64,000 nt of DNA, taken from the NCBI GenBank assembly GCA_965644495.1, contig CBFFSA010000012.1, positions 62,001-126,000 of the forward strand, in the 5' to 3' direction. Both the position numbers and the translations under genes were made by a program. Positions 1-64,000 of this stretch are shown in pieces. Each line of letters begins with the position of its first letter. The stretch's first letter is position 1. The stretch is from Perkinsela sp. CCAP 1560/9. Lineage: Eukaryota; Protista; Euglenozoa: Kinetoplastea. The notes beneath the pieces were generated by a model. It did not search any database, was not told the DNA's origin, and saw only the letters and a list, made by a program, of their open reading frames with translations.

Positions 1-1
1 A

Positions 2-2578
2 CCTTCTCCCCCAGCTCTTTCATCAGATGCAATCGTGCCAACTTTAGCTGAAGCAAATTCTTCCGAATCTGTTTCATCTACTACTCCTTCAGTTACTTCG
101 GTTCGTGCCAAGAGAACCAATTCGGCGAAGAAGAATAGAACTGCCATGCAGCGAGATGCTTCCACGGAAGCAGCAGATGGTCCTACCCAGAGCAGATTTG
201 AAATTTCCGATAACGTTCCGTCAGGGAGTTATGTTCCTGTCTCAGTACGACGAGAGTGTACCGCGAGGCTTGAAGAGGAAATGTCGTCCTCTCCATCACA
301 ACAGGCAAGCTCTGTAAGGCAAGTAGTTCGAAAACAGCTTGTACAGGACCCAATGCGGTTTCCCCGTATTTCGACAAAATTCTTTCGTGAACGCTGCTTG
401 GGAATGGATACCCCGCCTGGTAGAACGAAAGATTTGGAGAAGAAAAACAAAGAGTGTCGCGAATACGCCGAGAAATATCCTCGGCCCCATCTCGTGAATA
501 CCATGGGCCAGCGGACTCACATAAAGTGTCGCGACTGTCCGTGGTGGAGTCATTCGCTCCATAACAACCATTACTATCACCATATCAATCACACTTGTTT
601 AGTGCGCGAGGGACAGAGAATCGCAAACGAACCGGAACTTTTTTCACTGACCCCGAACGACAATTCAATGAGTGTAAATGTTTTTGTTCGTCGCTGCGTT
701 CCCTGTCTTGTGGCAAAGACGAACTTGTCATGCAAAGCTGCACACGCTTTACTTCGTAACTATGAAGAATTACGCCCCAAGCGAGCAAATACTGAAGAAA
801 TTCTCAATGCACTCGGCAACAATCACAGGGTCATGCGTGATTGGGAGAAGGACTTGGCCAACGAAATATGGGAAAAAATGATTTCAAAAATCGATATTCA
901 TCCTTTCTTCGGGGTAGCTGTGGATGCTGGGGTTGATTCCGTGCTCAACGAGCACGTATTAGTAGGGGTGGTGTATGTTTCAGATGAGCAATATCTATTA
1001 CCACCCATGTATCATCCGAAGCGGAAGGCATTCAACGGCAAAGAAACAGCTGAGAGTTTGGTTAATACATTGAATTCTATTCTCGGCATTACCCTGGTAC
1101 GAAAAATGAGGTTTTTAATGGTGGATGGCTGTGCCGTTAACCACGTGGCCCGTGATGAGGCAGAAGGAGAATTAAAAAGAATATATGATCGCGTTCAAAG
1201 AATTGGGGAGTCGGACTGGATAAACTTCGGAAACCGGGCCGTGGACATGATGCCACACGTCTCCTTACTATCTTGCTTTGGTCATTTTCTCAATAACCTC
1301 GCGATGGATGCGATGAAACCCTTTCAGGAAACACCCCTTTTTGAACTTAAAAAGCTCTTCAGACAAACATTTTATGGACATGACAAGATCTGTACGAAGA
1401 AGGGGCGGTATCGTGGTGTGGCCCTAGACGTTCTTCTTGGATCTTTCGACGAAGAAACTAACAAAGCGGAACAATTTTTCACTCAATGGTATGGGGGGCT
1501 GTCTAGCAATAAACTGGACGATGAATATCAGACAGAGCTGGTGTGTCAGCTTCGCAGCAGCGTACAAATTTTGAAACAATATGCGCCCGATGAAGCTGAT
1601 ATAATTTTGGCGGAACTGAACGCTCAGCATGAAAATATTCCTCGCTGTCGTGACGCACTTTCATTGTATGGACCTCAAGTAATTGAAGCTGTTCGTAGAG
1701 CAAAGGATGTACACGGCATTACGGCTCCTAAGTTAGGGGGAGTTACTCGCTGGTGCCATGATAAGTTCAGCAGCATTTCCTTCTTTTCTACTCAGTTACC
1801 TACTGTTGTCGCGTTCCTGAAGCAAGAACTGGAAAACCCCCGAGTTTGTCAGTCTGTACGTAAGTGTGCGGATCTTATTGCTCGGGAAGGGGTAGATAAC
1901 CTGGCGACTTCCGCAAAATATTTTCTTGAAGAACTAGCTCCTATCCAGAAAGCGTTACAAAAATTTTCGGATTTAGACGGTACGCCTTTAGCAACGGGAG
2001 TTTGGCCAACTTTAGAAAGATTACGGAAGGCTAGTCGGGTGGGAAGCTGCAGTGAAGCTTTTGAATGTGCCCTCAAGCATCACATAAATCGACTTTCAGT
2101 TCATCACAATATGAAATATTGGGAAGACGTCATGTGGTTTGCACCGGATTTCATTGCACTACGCGCCCGGAAAGCCGGTCTCGAACCAATTCATTTCAGT
2201 CGTGCTAACGACCTTTTTCGAGGCGGTTCTCCCATTTTTCAAATTACGGAAAATGAATGGAATGAATATGTGAATTGCGTCGACTACGAATGGGATTCGC
2301 GAGTGCACAAGTGCGAATTGCATTGGTGGCAAACAGTTGGAGTCTACAAATACCCAGGTATACATCAAGCGGCGATACATTATTTATGGGTACCCCCTTT
2401 AGTGACGAAATGTGATTCTTGGATGTCGGTTATGAACACCAAGTACAACTCCCGTCAATCATCCATGGGCACTCAAACAGTACAAAACTCTATGCTGTTA
2501 CGGGGGAACTACGACAAACTCGGGTATCTTGACAATTTGGAACAGTTAGGATCAGCGGGAAATGGGGATTCGGTGTAA
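2..2578 (+). CDS. hAT-superfamily transposase (frame open to the window start, 5' end probably outside the window)
   Basis: BED-like CxxC...H...H/C (CRDC...HHINHTC); first D in AVDAGVD; second D in MVDGCAVN; CxxH (CFGH); TRW; C-terminal hATC-like dimerisation block (WW...YP...A...L.VP...R.SM). Confidence 0.8.
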   Translation, partial: PSPPALSSDAIVPTLAEANSSESVSSTTPSVTSVRAKRTNSAKKNRTAMQRDASTEAADGPTQSRFEISDNVPSGSYVPVSVRRECTARLEEEMSSSPSQQASSVRQVVRKQLVQDPMRFPRISTKFFRERCLGMDTPPGRTKDLEKKNKECREYAEKYPRPHLVNTMGQRTHIKCRDCPWWSHSLHNNHYYHHINHTCLVREGQRIANEPELFSLTPNDNSMSVNVFVRRCVPCLVAKTNLSCKAAHALLRNYEELRPKRANTEEILNALGNNHRVMRDWEKDLANEIWEKMISKIDIHPFFGVAVDAGVDSVLNEHVLVGVVYVSDEQYLLPPMYHPKRKAFNGKETAESLVNTLNSILGITLVRKMRFLMVDGCAVNHVARDEAEGELKRIYDRVQRIGESDWINFGNRAVDMMPHVSLLSCFGHFLNNLAMDAMKPFQETPLFELKKLFRQTFYGHDKICTKKGRYRGVALDVLLGSFDEETNKAEQFFTQWYGGLSSNKLDDEYQTELVCQLRSSVQILKQYAPDEADIILAELNAQHENIPRCRDALSLYGPQVIEAVRRAKDVHGITAPKLGGVTRWCHDKFSSISFFSTQLPTVVAFLKQELENPRVCQSVRKCADLIAREGVDNLATSAKYFLEELAPIQKALQKFSDLDGTPLATGVWPTLERLRKASRVGSCSEAFECALKHHINRLSVHHNMKYWEDVMWFAPDFIALRARKAGLEPIHFSRANDLFRGGSPIFQITENEWNEYVNCVDYEWDSRVHKCELHWWQTVGVYKYPGIHQAAIHYLWVPPLVTKCDSWMSVMNTKYNSRQSSMGTQTVQNSMLLRGNYDKLGYLDNLEQLGSAGNGDSV

Positions 2579-3169
2579 CTTCTTTCAAGCTTCCGAATTA
2601 CTTAATGGCTCCTGATGCGAGTCTGCTTTTTTTCTGATACGTCATAAATTCATAACCCATTATAATATTGTTATATTGTATTACTGTATAATTATTTATG
2701 TATGGATGTTTCATGTATTGTTCGGAAACTGGTATTTTCTGGGGTTTTTTCCATGTTTTGTCTCATACTTCAGGACCATTAAGGCTAAACTTTTTCCCCA
2801 CACTTAAATTTTTCTTGTATTATTGCAACGCGAGATATTTTGTGCTTAGCTATACGGCAACAGTAAACGTCATAAGCTTATACTATGATAATGACTAGTA
2901 CAGTCATAATTTTCCGTATCTTTTTATTAAACTTCATTAATTACGTATTTGAACATGTTTCAAATAAAAGGTGACGCATTTAACACGGTTAGAACTTCCT
3001 AGCGGTCTGACGAACAATCTGACGACAACCATACGTTGCTACTTTCTTATTCTCTGGTAGTCATCTATTCGTCCGAATACCATAGCAAATTACTGTAGTG
3101 AAAAGAATCCGTCGATCGAAACATTTTTTCAAGTGCTGCACATGAACACAAGAATCCCCCATTTTTTTC

Positions 3170-3258
3170 CTTCGTTCGACGTCGAAAGACCCATTTTTTC
3201 GACGTCGAAAGGCATTCGAAGACGTCGAATTGCAATTTTCGACGTCGAATGACAGCTA
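3170..3258. repeat. Probable right end of the hAT element: palindromic TTCGACGTCGAA subterminal repeats followed by a ...GACAGCTA terminus
   Basis: 3-4 copies of the palindrome between about 3175 and 3249. The reverse complement of the end starts TAG, as in many hATs. The left end is not in the window. Confidence 0.55.
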
Positions 3259-3372
3259 TGACACATGGAATATAAAAATATTTAGTTGTGCTTAATGATG
3301 CTTGATTTACTTGGTACTAAGTTCGGGGTGTGATATTATTAGTCATGCGCAACTAACATACAATTTTCTCGA

Positions 3373-4659
3373 ATGCCACCCACTGTCAGTACGTCGTTCG
3401 GGGGCATACAAGTCCCAACGCGCGGCTGGAGATTCCTTCTTTTGCTATCCAATCTCTCCCCAAACATCACCTCCGAACATCTGGTTGAAATTTCGAAAGC
3501 CGCTTTTTCCTCTCACGCCGGAACCCCTTCTCTTCACGAGCCACTGCTTGTCATCGCAGCTCGACCTTTTACCAAAGAGTTTGCTGGTAATCTTCGTGTT
3601 CCAGATCCTGGATTTCAATCCGCTTTGAATACTTCAAACAACACAACCGGTGACAATCCGGAGGGTAAAGAACAGACGTCGGTCCCTTCGTTGGATATGA
3701 GGCCGCAATTCGAACTCCACACTTCCAAACGTCGCGATGCGGTTCGTCTGTGGGCCATTCTAGGCGGATCCCTACTGGAGGGTCGACCTCTACATGTTAC
3801 ATTGAATGTCGCACACATTGAGCCTCACAAAGATCTTCTCCCGCTCGGGGACTACCGATTCAACTCAAATTCCGATATTGCCAGCGCGGAGCGCGTCCTG
3901 CTGCGTCAACCGTTACGACTGCACCCCCTCCCCCTCACAGGAATCCATGAATTTGACCCCACAAAGGCGCCCAAACCGCCCCATGTCGATACCCGAACCC
4001 ATCGGTCTGCTGAACACTCCGAAAACAAAAGGGGTCGCTACGATCGACGCCGTAGTCTCTCCCCCGACCGACACAATCCTCAACCTCAACGCATCTCACG
4101 TTATCACAATACGCAACGAACTCGATATTCTCCCTCACGACGCTCGTACAGTCCGAGAGGCCTACGTTCCTCTCGTTCCCCGTATGACCGTAGAAGAAGA
4201 AGTCCGACTCGCCGGTACTCACCGGACTCTCCCCCTCATCTTTATCGTTATCCTCATGATCGTGATTATGCGGATAACGATCGAAGGGATCGTTCACGTG
4301 TGCGCCGACGTGAGGATTCATTTTCACGAATGAGTCCACAACGCTCCCGTAGTCACTCCAACGGGTCTCGCTCTCATCACGGAGAGCGACCAAGAGGTAC
4401 AAGAAGGGGAGAGGAGTCGATACAACGACAAAGAGAGGGGGCTCATTTGTCGGGATGCCCCATAGAGGGGTCGATGGAAAGAAACGACAGAGTCGTTCGT
4501 TGTCCTCGCTCTCCCCCTCCCTTGGAAAAGTCTCCAAGCTTAGAGGAGTGGCGGAAAGGGCAATATCCGAAATCACCTCCGCCGTTACCTCTGGGTAATC
4601 ATGGGGGTGCAATGGAGAGTGCGGTACGTAGGCCAAGATCTCCCCCTCCGCTGCCATGA
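3373..4659 (+). CDS. SR-rich RNA-binding protein, RNPS1/SR45-like (split RRM plus RS/RSP region)
   Basis: LSNLSPNITSEHLVEI and GGSLLEGRPLHV resemble the two halves of the RNPS1-type RRM; long RS/SP-rich C-terminal half. Confidence 0.55.
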   Translation: MPPTVSTSFGGIQVPTRGWRFLLLLSNLSPNITSEHLVEISKAAFSSHAGTPSLHEPLLVIAARPFTKEFAGNLRVPDPGFQSALNTSNNTTGDNPEGKEQTSVPSLDMRPQFELHTSKRRDAVRLWAILGGSLLEGRPLHVTLNVAHIEPHKDLLPLGDYRFNSNSDIASAERVLLRQPLRLHPLPLTGIHEFDPTKAPKPPHVDTRTHRSAEHSENKRGRYDRRRSLSPDRHNPQPQRISRYHNTQRTRYSPSRRSYSPRGLRSSRSPYDRRRRSPTRRYSPDSPPHLYRYPHDRDYADNDRRDRSRVRRREDSFSRMSPQRSRSHSNGSRSHHGERPRGTRRGEESIQRQREGAHLSGCPIEGSMERNDRVVRCPRSPPPLEKSPSLEEWRKGQYPKSPPPLPLGNHGGAMESAVRRPRSPPPLP

Positions 4660-5005
4660 GGCCGTGGGTGGAAGGGAAAACCTGTCTCTGTTTTAAAGGG
4701 GGAAAAGGGGGAGCGAGGCAGAAAATGGGGTGGGCAGGAAGAAGGGGTTACGGAGGCGATGAGGAACGGAGCGGGGAAAGAAGTAGGATGCGATGGAAGG
4801 TTTATTTCGGTGTCGAGTCGAGATGCGTGTGAGTAGAAACTTTTTTATGATTTAGTTTCTTGGTCAAGGTGAGTATGTAACCTACTATGGGTGATGTTTT
4901 CACGAATGAACAGAATGAAAAGTGTTCTCTTGGTACAAGACGATTAAAGAATGTTACGAGATACCCAAATACAGAAAGTCGTTATCATAGACCATCTATT
5001 CAACA

Positions 5006-5716
5006 ATGCCTCAGAAACAAGTGAAACTCTTCTTATTTCCGATACTATTTGTTGATATGTTACAGGCAACGTTGGCCGCAGACCAGAATTTGCGTCCCCT
5101 TCGGGCTGCGAAAGTGCGAAACTTACCCCAAACCGCTCCACAAATTGTCGCCATGATACACTTTGTGCAGGGAATGGAAGTATTACATCGTACGTGGAAT
5201 GCGGCTGTCCCGGTATGTAGATGGTCTGGAATAACATGCGATGCAGAATACAAAATCGTAAGTATCGACTGGTGTGCCAGAGCCCTAAAAGGTACAGTCC
5301 AGTTTGAAGAGTTGCCGACCTCTGTAAAACGTATTGATCTTAGTGACGAGGATGGGCACGTCTACATGTATAGAATGCAAGCGGTGAACTATAATGAAAA
5401 TTTGCTGCAGGGAAATTTGCCTCTGTACCGTCTTCCGAACACCATAAAAACTTTGCGACTCACTCGTAATTTATTTTCTGGGGAAGTTGATTTACCGCAT
5501 CTTCCGCCACAACTAGAAGAGCTGTATTTGGCGTTTAATGAATTTGAAGGTCTTGTCGAGTTCCACGATCTGCCTCAGAGTTTACGAACCGTGCGTCTCG
5601 ATGGAAATAAGAAACTTTACGGAGTTATCCATAGAAATCTCCTTCCCCCTGCATTGCAGTCGGCGTGGGGCATTACAATGACTGATACGAGATTGCTCCA
5701 CTGGATCAGCTTTTAG
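5006..5716 (+). CDS. Short leucine-rich repeat protein (LRRNT cap plus LP..L..L.L..N.F.G repeats)
   Basis: CRWSGITC cap; repeated LPxxLxxLxLxxNxFxG. Confidence 0.85.
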   Translation: MPQKQVKLFLFPILFVDMLQATLAADQNLRPLRAAKVRNLPQTAPQIVAMIHFVQGMEVLHRTWNAAVPVCRWSGITCDAEYKIVSIDWCARALKGTVQFEELPTSVKRIDLSDEDGHVYMYRMQAVNYNENLLQGNLPLYRLPNTIKTLRLTRNLFSGEVDLPHLPPQLEELYLAFNEFEGLVEFHDLPQSLRTVRLDGNKKLYGVIHRNLLPPALQSAWGITMTDTRLLHWISF

Positions 5717-6304
5717 ATGATTGAATTGATTGAAAAGAATGGTTTGTTTTTTGCGAGGTTATAAAGAAAAATAGGGAAGTGGAAAACGAGTAAGCGGAAA
5801 GGGGGGAAAGGAGAAAGTGGAAAGTATTTTTCTTTTTGAGTCGCAAAAGAACAAAAAGAAATTGAAAGTATTCTTCACAAAAATGGCCGACACAAAAAGT
5901 ATTGTATTTATAAGTGTCGACCAAAAATTCGTGGTCGATACTAATAATACAATACTTTTTGGCGGGGGTGTATAACTGACAATCTCGGGCAGTTGCCCGA
6001 AAAATAAAAGTTTACTTAAACAAACACATTGAAAATATGTTTCGAAACATTCGAAAAGCATAATTCTTGTAAGAATACAATACAAGCTCCCCTTCCTAGA
6101 CGTATCCGATTGCCTCAATTATCTTTGCAAAAAGTAAAGATGTCACGGACTGGCAATTTACTGTAAAGAAGATTGCAACTCTCTCAGTATTTTTAGGGCG
6201 ATTTGTACTTTATCCTGTTTGTTTCCACTTAGTTTTTGAACAAGACGGACTCATCAGTTAGACTAACATTACTAGAATTATTGATTTAGTTCGCGATAAA
6301 CTTA

Positions 6305-7570
6305 ATGGAAGCCTCCAAGGCATTCTGCATAATTACCAATGTCCCGGAGGAGGTGACATCTGATGCTTTCATCGAATATTTTGAGAGCTGTGGAGAAATT
6401 ACTCAACACCGATTTATTTCGAACTGTTCAGCAGAGCTTTACTTCGCCTCCGCTGACTCTTTGATGCTAGCCGAGACGTTATGCCAGAGTACTGAACTGT
6501 TAGGGAAACGACTAAATTATGTTAAAGAGCATTTCGGAGAAAATTCTTTCCCATTACAACAAGTGCAACCGAAAAGCACAAATACGGAAAACACGCCGCT
6601 CACCGCAGACTCTCCACTTCCCCAGCCGCTAGGAGTACCACATTTTTCCGAGTCTCCAGTAATTTCACATTTGAGCCATATATTGGAACAGAATTCTCGT
6701 GATCGAGAGGTAGATCACACTGAACATGCAGTAAGCAATGCAAATTTCCATGGAGAAACCAAACGACGACGCAGCCCTGACGAAATAAATATCAGCACGC
6801 GTTCTCGCGAGAATAGCTCCGAAAACAAAGGAGAGAATCCTTCTGTTCGAGAAGTCCATGAAGACATTAAGGTAGCGAACGTACCTAGTAGCATTTGTCC
6901 CCGCGAACTGCATCCCGATACGTCACAGAAATTTAGCTATGAAAAAAGAGTTCTCGATCGGACCACTCTCTGTCGTAATATTTTATCTAGCGACTTCTGC
7001 CATTTCGGGAACAGATGTCACTTTGGTCACAGCTACGCAGAAATTATAGATGCCCTCGAAAAGATGTGCAAGCTCCCGAAACGTGAGTCCTCGTCAGCCA
7101 GGGCTCTCTCTCAGCTGATACAACCTCCCCGGAACCCTCCTGCTCTTCCAGTAGGATTTCACGACGAACAGGCAGTGAATAAATTATCTCGACGAGTAGA
7201 AATCTGTCGTAATCTGCTGAACGAAGGGAAATGCTTTAAGGAACAGGAATGTGCCTATGCGCACAGCGGTTTGGAAATAAAAGCAGCAGTTGAAATTTTG
7301 CAGGACTTTTATCGCCAACGCCGAGGTCAAGCATTGGAGAGTAACTTCACGCCTCCTGACACCAAAACAGGAAAAATCACAATGCTAGCCAATTTGAAGC
7401 CACCGGCTCGTGATGTTCGACGAGCGATCGAGTCGCAAATACCTAAGGACACTTTAAAGACATTTAAAAAATGGGGAAAATTGATTAAAGGGAATCAGAA
7501 AATAGAAAAACCGAAAAAAAGAAACCTACCACCTTCTGTAGCAACTCGCCCTCGTAAACGCCGAAAGTAA
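6305..7570 (+). CDS. RRM plus two CCCH zinc-finger protein
   Basis: N-terminal RRM (IITNVP...YFESCGEI); C-x8-C-x5-C-x3-H twice (CRNILSSDFCHFGNRCHFGH, CRNLLNEGKCFKEQECAYAH); basic tail. Confidence 0.8.
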   Translation: MEASKAFCIITNVPEEVTSDAFIEYFESCGEITQHRFISNCSAELYFASADSLMLAETLCQSTELLGKRLNYVKEHFGENSFPLQQVQPKSTNTENTPLTADSPLPQPLGVPHFSESPVISHLSHILEQNSRDREVDHTEHAVSNANFHGETKRRRSPDEINISTRSRENSSENKGENPSVREVHEDIKVANVPSSICPRELHPDTSQKFSYEKRVLDRTTLCRNILSSDFCHFGNRCHFGHSYAEIIDALEKMCKLPKRESSSARALSQLIQPPRNPPALPVGFHDEQAVNKLSRRVEICRNLLNEGKCFKEQECAYAHSGLEIKAAVEILQDFYRQRRGQALESNFTPPDTKTGKITMLANLKPPARDVRRAIESQIPKDTLKTFKKWGKLIKGNQKIEKPKKRNLPPSVATRPRKRRK

Positions 7571-7998
7571 ATGGCTCAACTTTTCGTAACTGCACGTATG
7601 AGTTGTATAAAGCTTGTAGAGTGTTTCAAATCAAAGTATGGAGTTTAAAACTGTAGACTTCCTCCTGTGAATATCCAAACAGTGCTGCACACAGGAAGCT
7701 TGCAAAAGCCACGACATTCAATTCGGATCTCACCCTTCCGTATTGACATTACGGAATGACATTAAATGGCATTCCTCAAATATAGTAAACTTTACTATAT
7801 TTATAGGCTTTACTAAGTAAAGCCTTTTGCCACTAGTTCAGTATACAGTGTAGATTTTTTTGTGCAGTAGAACACTGACAATAAGATCCTAATGAAGAAG
7901 ACACCATTGCATTTTTAGTATGGAACATAAGTTGGAGTTTTGAAAACCTTAGCCTGTAGCAAATTTTACTTTACTGATTCAAATCGAAACAGTCTGAT

Positions 7999-8727
7999 AT
8001 GTGTTCTGCACCATGGAATACGATAGAGAATGATCCAGAAATTTTTGTTAACATGATACGTCGTTGGGGTGTAGAAAAGGTTAACGTGCAGGAAATTTAC
8101 AGTCTGGAGGAGGATACCTATCTCAGTGATTCTTCCGTGATGGGGCTTGTTTTTCTGTTTCAACCAGCCACTATGGGGGCAAAAGAACAGAGTTCCTCTG
8201 AATCCACAAACAAGGAAGACTCCGTCGAGAGCGAAATAATACAGTCTGCCCGCAGACACATTTATTTTGCGCAGCAAACCACGAAGAATGCATGCGCCAC
8301 GCACGCATTACTTCATGTATTGTTCAATCAGGAGCACACGCAGGACACACTCAGTGACGACTTGACTCAATTGTATATGGAAACAACATCCAGTGATCCG
8401 ATTCGACGTGGGAATGCCATTGGCAGAAACGTATTACTCCGAGAAGTTCATAATAGCCTTGGTGCTGTGAACCGACACGCAGAAGGGGTCACTACAAAGG
8501 GAGATGTCCCAGAAGACTATCATTACGTTGCTTATGTCCCATTAGAAGGGCATCTGTGGGAACTTGACGGTCTGGAGCCCCAGCCCATTCACTGCGGAGA
8601 GCTCCATTCATCAGACAAGGATTGGTTAAAATTGGCCATGCGAGTGGTGTCTCTGCGAATACAAAGATTAGCAGATCGCATGCACTCTACTTTCCCTGGC
8701 TTTAGCCTCCTTGCTATTACAAAATAA
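7999..8727 (+). CDS. Ubiquitin C-terminal hydrolase (peptidase C12, UCH37/UCHL5-like catalytic domain only)
   Basis: WNTIENDP, QQTTKNACAT (catalytic Cys), YHYVAY (His), ELDGL (Asp). Confidence 0.9.
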   Translation: MCSAPWNTIENDPEIFVNMIRRWGVEKVNVQEIYSLEEDTYLSDSSVMGLVFLFQPATMGAKEQSSSESTNKEDSVESEIIQSARRHIYFAQQTTKNACATHALLHVLFNQEHTQDTLSDDLTQLYMETTSSDPIRRGNAIGRNVLLREVHNSLGAVNRHAEGVTTKGDVPEDYHYVAYVPLEGHLWELDGLEPQPIHCGELHSSDKDWLKLAMRVVSLRIQRLADRMHSTFPGFSLLAITK

Positions 8728-8964
8728 GTTTCAATAGTCAATTTTCTGCTGCTTCATGTCTTTAATGGAATGTATTTAATGGACAGAAACTAAATATTTT
8801 TGTGCTTTATGGCCACCACATACATGCACGTAACTTTGTATAATGTACATGCACGTAGCTTTGGCCTGTTGTGCACTGTCCGCCCCACATGCACGTGTAC
8901 GTAACCGTTTGACCCGGCTATGCGCAAAATTGGGGCTTAAATTAGGGAAGTAAGGGCTTACGGG

Positions 8965-9330
8965 CAACCAATTTTTTTCAAAAATTATTTTTGAAAAACC
9001 ACAGAAGGGGTAGCCGGGGACCCAAAGGGGCCTTTTTATGTTGGAAGAATGGTGTGGTTAAAGTCGCATGCTCTACCCATTTCGTTCTGTGGGCTATAAT
9101 TCATACCTACGAGTAATTCCTCACATGCAAATGTCGGATTTAGTGCTCTGAGAGCAAAGATACCCCCATTTTTACCCAAAAATCGACTATTTTAGGCTCA
9201 AATCATTTCGGTTTCTTCGGCTTTCCTGGACAAGTTTTCTTTTTTAGCCGCTTCGTTAAACGCGGAGGTAGTTAGCGCGCAGCATGAGCGACTTCTACTT
9301 TAAAAACAATCACCGGGTTTAACGAAGCGA
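8965..9330 (+). mobile_element. Diverged partial copy of hairpin-ended repeat family A
   Basis: Shares GCAAATGTCGGATTTAGTGCTCTGAGAGC and the terminal CTTCGTTAAACGCGG...GTTTAACGAAG fold-back with 62853-63768. Confidence 0.75.
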
Positions 9331-9367
9331 CTAATACTGCATAGGGTGCCTTGTGTAGTGCCTTATA

Positions 9368-10694
9368 ACCCCCCCACAGCCAAAAGTCACCCCCCCCCCA
9401 ACTTTTCAGCCCAGTGTCCGTTTGAACTGATTTTTGTTGCATTTTGCAGATCTCAACACAAAGGCTTTGCGCGCTAAAAACCGGAATCAAAAAAATCATT
9501 CATGATATTGTATATTTAACATTTACCATTTTTTCACTTTTTCGCCTTTCAATCTTATACACGCTTTGAGGCGAGCATCGAAACTCAAAACAGTTTTATC
9601 AGTCATTTTTTGTGGCAAACGAGACCACGCATTGCGTATGCATCGGATGAGTGAGGATTTGTCTGATGGGGTCTTCTCGTCCACTACCTCTTGGACCATA
9701 GACCAGACGTTTTCTATGGGGGAAGGTCTGGTGAATTGGGGGGGCAATTTTTTAATAGATCTTTCATTCTATTCGTAATATACTCCTTAGAGGCGCGTGC
9801 GGTGTGTGCCGTGACCCCGTCTTGCTGAAAAATACACTTCCGTGGGAAAGATACCTTTTTTAACGTTTTAATGTAGGACATGCTCGTGATAGACGAGTCA
9901 GAGCCCAGAAAAACTAAGTATCTCCACCCTACTCCTATAGCACCCCAAACTTGACATCTAGGCGCCCAGCGTACTTTTTGACGTGGAGCGGCTCTTTCAC
10001 CGGGTGCTACCCACATATTCTTTCGGCCATCATTAGTATCAAAGATTTTTTCGTCTGTAAAGACGACGCGAGATGTATCCATATTGTATTTCTTTGAAAA
10101 GGCTACTCTTTTTCTTTTTTGTAACTTTGTGAGTCCTTGGCACACGGGCCTAGCATTATGGTTATACCCCATGATTGAAAGATCATGAAGCACCGTGCTT
10201 TGAGACACTTTAGTACCTCCCCCACTTAGTTTAGCCTTTATTCGCCTAGCCGAGTTAATTTTTGGCACACCGGCGGGATCGAGAGGGGCAATAATTTTCT
10301 TTATTCTATTTCTTCGAGATTCAATACATTGTTTTCGTTCAGGGCTCAAAGTGTATTCTGGGGTCAAGTTTTTTTCGCTAAGGTATTTTCTTACAATCTT
10401 TACTGAGAGGTTAAAATCACGAGACAATTGCTTTTTTGATACACCTTGACCGTATCTCATCCTCAATAGAACTTTTCCACTGTTTGTAAGTCCCCCTTTC
10501 GGCAACCGATATGCGGATTTAGGCATTTTTGGGAAAAAGTTAAAAAAAAAAATTTTTTTTGAAGTTTTTAAAATGAGCTGAAAACAGCGGGAACGTGGAG
10601 ATCTCAAAATTTTGAACGACAAAGCGGTGTCGTAACCCCCTTTACCCCCCCTGTACAAAAAAAAGAGGGGGGTGACTTATTCGCTGTGGGGGGT
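9368..10694 (-). mobile_element. Tc1/mariner (IS630-like) transposon with ~28-bp imperfect TIRs
   Basis: CCCCCCACAGCCAAAAGTCACCCCCC at the left end, GGGGGGTGACTTATTCGCTGTGGGGGG at the right end; encloses the transposase. Confidence 0.8.
9523..10526 (-). pseudogene. Tc1-like DDE transposase with one frameshift near 9722
   Basis: VVFTDEK, VWGAI, FQQDG, PPNSPDL|PIENVW split across two frames; C-terminal RLKACIRLKG. Confidence 0.85.
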
Positions 10695-10860
10695 TTATTA
10701 TACAACCTTCTGTGTCACCAACCTATGTTTTCTTAGCCACTCTCTGCATTTCGATTCGCTCTAGACAGGAGTTTTTCTCGAAGTAAGATTTCTTCGGCAA
10801 ACGAAACATCCTTTACAGGGAATGTGTTAAGTTGAGAGAGTTCTGAATGTGAAAAATGGA

Positions 10861-11525
10861 GAAAAGTACCGAATAATACGTTGCTTAATAATACTTTGCT
10901 TTTAGAAAGTACCGAATAATACGTGTATGTCAACTCTCGTTGTCCACTCTCGTTGGTATTTCATTTGAAAAAAGTAAAATATACAATAGGTAGAGTAGCA
11001 ATGCTCGTTTTTTATGATGACAACAAGACACTGGAGTCTCTGATTACATTCTGATTGAATAGCCTTCTTTCCCCGACTGAACTTTTTTTTTTGAAAATTG
11101 GAAAACGTACTTTCCATAAATGTTTTTGACTTGCTTTTAGAAAGTATCGAATAATACGTGTACGTCGACTCTCGTTGGAATTTCATTTGAAAAAAGTAAA
11201 ATATGCAATAGGTAGAGTAGCAATGCTCGTTTATTATGATGACAACAAGACACTGGAGTCTCTGATTACATTCTGATTGAATAGCCTTCTTTCCCCGACT
11301 GAACTCTTTTTTTTGAAAATTGGAAAACGTACTTTCCATAAATGTTTATGATTTACTTTTAGAAACTATTGAATAATACGTGTACGTCGACTCTCGTTGG
11401 AATTTGTTTTGAAAAAAGTAAAGCATGCAATGCTAGCAAAGCTCATTTTTTATGATGATAACAAGATACTGGAGTCTCTGATTACATTCTGATTGAATAG
11501 CCTTCTTTCCCCGACTGATTTTCTT
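10861..11525. repeat. Tandem repeat, ~235-bp unit, about 2.7 copies
   Basis: TTTTAGAAA...GAATAATACGTGTA...GACAACAAGA.ACTGGAGTCTCTGATTACATTCTGATTGAATAGCC recurs at about 10900, 11135 and 11356. Confidence 0.85.
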
Positions 11526-11735
11526 TTGAAAATGTATGCGAACAGTTAGTGGGAAAATCTGGATGGTAGGATCTACAGTATGCAGGTAGCGCTACGACTA
11601 TAAAGCGTAGGGTGCATTCAGTGCCGTTAATCATGCATTCGTAGAAAATAAAATTTTCTACGTTCATGTAATTCTAGAAAAGAAAAGAATGAACATAGCT
11701 TTTTCATTCCATTTTTTTAGACTATTTATGAATCT

Positions 11736-13817
11736 ATGAGTACCAAGGTGTTAACCCGTCTGCGTGAGGAAGCTACTGAAATTAAGCATGACCTTGCTTG
11801 TGGTGATGTTTCTCGTCAGCGGCACGCCGTGCAACGTTTGATTCATCAAATTTCTTTCTCATTCGAAAGCAGTGCCTTCTTGCATCTTCAGGACACTGTG
11901 CGATTAATATCCCGTGCTCCAGCTGACCTACGTAGCCAAATTTACTTGTATCTTGAGATTAGTGCACCGCACGATCCGGAAAAACTACGAGCCTTGGCAC
12001 CTACCCTCTGCCGGGAGCTAGGTCAAGATAATCCCATACTCAGGGCCCAACTGTGGAGAATTTTAGGTATACTTGCGCATCAGTCACTTGTAGATGTCTT
12101 AAACAGCTACATTGTGCATTGTCTACGCAGTGAAACCAATACGCATGTCCTTCGTTCCGCACTTCTAGCATGCTCACGATTTACCGCGGTCGCCTTAACC
12201 GAAGTTACGCAACGTGCATGGGTGTCAAAAATTCGAGACCTTCTTCTCAGTGCGAAGCAACCTTCTGTAATAGCAGCAGCAGCGTACGTCCTATTTTCTG
12301 TGTGGCAACAGAAAGAGAACACCAAAGATGTGAGTTATGAAGGATGTACAGAAGAAGAGTGTCAAATTTTAATTGAGGCCTTGGACCACTGTGATTCATG
12401 GGACCAGTGCTCAATTCTTGGCTATCTTCAATCACTCGAAATTGACGCTGTTAGTTCTGAGTTGCTATTAGAAAAAGCATGTACACGCTTACATCATTCC
12501 AACGGAGGCGTTGTAATGGCCGCTGTGCGACTAGCTATTCATGCACTGTTATCTCGATCTACTACTAATGATATCAAAAGGAGTACATATACCGCTCGAC
12601 TTGTGGATGCATTTTTAGCTATGGCGCTTCTGAGTTACGAAGATGACACTAAATTCGCAGCATTGCATTTTTTAGGCTTGTTGTCGCGTTATCTTCACAA
12701 TCACAGCTTGTCATCCAACGATCTACAAGCTTTGTTACCGAAAAGTCAAGATACTCCGTCTGTTCAAATTGAGAAGCTATCTCTCCTAGTTAGATTTTCT
12801 CGTCCAGACGACGTACTTCCAATATTGAACCCAATTCTAAGGTGGAGTCACTCACCAGAACAAAGTGTGGCAATTCACGCCATATATTCGTACGCGTGGG
12901 TAGGACTTCGTTGGGAAGGTCTTCGTTCGACAGTGTTTCAAGGACTCATTGCTTCTCTGGAACACTCAGCCGAGAATGGTGTAGTTTTAGAAACCGTCTT
13001 ACATGCGCTTGTCGATCACTTGCGTCGTTACCCTAGCCTATATGTAAAATCTGTCGCGTCAGTTTGCTCCAAAGTTGCGGAATCCATAGCTTCTAGTGGA
13101 ACAGTGGGTCGGATTTCATTCTTATGGCTCATCGGTAGCTTTGCCAAAGCCTTTGGGGAATCTGCATTTTGCAATATTGAACTAGTTGCGGAGCACTGTG
13201 AACCTTTATGCGTTGAAGAACAGCTTGCCCTGCTCACAGCGACTTCTAAATTATACGTTTCTGCTCCTTCGACTCAAATACAAGATTATCTTTATAGCTT
13301 ACTCCAATTACATGCGGATAATGACAACATTGAACTACGCGAAAGAGCTCTATTTTACTGGCGCCTTCTTACAGTGGAAGACACCAGCGTACGCTCTTCC
13401 TTATTTTTGCAGAACGGTATCTCAACAGACCCACCTCGGGCGTCCGACTCTGAAATTCAAGTACTCGAGAAGAATCTTTTTAGTTTCGGAGACAATAGCT
13501 GTATTTTGGGATGCAAAATCTCTTGTTGCAGGGAAAAACGGTCTGACCTATCTTTACGCTCATCGGACCGTAAGATCGGCTTTTGTTCCGTACTTTATCC
13601 ACGTCAAACAGCACTGAAACAACCCCTTCTTCACAGCAGCGATATAGAGCAACTTAAAGCGTATTATCAGAAAAGAGTAAAGGTGCAAACTGCAGTCCCA
13701 GCTATTGAAAACGGAAACTTTGGCAACACATCATCATTGGAGAACGAGCAGCAGCTTGAGATGACATCAACGAAAATAGACAAAAACATCATTGACCTAG
13801 ACTCCTTATTATTATGA
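11736..13817 (+). CDS. Adaptor protein complex beta subunit (divergent beta-adaptin)
   Basis: HEAT-like trunk; RLHHSNGGVVMAAVR, LWLIG, LALLTATSKL and ELRERALFYWRLL match beta-adaptin motifs. Confidence 0.8.
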   Translation: MSTKVLTRLREEATEIKHDLACGDVSRQRHAVQRLIHQISFSFESSAFLHLQDTVRLISRAPADLRSQIYLYLEISAPHDPEKLRALAPTLCRELGQDNPILRAQLWRILGILAHQSLVDVLNSYIVHCLRSETNTHVLRSALLACSRFTAVALTEVTQRAWVSKIRDLLLSAKQPSVIAAAAYVLFSVWQQKENTKDVSYEGCTEEECQILIEALDHCDSWDQCSILGYLQSLEIDAVSSELLLEKACTRLHHSNGGVVMAAVRLAIHALLSRSTTNDIKRSTYTARLVDAFLAMALLSYEDDTKFAALHFLGLLSRYLHNHSLSSNDLQALLPKSQDTPSVQIEKLSLLVRFSRPDDVLPILNPILRWSHSPEQSVAIHAIYSYAWVGLRWEGLRSTVFQGLIASLEHSAENGVVLETVLHALVDHLRRYPSLYVKSVASVCSKVAESIASSGTVGRISFLWLIGSFAKAFGESAFCNIELVAEHCEPLCVEEQLALLTATSKLYVSAPSTQIQDYLYSLLQLHADNDNIELRERALFYWRLLTVEDTSVRSSLFLQNGISTDPPRASDSEIQVLEKNLFSFGDNSCILGCKISCCREKRSDLSLRSSDRKIGFCSVLYPRQTALKQPLLHSSDIEQLKAYYQKRVKVQTAVPAIENGNFGNTSSLENEQQLEMTSTKIDKNIIDLDSLLL

Positions 13818-14169
13818 GAACAGTGACTACGGTTACTTTCGTATCATAAAGCGCATGTACATTTCCTTATAAACGTATTTCCTTACAAATTGCATTGTAT
13901 GCTACGGTCTTTTCTTATCGTTCGTTCAATAGAAAAACAACGCAAAACTCATGAGAATATAGGTTACAAGCAAATTTGTTGAAGCTGCGAGCAGTCTGTT
14001 TACAAGGAGTCGACTATCTACGTGTTCCGTAATTTTTCTCCATGTTTTTATCTCTCGATTATATTCACGTAGAATAAATTGTGGAGTAAATGTAGAATAA
14101 ATTATGAAATATAAATTAGAAAGCTAGAGAACTCTAAATAAAGTTAACTTAATAAATTACAGTATTACG

Positions 14170-16635
14170 ATGCTTTGCGTTTGTCGGCTTCACCACAACT
14201 TGAGCACAAAGCTCTACGGACATCGCCTAAGAACAAAGGTAAAGGGATGGGTTCCGCGTCTTTCTAAGACCACATCCAAGCAGCGCAATCTTGTTGAGTC
14301 GTCTCCTACTACCCAAGCATCAGAATCCTTCACAGAGAACGGTACAAATAATACCCCTTCCAGCAGTCGTTCCCTCTGCAATCAAGAGAAACGTGACCTT
14401 CACATCGCCGAAATCGCGGACGCCACTTTTCGCAAAGGGGTGCGCCACGTAGGCGTCAGCCGCAATATTACATACCTTCCCGAGGGAAACCCCGCGGTTC
14501 CGGAAGTCGTGTTATGCGGCAGCGTCCCCAGCGGAAAGAACAACCTCCTTCGAGCGCTTTTTAAAAAAGGCAGCGCCGCTGCGAACCGTGCCCGACGTCC
14601 ACTGTTTTGTTACGCCATGAACACGTTTTTGGTCGGGGAGAGTTTCTACATCGTCGACACTCCCGCCTATGGGGGTCGCTGGGTGAGCTGGAGCACTGTC
14701 CTAGAACATGCGTGTTTGATTTACAACTTCATTCGTTTTCGCCCCAATGTGCGACAAATTTATTACTGTGTCACCCCGACGGGGAACAACCGACTGGCGG
14801 TACGCGACATGGACATGCTGCAGTTTATGCAACGTGATCTCCCGGTGGGAAGTTTCACCGTGCTGCTGACAGGGTGCGAAAAATATGGCGCCGATCCCAT
14901 GGAGATAACTTTGCAGCTACGGGCAAAAGGAGTGGAAGTTCCAGTCATTGCATGCGGTACCAAGACGTTAGGAGGGATGGATACACTGCGGTTCGATATG
15001 GTGAACCACTGCGTGCGTACGATTCCCACCTCCATGCTTTCGGCTCGGGAATTCCGTCGACTTTCTCGGCGTATGTTAAGCGCGAAAGAGTTGGCAGCGC
15101 TTCCGCAGATGAAGGAACGACCGAGGCTCCCCCCGCCACTCAGTACCGCACATGAAAGGGCGTGGCAATGGGATTGGTTCGTTCAAAGGAACAAAGATTT
15201 TCTTTTGAACGCGTCTTCTGTGATCGATGAAATGAACCCTCAGTTAGTCTCGAGCACTACAATGGGCACACGGCTTGACGAAGAAACAAGCCACGTCGTA
15301 ACTGACCCAGCACGTGAATCACTTCCTCACCCCGTAACCAACGAAAGGAACACAACTCCTGTTGCGCAGGAATTATCCTCCCACGACACTCTCCTCCCCC
15401 ATATCCTCACCCCCACAGATACAACTCTCTCACAAGCACCTTCCAAAACACATGTACCCGGGACCACTGCACCCCCTACCCCTACCCCCGTCACCCCTAC
15501 CCCCTCTTGCACCACCACTCCCTCTACCCCAACTTCCCTTACCTCTACCCCTACCACCCTTATCCCTACTCTCCCTCCCTCTACCCCCACCATCCCCACC
15601 TCTACGACGCTTACCACTCCCTCTACCACCCCTACGACTATCACCCCTACCTCCACGACTCTTATCCCTACAACTCCCTCTACCCCAACTTCCCTTACCT
15701 CTACCCCTCCCTCTACCCCTACTACTCCCTCTACCCCTACGACTCTTATCCCTACCTCTCCCTCTACCCCTACCTCTCCCTCTACCCCTACGACTCTTAT
15801 CCCTACTTCCCTTACCCCAACAACCCCCACTCCCCCTACGACGCTCATCCCTCCTCCCCACACCGCTACCCCCCCCACGACGCCTGCCCCCACACGCACC
15901 TCCCGCACGCCCCCCTTCACCCCCCTCGCCCGTGCCCTCCGCAAGCTCACCTCCCTCCCCTACCTCACCACCCTCCACGCCCTCGCCCCCCACCGCAACC
16001 CCCTCACCGCCTACCCCCCCCACCTCCAACCCACCCCCTCCCCCCGGCGCAACCTCACGCGCTGCCCCGGCGACCCCACCAACCCCTACCTCACCCACCC
16101 CCAGGTCGTCGCGGCCCGCGCCGACCTCGTGTGGAGGGCCGTGCCAGGGGACAACGCGGTGCGGCGCCTCCAGGGGGGCTACGTCGTGGAGGGCGGCAGG
16201 AGGGGGAGGTACGGGGGACACGAGGAGGGGGGAGGGGGGGAAGGAAGGAACCGGGTGGGGCAGGGGGGGAGGAACAGCAGGGTGGGGGGATGGAAGAGGT
16301 ACACGTTGCCGTATTTTCCCGAGATTGTGGCGGTGTCGTTGCGACCGAGTGCGGTGGCGACGGAGGCGGTGGGGCATATGGAGACGAATTTGGGCGCGGG
16401 GAGGGGGAGGAGGGGAGGGGCGAAGACCCCGACACGGGCGTTAAGGCTCACTGCGGCGATGGTGAGTGGTTTTGTGGATGTACATGGGCGGTCGTTGAAA
16501 GAGCCGTATTTGCAGCATCCAGCGGTGCAGGAAAGCTTGCGGAGGGAGTTGTCTCGGGAAGGGGGGCTGCTTCCTTGTGGCGAGTCCGCAAACGAAGAGG
16601 GAAAACAAAACTGGAATGCCATTTTGGAAGATTAG
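14170..16635 (+). CDS. EngB/YihA-like GTPase-domain protein with a Thr/Pro-rich repeat insert, probably mitochondrial
   Basis: PEVVLCGSVPSGKNNLLRAL (G1-like), VDTPAYG (G3), VLLTGCEK (degenerate G4), GMDTLR; basic N-terminus resembling a targeting peptide. Confidence 0.65.
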   Translation: MLCVCRLHHNLSTKLYGHRLRTKVKGWVPRLSKTTSKQRNLVESSPTTQASESFTENGTNNTPSSSRSLCNQEKRDLHIAEIADATFRKGVRHVGVSRNITYLPEGNPAVPEVVLCGSVPSGKNNLLRALFKKGSAAANRARRPLFCYAMNTFLVGESFYIVDTPAYGGRWVSWSTVLEHACLIYNFIRFRPNVRQIYYCVTPTGNNRLAVRDMDMLQFMQRDLPVGSFTVLLTGCEKYGADPMEITLQLRAKGVEVPVIACGTKTLGGMDTLRFDMVNHCVRTIPTSMLSAREFRRLSRRMLSAKELAALPQMKERPRLPPPLSTAHERAWQWDWFVQRNKDFLLNASSVIDEMNPQLVSSTTMGTRLDEETSHVVTDPARESLPHPVTNERNTTPVAQELSSHDTLLPHILTPTDTTLSQAPSKTHVPGTTAPPTPTPVTPTPSCTTTPSTPTSLTSTPTTLIPTLPPSTPTIPTSTTLTTPSTTPTTITPTSTTLIPTTPSTPTSLTSTPPSTPTTPSTPTTLIPTSPSTPTSPSTPTTLIPTSLTPTTPTPPTTLIPPPHTATPPTTPAPTRTSRTPPFTPLARALRKLTSLPYLTTLHALAPHRNPLTAYPPHLQPTPSPRRNLTRCPGDPTNPYLTHPQVVAARADLVWRAVPGDNAVRRLQGGYVVEGGRRGRYGGHEEGGGGEGRNRVGQGGRNSRVGGWKRYTLPYFPEIVAVSLRPSAVATEAVGHMETNLGAGRGRRGGAKTPTRALRLTAAMVSGFVDVHGRSLKEPYLQHPAVQESLRRELSREGGLLPCGESANEEGKQNWNAILED
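15470..15890 (+). repeat. Low-complexity C-rich coding repeat (CCCTCTACCCC-type, encoding TP/TTP/STP)
   Basis: Directly visible degenerate repeats. Confidence 0.85.
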
Positions 16636-16800
16636 TTTTAGTCCGTGCAACGTGCATTGTGCATAGTGTATACAGCTGTTTATTGTAGTAGTGATTTATT
16701 TTGCATTCATTTTTCATTTTTTTCTTCTCTAACAAACAGAATCGAACCTATATCGGCACTACAATCCAGACATTGTTTCCTAAACCTCTTTCCATATTAC

Positions 16801-17658
16801 ATGACCCCTATCCTTCCTGTATTCACATACGAACCTACCCCTTCACACTCCCCAGGCAGTCGGCTCGGGAAGGCACGTCATACGATGCTCCCTCCAGAGA
16901 CCTCACTGCTGCTTTTCCTCCAGCACGTCCACGAGAATCTTCACCACAGCTGGAAGCCCTCCCAGAGAGCCTGCACGTGGCGGCACGTCGCCTGTGATGC
17001 GGACCAGCGTGTGGTGCGACTGATATGGCACTATTTAATGCTCCGGGGTAACCTCACGTGGCACCACCTACCCTCCACCGTGCGCTATCTCCATCTTACC
17101 GGGAATGAACTCCGAGGGGAGGTGGAGCTACGGTGCCTGGGGGAGGAAATGACCAACGCGTTTTTGAATTTGAACTCATTCGCCGGCTCCCTGGATCTAG
17201 GCTCGCTACCACCCAGTATGGAAAACTTTTTCGGTTCCCAGAATGAGTTTCAAGGGGAGCTCGACCTCACATCGCTTCCGGCAAAATTACAAAACCTTCA
17301 CCTCGGGAACAATCGGTTCCATGGCACCGTGGACTTGGAGCACCTCCCTCGGTTGCTGCGTAACCTCCATCTAGGGGATAACGCGCTCTCTGGGCGAATC
17401 TCCCTGTTACGACTGCCTCAAACCCTGCATGGACTCTATCTCCACGGGAACGATTTTGTCGGAGGGGTGGATGTCTCACGACTCCCTCCGTATTTACAGG
17501 AATTAGGACTTCAGCGGACGCGGTTGTTGCCGTTTCCCGAGTATGCGCGTTTAAAACCTGCGCAGCATATGAAAACGGGGCCCTATGAGGAGCCGAGGAT
17601 TTCGGTAGGCTTTGTTACGATACTTGCCGTAGTTGCCGTCTTGTGTCATTTGCTGTAG
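16801..17658 (+). CDS. LRR protein with a C-terminal hydrophobic tail
   Basis: CTWRHVAC cap, about 7 LRRs, C-terminal VGFVTILAVVAVLCHLL. Start codon uncertain. Confidence 0.85.
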   Translation: MTPILPVFTYEPTPSHSPGSRLGKARHTMLPPETSLLLFLQHVHENLHHSWKPSQRACTWRHVACDADQRVVRLIWHYLMLRGNLTWHHLPSTVRYLHLTGNELRGEVELRCLGEEMTNAFLNLNSFAGSLDLGSLPPSMENFFGSQNEFQGELDLTSLPAKLQNLHLGNNRFHGTVDLEHLPRLLRNLHLGDNALSGRISLLRLPQTLHGLYLHGNDFVGGVDVSRLPPYLQELGLQRTRLLPFPEYARLKPAQHMKTGPYEEPRISVGFVTILAVVAVLCHLL

Positions 17659-18764
17659 GGAGCATGGGGATGAGAATGAGCAGTTTTAGCAATTCGCATG
17701 TGAAACTCTAACGCCTCCTTCTTTGGTATCGTCATTTTTCGGTTTGACCTCTAGTGGTAGAAGGTTGTTCTTTCAATGCTTCTTACTGAGGAAACGCTGA
17801 TTCGTCGAAAATTTGGAGTATTCTGTGTTGTGTGTGATGCTCTGTAAAGGACGTGCGCACCGATTCGTTTCCTGAATTCGTTTCCTAAATCTACGATTGT
17901 CAATCATCAAAGATTCCGGGTCACCTGCGCTCAAATTGTACAAACAAAAAAGAACTGACCACTTCGACTACTTTTCAATTTAAAATCGTTCTGAGTACCA
18001 TAAAACAATAATTCCCGAAATTTGAAAGATTGGAGCCCATTCAAAATCACTAGAATATTCTTTAGAATTACATGTATGACAGCGCAGCAAGCTCACTGGG
18101 GGGTAAACTGGGATTTTAGTAGATCTGGGTGATTTTCATCAACTCCAAGTTCCTTCATTAAGACGAAATCCACACCCCTGAAAGCAGCTGGAGGAAAAAT
18201 CACTAACTACTTGATCTAAGCTCTTCTCAAGGAATAAAAGTAGCAATCACTACTTTTTAAATAGTAACTTTGGTAATTACTATTGCGGTGGTTGTAAAAC
18301 TACCGCTCTACCCTCGATTATTGAAAAGAAAAATTAAAAGTGAACAATGAAAATATAAAGAGGAATACAGTAATAAGGAAAAAAATATAAAAGGGGGCTC
18401 CGGTGGTCCAAAATTGAAATAAAAATTGAAAAACAATGGGGGGTCTAGGGGGGGTATACCGCACGATCTTTTTTTGAAAAAATTATTTTTCGAAACAAAC
18501 TCGCAGAAGGGGTGGCCGGGGTCTTGGCGCGCATTTTCCACCCCCCACTCGCACCCTTATCTGTCATATAAGCCGCACCCTTATCTGTCATAAACCAATT
18601 AAAAAAAAGGCGACCCCTTAAAAAAAATTTCAAGGCCTAAAAAAGATTTCAACCCCTAAAAAAAAAATCGACCCCTAAAAAAAATTTCAACCCCTTCCAA
18701 AAATTTACAATTTTGCTACACAGTTAACATAAAAAATAGGTAACCTCAATTGTGCTTCCGGTGA

Positions 18765-18910
18765 GGCCCCGGAGTTGCGAGAGGCCTCCATACCCCACAA
18801 CTACCACCTTCCCCCCTATTTAGCGGGGGTCGCGCGAGCGACCCCTGATAAATGGGGGGAAGGTGGTAGTTGTTTTGGGGAATATGAGAGGCCGAACGCA
18901 CGGAGGGGCC
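18765..18910 (+). ncRNA. Candidate structured RNA: ~146-nt rod-like hairpin capped by a GCGA tetraloop
   Basis: Nested pairs GGCCCC/GGGGCC, TGCG/CGCA, GGCCTC/GAGGCC, CATA/TATG, a 20-bp ACAACTACCACCTTCCCCCC arm with its complement, ATTTA/TAAAT and GGGGTCGC/GCGACCCC. Confidence 0.4.
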
Positions 18911-19395
18911 GGCCGGGCCAATGAGTCACGTCAAAGTGTGACGCTGAGTTCGTGGGAAGCAATTTGCGAAGCCCTAGGTGATGATCAGTTGTATTGGACG
19001 ACACCGAGACAAACCACAGAAATCCCGGATACGACAAGGTCTAGATATCATAAAGAGAGAAAAAACCGGAGCTGTGGACGCGAAAAAGAAGCCCAATTGA
19101 AAAAGTATGAATTTTTTGATACTAATTATTGAGATCAAACTTGCACGCCCAAGGGATCTCTTTTGGGAAATTTCATAAGGAAAGCACAAATGAATAAACA
19201 ATCGAGTTTTATATAATATTTCGCACAAAAGCTTTACTCCATTGTATCAAGATTGCGCACGATTTCCAAGGTGCTAACAATCGCTTCTTCACCAGCAGAT
19301 GAAACTGCTTCATGAGAATTCTCAGAGTCGGGAGAGTCATACAAGAGCGGAGGGCGACACTTTAAAATCTCTTTGTGGAGGCTCAGTGGGGATGT

Positions 19396-19955
19396 TCGAT
19401 GTTCATGCGCTCGTTGGCGCAGAGATACAGCCCTTGATGCGACAACCGATATCATCGGCACAATCCGTAATGACGGATGTCGCACCAAGGGGATTAGCAC
19501 GGACTCTGTCGGTAGAGGGGGTCCAGGCAACTCGCCCTCTCTTTACGCAGCCGGAGGGGCACACTGCAACCGACTCGGTCCCAGTCGGTAGAGGTGGTCC
19601 AGGCAACTCACCACCTCTTTACGCAGCCGGAGGGGCGCACTGCAACCGACCGCTGCCTCGCGATAAGACGAGGCGGAGCCACGCCCAGTGGTCTTCAAGG
19701 GAGGTCACCATGGCGCATGGCTCCCCGGGAAGGAAAGGGCGCGAAAGGAAGAAATCCGGGGAGGGAAGAAAACTCGCTCAAAGAGTGAGCCGGGGAGGGG
19801 TGATGGGGTGGAAGCGCGTCCCCTACTTTGCCGAGAAAGAGGGACAGTTTCGGCCTTAGTGCCGGCCGGCAACGGGCATATGAACAGTAAGACTATGCCC
19901 GTTGCCGGGGAAAGAAAAGATAAACAAGGTACAGAAACTGTATCTTTATAGCGTT
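19396..19955 (-). mobile_element. SL-headed non-coding retroposon (SINE-like) inserted in the IS30 transposase 3' end
   Basis: Starts with AACGCTATAAAGATACAGTTTCTGTACCTTGTTT; ends with ATCTC-TGCGC-CAACGA-GCGCA-TGAACATCGA, a motif shared with the LINE 3' end; no credible ORF. Confidence 0.75.
19922..19955 (-). other. Spliced-leader exon copy
   Basis: Matches the kinetoplastid SL core AACGCTAT...ACAGTTTCTGTAC...TTG; not followed by a GT-starting SL intron. Confidence 0.8.
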
Positions 19956-20879
19956 CCCAAGAACTTCTTTTGGACGCTCATTTATTTCAAATGCAACGCG
20001 GCGCACCTCTTCCTGCGACTGGGCAAGAAACGGGAGCTTTTTAGGATAATAGTCGCGCACTAGGCCATTAAAATTTTCAACGCCCCCCTTCTCCCAGCTC
20101 GCATACGGCTTGCAGAAAAAGGAAATGCAGTCATACGCCTGGTTGATTATCTCGTGCTTTGCGAATTCCGTACCATTGTCGTATGTAATGCTTTGCACAC
20201 GGTAGCCTTTGAGAGCTTCAACGATCATGTCAGCCACATGATCTGACTTTTTGTTCTCAAGTTTACGCAGTATTCCAAATCTACTCTTCCGCTCGATCAG
20301 GCTTAAAAGATATCCGCTGTGTTTGGCGCCTTCGATGAGATCAGCTTCCCAATCTCCATATCTCTCTCTGTTGTTTATTATCTCAGGGCGTTCAGAAATA
20401 TCTACACGATTTTGAATACGAAATCGATTCGAGCCACGGCGACGCCGACATCGGCGTGAGCCGCCACGGCGGAGAAAACGTCCCAAGTTTCCACCGTAGC
20501 CTTCATCTCGTTTTATAAAATTATAAATCGCCTTCCGAGATGTACTGATACCATGCTCCTTATTCAGAGTGACACTAATCTGTTGCGGGCTGTATCGCCG
20601 TTCCAGAAGGCTGGTCACTAGTCCAGTTACTTCGCCGTCTACTTTCCGGTGGCGGACCAAGCGCTTTGACATTGTATTCTTCGCCGTTCGTTCGGCCAAG
20701 CGAGGGTCATACACGTTTCGCTTGCAGCCCCGCTTCAATTCACGGCTGAGTCCTGACTGCGTAATCCCTACTTGTTCTGCAATCTCCTCCTGTGACATCT
20801 CTCCGTTATTATATAACAATGCGATATGCGACCGATGAGTTGAATCGATGCGTGTGCTGACTCTACCTTCCACCGTCAT
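19956..20879 (-). CDS. IS30-family DDE transposase, with its extreme C-terminus displaced by the retroposon
   Basis: N-terminal HTH (SQEEIAEQVG...SRELKR), SPQQIS, ISERP, GDWEAD, ERKSRF, SITYDNGTEF, PYASWEKGGVENFNGLVRDYYPK, INERPKEVLG. Confidence 0.92.
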
Positions 20880-20905
20880 TCACAGAAAATTAACAAAAAA
20901 TGTAT

Positions 20906-21064
20906 TATGACAGATAAGGGTGCAGTATGACAGATAAGGGTGCCTTATGACAGATAAGGGTGTATATGACAGACAAGGGTGCATTATGACAGATAAGGGT
21001 GCATTATGACAGATAAGGGTGCATTTATGACAGATAAGGGTGCATTTATGACAGATAAGGGTGC
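20906..21064. repeat. Subterminal array of 8 x TATGACAGATAAGGGTG (19-21-bp period); 2 inverted copies at 18551-18592
   Basis: Counted directly; spacers are only 2-4 nt. Confidence 0.95.
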
Positions 21065-23217
21065 GGGTGCCCCCCCCTACCCGGGGGTGATCCCCGCGCG
21101 CATGCGCAGGACGGGTCCGCCAAGTTCGGATTTTTTCGGAATTTTTTTTTTGAAAAAAAATTCAACTGGGCGAAAAAAATGGCTAAAAAAATATTTTTTC
21201 CAAAATCGTTTCCCCTATTGTATTTTTATAGTTTGAGACCTATACAAGCAGTATAGGCTTTCTCCGCAGTTGTTTTCGCAGGCTAGCTCTTCTTCGAGCC
21301 GTGGTATGCCCGCGAAATTGGCCCATTTTTGACTAAAAGGGATGAAAAAGTATTTTTCACCCCTTTCATTTTTGGACCCCAAGCGGCCCTTTTGGGTCGA
21401 AAAAATGGTGTGGTTGGAGTCGTATTCTCTACCCAATACGGTTGGTAGGCTTTCAGTCCTGCCTACGAGTGATTTCCCGCACGCAAATGTCGGATTTAGT
21501 GCTCTGAGAGCTAAAATACGCAAAAATGGCCTCATTTTTACCCAAAAATCGGCGATTTTTGGCTATAATCATTCTGTTTTCTTCAGCTTTCCAGACCAAA
21601 TTTTCTTTTTTAGGCTCTTCGTTAAACGCGGTGGTAGTTTTCGACGCGAAGATCGCAGCATGAGTGACTTAAGAATGGCTATAAAAAGATTCCAAAATCG
21701 TTTCCCCTATTGTATTTGTATAGTTTGGGACCTATACTAGCCTTCTCCGCAGTTGTTTTCGCAAGATATCTCTTCTTGAGGCCGTGGTATGCCCTCGAAA
21801 ATGGTCTATTTTTGACTAAAAAAGGTGAAAAAGTATGTTTCAGACCCCAAGGGCCCTTTTTGTGTCAAAAGAATCATCGGAAGTCAGCTGTTTCATGCAT
21901 AACCTGTATTTCCTGTAACCCGTTGTGCGCTTTCCACATTGGCACGCATGGCACTCAGCGTTTCCTTGAATGCGCGGGATATCTCTTCAATATTTTTCGG
22001 AGCGGTACTTGCGGGACATACAGTGTACTTGCGCAGTACTTGCGGGACAGTATGTTGGCGGTGACGGGCACGTTTTTGTAATTACAGCGCAGGCATGTCT
22101 CCACATCCACAGTGGTAGATACTGCGTCTTCTGGTTCTTGATACACGAGACAACGCCTAGGAGCCAACACCGAAACGGTTTTTTTTCACATTCCGTACAG
22201 TAAAGCTGCGGAAGAGAATCTTGCCCAGACGTACACCCCTGTCCAGCTTCTGTGATAGAAAAGAAAGGTTATGATATTGGATATTGAATACGTATCTAGC
22301 GTCACTTTTGCGTTATCTAAGCATGCATCAATATATCTTTTAAAAACATAAAAAAAAACCCAAAAATATAAAAAAGCGTCTCTCTGCTTATAAGGACCCC
22401 GAGGAAATGATTGAGCTTTGGGGACGGGCCACAGTTGTGTGGGACGCACTTCCCAGTGCCCTATGCGCGTCCACAGCGAGCAGCATACCTCGCCGTATGA
22501 GAGCGGTGATTGCTGCGAGAGGGGGGCATACAAAGTATTAGTTTTACCTTGTTTTTACCGTTTATTAATCAAGAAATAATCCATCTTTTTATCAAAAAAT
22601 CTTCACTCGAAAAAAGTGTAAAAAATGTCTCAATAATATTTTTCACTCAAGGGTGTTACAGGTCCTCGTACACCCCCGTTCCCCTGTTTTGCCCGGTATT
22701 ATGTGATAAAAAAAGTTTCTGTTTGGGTCTAAAGAGTGGTTTTTCGGCATAATTAGGTGATGCCCTACCAGGGAAAAATATGCCTATAGTCAAACCGCAT
22801 GCGATAAACATGGGAGGAAGGGCAAAAATCTGAGAATTTGCTCATCTGGGCAGTGAAAAAAATCCTGTGAAACTTTTCAAAAATTCTCATCTTCAAGTAA
22901 AATAACTCGGTTTAATAGGAAAGGAAGATCCGAGGAGTCTGCAGGCCATCCTGGGAGAGTGTGAGAGCCTACTCTTTGTTTTAGGTGGAGGAGATTTCAT
23001 CATCAATGCTCGTGTCTTGTCAAAGACGTGTCATCTCTGAAAGAAGAACATCGAAAAGAAAAAGAAAAATTACTTTTTTTTTTAAATTTTGTCAAAGGCA
23101 GACGCGGTTTTCACAGAGATATAAATACTTAAACATGTTCCTCTGAACTAGAACTTGCAGAAAGTTGCATAATTTCTATCGAAATACTAAAGTGGATGAA
23201 ATATTCACTGTAGTATT

Positions 23218-24483
23218 TCAGTAAGGGATCTTCTTTCCTCCATACAAAATAACCATTTCCATTCGTTTTTTAAAAGTACGGTGCAGTTTATAACATTCCT
23301 TCCGACAAGCAGGAGACTTCAAGTATCGATCGCACACTTCCTTTATTTCACTCACGGTATTTGGTCTATGTTTATTCTTGTACAGCTTGAGAATACTCCA
23401 GAAATTTTCTATTGGGTTTAGATTCGGGGAGTCCGCTGGCCATCTTGGGAGAGTCTGAGCACTCTTCACCTCTTTACAAAGCCGCAGAGCCTCAACCCGG
23501 GGATGAGATTTCCACCAGGCGATTGTTAGTATGGCACTTGTGCCCAGGCGCGTTATCGTCCATAAAAATTTTGTTTCCTATCTTTTCCCACGGAAGATAC
23601 GTCTTTTGCAAAAAGCAACTTCGATAATACAATGTTCCGAGCCCTTCTTTTGGAGGAATTTCTTCTTGACCCCCGTTTCGAGTATATTCGTCGTAAAAAG
23701 ATTTGAATTCACACCAGTGATGGAGGAAATTCCCGTCGACATCCATAGCGCCTCATAACATTATTTGAGGTGGATGGTCCGTGCGGGATTTGGATACTGG
23801 GGAATCCGGGTGTTGCCAGGTTTTTCTGGATGAGTCACCGGCCTGTATCATAACTTCGTCAGAAAAAATTAGGCGCGAAAAAAAAAATTGGTCTCGATTG
23901 TCCTGTTCTTGCAGCATTGCTTGTGCAAAGCGAACTCGGGCTTCCATCTTTGATACACTCAGACAAAGAGTATGAACTTTGGGTCCGTAGTGATACTTAT
24001 GGTGCAATAATAATTGGCGTACCTTCTTGCGAGAAGGGACGATCTTGAAGTTTGTCAGCTTCACGTACGCGCATTGAATATCTGTAATTGTACGGTATGA
24101 GCCGTACATAGAAATTGCTTGCGGCAAAAGGTCAGTAGCCGCATCGTAGTGTTCCCATTTCATAATGGAATTTCATCCTGCTCCTCTCCGGTGGAAACTT
24201 TGACAGGAGAATTCCAGAGCCGCCGACATGTCGTGCGCTCCAGAGAAAACATGTAGCCCAACTCCCAACGTTGCACTCGTCCCGTTGATTGAATCTTTTT
24301 GAAGGCAAACGTGTCTTCCTCATTGAGCGCCCCTTTTCCGTGGACTAGGATTGGTAGAGAATCGGTATCTCGCGGTTTTCTTCCACGCTTGCGCTTGGAA
24401 CTGAAACGCCCGCGCCGTATAACTGAATCCCCTTCATCAGAAGAAGGTACTTCTTCAACGGGTCGTTGCTGAAGGTAGCTCAA
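23218..24483 (-). pseudogene. Tc1/IS630-like transposase pseudogene (in-frame stop and frameshifts)
   Basis: LIFSDE, IML*GA, FMDDNAPGH and WPADSPNLNPIENFW across four ORF pieces. TIRs not identified. Confidence 0.85.
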
Positions 24484-26206
24484 GATATTTAGGAGTTTGA
24501 TTTCTTTAGCGGCTCTTTTCTCGCTTTCCAGGGTAACTCCTTGAGATAACTCCTAAAGATAGAAGTATACATAAATCGTGGTAAAATAACCTTAAAAAAC
24601 AAAAAAAGAACACAATTCGTTACTGAAAAACGCGGAAAAAACGAACCTTTTTTGCTTAGCCACCACAGCTGAAACAAGGGGTGAAAAACGCATTTTTTAC
24701 ATGCTCTGGCGAATCATCTACGTACTTTGCTGAAAAAATTATTCGAAAAGATCATCTGGTGCGCTCAATCAATGGTCAGTGGCCTCATGGTCAGTGTGAT
24801 GGTACATACCCCTACATAACCCCCATATACTATGACAACGATTCGTCTTTCATTTCAAAAATAGTCACTCAACAAAATATTTTTTCATAACAATTGAGAC
24901 ATTTTTTAACGTCACTGTACTTAGAACGGTGTTCCGTGTTCCCGGAACAGTGTTCCGTGTTCCAAGGAATCACAACGTATGAAGAGTAGCTAATTGTGTC
25001 TGTTTATTTTCTTTGAATGTACGTGCCTTACGGCGATTTCGCAGTAAACTACTACGTTTTTTCGTTTGGTTTTTTTGTCTATGTGACTCACTCTGCTGCT
25101 TCATTTTGGATTTCATTTCACTCCTGGTTATTTTTTCATAAGTTTCCGCACCCTTTTTCCGTTTTCTAGAGCATTTTATGATTTTTGTCTCACCTTTCTC
25201 CTCTAAAATCTTTTTCACTTCCTCCCCATACTCATCAATACTCGCCCCGTCACCCCCGTCATGCTTGAGAAAAGCACACGAGCAAGACTCTCGCGACTTC
25301 CATTCCTGTACTATTGGCGATGTAGAAGGCAATATTGCTACCGAATCGTTGTAGAGGCTTCTGTTGCCAACTTCCCATTACACACATTCTGCATTCCGCA
25401 TCAAACCGAATGCAGACTTAACAAAGTCATTTTTATGTTGATTATAGTGTAATAATTTGTGGTGATCAATTGAGGCGAAAAACCTTTCTACACGGTTTCT
25501 GATACGGTGAGACTTCATATCAAAAAAGCCTAATGCTTCCACGAGAATCGTGTAGTCCAATGGAGCTTCGCACAATACCCGGGAAACACTACTGATAGTC
25601 GGATTTTCCAATAACAACTTTCGTTTTGTCACCCATTCCACACAGAGCGTCGTTACCGCCTCTGCCAAACGATCCATAATTTCTTTTGGGGGGAGGGAAG
25701 TAAACTGCTCTAGTGGGACCATAAGGGAAATCGTACACGGTCGCTTCAGCACACGTTTAATACCGTACACAACCCACTTACGCAGGCGTTCATACAGCTC
25801 TGGTGTTGGATCCACGTAAGGATCACCCGATTCATCAGGCGGAGGTAATTCCATGGAAGGCAAACAAATACGACAAAAAGAATTTATAGTGAGTAAAATG
25901 TCGGGGATTATTGATCGTTAGGCGCTTTGTTAAAATTTTTGAAGGGCATTCCAAATACTAAATTTTTTTACTTGTATTTCATCAGCTCATCTTCTGAGGC
26001 CGAAATAATAGCCATTCGTGCTTTCAATTTCCCATTTTTATCGTTCGTGTGTTGTCCATGCAGTATCGATACGCTACCGAACTCTATACAAGTAAGTGTG
26101 TCACACCTTGGGTAATATTTTCTTCAGGAATTTTATTGATGAGATCACACATAGTAGTACAAAGAAATAGGGGATTGTGTAGGACTTCATTCAATCGTAA
26201 TAGAAA

Positions 26207-27798
26207 ATGTCGGATGATCAACTGACTCACGTTAATAAATGTAGCTCTGCTCGAGGAAAGATTCGTGGTGCCTGTTTCCCTCCAGAAATCGAACTTGCAC
26301 TATTTACAAAATATCTTAAAAATACGGATTTCACGTGGAATTCTCATGTTCCTGCCTGTAAGTGGTCTGGAATTCGTTGCACCGACCTTACCATGTCTGA
26401 TGCCGTTACAGACCTTGACTGGGGATTCCGTAACCTTCAAGGAACTCCACAATGGGGACACATACCTTCGTCTGTACGCCGAATAAATTTTCTTTTTTAG
26501 GCTCTTCGTTAAACGCGGTGGTTGTTTTCAACTTAGAAGTCACTCATGCTGCGCGCTTCGCGTTGAAAACTGCCGCCGCGTTTAACGAAGAGCCCAAAAA
26601 AGAAAATCTAGCCTGGAAAACGGAAAGATTATAGCCAAAAATAGCCGAATTTCGGGTAAAAATGGGGTGATTTTCGCGTATTTTTCCTCTCAGAGCACTA
26701 AATCCGACATTTGCGCGTGGGAAATCACTCGTAGGCATGAATGAAAGCCTACCGAACGTATTGGGTAGAGAATACGACTCCAACCATACCATTCTTTCGA
26801 CACAAAAATGCCCCTTTAGGTCCGAAAAATACTTTTTCACCTTTTTTAGTCAAAATTGGGTCATTTTGAGGGGCGCACCACATTTCGAAGAAGTGATACC
26901 TTGCGAAAACAACTGCGTAGAAAGCTAGTGTAGGTCCCAAACTATCAAAATACAATAGGGGAAACGATTTTGGAAAAATATTTTTTTTGTCATTTTTTTC
27001 ACCAAGTTGAATTTTTTTTCAAATTTTTTTTCCGAAAAAATCCGAACTTGGCGGACCCGTCCTGCGGATACGCGGGGGGGTCACCCCCGGGTAGGGGGGT
27101 GGAAAATGCGCGCCAAGACCCTGGCTACCCTTCCTGCGGTTTTTTTTCGAAAACTAATTTTTTCGAAAAAATTTGCTCGACCATGCCCCCCCCCCGTGGA
27201 CCCCCCCCATGGACCCCCCATTTTTTTCAATTTTTTTTTTCAGTTTTGGACCACCGGAGCCCCCTTTTATATTTTTTTCTTCTATTATATTACTGTGTTC
27301 CCCTTTATATTTTCACTGTTTTTGTTCACTTTTTTTTCAATAATCGAGTGTAGAGCGGTAGTTTTACAACCACCGCAATGGTACACTAGATCTAGAGAAT
27401 ATGCCGCCTGATATGAGTGATGCAAGTTTTGGTTCAAACTTTTTTTGGTGGCACACTCGATCTTAGTACGTTACCCGCGGATCTTTTGCAATTTCACGCA
27501 TATAAAAACTCCTTTGTGGGTTCTCTAAATCTTACTACATTACCACAATCACTGCAATATCTGGACCTCAGCGCTAACCTCTTTTCGATTTGAGTCGTCT
27601 TCCCCATGGTTTATTAGTTCTTGATCTGGCATCAAATCGCCTGGAGAAGGTAACAGGGTTAGATTTACTGCCTTCCACCTTGGAAGAGCTGAACCTTGCG
27701 AAGAACCTTGAGCTTTGTGGAGAGTACAATAAAGCCTCGTTACCTGTGTCTCTTGATTTTGAAATCCTAGAGGCAAACCTAGCTGGTGTAGGGGCATA
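26207..27798 (+). pseudogene. Disrupted duplicate of the LRR gene at 28232-29032
   Basis: Near-identical to 28232-29032, interrupted by a family A copy and carrying small indels and stops. Confidence 0.9.
26489..27378 (-). mobile_element. Repeat family A, full copy in reverse orientation
   Basis: Reverse complement of 62853-63768; both junctions can be defined against the intact LRR paralogue. Confidence 0.9.
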
Positions 27799-28231
27799 GT
27801 TTAGGTCTACAAGTACAAACGACGGAAACCGATTTGTGAACACAAAATTATTTGGACAAGCATGCGGTCTTTGTGATACTCTTCTCCATTACACTTATTT
27901 TCTTCAGAGCAATATTTATAGAATTTTAGAGGCGAGAGGCTGTGGATGTGGATGTGATCATTATGAATGACAGGAGGAGTACTACTGGTATCGTAAGTCA
28001 TTTTAGTAATGGCATTTTTATATATTTTCGTATCCACAATTTGATTCACATTAAAAACGTACAAAACGTTTGTGTGTTGTCCATACAGTATCGATACGCT
28101 ACCGAACTCTATACAAGTAAGTGTGTCACACCTTGGGTAATATTTTCTTCAGGAATTTTATTGATGAGATCACACATAGTAGTACAAAGAAATAGGGGAT
28201 TGTGTAGGACTTCATTCAATCGTAATAGAAA

Positions 28232-29032
28232 ATGTCGGATGATCAACTGACTCACGTTAATAAATGTAGCTCTGCTCGAGGAAAGATTCGTGGTGCCTGT
28301 TTCCCTCCAGAAGTCGAACTTGCACTATTTACAAAATATCTTAAAAATACGGATTTCACGTGGAATTCTCATGTTCCTGCCTGTAAGTGGTCTGGAATTC
28401 GTTGCACCGACCTTACCATGTCTGATGCTGTTACACACCTTGACTGGGGATTCCGTAACCTTCAAGGAACTCCACAATGGGGACACATACCTTCGTCTGT
28501 ACGCCTAATAAATGTCTTTGTTAATGAGCTAACGGGAGTGGTGCCACTCAGCCTTCTACCTCGTGGACTTGACGAATTGGATTTGGGAGGCAACATATTC
28601 AGTGGTACACTAGATCTAGAGAATATGCCACCTGATGTGAGTGATGCGAGTTTTGGTTCAAACTTGTTTAATGGCACACTCGAGCTGGGTACGCTACCCG
28701 CGGATCTTTTGCAATTTCGCGCATACAAAAATTCCTTTGTAGGGTCTCTAAATCTTACTACATTACCACAATCACTGGAGCATCTGGACCTCAGCGCTAA
28801 CCTATTTTCAGGTGGTATCGATTTGAGTCGTCTTCCCCATGGTTTATTAGTTCTTGATCTGGCATCAAATCGCCTGGAGAAGGTAACAGGGTTAGATTTA
28901 CTGCCTTCCACCTTGGAAGAGTTGAACCTTGCGAAGAACCTTGAGCTTTGTGGAGAGTACAATAAAGCCTCGTTACCTGTGTCTCTTGATTTTGAAATCC
29001 TAGAGACAAACCTAGTTGGTGTAGGGGCATAG
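28232..29032 (+). CDS. LRR protein
   Basis: CKWSGIRC cap, about 7 LRRs. Confidence 0.88.
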   Translation: MSDDQLTHVNKCSSARGKIRGACFPPEVELALFTKYLKNTDFTWNSHVPACKWSGIRCTDLTMSDAVTHLDWGFRNLQGTPQWGHIPSSVRLINVFVNELTGVVPLSLLPRGLDELDLGGNIFSGTLDLENMPPDVSDASFGSNLFNGTLELGTLPADLLQFRAYKNSFVGSLNLTTLPQSLEHLDLSANLFSGGIDLSRLPHGLLVLDLASNRLEKVTGLDLLPSTLEELNLAKNLELCGEYNKASLPVSLDFEILETNLVGVGA

Positions 29033-30064
29033 TTTAGGTCTACAAGTACAAACGACGGAAACCAATTTGTGAACACAAAATTATTTGGACAAGCATGCGG
29101 TCTTTGTGACACTCTTCTCCGTTAAAAGGACCCAGAAGTGCGCATTTTTATCTTTTTCTTAAATTTCCCCATTTTATAAAACATTTCACTCTAAAGTAAC
29201 CTCTACATATCTGCAGTACACTTGCACGTCCATCAAGAGTCTACGTAGAGGATGCCCGCAGTGCTCTCCACGTTTTAATTTCCCGTTGACAACCTCACGG
29301 CTAAACTTTAAGCCAGCGTTGCGGCTTTGTCTTCACGTCCAAGCATGTTTGTGCCACGAGTGTGTACTTTTTATGAACCCATTCATGAACTCAACTGTCT
29401 GCATATGGACTTCCGTCTCTCAATCAATCCAATGACGTCGATGATTTACGACTCCGTGACGCAAATCATCACCCAACGCAGCACTTCCTCACCAACGATC
29501 CGTTCAAAGGACGGTCCTAGGGCCCACTGCCAAGTCTAACACTTCGGGATTAGTGGAGCACTGCGCGACGATCAGCGAGAGAGTTCGACCTTATTATAGC
29601 GATTGGTCTTCACGACAACATTTACCCATTGCGAACCATCGGCCCGTAGTCGACGTACACGATTATTTTCGCCCCGCTTAGCCTTCGAGAAGCAAATCTC
29701 TTCTGCATAAATGCTCACGGTTCCCTCAGCCTCGCTACGCCGCATGTCATGGGATAAGGATTAATTCTAACATGTTTGCCAGCCGAGTGATCGCTTTTGC
29801 CCCAAGTCCACTCTCCGTTGAGATCTGTAACCGGCTATTTCCAGATGTGATGCCGTATAAGACTTTAAAAACCTGGTTTGCGGTGCGCCCATATGTGGTC
29901 GTCAGAAGAGGTTCCAAAAAATAGTTTTGCCGCAACACTTTCTACGATCGAAGCGTAACCAATCTTGGGTAAAGTGAAAGAGAATTCGTCTTTTCCAAAA
30001 TATTATTAAATTTTTCAAAATAATTATACCAAAAAGGTCATTATTATGCTTCTATCTTAGAAGC

Positions 30065-30320
30065 GCTCGAGGGATGGAATTTCACCCCTTGGCCTTCACC
30101 ACGTACGGGATCCCGGGCCCAGAGACCTTGAACTTCCTAACCAAGGTGGTCCGGGCCCACACATCCGACAAGAATGGATGTATGTCCCACTTCATGGCCA
30201 TCGGGGTGGCCGTCCAGAGAGGGAACGCCCAGATTGTACAGGCGGCGGTACAAGACTGATACCGCTGCGGCATATGAGGTTAGCTGGGCGAGGGGGTTTA
30301 GGGAGGGAACCAAAAAAAAT
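30065..30320 (+). mobile_element. 5'-truncated CRE/SLACS-like retrotransposon fragment (end of the RLE domain plus a short A tail)
   Basis: FHPLAFTTYG...IGVAVQRGNA is the typical C-terminus of CRE-clade ORFs; followed by a short GC-rich UTR and an A run. Confidence 0.65.
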
Positions 30321-30814
30321 AGTAAATTTTTTTTTACATCTTTCTTCACTCCCTCTTTACACTTCTTCGTTAAATATGAACAGAGTCATACATGAATGAA
30401 GAGTCACACACAAATGAAGGACACTGAGCTGCTCCAGCTGGCCGCTCGCTCCCTCATAGAGTTGTGCCCCCTCTGGGAAGCTGCCACCCCCTTTTCAAGG
30501 GTGACACGCTAGGCCCTTCACAGACGGTTGGGGTGCGAGATCCGAGCTCCTCTATCAGTTTCCGCGGTTAAAGTAAAGCAAAATTCGCCTTTTTAAAAAG
30601 ATTAAAAAAAAAATTGCTTTACACCCTATCTAGAAATCTACCCTTGCATTTCTTAGTACAGTGCCACACACTATCCTCTAATTCCATTTCTTTTGGTGAT
30701 GAGTGTGTCCTTTTTCCACAGCAAACCCTTCTCGTGACAAGCCCGTGGCTTTGAAGCCACTGCTCGCACTATGCTTCCGTCCGGCGTGATATACGGCTGA
30801 GGGTGAACTTTCTT

Positions 30815-30980
30815 CGACAAGCGAACCCCCGACACCCCTGGCATACCATAGAAAATAACGGAAAAGGGGTATACAATAGTCATATACAATATTATGTACG
30901 TAGATAATGTCCTTTTGTCGAAAGGAAAAATTTCAAGCTAAAAAGTCATAAGAAAAGCGAATTTTCCTTTACTTTCACCG
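30815..30980. repeat. Segment homologous (inverted) to 50652-50803
   Basis: CCCCTGGCATACCAT.GAAAATAACGGAAAA...AAGCTAAAAAGTCATAA...CCTTTACTTTCACC against its reverse complement. Confidence 0.8.
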
Positions 30981-32026
30981 TTTCCGCTTGTCCAAGGCGG
31001 CGCCGACGGGTTTAACGTGGGGTACGGGATCTCCCTGGTTCCCGGCGGGAGGCTCCGGGTCGATCCTCCGGGCCCGTTCGGTGGGTCTGGGCCCTTACTC
31101 GGCCGTACTGGGTGTGGATTCTGGGCCGCCAGGGAAACTGGCGCACCCGCAACTGGAACACATGGCCTTTGGATTCATAGTCGGGTGCGTTAACGACTGA
31201 GTCGCCTCCCCATGTGTGACAGAGTCACACGATGACTTTTCGGTCACACGAGAATGGCCCTTCAATTTGTTTTCCCATACCGCACGACCTTTGGAATGTA
31301 ATAAGTTTGCCGATTGTAATACAATTTGCATTCCTTTGAGGAACTGATTCGCATACAGAAATAGAGGTAGAGAAGTGCTACCTCGCATTCTCTGAGCAAA
31401 TCATCTTTAAAGCACTGGGCGTACTGTTGAAAGTCTTCAGGTTCCGAATCAGTAGGAGCTGCATCGGGTATGCTTGAAGAACTTCCGACAGGAGATTCCA
31501 TCCTTTTCACTTTTGCACTACGGACGATTGTCTCTGCTTCGACAAGTTCTTGTCGCAGTTGGGAGCGCAAGTTGCGATGAATAAAAGAGGCTGAGCTGAA
31601 GATACGCTAGCGGGGCGCTTCAGAAGTGACGGAGCGTCCTACTATCTTTCGTCCCGCTCGAGTCATACATGAAAATTTGTCATTGACAACAAAATCGTTC
31701 CAAAAACAATAAGCAATAAAAACAATAAGCAATAAACATCCGCGAGGATATTGCAAAATGAGATTGTTCATGGTAGGCTCACCAGGAATTGAAACAAGTC
31801 CTTTCGTCGCCATCCAATTAAAATCTTCATCTTGTAAGATCGCATTAAAAATACCATGCCTGCATTTCCATCTCTTTGCAGTTGTAAGTTTGGACCAGTA
31901 GTGAAACCTTTCACTGTTTGTTCGGAGAGCCACTTTTTATTTCTTGTTTCGCTTTGCCATTCATCAAAAGAAAGCCTATGCGAATTTGTCAAATGTGAGA
32001 GAGGAGCGTCATACGACGACTGTATA

Positions 32027-32143
32027 CAGGGGGGGGGGAGTTATGTCTATAAAAATCGAGGCAACAAAAGTTGTGTCAACGAAAGTCGCGTTAATCCCAG
32101 AAATTAACACAACTTTTGTTGATACAACTTAATTTCCCCCCTG
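32027..32143. mobile_element. Tiny MITE (CAGGGGGG...CCCCCCTG)
   Basis: Terminal inverted repeats plus an internal CAACAAAAGTTGTGT inverted pair; TA on the left flank. Confidence 0.55.
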
Positions 32144-32810
32144 CACTCTTCTCACATAAGAAAACCTTTCATGACTCCTCGGGGCAAACTTGGCACTCAA
32201 ATGTTTTCCTGCCCAGCAACAGGTGCAAAATGTGAAGATACGAAAGCAGCTCGGGACTCATCATTGAATCTGTTGTTTGCGCTTTGACCTGAACATGTTG
32301 GTTGGAATCAGGGGTTAGAATTCCATATTTAGCAAATAGCTTTTAAGCTTTTTTTGCTTGCAAATAGGTTGTTTCCCATTTTGGGCTAGTTGGTGTGAAA
32401 AGTGAGGTTTGAAGCCGCCCCTTTCCAAGAGGGGTCCTCCTCACCACCTTCCATCCTCATCCAAGATGGGTCCTATGGGTAGCACTGGGTAAAATTGGGT
32501 GGCAGTCGGTAACTGCAGGCACTCCATTGTTGACGCCTAACGCTACTCTCAAAACATTCTATGAACCTCGCAGGAAATAGGTCTGAGCACCGTCATGATG
32601 GGAGTATTCACTGCCTCTCAACTCTAGCGGCACAGTTGTTCCTCCAATGATTTCATCAGCATAGGAACGTAACTCAGACAAATATTGATTCGCGACAACA
32701 TTTGAACTGGCATCGACGGTGAACCTGTCCTACTCCCCCCGAACTGCTCAGCGAAACAATGTAGTCAATAATTCAAAGCAATCGCCCACAGGTAAGACAG
32801 ATTCACATAT

Positions 32811-33086
32811 CGTAACCCCCCCAGTAATAGAATCGATCTTGGGTCAAAATGGCCAAATCCTTGTTACTGGGGGGAGTATGCTTTTTGGGTGAAAAAGGAC
32901 CTTTTTTGTTCATGAGCGTTGATTTTCCGCCCATCCAACCACGCAACCACGCCATTCGCTCCCCGGCAACCTCCCTCACCCCGCCCAGCCACCCTCACCC
33001 GCCCAAACACCCCCCCTCCAACGACCTTGTTGCGAATCCTTGAAGCCGAAAAAGGGTCAAAGCCTTGTTACTGGGGGGGTCTACGG
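32811..33086. mobile_element. MITE with CGTA.CCCCCCCAGTAA-type TIRs
   Basis: Left CGTAACCCCCCCAGTAA, right TTACTGGGGGGGTCTACGG-TA. Confidence 0.55.
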
Positions 33087-33513
33087 TAGTACCTCAAACC
33101 GCGCCCACCTAATGCCTCTACCAAGATTTCGCACAGGGAATGGGACGTCATTTTTTCTTTTTTGGTGCACTGGATGTACAAAAATGTTAGTGCGTTGGAT
33201 AAGAAAAAGTGGGGTTTCATTTGTGCACGGGATAAGATAATCCAGAGCTACATACCCTCGCTATGTTAGGAAACACGGTGGTAAGCAAAATATTTCCAAA
33301 AATACAAGAAAAATGCAAGGCCAGTAGGGGGTACGTATCGTTGAATACCATTGTATCTTCGCAGCATCTGTGTAGTAGCAAAGAATAATACAGTAGCACA
33401 GAATAATACAGCAGAATAGTAAATACAGTTTACTGTTCACTATTTATACAACAGCACAGAATATTCAACTAATTAGTGCTTAAAATTTTATTGTCCATCT
33501 TACCCATTCTCCC

Positions 33514-35223
33514 ATGTCATTCCTCCGTAACCAAGGCCTCCCCTCCATGCTCAAGGAGGGCACCACGCACCAGGAGAAACCGCTGCAGAAAAACATTGCC
33601 GCGTGCACCGAGCTCTCCCGCCTCACCCGCTCCTCTCTCGGCCCCCACGGTCTCTCCAAACTCATCATCAACCACCTCTCCAAACTTTTCGTCACCCACG
33701 ACGCCGCCGTCATGATGGCCGAACTCGACATCGAGCACCCCGCCGCCAACCTCCTCGCCATGGCCTCCAAATCCATGGACGAGGAAGTCGGGGACGGCAC
33801 CAACACCGTTCTCACCCTCGCCGGGGAACTCCTCACCCGGGCCCGCGCCCTCCTCCGCCACGGTCTCCACCCCGCCGACATCCTCGACGGCTACCGCACC
33901 GCCCTCTCCGCCGCCGCCCCCCGCCTCCCCGCCCTCGTCGCCCACACCCTCCCCGACCTCCACCACCTCCCCACCCTCCTCCCCGCGCTCCGCACCGCCG
34001 TGGCCCCCAAGGTCGGCCTCGGCCCCCTCTCCACCTTCTTCGCCACCCTCTGCGCCACCGCCTGCATCAACGCCGCCCCCCCCAACCCCGCGGACTTCAA
34101 CGTCGACAACGTGCGCGTCGTCCACGTCGAGGGGGGCCATGCCACCGGCAGCACGGTGGTCCACGGCCTGGTGCTCCCCCCTCCCCACGGGGTTGTGACC
34201 ACCACGAAAGGGCTCCACGCCCCCAAGGTGGTGGTGTACCACTGCGCGGTGGATATTGCGGGCACCGAGACGAAGGGGACGGTGCGGCTGGGGAGTGCGG
34301 CACGGCTGCTGTCGTACTCGAGGGAGGAGGAGACGGTGTTGGGGGGGAAGATCGCGGCGCTGGCACAGGCGGGGGTGGGGGTGGTGGTCTCCAGTGCGAG
34401 TTTCAGTGACCTGGCGGTTCATTTCATGGAGCGGCACGGGATGATGGGGGTGAAGGTGGGGAGTAAGTTTGAGCTTCGGCGGTTGTGTGTGGCGGTGGAG
34501 GCGGTGGCGTTGGCACGGTTTACGGTGCCCTCCCCGGAGGAGTTGGGGCGGTGTGATGTGGTGGAGCAGCGGGAGATTGGGGGGAGCTCGTTGGTGGTGT
34601 TTGAGCAAACCGCGCGGGATTCCAGGGTGAGTACGATTGTGCTTCGTGGGAGTACCTCGACGTATCGTACGGCCCTGGAGCGTGCGCTGGAGGATGGGAT
34701 TAATGTGTACAAGACACTGACAAAGGATCCGCGTGTGGTGGCGGGGGCGGGAGCGTTTGAGGTGGAGCTCACGCGACGGCTCGCGGCGGTGGCGGATGCT
34801 ACTCCCGGGCTGGCACAGTACGCCCTGAAGGAGTTTGCGGAGGCGCTGAGTGTGATCCCCCGCACCCTGGCGGAGGTCTCGGGGTTTCCCCCGACACAGG
34901 CATTGATGGCACTCTCCGCAAAGCATTACCAAAGTGGTGTGGATGTGGAGACGGAGTTGTGTGAGGTGGCAAAAAAGGAAGTAGCGGAAGGAGAGGAGGA
35001 GGATATGGCTCGAGGTGTGTTCCATGGTTTGGATTTAGCCACCGGGGAGACGATGGATGCGTTAAAGCAAGGGGTCGTGGAGCCTTTCGCGTTGAAGCAC
35101 TGGGCGTTGCAGCTCGCGACGGACGCCGCCGTGACCGTGTTACAGATTGATCAAATTATAATGTCTAAGCCGGCTGGAGGACCTAAAATCGCGCCAGGGA
35201 CAGGAAGGGATGAGCTGGAGTAG
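33514..35223 (+). CDS. CCT8: T-complex protein 1 subunit theta
   Basis: GDGTN, FNVDNVRV, TETKGTV, SKFELRRLC, QIDQIIMSKPAGGPK. Confidence 0.95.
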   Translation: MSFLRNQGLPSMLKEGTTHQEKPLQKNIAACTELSRLTRSSLGPHGLSKLIINHLSKLFVTHDAAVMMAELDIEHPAANLLAMASKSMDEEVGDGTNTVLTLAGELLTRARALLRHGLHPADILDGYRTALSAAAPRLPALVAHTLPDLHHLPTLLPALRTAVAPKVGLGPLSTFFATLCATACINAAPPNPADFNVDNVRVVHVEGGHATGSTVVHGLVLPPPHGVVTTTKGLHAPKVVVYHCAVDIAGTETKGTVRLGSAARLLSYSREEETVLGGKIAALAQAGVGVVVSSASFSDLAVHFMERHGMMGVKVGSKFELRRLCVAVEAVALARFTVPSPEELGRCDVVEQREIGGSSLVVFEQTARDSRVSTIVLRGSTSTYRTALERALEDGINVYKTLTKDPRVVAGAGAFEVELTRRLAAVADATPGLAQYALKEFAEALSVIPRTLAEVSGFPPTQALMALSAKHYQSGVDVETELCEVAKKEVAEGEEEDMARGVFHGLDLATGETMDALKQGVVEPFALKHWALQLATDAAVTVLQIDQIIMSKPAGGPKIAPGTGRDELE

Positions 35224-35603
35224 GTGCCAGGTGAGATGGTAGACAAGGGGCGGTAGCAGACCCGAAATCTGAATTTATTTTTGATACGCGACTACGGTGT
35301 GGAGAGTTTCGCAACAGGGTTAATGATCTATAAAAAAATGAGCTCCAAATATTGAAAATTGAGTGAAATTGGATCTACGTAACTTGTGTCTTATGGAAAG
35401 CGGGAAGGCGCTTTTTAACATGGCCTTCAGGCGACTTTAGTGCAGCACTTTATAAAAAAATTGAAGCACTGAAAATAAGTTATGTTCGATGTAATCGATA
35501 ATGTAATTACCTAAGTTTATTGCAACTTTACAAGGATTTTTCCTCCTATTTCCTTTTTATCAATAGCCCCCCTCACTCGTCAATCACTTCATTGACCTTG
35601 CTC

Positions 35604-35948
35604 ATGATGGCTCACGGGGCACGAGACGCAATGTCGCGTCTTTCTCATACGACGTCACAAACCTCCTCCCTCCTCCATCGAACTCCCATCCGCAGCTACA
35701 CAGATTATATGCATCGGAAATATCCTGTAAACTGGTTCCCTTATGCCTTCGCTGTGGTTTCTATCGGGTTGTGTTGGAACTTGTACCGCACCGGTCACAT
35801 GCACACTCTGACGGGACGAAACATGTGGCGATATGACATCCACAAGGGTTGGCACACCAATTTCCCCGAAGGGGTGAAGTGGGGAGACGAGATGGGGCCC
35901 ACAGTGGAGTCAATCTACTGCAACCTACCCGATGCAGTCGAGGAGTAA
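35604..35948 (+). CDS. Small single-pass membrane protein, possibly mitochondrial
   Basis: Co-oriented ORF with an R/S/T-rich leader and one hydrophobic segment (WFPYAFAVVSIGLCW). Confidence 0.5.
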   Translation: MMAHGARDAMSRLSHTTSQTSSLLHRTPIRSYTDYMHRKYPVNWFPYAFAVVSIGLCWNLYRTGHMHTLTGRNMWRYDIHKGWHTNFPEGVKWGDEMGPTVESIYCNLPDAVEE

Positions 35949-36420
35949 ACTCGGTGAGAGGTGGACGAATATCGAACCTTGTAAATAATATGTTTTTTGT
36001 GTTTTGAAATTTCTACGCAAACACGTAAATATTCAAATCTATTTGCAAAATATACTTTAAATACCTGCAGTTTTAAAACAAATACTATTTGACGGAGACA
36101 TGCGCTTCCCCATAGCAGATATTGTCAGATTTGTTTATCATGGGGTGTACTGACCTTTGCTATACGAGCTTTTTTTGCTAGATATTTTCATGCACTATCT
36201 TGTTCATCGTGTGATTGTCTCGTCACGAGCATCTTAAGGTCTATAATCATACATCCACGTGAAAGAATATGACACTTTTCAGCGTTTATTTCTTCCTTGT
36301 GAATTTTCTTTGAATTGCGTATTTTTTCTCGTAGAATGTGCATGTATGAATTATACGTTCATGTATGAATATGCGGTATAAGTCTCTGACCTTCCTGTTG
36401 AGCAAGTTTTCGGTCAGAAA

Positions 36421-37359
36421 ATGACAAAAGTTAAATCGCGCGGGAAAAGCGCTAAGTCTTCACGGGAACCACAAATTTGTGAGTGTGCTGGCACGGAACA
36501 CACCTTTTGGCTAAACTGTGTCAACTGTGGAAAGTTGGCGTGTGAGTTGGAATCCAGTTTTCCCACGTGCACCTTTTGTCACAAAGACTGGAACACATTT
36601 ATGCCAAATGAGGAAGACAGCATAGATATAGAATTCTCTAAATTGGGAGTAGAAGGCACGTCCGCCCATGACAGGGCGATACAGGAAAGAGACCGCTTGC
36701 TGCACTATGCCTCCCAGAATGAACAACGCATGTCTGTTGTCGACGACCAAAGTGACTACTACGAGATTCATGCTCGGGGAAGCGAGTGGCTCTCGGAAGA
36801 AGACCGTACAATTGCAATGGCAAAGGAAAAAGACAGGAGAGAAGATGTTGCGGCATTTCAAAAGGAATTTGGTACATACCAGGTTCATTTGGATTTGCTC
36901 AATCAAAGTGTCAGTTTGGGAGGTCCAAAGGAGGCACCTGGAAACTCGCAGAGCGCAGATTCACTTTCGGAAGATATGGCGAGGAGTTTGACTTTACAGT
37001 CCGGAAGAAACACCAATGCAATAGCGTCGCTTCAAGCCCGGCATCGAGCCGCCCAGGTGACCAACAAATCTACAGCGTCTCAAATGGAAGATAATAATTT
37101 ATTATCGAAAAATACAGCATTAGCACGCAGCGATTCCAAGTTCGACGAAACGAATATATTTTCGCAGGAACCTACTTCCTCTCCGGCTGAAAGAAATCCT
37201 CTCTGCCCTAATGATCTGGCTTGCTTTCTTGATAAAGCATACACAAAGACTGGTGCAATGAAAAATATAACACAAGCACCAGCGAAAAATCAACGTTTGC
37301 AAAGTTTTTCTTCCTGGAGGGATTCTGGGAGTGAGATCTCCTCTGAGGAGGAAAGTTGA
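36421..37359 (+). CDS. C2HC5 zinc-finger protein (ASC-1/TRIP4/Rqt4-like)
   Basis: CECAGTEH...NCVNCGKLAC...CTFC; AIQERDRLLHY...VVDDQSDYY. Confidence 0.85.
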   Translation: MTKVKSRGKSAKSSREPQICECAGTEHTFWLNCVNCGKLACELESSFPTCTFCHKDWNTFMPNEEDSIDIEFSKLGVEGTSAHDRAIQERDRLLHYASQNEQRMSVVDDQSDYYEIHARGSEWLSEEDRTIAMAKEKDRREDVAAFQKEFGTYQVHLDLLNQSVSLGGPKEAPGNSQSADSLSEDMARSLTLQSGRNTNAIASLQARHRAAQVTNKSTASQMEDNNLLSKNTALARSDSKFDETNIFSQEPTSSPAERNPLCPNDLACFLDKAYTKTGAMKNITQAPAKNQRLQSFSSWRDSGSEISSEEES

Positions 37360-37596
37360 GCACATGCCTCTGTATTTTCATCGAGTCTACTCGTCTGCAG
37401 TCGACATTGCTTCTACATTTTACTGTCAACGCACGCGCACATGTCCTGAAACGTGAACCGAAATGTGTATTTAGTAGAATGTACCCCTGTCTTCAAAATT
37501 ACTTGTACAGGTCTTTTCCGCAACTTATTAAAGCGTAACCTACAAAATTTATTATACTTGAAGACGTAGTGAACGTACTGCGAATGGATCTGAATA

Positions 37597-38376
37597 CAGT
37601 CCAGGTATTGGTTTCCCCCTCCCAGGCTCCAGAGCGCGCCGCAAGAGCTTTTGACCTAATTCCTTCGGCATTCGACAGATCTCGAAAAACTAGTGCGTTT
37701 CCCACAGTTGCTTTGCCTATCACCCCCCCTAGGTCCTAAGTGGGCGTGGTGAAAGTTGACAAATTTCAAAAAAAGATATATTTTTGAGAGGGGGAAAAAA
37801 GAAAAAAATGTGTATAGATTCCTATATATTAATACCTACAATGGTCTCCTTGAACGCTCCGCAGAATTCGCAAGCGTTTAGGAACTGAATTCATACAAAT
37901 TAAGAATTGGCGTCCATAAGGATGACGCTTAAGCATCATAAAGGCTTTCCTTAGCGCCTTCCGGAGCTGTTTTTCAGGCTCTGGTTTCAAATTTTCCTTA
38001 ACAATTTGATCAATGCGCTCTGGGAGTGCACATCGTGACGTTTTATGGGTAATAGGGGGTATCTTGCTTTTCGGCGAGTTGTACTGGCCTTTAGTACTGG
38101 TCTTTAGTAGATTTGACGGGAGTATCCCTCAGATTCATAGAATGAGAAACCATATTTGAATAAAAAAAACAAATTTTTGAAAAATTGGGATTTTTTAGTA
38201 AAATTGTGCTATTTTTTGGTGTTTTTATTAAACATTTTTGACCCAGGAGGGGGTGATAGGCAAACAAACGGTGGGAAACGCTCCAGTTTTTCGAGATCTG
38301 TTGAATGCCGAAGGAATTAGGTCAAAAGCTCTTACGGTGTGTTTTGGAGCCTGGGAGGGAACGAGTACCTGGACTG
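37597..38376 (-). mobile_element. Internally deleted Tc1-like element with ~135-bp TIRs and TA TSD
   Basis: TA|CAGTCCAGGTA...TACCTGGACTG|TA; an internal minus-strand remnant ...MNSVPKRLRILRSVQGDHCRY* resembles the Tc1 C-terminus. Confidence 0.8.
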
Positions 38377-38762
38377 TAAGTGCTCATTCATATTCTGCGC
38401 TACAAGGAAAGTTGTCAAACAAGAACGACTCAGACTTTTTGCTCAGAATTTCGTTGTTCAATTGAAATTTTCTCGAGCAACAGGATGTCGGAACTGAAAG
38501 TGTAGTTAAACGAACTAAACATCTTCCTTTCTGTTTCTTTTTCCTTTTTGATAAGAAAACGACGTTTCTTTAACCCACAGACGAGTTTAACTATTAACAA
38601 GGTAGCATGTTTCTGTGTCATTCATTTTTGATGTTGCAAAAAAATCAAAGTATAAATGTACGTAATCTTTAAAATTGGTAACCGACCACCACACCTCTAA
38701 GATGCGCTTATGCGATGATTTCTATTGATTACTACTATATTTGACGCAGTTCATCTGTTCTC

Positions 38763-39470
38763 ATGTTGACCATCTCTCTTCGAGACGATGCAGCCACGGG
38801 AACAAGCTCTCGGTGCGGAAGAGTAAGTGCTGCCGCGCTCTCACCTTACTATCAAATGATGCGAGTCATTACCAATCTACAGAAGAATAAAAAAGTTGAA
38901 GAATGGGAAAAAGAACCCAACGTGTGCCTTTGGTCAGGTATCAAATGTGAAAAACACAAAGTAAGTTCAGTCTTCTGGCAGAATTCTGAGTTGGCGGGCG
39001 AACTCGCTTTGCAGCACCTTCCTATTTCAACTGAAAGAGTGAACTTCTCATTCAATAAGCTTGATAGATTGGATGGCTTGAACAATCTACCTTCAGAGAT
39101 TACCGAATTCGTTTCTGCCAATAATCCGTTGGTCGGTACAATTGATTTAAAATGTATGCCGGAGAAAATGAGACATTACGTAATTTCGGAAACAGAACTA
39201 GATGGAAATTTGGACTTGACGAGTCTTCCGTCAACTATCGTATTTATTTCACTACGAGAAAATAATTTTTCTGGGGAGATCAATTTGTCTCGACTTCCCG
39301 ATTCGCTGAAAACATTATGGCTTCAAGGTAACCGTCTCAGCGGAGTGGTGAATGTTAACAACGTTTCAGAATGTTCTATTGATATACGAAAAAATGCTTT
39401 TGATGGAACGATACCTGATCCCCCACCAGTGTGGCTGAAGTATGAGCCACAGCGCCACAGTAATAAATAG
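38763..39470 (+). CDS. LRR protein
   Basis: CLWSGIKC cap; LRRs. Confidence 0.85.
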   Translation: MLTISLRDDAATGTSSRCGRVSAAALSPYYQMMRVITNLQKNKKVEEWEKEPNVCLWSGIKCEKHKVSSVFWQNSELAGELALQHLPISTERVNFSFNKLDRLDGLNNLPSEITEFVSANNPLVGTIDLKCMPEKMRHYVISETELDGNLDLTSLPSTIVFISLRENNFSGEINLSRLPDSLKTLWLQGNRLSGVVNVNNVSECSIDIRKNAFDGTIPDPPPVWLKYEPQRHSNK

Positions 39471-39804
39471 GGTGTAAATAGCGCTTTGTAAACTAGGACT
39501 TATTACTAGTAAGAAACTCTAATACTGTTTGTCATCCTTCTATAAAATTCACAAATCTCGGAGACCAATTTTATTGTTGAACAAAGTTGTTCCTTCGTAA
39601 AACAAAATCGACAGTTACGAATGTTTATATTTCATGCATCTTTTACTGGAGGATGCAGAGGTTTACAGATACGCCGATCAATACTTGGAGAGCTTCCAAA
39701 ACGCTATCGATGCGTTTTATCTCTCTGCCTAATCTGAGGAAATAATCTGAAGAAGAAGAAGAAGACATCTGTTTATCATTATAGAATTCGCCTTAGTATT
39801 ATTT

Positions 39805-41709
39805 ATGTTGGAGCACTCAGTGCATTATTTGACGTTGGTCCTCACATGTATTCCTTACCTATTCCTGTCTAAAGATTTTCCTACTTACGCAGGACGACGA
39901 AAAAACTCACAATCGAGCTTTAAACGTTCGTCTGACAGGACTCTTTGCTCAAGGGACCCAACTGAGATCACAGATCCCAGCGTAGTTTCTCCTACATACA
40001 GCGAAGAATGGGCACAACAGTGTATGCATTGGAGTCGGGTCGCCCATTGTCATCACAGCTTACTTGATTCATGGAGTACTGCAGCAAAATCTAAAGCTTA
40101 CGGCAACTCTCTGTACATGAATTTGAATAAACCTTTTTCTTCTGAAAGTCAAAAAATTACACCTGGGGATGAGATTTCTCTTTTACCTATTCAGAATAAA
40201 ACGCTTCAAACACTTGCATTAGTGGTTTTTCATCGCAGAAGAAAGCCCGAGTATCTAAGTTCCTCTAGTAGAAAGAAGGACTTACCCAAGCCGAACAGAC
40301 ATTCTCTTTCATCTAATGGAATAAGAAACATACATTCTACTTTTGAAGAGACAATTGTCTTATCTTTTCGGTCAGGGTATGTTGAAAATCTACGTTCTAT
40401 GCGCATTTGTGAATGGTGTGATGAGTTGTCTCAGAAGGCTTCTCATGCGCATGGTGTTCACGGAAGCTATAATTTTACTTCTTTTGGGCCTCTGAACAAC
40501 CTTTTGCAGAGCGCTTGGCGTCTTCGTTCAAAGTCCCGAATTCACGGAGGAGTTCTTGATGCCTACGAATCATTACGAAGCGAAGTTCATGCATTGTTTC
40601 GCGAGGTTCTGCGAGCGCATGAAACCGCGAATATATTGATTACTGGATTCTGCGGTGGTGGTGCAATTGCGCAGCTTGCCGCATTCGACCTTTGGTATAG
40701 CTTTCCTGAACTTCGTCGTAAGCTGCTAGTGTATACTTTTGGTGTTCCGAAAATGAGCAACAAAAACTTCCTAAAAGGCTACAGCCAACTGTCACCTCAA
40801 GAAAGGCTTCAACAAAGCGCGAGAAGCCAAAAACATTATGGAACTAAAAACGGGAAGCAGAAACCTATTCTGAGTTCGCTTTACCTCCATACGTTTAATA
40901 TTGCTAATTCAGATGATCCACTGCAAGAGTACCCCTCCCTTGTGGGCGACTTCTCCTGGGATCATTTTTCTCATCTCGGACAACAGATTCGTTACACAGT
41001 TCGAGAGTCGCCTTTTTTTATGACGCAACCAATAAAGGTGCCGAATGAAGTTTGGAAACAGGGTTCGGAAAGTGAAGCGCATGTGGATTCTAATGCTAGC
41101 ATTTCGTTCAATATCGAAAAGTCGGGTAAGGAAGGGAGATCACAATGTCACGCCAGGGAGGTCCGTCGATCAGATTTTCGTAACCAATCTGACGAACGTG
41201 CTCCTAACTACGTGGAAACTTATCCTTATCGACCTAAGAGGCGCTCCTTGAGACACTTCTTTCATCCTATACAAACCCCGTTCCTGTTTTTGTATCGTTT
41301 TTACTACTTTGGTGTACATGCGTTACAATGCCCAATAGATGTTTCTTCCAGTATAGCTAAAAAGAAGGACGCACTAAGTCTAATGATTAAATTTCCAGCT
41401 CCATATTCTTCGGCCTGCAGGACTGACAGAACCACAAAGGGATATCTCGTCAATATGTCAACTGCTTATCGAAGGGCTGAGCTTTGTCCTCCAAAAGGCA
41501 ATGGCATTAAAATCACCGGCAAAACGAGTTCCTCGAAGAGTGCAGAGGTGTCCAAACCACCTGTGTACATGAACAATGACGCCCATACCGTATTGCATAA
41601 TGTTCTTGTCAGAGCACGTCAATTATTAGCGGCAGTAGGCTCCGTTTTTCATATGCTGGTGGCATACTTGTCGAATCTTTGCACAGAAAGGAACCACGAG
41701 AGTAACTGA
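39805..41709 (+). CDS. Lipase class 3-like protein with an atypical nucleophile elbow
   Basis: IVLSFRSG, IHGGVLDAY, ILITGFCGGGAIAQLAA, VYTFGVPK, NSDDPL, FSHLG. Confidence 0.75.
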   Translation: MLEHSVHYLTLVLTCIPYLFLSKDFPTYAGRRKNSQSSFKRSSDRTLCSRDPTEITDPSVVSPTYSEEWAQQCMHWSRVAHCHHSLLDSWSTAAKSKAYGNSLYMNLNKPFSSESQKITPGDEISLLPIQNKTLQTLALVVFHRRRKPEYLSSSSRKKDLPKPNRHSLSSNGIRNIHSTFEETIVLSFRSGYVENLRSMRICEWCDELSQKASHAHGVHGSYNFTSFGPLNNLLQSAWRLRSKSRIHGGVLDAYESLRSEVHALFREVLRAHETANILITGFCGGGAIAQLAAFDLWYSFPELRRKLLVYTFGVPKMSNKNFLKGYSQLSPQERLQQSARSQKHYGTKNGKQKPILSSLYLHTFNIANSDDPLQEYPSLVGDFSWDHFSHLGQQIRYTVRESPFFMTQPIKVPNEVWKQGSESEAHVDSNASISFNIEKSGKEGRSQCHAREVRRSDFRNQSDERAPNYVETYPYRPKRRSLRHFFHPIQTPFLFLYRFYYFGVHALQCPIDVSSSIAKKKDALSLMIKFPAPYSSACRTDRTTKGYLVNMSTAYRRAELCPPKGNGIKITGKTSSSKSAEVSKPPVYMNNDAHTVLHNVLVRARQLLAAVGSVFHMLVAYLSNLCTERNHESN

Positions 41710-42144
41710 AACGGGGAATATTCGTACGATATGCGCTCCTGCCTCTCTAGAAAGCAAGATTATAGGAATAATCTTGAAGGGAGGTAGTCTGTTAATAATA
41801 GCCAAGTGCCAAGTACATGTATCTTGCTAGTAAGAGCGAGTGGAAGTGGTGATAACGTTGTAGAACGCCTCGGGGATACGTAAAGAGAACATGAATCTCT
41901 CTTTCGATCTTCAAAGGCAGAATCCCTGACTCTTTGTACACATGCCGTGCAATGCGGTAGACAATCGATGGTATCGGTTTCTATCCGAGCGCTGCTCTGC
42001 AGGTACTGTCCTGCATTGAAGTTTACATCTCGCCAATTTACACCTCAAGACCGATAAATTTGGCGAATGCATATTTTCAATCAATAACTCTATTTTAGGA
42101 AATCTTTTGTCTACTACAGAACGTCACTAGTCTAGCTTTAATTC

Positions 42145-42939
42145 ATGTTTCCTCCAAACCCCCTGTCTCTATTGTACGCCACGGATTCGAGCGTGACGCG
42201 ATCCGGAAAGATTCGAGGAGCGAACCTTCCCCCAGAGTATTTGTTAGAGCGTTGTGTGTCTGAATTGACGTTTTCGGATCCAACCTGGAATTCGGGAACT
42301 TCCGCCTGTAAATGGACCGGAATAGAATGTACAGCGGATGAAGAAGTGATCGAAATGAATTGGGATGAGATCAGTGTGAGAGGTACCATACTACTGGAAT
42401 TTTTACCCGAGACTCTTCAAATAGTGACGCTTCAAAACACTGGTATTATGGGCACTATTCCGTGCGGAAAACTTCCTCGGCATCTTCATGAGTTTACTGT
42501 CAGTCAAAATAATTTATCCGGCGCATTGGATTTGTGTGCGCTTCCTGCTTCACTGTTAACATTCAACGTTTTTGCAAATCTACTCTCTGGAAATCTAAAT
42601 TTGAGTGCACTTCCCGAGCAAATTCGGGAGATGCGCTTTCACGTGAATCGTTTTGTGGGAGAACTTTCGCTGACGAATTTACCAGACACATGTGTGTTGT
42701 TATCGTTTTCCAAAAACCAATTTACGGGACCTCTCGATTTAAGTCACATCCCTGTTAAGATAGAATATCTTTGGTTAAATACGAACAAGTTTACGGGAAT
42801 TGTAGATCTGACCCCATTACGGCGGTTAACCGCATGCAAGGTCATGGATTTATCATACAACGAGATTACTGAATTCATCGGTAGTCGTGAATCTGCTATT
42901 GGAACTAGGGCTAAATTGAGTGGACAAAAAGTATCATGA
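42145..42939 (+). CDS. LRR protein
   Basis: CKWTGIEC cap; LRRs. Confidence 0.88.
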   Translation: MFPPNPLSLLYATDSSVTRSGKIRGANLPPEYLLERCVSELTFSDPTWNSGTSACKWTGIECTADEEVIEMNWDEISVRGTILLEFLPETLQIVTLQNTGIMGTIPCGKLPRHLHEFTVSQNNLSGALDLCALPASLLTFNVFANLLSGNLNLSALPEQIREMRFHVNRFVGELSLTNLPDTCVLLSFSKNQFTGPLDLSHIPVKIEYLWLNTNKFTGIVDLTPLRRLTACKVMDLSYNEITEFIGSRESAIGTRAKLSGQKVS

Positions 42940-44501
42940 CTACTATAAACCCCTATTTTTATTATACAGGTAGGTACTGTGACCCCACATACGTGTACAT
43001 ACACACAATTACTTTCAAAGCACGATTCTGTTGTAAATAGTAAAGCAAGCCTTACCAAGGAGTGGGCGAACATTCATCGTACAGTCATCAGTATGTCGTA
43101 CTCAGGTGGACAGCGTGCCTGCCCGTATGAAGACCTTTCTGACGTACCGTGATATTAAATTTACGGGCCTACCGTTACCCCCCCCCCTTAGATATCCCGC
43201 ATTCCGTCTCCGAAATGGGCAGTTTGAGGCTAAGTAACGTACTAGGATAAGTAGCATACTAGGATAAGTAGCGTACTAGAAGAAGTTCGCGCGACATTTG
43301 CGCCAGAAGTTATTTTTAGCATGATACAATCGCGCCGAAAGCATTCGCCGATGTGTTCTTTTGGACGGAGTTGCACGCTGTCCAAGTGAGGCATCAAAAT
43401 CAAGAAAAAGGGATAGGGATACCTCGGTTGGGTGACTTGCGTACAAGTCTAGCACGAATAAAGTCTTGCCGGGGGGATACTTGCTCGTGTCAAAAAACAT
43501 CCTCTATCATTCATTGAAAAAAGGAATCTCCTGTTATCCAGCCTGATCCTGTAACGGTTGAAGTGCAACAGTACAGATCTGATGCTGCCTTCGTTTCCCG
43601 TGCAACTCGACCTCGACAAGACTGAGCGCTCCACAACAGGTGCAGTGGAAACAAACGATGTTCCCAAGTACGTTGTTCTGGGAGGAACCGGGAAAAAGCA
43701 CAGGCATTGTCCAAAACCAAGATGTTACCATGGCCTTTTCTTTCATGTCTTAACTTTCACCCTCTTTGTGCCACGGATTTCCTAGGTTATTTCACTTGTG
43801 GGCTCCCGACACACCGAAGCCTCATCACCAGTCACAATATATGACTTATGTATTGTACACAATATACATACACCGCGGTTCCTGCGTACCCACCGCGGTT
43901 CCCTTATTTAGTCTAGTACACCCCCTCTAGCTCTCCACTCTAAAAAAATACCTACAGAAACTGTCAGAGTCCGCCAGAAACTGTCAGAGTCCGCGAGTTC
44001 CCGCCAGAAACTGCCAGCGACCTACAGCGATCTATAGGTACCGTCTACATACTCTCCATTTTCTTCGCGAAGTAAAGACACCGTTTCTGAAAAATATGCT
44101 TCACTGAAGCCTGACAAGTTGTGCTGAGTTTGTCAACTCAGCATGGGGAAGCATGGTCGGGACCTCATCGCGGTCTTCCCTGGAACTATCATTTTGCAGA
44201 TGATATTTACTCAGACTTACATTTTGCAGATAGACAACCTACTCAAACGACAGAAATACCGTTTCTGCAAAAATTAATTTTATCAAGTTGGCAAATTTTT
44301 TGAGGGCAGTGCAAAAATTAGTAAATTTTTAATTAGTAAAACTTTTTTTATTATTTTACAATAAAAGTTTTACTAATTTTTGCGAGCACTGTATCTTTCG
44401 TCGAAAATGAACGCCGTACTCACTGACAAACGTTTGCTTCCTATCTACGAATCATGATTCTCATTGTTCTCAGAACACCGAGAATTATTTTCTGAATATA
44501 A

Positions 44502-45937
44502 GAGGGGTGACTCCTACCCAGGCGCTTCTAGGCGCTTCCAGTGAACTTCTATGGAGTTCGGACTTGGTAATTTGAGGACAAGCAACATAAACCCCCCTAT
44601 AGGGGGACATGGGGGGACACCTTTTTCTATTTTCTAAAAGATTGTCCAAGAAGGTGACAGATTGGGCCTCGGCTATCATTCGGGTGCGGTAGTAAGGCAT
44701 TTTGCACTGCGCCAGAAAGAGACGAACGGCTTAAATTGTTGTTGGTTTTGTTGGTAATAAGAGCGTCTGCAATACCCTCATGCAAGCGCCGAAAGTACCA
44801 CTCCGGCTCTCGCGCTCCGCCCGATTGCGGGGACGCAAGGCTCTTCTAGGTCGCTTCACCAATGTGTGTGTGATTCAAGCCATTTGGCTCCGAAGAACTG
44901 TGGCTTCCTACTTCACGTGTAGGTCGCGCTGCCGGTTCTCCACGCGAAGCGTGATCTTCTAACACGAGAGCGTCGAAACGCTCGATCATGTTGTTAGGTC
45001 CGGGCCGTTTGTCTCCGAAGAGATGTGGCCTCCTCACTTTCCGCGTAGGTAGCGGTGCTGGTGCTCCACGCGCGGAGTAAATCTACAGCGCGAGAGCCTA
45101 GGTTCAACCGCAGCATGTAGACACCCGACTTGCCTCCTGCGGGGAGTGCGGCCGGTGTCGCGGCGGGTGGCGCGGTGGGTGGCGTGGCGGGGAGCGCGGG
45201 TGGGGAGCTCAGCGGGGAGGGATGCGGGGAGCACGGCGGGGAGAGCGGCGGAAGCGCGGCGGGTAGCACGGTGGTGGTCAGAGGGAGGGGTGAGGGGGGT
45301 CATCGGGGAAAGAAAGAAAGAGTCCAACAGGGTACACCGACCGTCCAACAACAAGGATCCGATCAACAAGGTACAAAAAAGAAACGCTCGATCATACAGG
45401 TAGACACCGGACTTTCCTCACGGGCGGTCAGGCGGGCGGCGCATGGGTGAAGGAGGGTGCGAAGAGGGCGGGGCAGGGAGTCGAATTGAGTGGCCAGGAG
45501 GCTGGCCAAGAGTGAGGGCGAAGGCCCAGAGGGCAGGCGAGGAGGGCAGGCGAAGACGGCAGGCGAGGAGGGCAGCCAGGGGGCGCCGAGGAGAGCGGCG
45601 AAGAGCGATGAAGGCTCACCAGTGACGATGAACATTCCATAGTTAGCCTACCATGTCTCAAAAAGATATAAAACGGCTCCGTCGGTCCAAAATTGAAAAC
45701 AAAAATCAAAAAATGGAGAGTTCCCACACCTGGGGATGACCGCCCTGATACATTCTAAAATATTTATGTACTTGAAACCATAATAAAGTCTTGTAGGCTA
45801 AACATTTCCAACAACATGATCACCAGATCCTCTAACTGAAGCAAGAAAAGATTAAGAAAAATAAAAAAGAAATATTAAGACAAAGGTCCTTGGCGCTTCC
45901 AGGCGCTTCTAGGCGCTCCCAGGCGCTCCCACCCCTC
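44502..45937. mobile_element. TAA-TSD element (PIF/Harbinger- or Zator-like, non-autonomous)
   Basis: TAA|GAGGGGTG...CACCCCTC|TAA; the empty site is visible in family B copy 2. Confidence 0.8.
44990..45380 (-). mobile_element. GC-rich retroposed insert with SL relics and a 15-bp TSD
   Basis: GAAACGCTCGATCAT at 44975-44989 and 45381-45395; the minus-strand 5' end reads TGTACCTTGTTG. Confidence 0.65.
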
Positions 45938-46143
45938 TAACTGTGCACAACTCTTAAAAATTTTACTACTGATTTTTTAAGAAAAGATTTTGAAAATTTT
46001 CTCTGTAAACTAGTATGCTACTTATCCTCTCGTGACCCAGAGGTTTCGTCACAAAAGAGGATAAGTAGCGTACTAGGATATCTAAGGGGGGGAACGGTAA
46101 TAAGATCGTTTTTATTTTTTTTGAAAAAGTGTGCAAACTTCGT

Positions 46144-46860
46144 TCAATTCCACCAAAATACAAATAAAATCTCTGGAGAAACATTTTCTACAGTCAGAGA
46201 ATTTGATAGGAAAAAACAGGAAAAAACCGAAATTTGATTCAGTTTCACCGAAGTGTCTAACAAACGTTCAATTAGAGTAATCGTTTCACTTTCATACCCG
46301 CTTGAGAATTCATTGTCGCCAATCTCCATGTTGTGGGCGCTGCGTTGCCCAACAATGAACTCAGAATCTGGTTCTTCATCGCTTGACATTTCAACTTCTT
46401 TCAAATCCAAATCTTTCGCTTCCTTCAGGGCTATCAGGAGTGCTTGAAGTCGGAGTTGCCAGGATGGTTTCTTAAACCACAAGGTGTACAGTGAAATTGT
46501 TTCTTCCGCTTCTTCGGGTAACATTGAGAGTCGACCCTGCCTGCGTATTGCTCGTTTTATTGCCGAATGACAACTTTCCGCATTATTTGTATGAATCCCA
46601 TCCTCAGTAACGAACCGGTATCTGCCTTTTCTACTGTGGTTTACGGTTTTATGGTTCAGGTAGTCACTCAATCCTTTGTAGGCTTTGAGGCAGTCTGTCA
46701 TGACTAAGCTTCTTTTACTGTCTACAGTATGCTTTTTTACGATGCCCTGTAAGGTTTCTTTTTTCTTATTATTGATCCGTTTCCAGAGGGTAGATATACA
46801 TTTTCCATCTCTGCTGATTCCTGTCACTGCTGCCATCCAGAAAGAGTCACGATATTTATT
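46144..46860 (-). pseudogene. Merlin/IS1595 (ISXO2-like) DDE transposase, N-terminus degraded
   Basis: VMTDCLKAYKGL, HKTVNHS, FVTEDGIHTNNAES. Confidence 0.85.
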
Positions 46861-47488
46861 GGAACTTCAGTGATAGGAGAAAAATAGCCCCTCTCGTTCA
46901 TCCTGGAAGGTGAGTCTGATTCCAAGTCCAGAAACAAAAGAAATCTAGCGAATCGTTACCGGAACGACGACTGCGCACTTTCAGCGCAACGGCCGACGCA
47001 CGGATTTGCACTGCTGTGTTCGAAAAGATGCACTTTATGCCCAGAAGAATCTTATGGCTACTGGACCGTTTCGAAGGACATCGGCATCTTACATTCCCAA
47101 TACTTGGATAGGGAAAAAAATTCACTCCAATCTAGACCCGAATACCCCTCTTCAGCAGCACGTCTCCATTGACGCGGACAACTTTGTAAATGAAGATGGC
47201 GAAGCCCAAGAAGAAGAACTCTCTCTGGAAACAGAGAGTGAGTACAGTGAAGACGTAGACGAAGAAGAAGTTTTTAACTTCATCGGAAGTATGTTAATCA
47301 CCACACACTAATATTTAGTACAAAGAGGAACAGAAGCAGTATGGAACTTTTTTGGCTATTCTCATTTTTGTTGTTCAAATGGAGTTGCACGTTGATATGG
47401 TGATTCAGAGACGCATTCTCATTTTTAAAATTGCATTCTCATTTTTCCTAGTTATATGTTGACAGCCAATTTTAGTGATTCTCAGAAT

Positions 47489-48423
47489 CAGAGGTCCCTA
47501 AAACTATTTATAGATAGTTTATAGTGTTTCAAGAAAATTTATAGTACTATAAACCTCGTTTATAGTACTATAAACACTATACATATGTACATACTATGTA
47601 TATGGCTATAAAAACTATATGGTGTTTATCAGTGTTTCATGTCCAGAAAGGCGCGCGGTAGACAGATCGGTCGATGGACCTGGAGGAATTTCGCTAGGCA
47701 GGAGAGAGCCGATGGAGGTGTAGAGGCTTAGAGGGGTCACGATGTCAGGTGGAGCAAGTGGTGTGGATACGCTGACGCGTAGAAAAAAGTGAAAAGAGTT
47801 TTAGTTTTTGTGCAGAAATGGAAAAAGACGGGATCCTATGGCTCACAATAAGTTCTTCCCATAATGCTCCTTCCTTGTACCGTGAAAACCGCGTTACAGT
47901 TGTCCTTCAACGAGTTCCAGTTAGATCACTCGTTGGATCCTAGACGTGGCGTATTCAATGGCAAGATAAAACACAAAAACACACCGCAGAGCCTGCAAGA
48001 TTTAATATCTGCAAAATTCATAATCTTTTGAAGAAATTTGAAGATTCACTTACCCGCTATTTCACATTTACACATTATACTTCGGCAGGAAAGGCGGCCT
48101 AAGAAGACAAGGCGTCTGGACTGGAACATATCTGAAATTAAAGTAGGTCGAGTTCCCCATCGACTTCAACGAAGTGTGAAAAAACGATTTGAGCTTGACC
48201 ACGACGCTTGTTGGGCATAATGATGAGAAAAATAGTGAGAAATCTTTCAAGAAAACGGGAGTGATAAAAATTAATTGCGTCGAGTCGGCATTTCAAGCAA
48301 TACTTTCAGAAAAAACTTACTAAAAAAAATTGTAAAAAAAAATTGTTTTTATTTATAGTGTTTCAAAGTTTATAGTACTATAATAGTACTATAAAATAGT
48401 TTTCGTACTTTTACGGACCTCTG
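47489..48423. mobile_element. hAT-type MITE with 8-bp TSD CTCAGAAT
   Basis: CTCAGAAT|CAGAGGTCCCTAAAA...TTTTACGGACCTCTG|CTCAGAAT; TATAGTACTATA subterminal repeats. Confidence 0.88.
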
Positions 48424-48467
48424 CTCAGAATTGTGACTTTTACTGTATAGTATACAGTAGAGATGTA

Positions 48468-50870
48468 CCGTTACCCCCCCCCTTAGATATCCTAGTACGC
48501 TACTTATCCTCTTTTGTGATGAAACCTCTGGGTCACGAGAGGATAAGTAGCATACTAGTTTACAGAGAAAATTTTCAGAATCTTTTCTTAAAAAATCAGT
48601 AGTAAAATTTTTAAGAGTTGTGCACAGTTATATTCAGAATATAATTCTCGGTGTTCTGAGAACAATGAGAATCATGATTCGTAGATAGGAAGCAAACGTT
48701 TGTCAGTGAGTACGGCGTTCATTTTCGACGAAAGATACAGTGCTCGCAAAAATTAGTAAAACTTTTATTGTAAAATAATAAAAAAAGTTTTACTAATTAA
48801 AAATTTACTAATTTTTGCACTGCCCTCAAAAAATTTGCCAACTTGATAAAATTAATTTTTGCAGAAACGGTATTTCTGTCGTTTGAGTAGGTTGTCTATC
48901 TGCAAAATGTAAGTCTGAGTAAATATCATCTGCAAAATGATAGTTCCAGGGAAGACCGCGATGAGGTCCCGACCATGCTTCCCCATGCTGAGTTGACAAA
49001 CTCAGCACAACTTGTCAGGCTTCAGTGAAGCATATTTTTCAGAAACGGTGTCTTTACTTCGCGAAGAAAATGGAGAGTATGTAGACGGTACCTATAGATC
49101 GCTGTAGGTCGCTGGCAGTTTCTGGCGGGAACTCGCGGACTCTGACAGTTTCTGGCGGACTCTGACAGTTTCTGTAGGTATTTTTTTAGAGTGGAGAGCT
49201 AGAGGGGGTGTACTAGACTAAATAAGGGAACCGCGGTGGGTACGCAGGAACCGCGGTGTATGTATATTGTGTACAATACATAAGTCATATATTGTGACTG
49301 GTGATGAGGCTTCGGTGTGTCGGGAGCCCACAAGTGAAATAACCTAGGAAATCCGTGGCACAAAGAGGGTGAAAGTTAAGACATGAAAGAAAAGGCCATG
49401 GTAACATCTTGGTTTTGGACAATGCCTGTGCTTTTTCCCGGTTCCTCCCAGAACAACGTACTTGGGAACATCGTTTGTTTCCACTGCACCTGTTGTGGAG
49501 CGCTCAGTCTTGTCGAGGTCGAGTTGCACGGGAAACGAAGGCAGCATCAGATCTGTACTGTTGCACTTCAACCGTTACAGGATCAGGCTGGATAACAGGA
49601 GATTCCTTTTTTCAATGAATGATAGAGGATGTTTTTTGACACGAGCAAGTATCCCCCCGGCAAGACTTTATTCGTGCTAGACTTGTACGCAAGTCACCCA
49701 ACCGAAGTATCCCTATCCCTTTTTCTTGATTTTGATGCCTCACTTGGACAGCGTGCAACTCCGTCCAAAAGAACACATCGGCGAATGCTTTCGGCGCGAT
49801 TGTATCATGCTAAAAATAACTTCTGGCGCAAATGTCGCGCGAACTTCTTCTAGTACGCTACTTATCCTAGTATGCTACTTATCCTAGTACGTTACTTAGC
49901 CTCAAACTGCCCATTTCGGAGACGGAATGCGGGATATCTAAGAGGGCTGAAACCAGTAAAATGCAAACTCAGGCAAACCCAGTCAGGTCCCAAGAGAAAT
50001 CAATGGCGAAGGTACTTGGCGTTTTCCCGGCTATGGAGTTCGCTGGAGAATCCGGGAGGGTCTAGGGGACTCCAAGGGGATATACGTATGGAGGGTATAG
50101 GGGGGGGGCGAAGCCGGGTCCAGGTTGGAGGTGAAGGAGGGTGCAGGGAGTGTGTAGGGAGCGAATACCCTGTAATGGGGTGTCTCCCCTGAGATAAGTG
50201 AGTGGAAACATTCATTCATCTTGCCACTGGAAGGTGGCCACCTCACTCGATCAAGAAAAGCTCGCCGGTTGAAAACCGGGTGGTGGTCGAGGCGGCTGTG
50301 GCAAAGATTTCTCCATCAAATAAGAAAAAAGAACAAAGGTATTTGCTAGGACCGAGATCTATCAAATACAATGAAAACAAGCTAAAGTCCGAGAGCAAAT
50401 ATTTTGACAAAGCATAAAACGACAAAAAAAGCGAGAAAAAATGATGTGTTTCAGAAAAATAACCCCCCAAAAAACCAAGTATTTTGGACCCAGGGGAAGC
50501 CAGGGGGTCCCTGCATAAACAAGGCGGCAAAACTTTTGACCAGGGGAACGAGATCTATCCAATGCTGCAAACATGAGAAAAAACAGATAAAAAAATCAAA
50601 TTTCCGCAAGGGGGAAGATATATTGAAACCACTGTACAATATAGAAAATTAGGGTGAAAGTAAAGGAAAACTCGTTTTTTTATGACTTTTTAGCTTGATG
50701 TTTTTCTTTTCAACAAAAAGACATTATCTACATAGAGGGTCATTTTACACCCTTTTTCCGTTATTTTCCATGGTATGCCAGGGGTATCGGGGGTTTGCTT
50801 GTCGCAAACCCAGACAAACCTAGGCAAACTCAGGTGGTTTCAGCCCTCTAAGGGGGGGGGGGGGTAACGG
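48468..50870. mobile_element. Family B copy 2 (inverted relative to copy 1)
   Basis: Reverse complement of 43172-44501 plus 45941-46097; TA flanks. Confidence 0.85.
49942..50848. mobile_element. TAA-TSD MITE with GAGGGCTGAAACCA TIRs
   Basis: TAA|GAGGGCTGAAACCA...TGGTTTCAGCCCTC|TAA, splitting the family B terminus. Confidence 0.88.
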
Positions 50871-51490
50871 TATTATTATGTTTTGCTGCTGTTTCTTGCA
50901 AAAGATATAGTTTAGAATCTTTGCTAGTATCTTTGACGTTTTTACGTTCTCAGGTACGGGTAAAATCATGGTCAATCACTTTGATGGTGGGTTTTGTTGT
51001 GAGTGTCTTGAAATGAACTGTGTCACACGTCTTCCGTTTATTGAGGTTAAGTGAGGTTAGGCCCGCTGGTACGAGTTTTGTTGGATGTGGCATTGTTTTG
51101 TGCGGAAATCGTTCCAGATCGCACTTCCGCTTCTCGTCCCCGGAATTATAGAACTTACCTGAATTTGGACAGACGGCGCTCGTCACAATATTCGTCTTGC
51201 GGAGAACTACAAGTGGGAAAGCGTGAACCACCGTCGACTGTGCGTCACTGAGGAAAGCATACGCACAAACGCTGTGGAGTACACGTAAAGAAGCGCTTGA
51301 AGCGTGAAGGTGGCGTGTAGGGCCGGAAAGCCGCCCGGAGAGAAGATCGGGTGCAGGCCTACGCAGAGCAGGCAAGCGGAAGCTTGAAGTGTAATGGGGG
51401 GGATGCATTGCTGCGCGTGCTTGAAAATTTAACTTGACAGAGCATTGCATTTGCGTGTATGTATAGTGTCCGCATTTTAAGCCTAAGTTG

Positions 51491-51850
51491 TCAGTTTATT
51501 GCTTCTGGGGCTAGGAAACCTTTTTTGCAGTAAACATACTTCGACCCATGTGAAATAAACAACCCCATCTCATCAACGTTCCATACTCGAACTTCACCGT
51601 ACGCCTCGGCGTGAAATGCACTTTCTGAACAAAACTTAATACTTCTGTATCCCAACTTAATACTTCTATATCCCTTAATACTTCTGTATATACTTTTTCC
51701 TTCAAGTTTACTTCCCGTGATACTGAGGACGTAGGACTGTGGTTGTTGGGTGAACTGTTTCTTGTCATCCATCGAGGAAAATACACAAGCTTCGAGCGTT
51801 AGCTGATTCTTACGGCGCGCAACCCCGGCATGTTTTCTCTTCGGCATAGT
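51491..51850 (-). pseudogene. pogo/Tigger-like transposase remnant
   Basis: VWNVDEMG resembles the IWNxDETG first-D motif. Confidence 0.5.
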
Positions 51851-52162
51851 AGCAGAATTAATAATTTTTTCCTTTACTGCCCCCCCCATTTACTATTGAG
51901 TGCTCAACTCCCCTATTTAGTGTTGAATTTTGGGTTCGGTGCGTATAGGCGCCGCGAAGCGGTGCTTAATTTGTTTCCCAAAAACGTTTTTTATCTTTGC
52001 TTGTTGCGATAGGCTCGTAAGTCCCCATCCTTGCATCGAGTACAATAGTTCACTTGTGGCGCTCTGCGCCATATTCAATCATTTGCGAATGTGCCTAGTT
52101 ACGAATTTCTGAAGTCTCAGGATGAAGTTCATGGTTAGGCCAGGATTCGGTGTAAACACATA

Positions 52163-52923
52163 CAGGGGTGAAAACTTCCATCTGGGGAGGGTCTAAAATT
52201 TGCAAAAACTTTTCAATTTCGGAAAATAATACCGCATTCGAGAGCTCTCGCAGATTTGTATGTCTTTGCACTGGTAGCTTTTGACATATCAAATTAGAAC
52301 TCCAAATAGCGAATAGGCCAAAAAAGCAAATTGTCACTTAAAGAAATAATAAAAATATCAGATATTTTTAGGAAACATTATTTTAAAACCCATGTAGCAT
52401 CCACAATATGCACCCTTCTTTTCTACGATGATTCTACAACGTTTTCTGAAGTTTTTTAACATATTTTCAAACTTATCTTAGTCTTTTGTCTGAAGTTTAT
52501 CGTAAAAAACATGAATCGTTCCACCCAGAGTTTCACAGTTCCCTAGTGGACCCAAACACTTTGATACACTTTGTAAGTCCGGGAAGAAGACTGTTTTTTC
52601 TCGAAGTCGGCCACAAGAAGTAATCTTTAGTGTACTTTAATCTTCCCTGGCTAAGCATAAGAACGGGCGTTCGAAACACCATGAGAATTCCTTGAGCGAA
52701 CTCGCTTTTGGGGCGTAAAATGGGGCAAAAATGAAAAATTGCCATATTTTCACAAGAAAAAAAACATGTTTTTTTCTCATCGGATTAAATCTTTCAAACC
52801 GAGCGTTCCGAATACGCCAAAGACATACAACTCTGCGAGATCTCTCCAATGCGCTATTATTTTCCAAAATTGGACAATTTTTACAAAATTTAGCCCCCCC
52901 ACAGATGGAAGTTTTCACCCCTA
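52163..52923. mobile_element. MITE with ~105-bp imperfect TIRs
   Basis: AGGGGTGAAAACTTCCATCTG...CAGATGGAAGTTTTCACCCCT, TA-like flanks. Confidence 0.8.
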
Positions 52924-53052
52924 TATAAGTATATTAGTCGCGAGGTTGTTCGATATTCATGCAGTTTAACTGCAGAGATTGATACCTAGAAGATGCATGA
53001 CTAGCACGCAATCCTCGCACAAAACGAGTTTCTCCTAGGTTTTTAAAACTCT

Positions 53053-55506
53053 TCACCAGCACGTGCCCTCACTCCACTGCTCAATGTCGCGATTATTAAA
53101 ATTTTTGAAACTGCCACTAAGGGCTCTTGTTGCCATATGCTGACGACATCGCGAGGCGGTGGCCTTGTTTCCACCAAAAAGGGAGTTCAGTGCTCGAGTT
53201 GAGCTGTTGAGCTTTCCCCTGGCACCTACTTCAATGGCCAGGAGAAAAGTGGCTGGGTTCGACATTTTCCGCTGTAGATACATATGTCCATACTTCTGCA
53301 TCTTCCGTTCGTGTGAGGAGATAAAGTTTTCCTCCCACGGAGATGTCAGTTCGAGTATGAACTCAGAACCGTTCTTAAGTTGGACCCATCCATCAGGTCG
53401 GAGGGACGATTCTTGCCCGCTCAGCCAGGTTGGCGGATTCTGATGGTGAGCGAGGTCAAAGTGATACTGTGCGGTTTCGGGGGATTGTCGAATAGCATCT
53501 GCAAGGGCGTGTAGAATGAGGTTGTGTCGGAAGGTATACCGCCCCTGTTGCAGGGCGGCCTTGCAGCCTGTTAGAACGTGGCGCACAGTTTGTACGTCTT
53601 CTGTGCAAATGGGGCATTTACGGTTCGTGTGGGAACTGAGGCTCCAGCGGTGTAAGGCGGATCGGGTCGGAAGCGGGGTCTGTGTCAGAACAGATGAAGC
53701 AAATCTGGAGAGCGACGTACTTTTAATATTGCACAGAGCAGCAGCGAAGTCTTTCGCGAGGTCGTCTTCTGTAGCCATGCGAAACCACTGCCCCGCGATT
53801 GGTGCTCGACGCTGCACAGCTTCTGAGAGATGTCTTTCGTATTCATGTTCAATGTACTGCCGTGTCGATGCGTGATTTCCACTGCGGTCGTACAACTCGA
53901 CGACTGGTCGCACTTGTCCGGAAGAACGTTTGTCGTGTTCACGACGGATGCGATATCTCAGCGCTTGTTGCACTGCTGGATCACGAGATTTTTTCATCTG
54001 TTGAACTGCTGTGCCTGTGCAGAGTAACCAAAGCTTAGACAGGCTGGTGAGAGCCCAGCCGCGTTCAGAGTACAGAACTTCGCTCGTAGCTGTTTTGGCC
54101 ATGTTTATCCATTTTCGAATGTGTCTCGTCGCATATTTTTGTAGTCGAAGGATAAAGTTTAGTGTGATTCCTGGATTGACCGTGAGCACATATCGCAGGC
54201 GAGATATGATTACGTTATTATAGGCCCAGAGACGAGCGGGGGTATCTAGGGCACTATTGGATACATTGTTCAACCAAAATCGTAGCTGCTTTAGGAGACT
54301 TTTGAACAGCACCTTCCCTTGTTGGGCCCCCGGCGCGAGTGTCATACCTAGGAACTGACTTCCTTTGTCGCAAACGTTGGGAATACTCTCACCGTATGCC
54401 AAGATACGGGGTCTGTGGGTCTTATATCCGCCTTCTGCTACAGACATGTGTTGGAGACGACATTTCGGTACGTTAAGGAGCATGCCTAACCTGGAAAGCA
54501 TGTTCACCAGGGCGTTCGTCACGTGTTGCATTTCTTCAGCCGAGTTCGTGATGATAGCCAGATCGTCTGCAAAGGCTTTTAAGAACGACTCTTGGTTGCC
54601 CCATTTAATACCATAGCTAGGGAAGCTCGATCGGAGATATCGTAGAACCACTTCCATCGCGAGATTGAATAGTACGGGGGATAGTGTGTCGCCCTGGAGG
54701 ACACCTCGTTTGACGGGGATGTGTTTGGTCAGCCCTTCCGAACATTTGATCCGGATAGTCGCATCATGGTATAGGGAGCGGATGTACGCGATGATTTGAG
54801 GTGATACCTTTGCCCACGTTAGGACTTGAAAGAGAATGGAGTGTGGGAGAGAACCAAACGCGTTCTTTAAGTCAAATTGACCAAGGCAGTATTGTCGTTT
54901 ATGCTGTCGTTGAAAGTCCAATAGTTCACAGAGTGACTGGGTATGCTCGATAGTTCCATTTACGTTTGGCAAAAATCCTTTTTGTATGGTTGTGTCAATT
55001 ATTCCTGTCGTCACAGCATGGCTCAAGATTCTGTGGCCAATAATGGAGTGGAGTAACTTACCAAGGCAGCTCGTAAGACTGATGGGTCTCCAGTTGGACA
55101 ATTGGTTGGGAGCTCCGCCTTTGTGAATGAGTCGGGTGGCGGCCTGTTTCCAATAGGGAGGGCTGACCGAATGCTTTAGTACGTCATTGAAGACTTGCGC
55201 GATGAACGGGTAGAGCTCTTCGCAGCGTCGAAGAAATGCGTTTCCTACGTTATCGGAGCCTGGGGCAGCCGAGGGGCGTTTCGAGGAGATTGCCACTGCT
55301 ATGGTTGGTACGTCGATTGCTTCCCATTCCATTGCATTCTCTAGATCCAGGCCAAGGAGGTTTGTTGGAGGTAGACTATGATCTTCCGTGTCTGTGCTTA
55401 ACGATTCTTGGAAAAATGTTTCGATAGCTGCTTGCGAGCAGTCTGGAAAGGTTGCCGGCTGATTTACCAGTTGCTCGTTCTTGTCAAGACACTCTCCGGC
55501 TGCTGT
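53053..55506 (-). CDS. Reverse transcriptase plus CCHC knuckle plus restriction-like endonuclease
   Basis: APGSD, WRPISL, QKGF, DLKNAFGS, GVLQGDTLSP, FADD, FLG; CPIC...H....C; RYTFRHN; RPDG...ELTSPWE...KMQKY. Confidence 0.93.
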   Translation of the reverse strand, partial: TAAGECLDKNEQLVNQPATFPDCSQAAIETFFQESLSTDTEDHSLPPTNLLGLDLENAMEWEAIDVPTIAVAISSKRPSAAPGSDNVGNAFLRRCEELYPFIAQVFNDVLKHSVSPPYWKQAATRLIHKGGAPNQLSNWRPISLTSCLGKLLHSIIGHRILSHAVTTGIIDTTIQKGFLPNVNGTIEHTQSLCELLDFQRQHKRQYCLGQFDLKNAFGSLPHSILFQVLTWAKVSPQIIAYIRSLYHDATIRIKCSEGLTKHIPVKRGVLQGDTLSPVLFNLAMEVVLRYLRSSFPSYGIKWGNQESFLKAFADDLAIITNSAEEMQHVTNALVNMLSRLGMLLNVPKCRLQHMSVAEGGYKTHRPRILAYGESIPNVCDKGSQFLGMTLAPGAQQGKVLFKSLLKQLRFWLNNVSNSALDTPARLWAYNNVIISRLRYVLTVNPGITLNFILRLQKYATRHIRKWINMAKTATSEVLYSERGWALTSLSKLWLLCTGTAVQQMKKSRDPAVQQALRYRIRREHDKRSSGQVRPVVELYDRSGNHASTRQYIEHEYERHLSEAVQRRAPIAGQWFRMATEDDLAKDFAAALCNIKSTSLSRFASSVLTQTPLPTRSALHRWSLSSHTNRKCPICTEDVQTVRHVLTGCKAALQQGRYTFRHNLILHALADAIRQSPETAQYHFDLAHHQNPPTWLSGQESSLRPDGWVQLKNGSEFILELTSPWEENFISSHERKMQKYGHMYLQRKMSNPATFLLAIEVGARGKLNSSTRALNSLFGGNKATASRCRQHMATRALSGSFKNFNNRDIEQWSEGTCW

Positions 55507-57453
55507 CTAAGGGTTTCTTTGGAACCTGTCCATCATCCAGCGTTTCTCTCGTTCTTGTTTGACTAGTTTCGCTTCTTCCGTGTACAGCTTATGCGCTTTG
55601 GTCGCTTCTTTTATGTTGCCGATCAAGCGGTCCCTTTCTGAGCGTCCGTGGGTAAAGGAAAGAGTACGTTTCAGTTGACGGATGTGTCCTGCTAGTTGCT
55701 TCGCAGAGCGGTCATAGCTAAGGGGTCGTGTGGGGCGTTTCGCATGGCCAATTTTGGAGCGCAATTTGAACCCTTTGGTGGGGTCGAGTTCCCGTACAAC
55801 TTCATAAACCGAGACCGCCATGCAAGCTGTCAGTAATTCCGTATGTAGTAGGGCTTCGCTCGGGGTTGATGCAGGCTTTAAGTACTTTTTACATCTATCC
55901 ATGGCCTTCTTTATTGCCAGCTGCCATTGGTCCTGTGAGAGGCTTATCATGACCCGCCCTCCTTCGATCGTACGCATGGTGCTTAACAAGTATTCAGCCG
56001 TCTCGGTGTCTAATATGTTTTCATTTCGAGATCTATTCCTCTGTGAGTTCAGGATCGTGCTGTCATTCGGCCCGTGGGTCTGCCGTGGTCCGCCCCGCGG
56101 TGGGAGAGTCTGGGTAAGCGTCTGTGTGTTACTTTCAGTTCCGAAGGTTGGCGCTGGTTCCGAGGTTACGTTGTTCACCGGTGGATGTGCTGGTTGTCGT
56201 GGAGACTGATTGATGCGGGTTTCTTCGGAGGCATTTGTGGAGCGTCTTTCGTGGCGCTGATCTCGTGGTGAACTCCGTGCGGCGCCTATTTTGGTTTCTA
56301 CCTGTCTTTGGGGCTCAAAAGATACGGATCTTTCGCTGTGACCAGCAGGTGCTTGTCCGTTTGTCTCGTTGTTAGACAGATTCCACGAGAAGAGGTTGCG
56401 TAGGCTCCAGCGGGTGGGTTCCTGCCGAGCGTCCTGAGGGCGGCTGAGTACTCCCTCCTTACAACATTGGTGTTTGCATTCGGCCTTGTTGCGGCATACG
56501 TACTTGCAGGGCCTGCGCGAGAGTTCTTGTTCTTCCGACGTTGTTATGTGATGCAGATTTCTGTCTGGCGGTGTCTGAGTGCGTGGGGCGGGTGAGGGAG
56601 GGGTGGCAATTACTGTTGTTTCTTCGTTTAGGGATTCAAGTCTTCTAGGGTCGATCTTTACCCCAATCTTGCAACACATGTGCTTACATTGTTGCTTGTT
56701 TTGGCAAATGTGTTTACATGATCGTCGAGGTGTCGCGCATGTGCTAGACGTTTGTTCATCTCGAAGCCATGGTGTAGCATCAGGCCTGGCATCAGACTTT
56801 TGGATTGCACTATCTGCTCTCTGCATATCTGGGTGAGGTGAGGGGTGGTCCATAGGTTCGGGGTCAATACTGATCTTGCAACATTGGTGGAAGCATATGC
56901 GCTTGTTCAAAAATCGATGAGAACACGGTTGAGTACGGCTGGGTCGAGCTTCGTGGTTGGGGGTTGGTTCGTCCGTTGTACGAGGCAGCGGATGACTTCT
57001 GTTTGGTGCATGGCCACCCGGTTCCTCTGGACGATTGTTGGTGAGCTCGGGTTCCATCCCAACTTTGCAACACGGGTGGAGACAGGTGCGTTTATTCGAG
57101 CAGCGGTGGGCACAAGGTTGTTGCCGCACTGTCCGCGTTCCTTGTGCCGCCGCCTGATTGGGCTTCCGGATCAGGAAAGGTTCGCCGTACTCAATCCTAG
57201 TTCTTTCCCAAGAGCCTTCATCGTGTACTTCCTTAGTGTGGACGTGGGTTAGGTCGAACGCCGCAAGTCCCGAGATGTTGTTCCCAGCCAGTTTCTTCTT
57301 GATGGCGCGTCCAAGGGTTCCAGGACAAGAGTACTGTTTATCTAGCTGTAGAGATGCGTCTGCGTGTGCTGTCGCCCAGCTAGTGTGCCGGAATATCCTG
57401 TGTGGCGGTGCAATTTCGCGGAATACGAAATGTTCGCATGCTTCCTCGTTCAT
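55507..57453 (-). CDS. N-terminal part of the retrotransposon protein, with four CxHxCxNKxxCxHxCCK repeats; in frame with the RT across one TAG
   Basis: Repeats are visible in the translation; 58 open codons link the TAG at 55507-55509 to the ATG at 55332. Confidence 0.8.
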   Translation of the reverse strand: MNEEACEHFVFREIAPPHRIFRHTSWATAHADASLQLDKQYSCPGTLGRAIKKKLAGNNISGLAAFDLTHVHTKEVHDEGSWERTRIEYGEPFLIRKPNQAAAQGTRTVRQQPCAHRCSNKRTCLHPCCKVGMEPELTNNRPEEPGGHAPNRSHPLPRTTDEPTPNHEARPSRTQPCSHRFLNKRICFHQCCKISIDPEPMDHPSPHPDMQRADSAIQKSDARPDATPWLRDEQTSSTCATPRRSCKHICQNKQQCKHMCCKIGVKIDPRRLESLNEETTVIATPPSPAPRTQTPPDRNLHHITTSEEQELSRRPCKYVCRNKAECKHQCCKEGVLSRPQDARQEPTRWSLRNLFSWNLSNNETNGQAPAGHSERSVSFEPQRQVETKIGAARSSPRDQRHERRSTNASEETRINQSPRQPAHPPVNNVTSEPAPTFGTESNTQTLTQTLPPRGGPRQTHGPNDSTILNSQRNRSRNENILDTETAEYLLSTMRTIEGGRVMISLSQDQWQLAIKKAMDRCKKYLKPASTPSEALLHTELLTACMAVSVYEVVRELDPTKGFKLRSKIGHAKRPTRPLSYDRSAKQLAGHIRQLKRTLSFTHGRSERDRLIGNIKEATKAHKLYTEEAKLVKQEREKRWMMDRFQRNP

Positions 57454-57655
57454 TACGTCTTGTAAAGTGCATTTTTCTACTAATATACCATCAGACCGCT
57501 TTGCTCCTGTTTCAAGGGTTCGTGCTAAGGAAAGTTCCGCTGAAATTTCGGCATTGAAGGGGACCTCGAGGGAGGTCGCCTTGCGCCTGGGGGGCAGAGG
57601 TAGTGGTGTGGAGTGACATGCCCCTGTAGGGGTGACAACAGTTAGTACAAAAGAT

Positions 57656-57683
57656 CAACAAGGTACAGAAACTGTATCTTTAT
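57656..57683 (-). other. Spliced-leader exon copy (3' 28 nt)
   Basis: ATAAAGATACAGTTTCTGTACCTTGTTG, identical to the 19922 copy except for the last base. Confidence 0.82.
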
Positions 57684-58561
57684 GCGTGGTTGTGTGCCTA
57701 AAGACGTACAGGAGTATATCTAGGGGACTTCCGGAGATATTTGTAAGCCAGGTGCGAAGTTTGTGTTGGAGACTCTTAAGCAGTATCTTCCCTTGTTAAG
57801 CGCCGGGATTCAGTGTCATGCCAACGAAGAGAGTAGCTGTCCACAGTACACTTCCGCACTAAGCCATGTAACGTAGCCTTATCTCGCTTCTTAACAGTAG
57901 TCTATACTGTGCGACTGCAACTAACATCCCTTTCGATACTTGTAATGGTTGCCATGTAGAAGGATTGAAGAACGGCCTTCGATACCCATCTTAGAAGTTG
58001 TCGTTTCCATTTAAAAGCAGTCACTCGGCTGACCGTACACAGGGACGGCTGACCGTACACAGGCTATACTAGACATTTCAACCCTCTGACACAGCTTAAT
58101 CCGGAACATGAATTTCGTCTTCGCCATCTTCGGCTTACCCGAAAAATAAGGAGTAAAACTGCTTAATCGCTCTCGACACTTTGCGTTTCCATTCCTTCCC
58201 CAAAATACCGGTCGAACAAAAAAATTGACATTTTTTAAATTTGGTCCTTCGAGCTCGAAAAAAAAGTCGGACCAATATTTATGTGGAGTAGAATTATTGG
58301 AGCCAAATTTTTCGTGCATTGAAACAAAAAAAATTATCTTCCTGGCCTCCCTCGAGGTTTGACATCGTTATTAGATTTTTCGTTTTCCAGAAAACGAAGG
58401 ACCGTACTTTCAGATTTTTTGCTTCGTGTGTTGTTCCAGTAGCCCACAACACTTGCGACCTTTCATGTCTCACACAATTGTGTGAATCAAAATGAAGCAA
58501 AATCACTCGCTTTGTTGGTCGGGGAAAAATGCATTTTTTACGTTGCAGCCTTTCAACCTTA

Positions 58562-60003
58562 CCGTCACCCCCCCTCACTTGTCCTACCACGTTGCATATC
58601 CGCTTTTGAGAATCTGAAGGCGGATAAGTCATGTGGTAGCCCCTCTGCCCTTGATCATTTTTGAAAATTTAGTTTTCGTATTTTTAAGTTGCAGATATTT
58701 AATAGAAACCAGTTACGACTATCTCTACAAAGTACGACACTCAGTCTACAGATATTATCTCTTTAAAAATTATTTGAATCATGATGTCCAGAAAGAAGCG
58801 AAACTACGAACCATTCAACGCTAGTCAAGTACTAGTACTCATCACTTTGAAAACTGAAAACACAGCGGTAATGCCCCATGTGGGAGACACGTCTGGAAAT
58901 ATCAGAAAGATCAGAAACTGTTTTATTAAAAATGATAGCTGTATTATAAATCAGAATAAACTTAAATTGTATTTTCCGTTTTAGCGTTATACGCCTTCCT
59001 ATCTTTCATAAAATCTATATTCGCGCACTTTTTGTTTACTTGGGTTTGTTTACATGCTTTAATTCAGTTGATAATTGTTTTTCCCTTGCAAACACCATTT
59101 GTATTCATATACAATGTATTTAATCTATTAGTTCGTGGGCTCATGTTACCGGTGACACACTTTTTAGCGTAATTAAAATGTACGTTCATTTCAAGTCAAG
59201 AATCACGTTATATCACGCTATATTCGGAAAGCGATAAAGTTACCGTTTCTGTAAAGAAAACTACTTCCTCTGAAAGTTAGGCACAAATGATGCGAGATGG
59301 GGAAGTAAGGTTGGAACCTCCTCGTGGTCTTCCCTGGCACTGCCATCTCGCTGATGGTACTGACGCCGACCTAATAAAGGGGGGGCTCGTTTATTGTTAA
59401 CATTTTTTTCGAGTATTTTTCGCCAACAAAAATCGAATATTAACAATAATCGAACTTTTACCCCCCAATGTTAACATTATACGAGTTGCAATGAAAGTTC
59501 GAATATTGTTAATTTGGGTATTTCGGCACTCTCTGGAGGTCACTGAAGGTCATTGCAATCGCCGGAGCTACTAACGACTCTCCAATGATACATCTTTAGG
59601 GAACTATGTAGTTTTCAAATCCAGTTTCACCCAAAACTGTGTCTCTGGGGGTTGCCATCGTCGGGCGACCGAAACTCTGTTGTTTCAATAACATTGTTTC
59701 GCATATCGTTAAGCGCACCATTTTTCTTATCAAGAACGCTATACAACATGACCATAGGGAACAAAAAAATTCAAAAGTCACACGAAAAAACCGAAATTAA
59801 TTCATTGTTAACAATAATCGAATGTTAACAATAAACGAGCCCCCCCTTTAAGTTCGAAAAAGAGTTTTTTCATGTATACGGATGTATACAAAAATGTGTC
59901 ATACAGTTCCTCTTGATGCTACGTGACTTGTCCTACCACGCGACTTATCCGCCTTTTCCGCTTTTTTGGCCTTTTCGCCGGGACAAGTGAGGGGGGGTGA
60001 CGG
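58562..60003. mobile_element. TA-flanked non-autonomous element with CCGTCACCCCCCCTCACTTGTCC TIRs
   Basis: Perfect terminal inverted repeats, TA on both sides. Confidence 0.85.
59377..59848. mobile_element. Nested MITE with AAGGGGGGGCTCGTTTATTGTTAACA TIRs
   Basis: Inverted repeats of about 28 bp. The TSD is TA or (T/A)TAA; ambiguous. Confidence 0.8.
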
Positions 60004-60125
60004 TACTATGTTTATCCACGTACACACGGAATTTCATCTCCATTTAGGAAAAATTCGTAATGTTCATGCTATTTCAGGGAATGAAGTTTCTTAGCGATTT
60101 TCAACTCTATTTTCTGTAGTGAGCA

Positions 60126-62084
60126 ATGATCCCTGACATTGATTGCATCCTCTTGGTGAGTATTCTGTTGTGCGCCCTCTTTACATATCTGAGGACGCAT
60201 GCCAAAAATCAGCTGACTATGCAGCTTGAGCTTCTACTAGTGTTATGTCTCCATTTAGCATTTTATCTTGTGATCTGTTTGACAAGGAGTTTGCTTAAAT
60301 TTATTCGATCGTTCTTTCAAGGCCATTCGTACGAACTTCGGGCAATCATTCTTGTGATCTTCGCGGGCTTATTATCCCTCTCTGGTAAACGTGTGCAACA
60401 TTCTGCTCACTTAGCTCGTGCGGATGTCTCTGCTACGTTGTCAGATATACCCTATCACGTCTGTGGAACGCGTGACGCGTTTCCTGTACCCTGGAAAGGC
60501 ATGCTCCCGTCTCGAGCTCTTAACTTTTTTATGGGTGACCAAAATTGTCAAGTGTCACACTTTAAGAGCACTGTAGATATTCGTTGTTATTCTTATAACG
60601 TATCCGAATCACTTCGCGCATGTAGAAACCAAACCACGTGTTTTCCTGTGCTCTCGGTACAATGTACAGCTGGTCGGGGACAAGTTACAGATTGGTCAAC
60701 CCACCGGAAGGCTATCCGGGAAAATAGTTACGATACCTTTGCTGTGAGGCAAGGAAAAAAAGTTTCGCTAACGCCCATATTGCGACAATTTGAAAACATT
60801 ACAGAATTTACAATGAACATCCCTCGAGGTATCGAAAATGTCGTAGTGAAATGCGGGGACGAAACTCGGAGGCACATCTTCTTTAATCGATTTTTAGATC
60901 ACCGCATTTGTCATTCAACTTTTGCTTCGACGGCCAACGGCACTCAGTCGCTTGCACGTGAAGTCGACCAAGTTTCAACGAAACGCCCGAAATCTCCTCA
61001 ATCTACCCCGAATGTTCTTCTTGTAATTCTTGATGCCATGTCACGGCCGTTTTTTAACAGAGCTTTGCCAAAGACCAAAAAACTGTTACAAACATGGCGC
61101 AGGGAATTTCAACACCCCTCTCGAGGAAACGGTACCCCAACCTACACAGAGCCGGGTCCCGCGACAAACAGCAACCACACCGCTGCTCCCTTCCACGTGC
61201 TTGAATTTCTGCGTTATCATATTGTGGGAATGTCCACCACAGGGAACATGGTCCCCATGTTCACTGGCTACCCAACCCCAGCGGATGCCATCCCGGGATA
61301 CAACAATGGGACCTATTTGTCCTCGATTGCGAAAACCTCTGGGTATTACAGCGCGTTGCTCCACGGTATGTGTGCCCCCCACATCCCAGAGCTCTCCCAT
61401 GTCGGCAACGGATCCCTCGGGTGGGACGTGCCCGATGCGCACGAGAATTTCTGTCTTGCTGAATATCCCGAAACGGAGGGGAATTTTATTGGGCCCTATT
61501 CCCTCACAAAACGTTGCGTGACGGATCGTCACGTGCATGAGCACCTGATGAAATACACACGCGATCTGTGGGATACCATCCCGGCCGATCAGCCGAAATT
61601 TATTACCGCTGTGTTTCTGGAACCCCATGAGGGGACACAGGAAGTCGCGACGTTAATGGACCAGGATCTGGTCGATTTTCTACGTGACGCGCGGTTTCAA
61701 GACGGGAACACGCTTTTGGTGCTCATGTCGGATCACGGTCATCACATGGGGCCGTATTTTGAGTACACCACCGCTGGTCGATTGGAGCATATGATGCCGT
61801 TTGCGACACTGTTGGTACCTCACTGCCTCCTCGGGCACCACAGCCCTATTTTGGACCAACTTCGACGATATGAACGAGAAATAGTTACCCCGTATGATTT
61901 CTACCTTACGTTGGTAGATTTATTTAGATACGCAGGGAACCGTACAGTGGAGAGATTGACAGTGAGCCACACCCCATCAGGGGCTCAGTCCTTGTTGCAG
62001 CCAAAAGGGTGTGTGAACCGAAGTTGTGCACAGGCCGCGGTCCCAGAAAACTATTGTCCAAAGCGTCTGTGCTACGAGGAATAG
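60126..62084 (+). CDS. DUF229 / alkaline-phosphatase-sulfatase superfamily membrane protein
   Basis: N-terminal TM helices; NVLLVILDAMSRPFFNRALPKT, LMSDHG, TPYDFYLTL, RSCAQAAVPENYC. Confidence 0.8.
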   Translation: MIPDIDCILLVSILLCALFTYLRTHAKNQLTMQLELLLVLCLHLAFYLVICLTRSLLKFIRSFFQGHSYELRAIILVIFAGLLSLSGKRVQHSAHLARADVSATLSDIPYHVCGTRDAFPVPWKGMLPSRALNFFMGDQNCQVSHFKSTVDIRCYSYNVSESLRACRNQTTCFPVLSVQCTAGRGQVTDWSTHRKAIRENSYDTFAVRQGKKVSLTPILRQFENITEFTMNIPRGIENVVVKCGDETRRHIFFNRFLDHRICHSTFASTANGTQSLAREVDQVSTKRPKSPQSTPNVLLVILDAMSRPFFNRALPKTKKLLQTWRREFQHPSRGNGTPTYTEPGPATNSNHTAAPFHVLEFLRYHIVGMSTTGNMVPMFTGYPTPADAIPGYNNGTYLSSIAKTSGYYSALLHGMCAPHIPELSHVGNGSLGWDVPDAHENFCLAEYPETEGNFIGPYSLTKRCVTDRHVHEHLMKYTRDLWDTIPADQPKFITAVFLEPHEGTQEVATLMDQDLVDFLRDARFQDGNTLLVLMSDHGHHMGPYFEYTTAGRLEHMMPFATLLVPHCLLGHHSPILDQLRRYEREIVTPYDFYLTLVDLFRYAGNRTVERLTVSHTPSGAQSLLQPKGCVNRSCAQAAVPENYCPKRLCYEE

Positions 62085-62434
62085 GAATATTACATCTCCG
62101 TGACGAGATGTAGTACCTTGCCTGTCCATTTTGACACGCTTTAACACAGCATGTAAACAGCGTGAGTAGTAAGGAAGCGTTCAGCACCGGGAAAAACGCT
62201 TCTATTCATCATCATGGCTCCTAGTGTTTATTGGGATATCTACATCAATCATAGATTGTAGAGGATCGATCTGTGGGCCACTTGCCCGCGTGGTAAAATA
62301 GTTTTTGTCTCGGTTCTTGGTCTCCGTCTCAGATTTTTTTTGAGCCCATGTTTGCGTTTTTCTACCCAAGCCGCTGTTTCGCGTTGTTTTGCAGTGGCTC
62401 TCCCTCTTTCGCGATGTTTCGGCAAAATGCAGTA

Positions 62435-62764
62435 CTCCCCCTCTCATTAATAATTATAAACCTCCAAAAATCATTAAAGGGATCGCTTATAGAAATTTAA
62501 TGAGATTATAATTCTAAGTCTCACTTTTATAAATCTCAAATTCTTCATTTTTTATCTAGAAAGACACCTGTACCACATCCAGGTAGTGTATTTTGCACTA
62601 AAAATTGCTTCCAAGTTGAACGAAATGTCTCGAAAATCAAGAATTTGAAGTCCATAATAAGAAAAAATCACTTACCGAATCTCATTAATAATTATAAACT
62701 ATAATTATAATTATAATTATAAACGAAAAAGGTTTATACATTATAATTATTAATGAGAGGAGGG
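62435..62764. mobile_element. AT-rich MITE, TA TSD
   Basis: TA|CTCCCCCTCTCATTAATAATTATAA...TTATAATTATTAATGAGAGGAGGG|TA. Confidence 0.75.
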
Positions 62765-62852
62765 TAGCCTCTTAATTATAAAGAGTTTCGTATTTTATAT
62801 ACGAACCGTATATTTTATATACGGTCCAGTTTACCATACCAATACCCCCGTA

Positions 62853-63768
62853 ATTGCGGTGGTTGTAAAACTACCGCTCTACACTCGATTATTGAAAAAA
62901 AAGTGAACAAAAACAGTGAAAATATAAAGAGGAACACAGTAATATAATAGAAGAAAAAAATATAAAAGGGGGCTCCGGTGGACCAAAACTGAAAAAAAAA
63001 TTTGAAAAAAATGGGGGGTCCAGGGGGGGGTCCAGGGGGGGGTCCAGGGGGGGGGGTCCAGGGGGGGGGGCATGGTCGAGCAAATTTTTTCGAAAAAATT
63101 AGTTTTCGAAAAAAAACCGCAGAAAGGGTAGCCGGGGTCTTGGCGCGCATTTTCCACCCCCTACCCCGGGGTGACCCCCCCGCGTATCCGCATGACGGGT
63201 CCGCCAAGTTCGGATTTTTTCGGAAAAAACATTTTGAAAAAAAATTCAACTTGGCGAAAAAAATGACAAAAAAAATATTTTTCCAAAATCGTTTCCCCTA
63301 TTGTATTTCGATAGTTTGGGACCTACACTAGCTTTCTCCGCAGTTGTTTTCGCAAGGTATCACTTCTTCGAACCGTGGTGCGCCCCTCAAAATGACCCAA
63401 TTTTGACTAAAAAAGGTGAAAAAGTATTTTTCGGACCTAAAGGGGCATTTTTGTGTCGAACGAATGGTATGGTTGGAGTCGTATTCTCTACCCAATACGT
63501 GCGGTAGGCTTTCATTCATGCCTGCGAGTGATTTCCCACGCGCAAATGTCGGATTTAGTGCTCTGAGAGCAAAAATATGCGAAAATGACCCCATTTGTAC
63601 CCGAAATTCGGCTATTTTTGGCTATAATCTTTCCGTTTTCCAGGCTAAATTTTCTTTTTTTAGGCTCTTCGTTAAACGCGGCGGTAGTTTTCAACGCGAA
63701 GCGCGCAGCATGAGTGACTTCTAAGTTGAAAGCAACCACCGCGTTTAACGAAGAGCCTAAAAAAGAAA
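62853..63768 (+). mobile_element. Repeat family A, uninterrupted ~915-bp copy
   Basis: Starts ATTGCGGTGGTTGTAAAACTACCGC and ends in a ~115-bp fold-back; four copies occur in the window. Confidence 0.88.
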
Positions 63769-64000
63769 TATACCGGGGGGTATATTACGGTGTCCACTCA
63801 GGCTTAATATACCTCCCTCTGACACAAATGCCCAACATCCGAGAAATGGCCTAGCGAAAAGAGTATTTGTAGAAAAAGTAAGGACATTTTTTTGCGTTTT
63901 TGGGCCTAAACAGGACTTTTCTTTGATTTTATAGACACTTTTAGGGAGAAACCGCGCCGCGAAGGGGCGCGATTTCTTTTGTGGAAATTTTGGATTTAAT

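What the first reader, a model, noticed from the sequence alone, without database searches (positions are those of the whole stretch)
19393..57693. Spliced-leader-headed LINE/SINE pair sharing a covarying 3' hairpin
Seen: the RT+RLE element (52950-57683) and the non-coding insert (19396-19955) are otherwise unrelated, yet both start with the SL exon followed by ATCTTTT. Both also end in the same motif. The LINE reads ATCTC-TGCAGT-TAA-ACTGCA-TGAATATCGAACA (52947-52979). The insert reads ATCTC-TGCGC-CAACGA-GCGCA-TGAACATCGAACA (19393-19426). The flanks are conserved while the stem differs in sequence but still pairs. Known: kinetoplastid mRNAs receive the SL by trans-splicing; SINEs are mobilised through LINE-like 3' tails; CRE/SLACS/CZAR insert into SL gene arrays. 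Inference: this dispersed RLE retrotransposon is cut out of polycistronic RNA by trans-splicing, which sets its 5' end, and it mobilises an SL-capped structured SINE through the 3' hairpin. I know of no described pair like this.
Basis: partly seen in the sequence, partly recalled or inferred. Interest (0 to 1): 0.92.

Follow-up and report, generated by a model that had tools for sequence, protein, structure and literature searches.

The report
Spliced-leader-headed LINE and SINE retroposons
A 4.7-kb R2-type jumping gene and a 557-bp non-coding passenger in a deep-branching kinetoplastid genome both start with a DNA copy of the cell's spliced leader and end in the same small folded RNA signal.

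Summary
The core observation holds, and the scan has already reported spliced-leader (SL)-headed retrotransposons on other DNA of this genome.

**What is confirmed**
- Both elements lie on the minus strand and begin at nt 11 of the true SL. SL genes read SL|GTATGAG.
- Both end in ATCTC, then a hairpin TGC(NNN)-loop-(NNN)GCA, then TGA.
- This 3' module occurs 152 times in the 21-Mb genome and 0 times in the reversed control.
- It closes several LINE and SINE families. Its three inner stem pairs covary: 90.6% of cells are paired, and 0 of 500 shuffles match.
- The insert is a real SINE-like family of at least 40 copies. Three empty paralogous sites fix it at 19393-19949 with no target-site duplication (TSD).
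- The LINE encodes RT, a CCHC knuckle and a restriction-like endonuclease (RLE), and aligns to R2 structures through the RLE.

**What is wrong or copy-specific**
- "AACGCT" is target DNA, not SL.
- "ATCTTTT" directly after the SL occurs only in this 5'-deleted SINE copy.
- The "GAACA" tail is rare. Both families normally end in ATC plus a few A.

**What is not shown**
- Trans-splicing of the element RNAs, because no RNA data could be obtained.
- That this particular LINE drives this SINE. Its tail TGAAYATC fits best, but every LINE stem differs from the SINE stem. Insertion-site preferences also differ: 0 of 8 LINE copies versus 10 of 28 SINE copies sit in LRR repeats.

I rate it a new variant of known kinds.

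The parts
19393..19949 (-). SINE-like non-coding retroposon ('SINE-1'), 557 bp, a 5'-deleted variant of its family
   Evidence: At least 40 copies at 84-96% identity. Three empty paralogous sites abut exactly at 19392/19950. No tRNA or Rfam match.
19923..19949 (-). SL relic, SL nt 11-37. Nt 38 reads T instead of G and is followed directly by ATCTTTT
   Evidence: SL start position nt 11.
19431..19491 (-). SINE 3' three-way-junction (Y) domain
   Evidence: Fold of -45.9 kcal/mol, z = -4.6.
19403..19426 (-). SINE 3' module: ATCTC + hairpin TGCGC-CAACGA-GCGCA + TGA
19393..19402 (-). SINE tail ACATC + GAACA. The GAACA is a rare variant of the usual AAAA(N) and lies inside the insert
52947..57683 (-). 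'LINE-A': two-ORF R2-superfamily non-LTR retrotransposon. The 3' end may be 52950 if the TSD is real
57656..57683 (-). SL relic, SL nt 11-38, followed by ATCTTTTGTACTAAC...
55507..57453 (-). ORF1, 648 aa, with four Cys-rich repeats (C-x3-C-x5/6-C-x3-CC) and no Pfam match
   Evidence: The two-ORF layout is also seen in copy L096.
53053..55332 (-). ORF2, 759 aa: RT (about 54343-55125) plus CCHC and RLE (about 53290-53616)
   Evidence: RVT_1 E = 4.6e-31. Invariant C573, C576, H585, RH602-603, RPD645-647, ELT661-663, K677, Y681. The profile aligns to R2 structures through the RLE, E = 6e-92.
52984..53040 (-). LINE 3' UTR Y domain: long stem enclosing two hairpins, one with loop UUUUGUG
   Evidence: CUCG/CGAG becomes CCCG/CGGG in LINE-B.
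52957..52979 (-). LINE 3' module: ATCTC + hairpin TGCAGT-TAA-ACTGCA + TGA
52940..52949 (-). Candidate TSD copy, 3' side (ACAACCTCGC)
   Evidence: 9 of 10 match to 57684-57693. Chance about 2e-4.
57684..57693 (-). Candidate TSD copy, 5' side (ACAACCACGC)

Best explanation
The window holds two members of a genome-wide superfamily of non-LTR retroposons in a deep-branching kinetoplastid.

LINE-A is an R2-superfamily element with two ORFs. ORF2 carries RT, a CCHC knuckle and a restriction-like endonuclease. It inserts at dispersed sites. SINE-1 is a non-coding passenger family of about 575 bp.

Shown:
- DNA copies of both start inside the cell's SL exon, mostly at nt 10-13.
- Both end in a conserved 3' RNA module: a Y-shaped three-way junction, an ATCTC linker, a 5-6 bp hairpin with a fixed TGC/GCA base and covarying inner pairs, then TGA, about 5 nt and a short A-rich or stuttered tail.

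Inferred:
- The RNA templates carried the SL because they were trans-spliced out of polycistronic transcripts. The SL can be added again at downstream sites in later rounds.
- The 3' module is the signal that the LINE protein binds to start target-primed reverse transcription, as in R2 and in stringent LINE/SINE pairs.
- The SINE mimics this module in shape and flanks, not in stem sequence, and is therefore copied in trans by a LINE of this superfamily. LINE-A is the closest candidate.
For: SL identity:
- Tandem SL genes (297-bp period) read SL|GTATGAG and sit next to a 5S rRNA gene.
- There are 528 dispersed SL cores but only 8 with the intron.

The elements are real insertions:
- The SINE family has at least 40 copies, including 5'-truncated ones.
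- Three empty sites match the SINE boundaries exactly.
- Flanks differ in every copy.

3' module:
- 152 exact hits versus 0 in the reversed control. The covariance model R1 finds at least 129.
- Across 23 distinct variants, 90.6% of cells pair, against 14-52% when the partner is slid. The changes AU<->GC, GC<->CG and UA<->GC/CG keep pairing, and 0 of 500 shuffles reach the observed score.
- Four families fold into the same Y-domain-plus-hairpin layout.

LINE enzyme: the profile aligns to solved R2 proteins through CCHC and RLE, E = 6e-92.

Recurrent SL addition: four clear SINE 5' variants (five copies) begin exactly at the SL 3' end. One of them (L043, L045) lies after an internal pyrimidine tract plus AG.

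Link between LINE-A and SINE-1:
- The tail TGAAYATC is shared only by these two among 10 or more families.
- Both start at SL nt 10-13, whereas other LINE families start at nt 3.
- A head-to-tail LINE-A::SINE chimera joined through an A-run exists at L096:6590.
Against:
- The SL ends in TG, so a DNA-encoded SL gives no canonical AG acceptor at the junction.
- 5' ends clustering at SL nt 10-13, together with ATAAAGAT stutters, would also fit RNAs that start inside the relic.
- No sampled LINE carries the SINE's GC stem.
- SINE-1 sits in an LRR motif in 10 of 28 copies and LINE-A in 0 of 8 (p = 0.076).
- TSDs are mostly absent, so the integration chemistry is inferred by analogy with R2.
Confidence: 0.6

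Rival explanations
1. The SINE is mobilised by a different LINE family of the same superfamily, such as the LRR-targeting LINE-B type, and not by the LINE in this window. The window pair is then a coincidence of neighbourhood.
For: 10 of 28 SINE-1 copies and 2 of 4 LINE-B copies lie at the same point of an LRR coding repeat, against 0 of 8 LINE-A copies. All families share the ATCTC-hairpin-TGA module.
Against: The LINE-B tail (TGATAAAC) is further from the SINE tail (TGAACATC) than the LINE-A tail (TGAATATC) is. A LINE-A::SINE chimera exists. The samples are small (p = 0.076).
Confidence: 0.3
2. The SL relic is an inherited, fixed 5' module that is not renewed by trans-splicing. It would act as an internal initiator or promoter, or as a processing signal, like Pr77 of L1Tc/ingi. 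The RNAs would start at about SL nt 10-13.
For: 5' ends cluster at nt 10-13 in 23 of 28 SINE copies and in LINE-A copies. ATAAAGAT stutters at 5' junctions look like end-of-template jumps. Pr77 binds the SL-gene factors SNAP50 and TBP (PMC8190864).
Against: Four clear SINE junction variants start exactly at the SL 3' end. Other families carry the SL from nt 3. Unrelated families all carry the same SL. Known SL promoters lie upstream of the gene (own knowledge).
Confidence: 0.2
3. The conserved 3' hairpin is not an RT recognition signal. It would be a 3'-end formation or stability signal, or simply common descent of the SINE 3' end from a LINE.
For: No binding data exist. The module is short. 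SINE families swap 3' halves.
Against: Compensatory changes keep pairing while the flanks stay invariant. The module sits a fixed 5 nt or so from the reverse-transcription start in every family. Analogy with the R2 3' UTR and the UnaL2 hairpin (PMC3414825, PMC1636434).
Confidence: 0.1

Closest known systems
Stringent LINE/SINE pairs (eel UnaL2/UnaSINE1, zebrafish ZfL2): PMC1636434, PMC4176376
   Same: The LINE and its non-coding partner share a short 3' tail with a conserved stem-loop plus short terminal repeats. This tail is needed for recognition by the LINE protein.
   Different: Those are APE-type LINEs with Pol III-promoter SINE heads and near-identical tails. Here the LINE is RLE-type and the SINE head is an SL relic with no tRNA, 5S or 7SL part. 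Only the flanks and the fold are shared, not the stem sequence.
R2 and its non-autonomous SIDEs (PMC3414825)
   Same: An RLE LINE whose RNA is cut out of a host co-transcript at the 5' end and is bound by its protein through a structured 3' UTR. The passengers keep a 5' processing module and a 3' binding module.
   Different: R2 uses a self-cleaving ribozyme and a single rDNA target. Here no ribozyme is found, the 5' mark is the host SL, insertion is dispersed, and the SINE is not an internal-deletion derivative of the LINE.
CRE-clade elements SLACS, CZAR and CRE1 of trypanosomatids
   Same: Kinetoplastid RLE non-LTR elements with two ORFs and an association with the SL.
   Different: By own knowledge, those insert into SL genes between SL nt 11 and 12, so SL pieces flank them on both sides. 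Here SL nt 11-38 sits only at the 5' end and the copies lie outside SL genes. The shared nt 11 boundary is unexplained.
Dinoflagellate retrogenes with relict DinoSL (PMC6050394, PMC5585692), and dispersed SL fragments near retrotransposons in Perkinsela (PMC5601477)
   Same: A DNA-encoded SL at the 5' end marks copies made from trans-spliced RNA. Perkinsela has over 500 SL-like pieces, some beside retrotransposons, and uses non-AG acceptors (TG 26%).
   Different: Those reports concern host-gene retrocopies or unclassified fragments. They do not describe autonomous and non-autonomous retroposon families with a defined shared 3' module.

Membership tests
R2-superfamily (RLE-bearing) non-LTR retrotransposon | Reverse transcriptase domain of the non-LTR type | tested here: met
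   RVT_1 E = 4.6e-31. R2 and L1 structures match at E about 1e-30.
R2-superfamily (RLE-bearing) non-LTR retrotransposon | CCHC knuckle and PD-(D/E)xK restriction-like endonuclease C-terminal to the RT, with no APE domain | tested here: met
   Invariant C573, C576, H585, RPD645-647, ELT661-663, K677, Y681. The profile aligns to R2 chains up to residue 1155 of 1169, whereas L1 matches the RT only. No APE hit in either ORF.
R2-superfamily (RLE-bearing) non-LTR retrotransposon | Site-specific insertion, usual for the group | tested here: inconclusive
   Eight LINE-A 3' flanks show no common sequence. The sample is small.
CRE clade (SLACS/CZAR/CRE1) | Insertion inside SL RNA genes between SL nt 11 and 12 | tested here: not met
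   The window copy and its relatives lie outside SL genes. SL nt 11-38 is at the 5' end only, with no SL intron downstream.
CRE clade (SLACS/CZAR/CRE1) | RT phylogeny groups with CRE references | not tested
   No named CRE, HERO, NeSL or R4 reference sequences were at hand. The best outside hits are unnamed or cnidarian.
Stringent LINE/SINE partnership | Partner elements share the 3' tail recognised by the LINE protein | tested here: inconclusive
   ATCTC, the stem base, TGAAYATC and the overall fold are shared, but the inner stem and loop differ. No sampled LINE has the SINE's stem.
Stringent LINE/SINE partnership | Trans-mobilisation of the SINE by the LINE protein | not testable with these tools
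   This needs binding, TPRT or retrotransposition assays.
SINE in the strict sense | Head derived from tRNA, 7SL or 5S with an internal Pol III promoter | tested here: not met
   ARAGORN finds none. Rfam gives no credible match. The head is an SL relic, so 'SINE-like non-autonomous retroposon' is the safer name.
SL-relic retrocopies (dinoflagellate type) | DNA-encoded SL at the 5' end of an insertion away from SL genes | tested here: met

The most novel reading that the evidence does not exclude
The DNA-encoded SL relic is a working, self-renewing 5' cassette. Its pyrimidine-rich 3' half plus the terminal TG (or the next site downstream) would serve as the trans-splice acceptor. Every read-through transcript would then regain a capped SL at the same junction. 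Together with the 3' Y-junction and hairpin, this would make a portable two-ended retrotransposition cassette that unrelated RNAs can acquire. The SINE families that share a 5' half but carry swapped 3' halves would be examples.
Probability: 0.2. Interest if true: 0.85.

Novelty: new variant of a known kind. Interest (0 to 1): 0.66.

Why it matters
In kinetoplastids nearly all mRNAs are made by cutting polycistronic transcripts through SL trans-splicing. How mobile elements obtain a defined, translatable RNA in such a system is known only for L1Tc/ingi, which uses the Pr77 promoter and ribozyme.

These elements appear to use the host's own SL pathway for the 5' end and a compact covarying RNA module for the 3' end. 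If so, they offer four things:
- A natural record of trans-splice site choice, written in DNA.
- A small, defined RNA signal for an R2-like enzyme that inserts at dispersed sites, which is relevant to R2-based insertion tools.
- A LINE/SINE system in which recognition depends on shape and flanks, not stem sequence.
- An explanation for the hundreds of 'SL gene fragments' reported in Perkinsela.

Tried and rejected
- **Genome allowance.** I therefore could not fetch further LINE-A 5' ends, other LINE families or all 528 SL heads. Later own-genome searches gave coordinates only.
- **TSD scan.** Across 28 SINE copies there is no consistent duplication. The few long matches lie in tandem repeats.
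- **A LINE with the SINE's exact hairpin.** The 5.2-kb-spaced hits at C1:394-406 kb are a segmental repeat holding a SINE fragment, not a LINE.
- **SL relic versus SINE body divergence.** The difference (0.6% against 1.9%) disappears once the 11 nt forced by my locating pattern are discounted. The cross-family 'identical SL' is an ascertainment effect of the pattern search. Neither is used as evidence.
- **Known RNA families.** Rfam finds no ribozyme or other family in the LINE, the SINE or their flanks.
- **LINE empty site.** The 3' flank is itself a repeat of 40 or more copies and the 5' flank is unique, so none was found.
- **Literature.** The SL core as a text string gave no hits.
- **Rejected readings.** The 3' motif as target sequence is rejected, because flanks differ and empty sites lack it. 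Insertion into an SL gene is rejected, because no intron follows.
Full report
**Observation**

Both features lie on the minus strand. The 22-nt SL core occurs exactly twice in the window, at 19923-19944 and 57657-57678, against 0 expected. TGAAYATCGAACA occurs at 19393-19405 and 52947-52959. The hairpins and their ATCTC and TGA flanks read as described. A sensitive comparison finds no other similarity between the two elements beyond 35 nt at the head and 16 nt at the tail.

**The true spliced leader**

The genome (21 Mb, 110 contigs) has 528 dispersed matches to the SL core, with 0 in the control. Only 8 of them continue into an intron...CCTTGTTG|GTATGAG.

Two such genes form a 297-bp tandem next to a 5S rRNA gene. 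The 38-nt exon is L003:1797-1834:-. Both window elements match it from nt 11 (ATAAAG...).

**The short insert is a real retroposon with exact boundaries**

- It belongs to a family of at least 40 copies at 84-96% identity, some of them 5'-truncated.
- It sits in the C-terminal part of an HTH + DDE (IS30-like) transposase ORF.
- Three other copies of that host sequence lack the insert. Hits to the left and right flanks abut without gap or overlap at C48:1754/1755, C19:5307/5308 and C5:419959/419960, once 19950-19955 is counted as flank.
- The insert is therefore 19393-19949 (557 bp). It has no target-site duplication or deletion. AACGCT is target DNA, and the terminal GAACA belongs to the insert.
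- Across 28 family members there is no consistent TSD. By own knowledge, variable or absent TSDs are usual for R2-type elements.

**Two of the 'shared' strings are peculiar to these copies**

- The family consensus head is SL + GGTACATTTTCCCTTTAG + TTCATCTTTTC.... The window copy lacks about 21 nt, which brings ATCTTTT next to the SL by accident.
- The family tails are ...CATGAACATC + AAAA(N) for the SINE and ...CATGAATATC + AAAA or ATAT(C) for the LINE.
- GAACA occurs only in the window SINE, the window LINE and one more SINE. In the SINE it looks like a stutter of its own end (GAACATC GAACA).
- In the LINE it overlaps a candidate 10-bp TSD, 52940-52949 against 57684-57693. This is a 9 of 10 match with a chance of about 2e-4.

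**The LINE**

- ORF2 (759 aa) has RVT_1, a CCHC knuckle, and the motifs RHN, RPD, ELT and K..KY. These are invariant across 18 homologues.
- A profile of those homologues aligns to solved R2 proteins from before the RT through the endonuclease (E = 6e-92). L1 ORF2 matches the RT only.
- ORF1 (648 aa) has four Cys-rich repeats and no Pfam family.
- A second copy from another assembly has the same two-frame layout.
- About five copies are 97-100% identical at the 3' end, and older ones exist. Their flanks show no common target.
- The element is an RLE-bearing non-LTR retrotransposon. It is not a CRE-type SL-gene insertion. Its clade was not tested.

**The 3' module**

- The pattern ATCTCTGC-N(6-18)-GCATGA has 152 genome hits and none in the reversed control. 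A covariance model finds at least 129 of the 150 candidates scored, and only the two known sites in the window.
- The module closes at least eight families. These include four or more LINE types with open frames upstream and several SINE types.
- On 23 distinct variants the outer three pairs (U-A, G-C, C-G) are fixed. The inner three change on both sides while keeping pairing (AU<->GC, GC<->CG, UA<->GC/CG). Overall 90.6% of cells pair, against 14-52% when the partner is slid, and 0 of 500 shuffles reach the observed score.
- Flanks beyond the tail differ in every copy, and empty sites lack the motif.
- Upstream, LINE-A, LINE-B, SINE-1 and SINE-2 all fold into a long stem enclosing two hairpins. 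This Y domain is followed by the linker and the terminal hairpin. The LINE stems covary between families.

**Who drives the SINE**

For LINE-A:
- Among the sampled families only LINE-A and SINE-1 share the post-hairpin tail TGAAYATC.
- Both start at SL nt 10-13, while another LINE group starts at nt 3.
- A LINE-A copy is joined head-to-tail to a SINE-1-like copy through an A-run (L096:6590, also C10:472467). One reverse-transcription event that jumped between the two RNAs would give this.

Against LINE-A:
- No LINE sampled carries the SINE's GC stem.
- 10 of 28 SINE-1 copies lie at one point of an LRR coding repeat, about 8-10 nt before the Asn codon. So do 2 of 4 LINE-B copies, but 0 of 8 LINE-A copies (p = 0.076).

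The pairing is plausible but not established.

**How the SL head arises**

- For trans-splicing: four clear SINE 5' variants (five copies) are shortened exactly from the SL 3' end. They are SL|TTCATC (after TTTAG), SL|ATTTTCC, SL|CCTTAG and the window copy. Two further copies lack only the first G after the SL, which could be a simple 1-nt deletion. Random deletions would not share that left edge.
- The Perkinsela paper reports more than 500 dispersed SL pieces, some by retrotransposons, and acceptors that are AG in only 27% and TG in 26% of cases (PMC5601477).
- The window's CCT8 is closest to a transcriptome labelled PhM_4 (52% identity), then to Neobodo, Bodo and Trypanosoma. An RT relative comes from one labelled PhF_6. 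By my own knowledge these labels are free-living prokinetoplastids, so relaxed acceptors are conceivable here.
- Still unexplained: why copies begin at nt 10-13, why ATAAAGAT stutters occur at some 5' junctions, and how a relic ending in TG is re-spliced.
- No RNA data could be obtained.

**Comparison and novelty**

The system works like a stringent LINE/SINE pair (PMC1636434, PMC4176376) and like R2 with its SIDEs (PMC3414825). The host SL takes the place of the 5' ribozyme. SL relics on retrocopies are known from dinoflagellates (PMC6050394).

I found no paper describing SL-headed LINE and SINE families with a shared covarying 3' module in kinetoplastids. A recent mobilome survey of 57 trypanosomatids states that only four TE clades had so far been identified in that group (PMC12278014, abstract only).

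Earlier notes of this scan describe SL-headed retrotransposons on other pieces of this genome. One note placed the SINE start at SL position +5, which the empty sites contradict.

**Verdict**

The feature is real, and it is a new variant of known kinds.

Noticed in passing
window 18546-21069 (ORF 19956-20879, minus): HTH + DDE (rve-like, IS30-type) transposase ORF in a kinetoplastid genome, interrupted near its C-terminus by the SINE. At least three other copies exist (C48, C19, C5).
   Followed up: partly
window 44976-45395 (minus): A third retro-insert of about 390 bp, flanked by a perfect 15-bp duplication (GAAACGCTCGATCAT). Several partial SL 3' pieces (GTACCTTGTTG, CCTTGTTG, GTACCCTGTTG) are stacked near its 5' end. 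It has no ATCTC-hairpin module.
   Followed up: partly
window 52650-52926: The DNA just downstream of the LINE is itself a repeat with 40 or more copies. Its last 110 nt or so also match in inverted orientation, which suggests a terminal-inverted-repeat element.
   Followed up: no
L009-L022, L030 (for example C1:1442456, C1:1473672): Another SL-headed LINE group (SL + GAATTATTTCC...) always starts T+CTTTAACG. That is SL nt 3 onward, preceded by a T where the gene has A. This may be a misread of a modified cap-proximal base. Copies are often preceded by poly(A) of an upstream unit or by partial SL stacks.
   Followed up: no
L096:1660-1710; L047 5' junction: Stuttered repeats of SL nt 11-18 (ATAAAGAT, two or three times) sit directly upstream of the SL relic of a LINE-A copy and of a SINE copy.
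   Followed up: no
G000:C53:22240-38665: Four LINE-B 3' ends at a 5,370-bp period form a head-to-tail tandem array. One is shown with a long poly(A) after the hairpin (L083).
   Followed up: no
L003:2224-2342: A 5S rRNA gene lies about 400 bp from the tandem SL RNA genes. A SINE fragment lies in the opposite orientation beside them.
   Followed up: partly
window 19500-19650 (SINE positions 306-456): An internal tandem duplication of about 76 nt within the SINE, about 89% identical and present in all family members.
   Followed up: no
L002, L005, L006, L008, L023, L027, L094, L095: SINE families share the 5' 280 nt or so (about 76-87% identity) but carry different 3' halves and different hairpin stems (GC/GC against ACT/AGT). 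The build is modular.
   Followed up: partly
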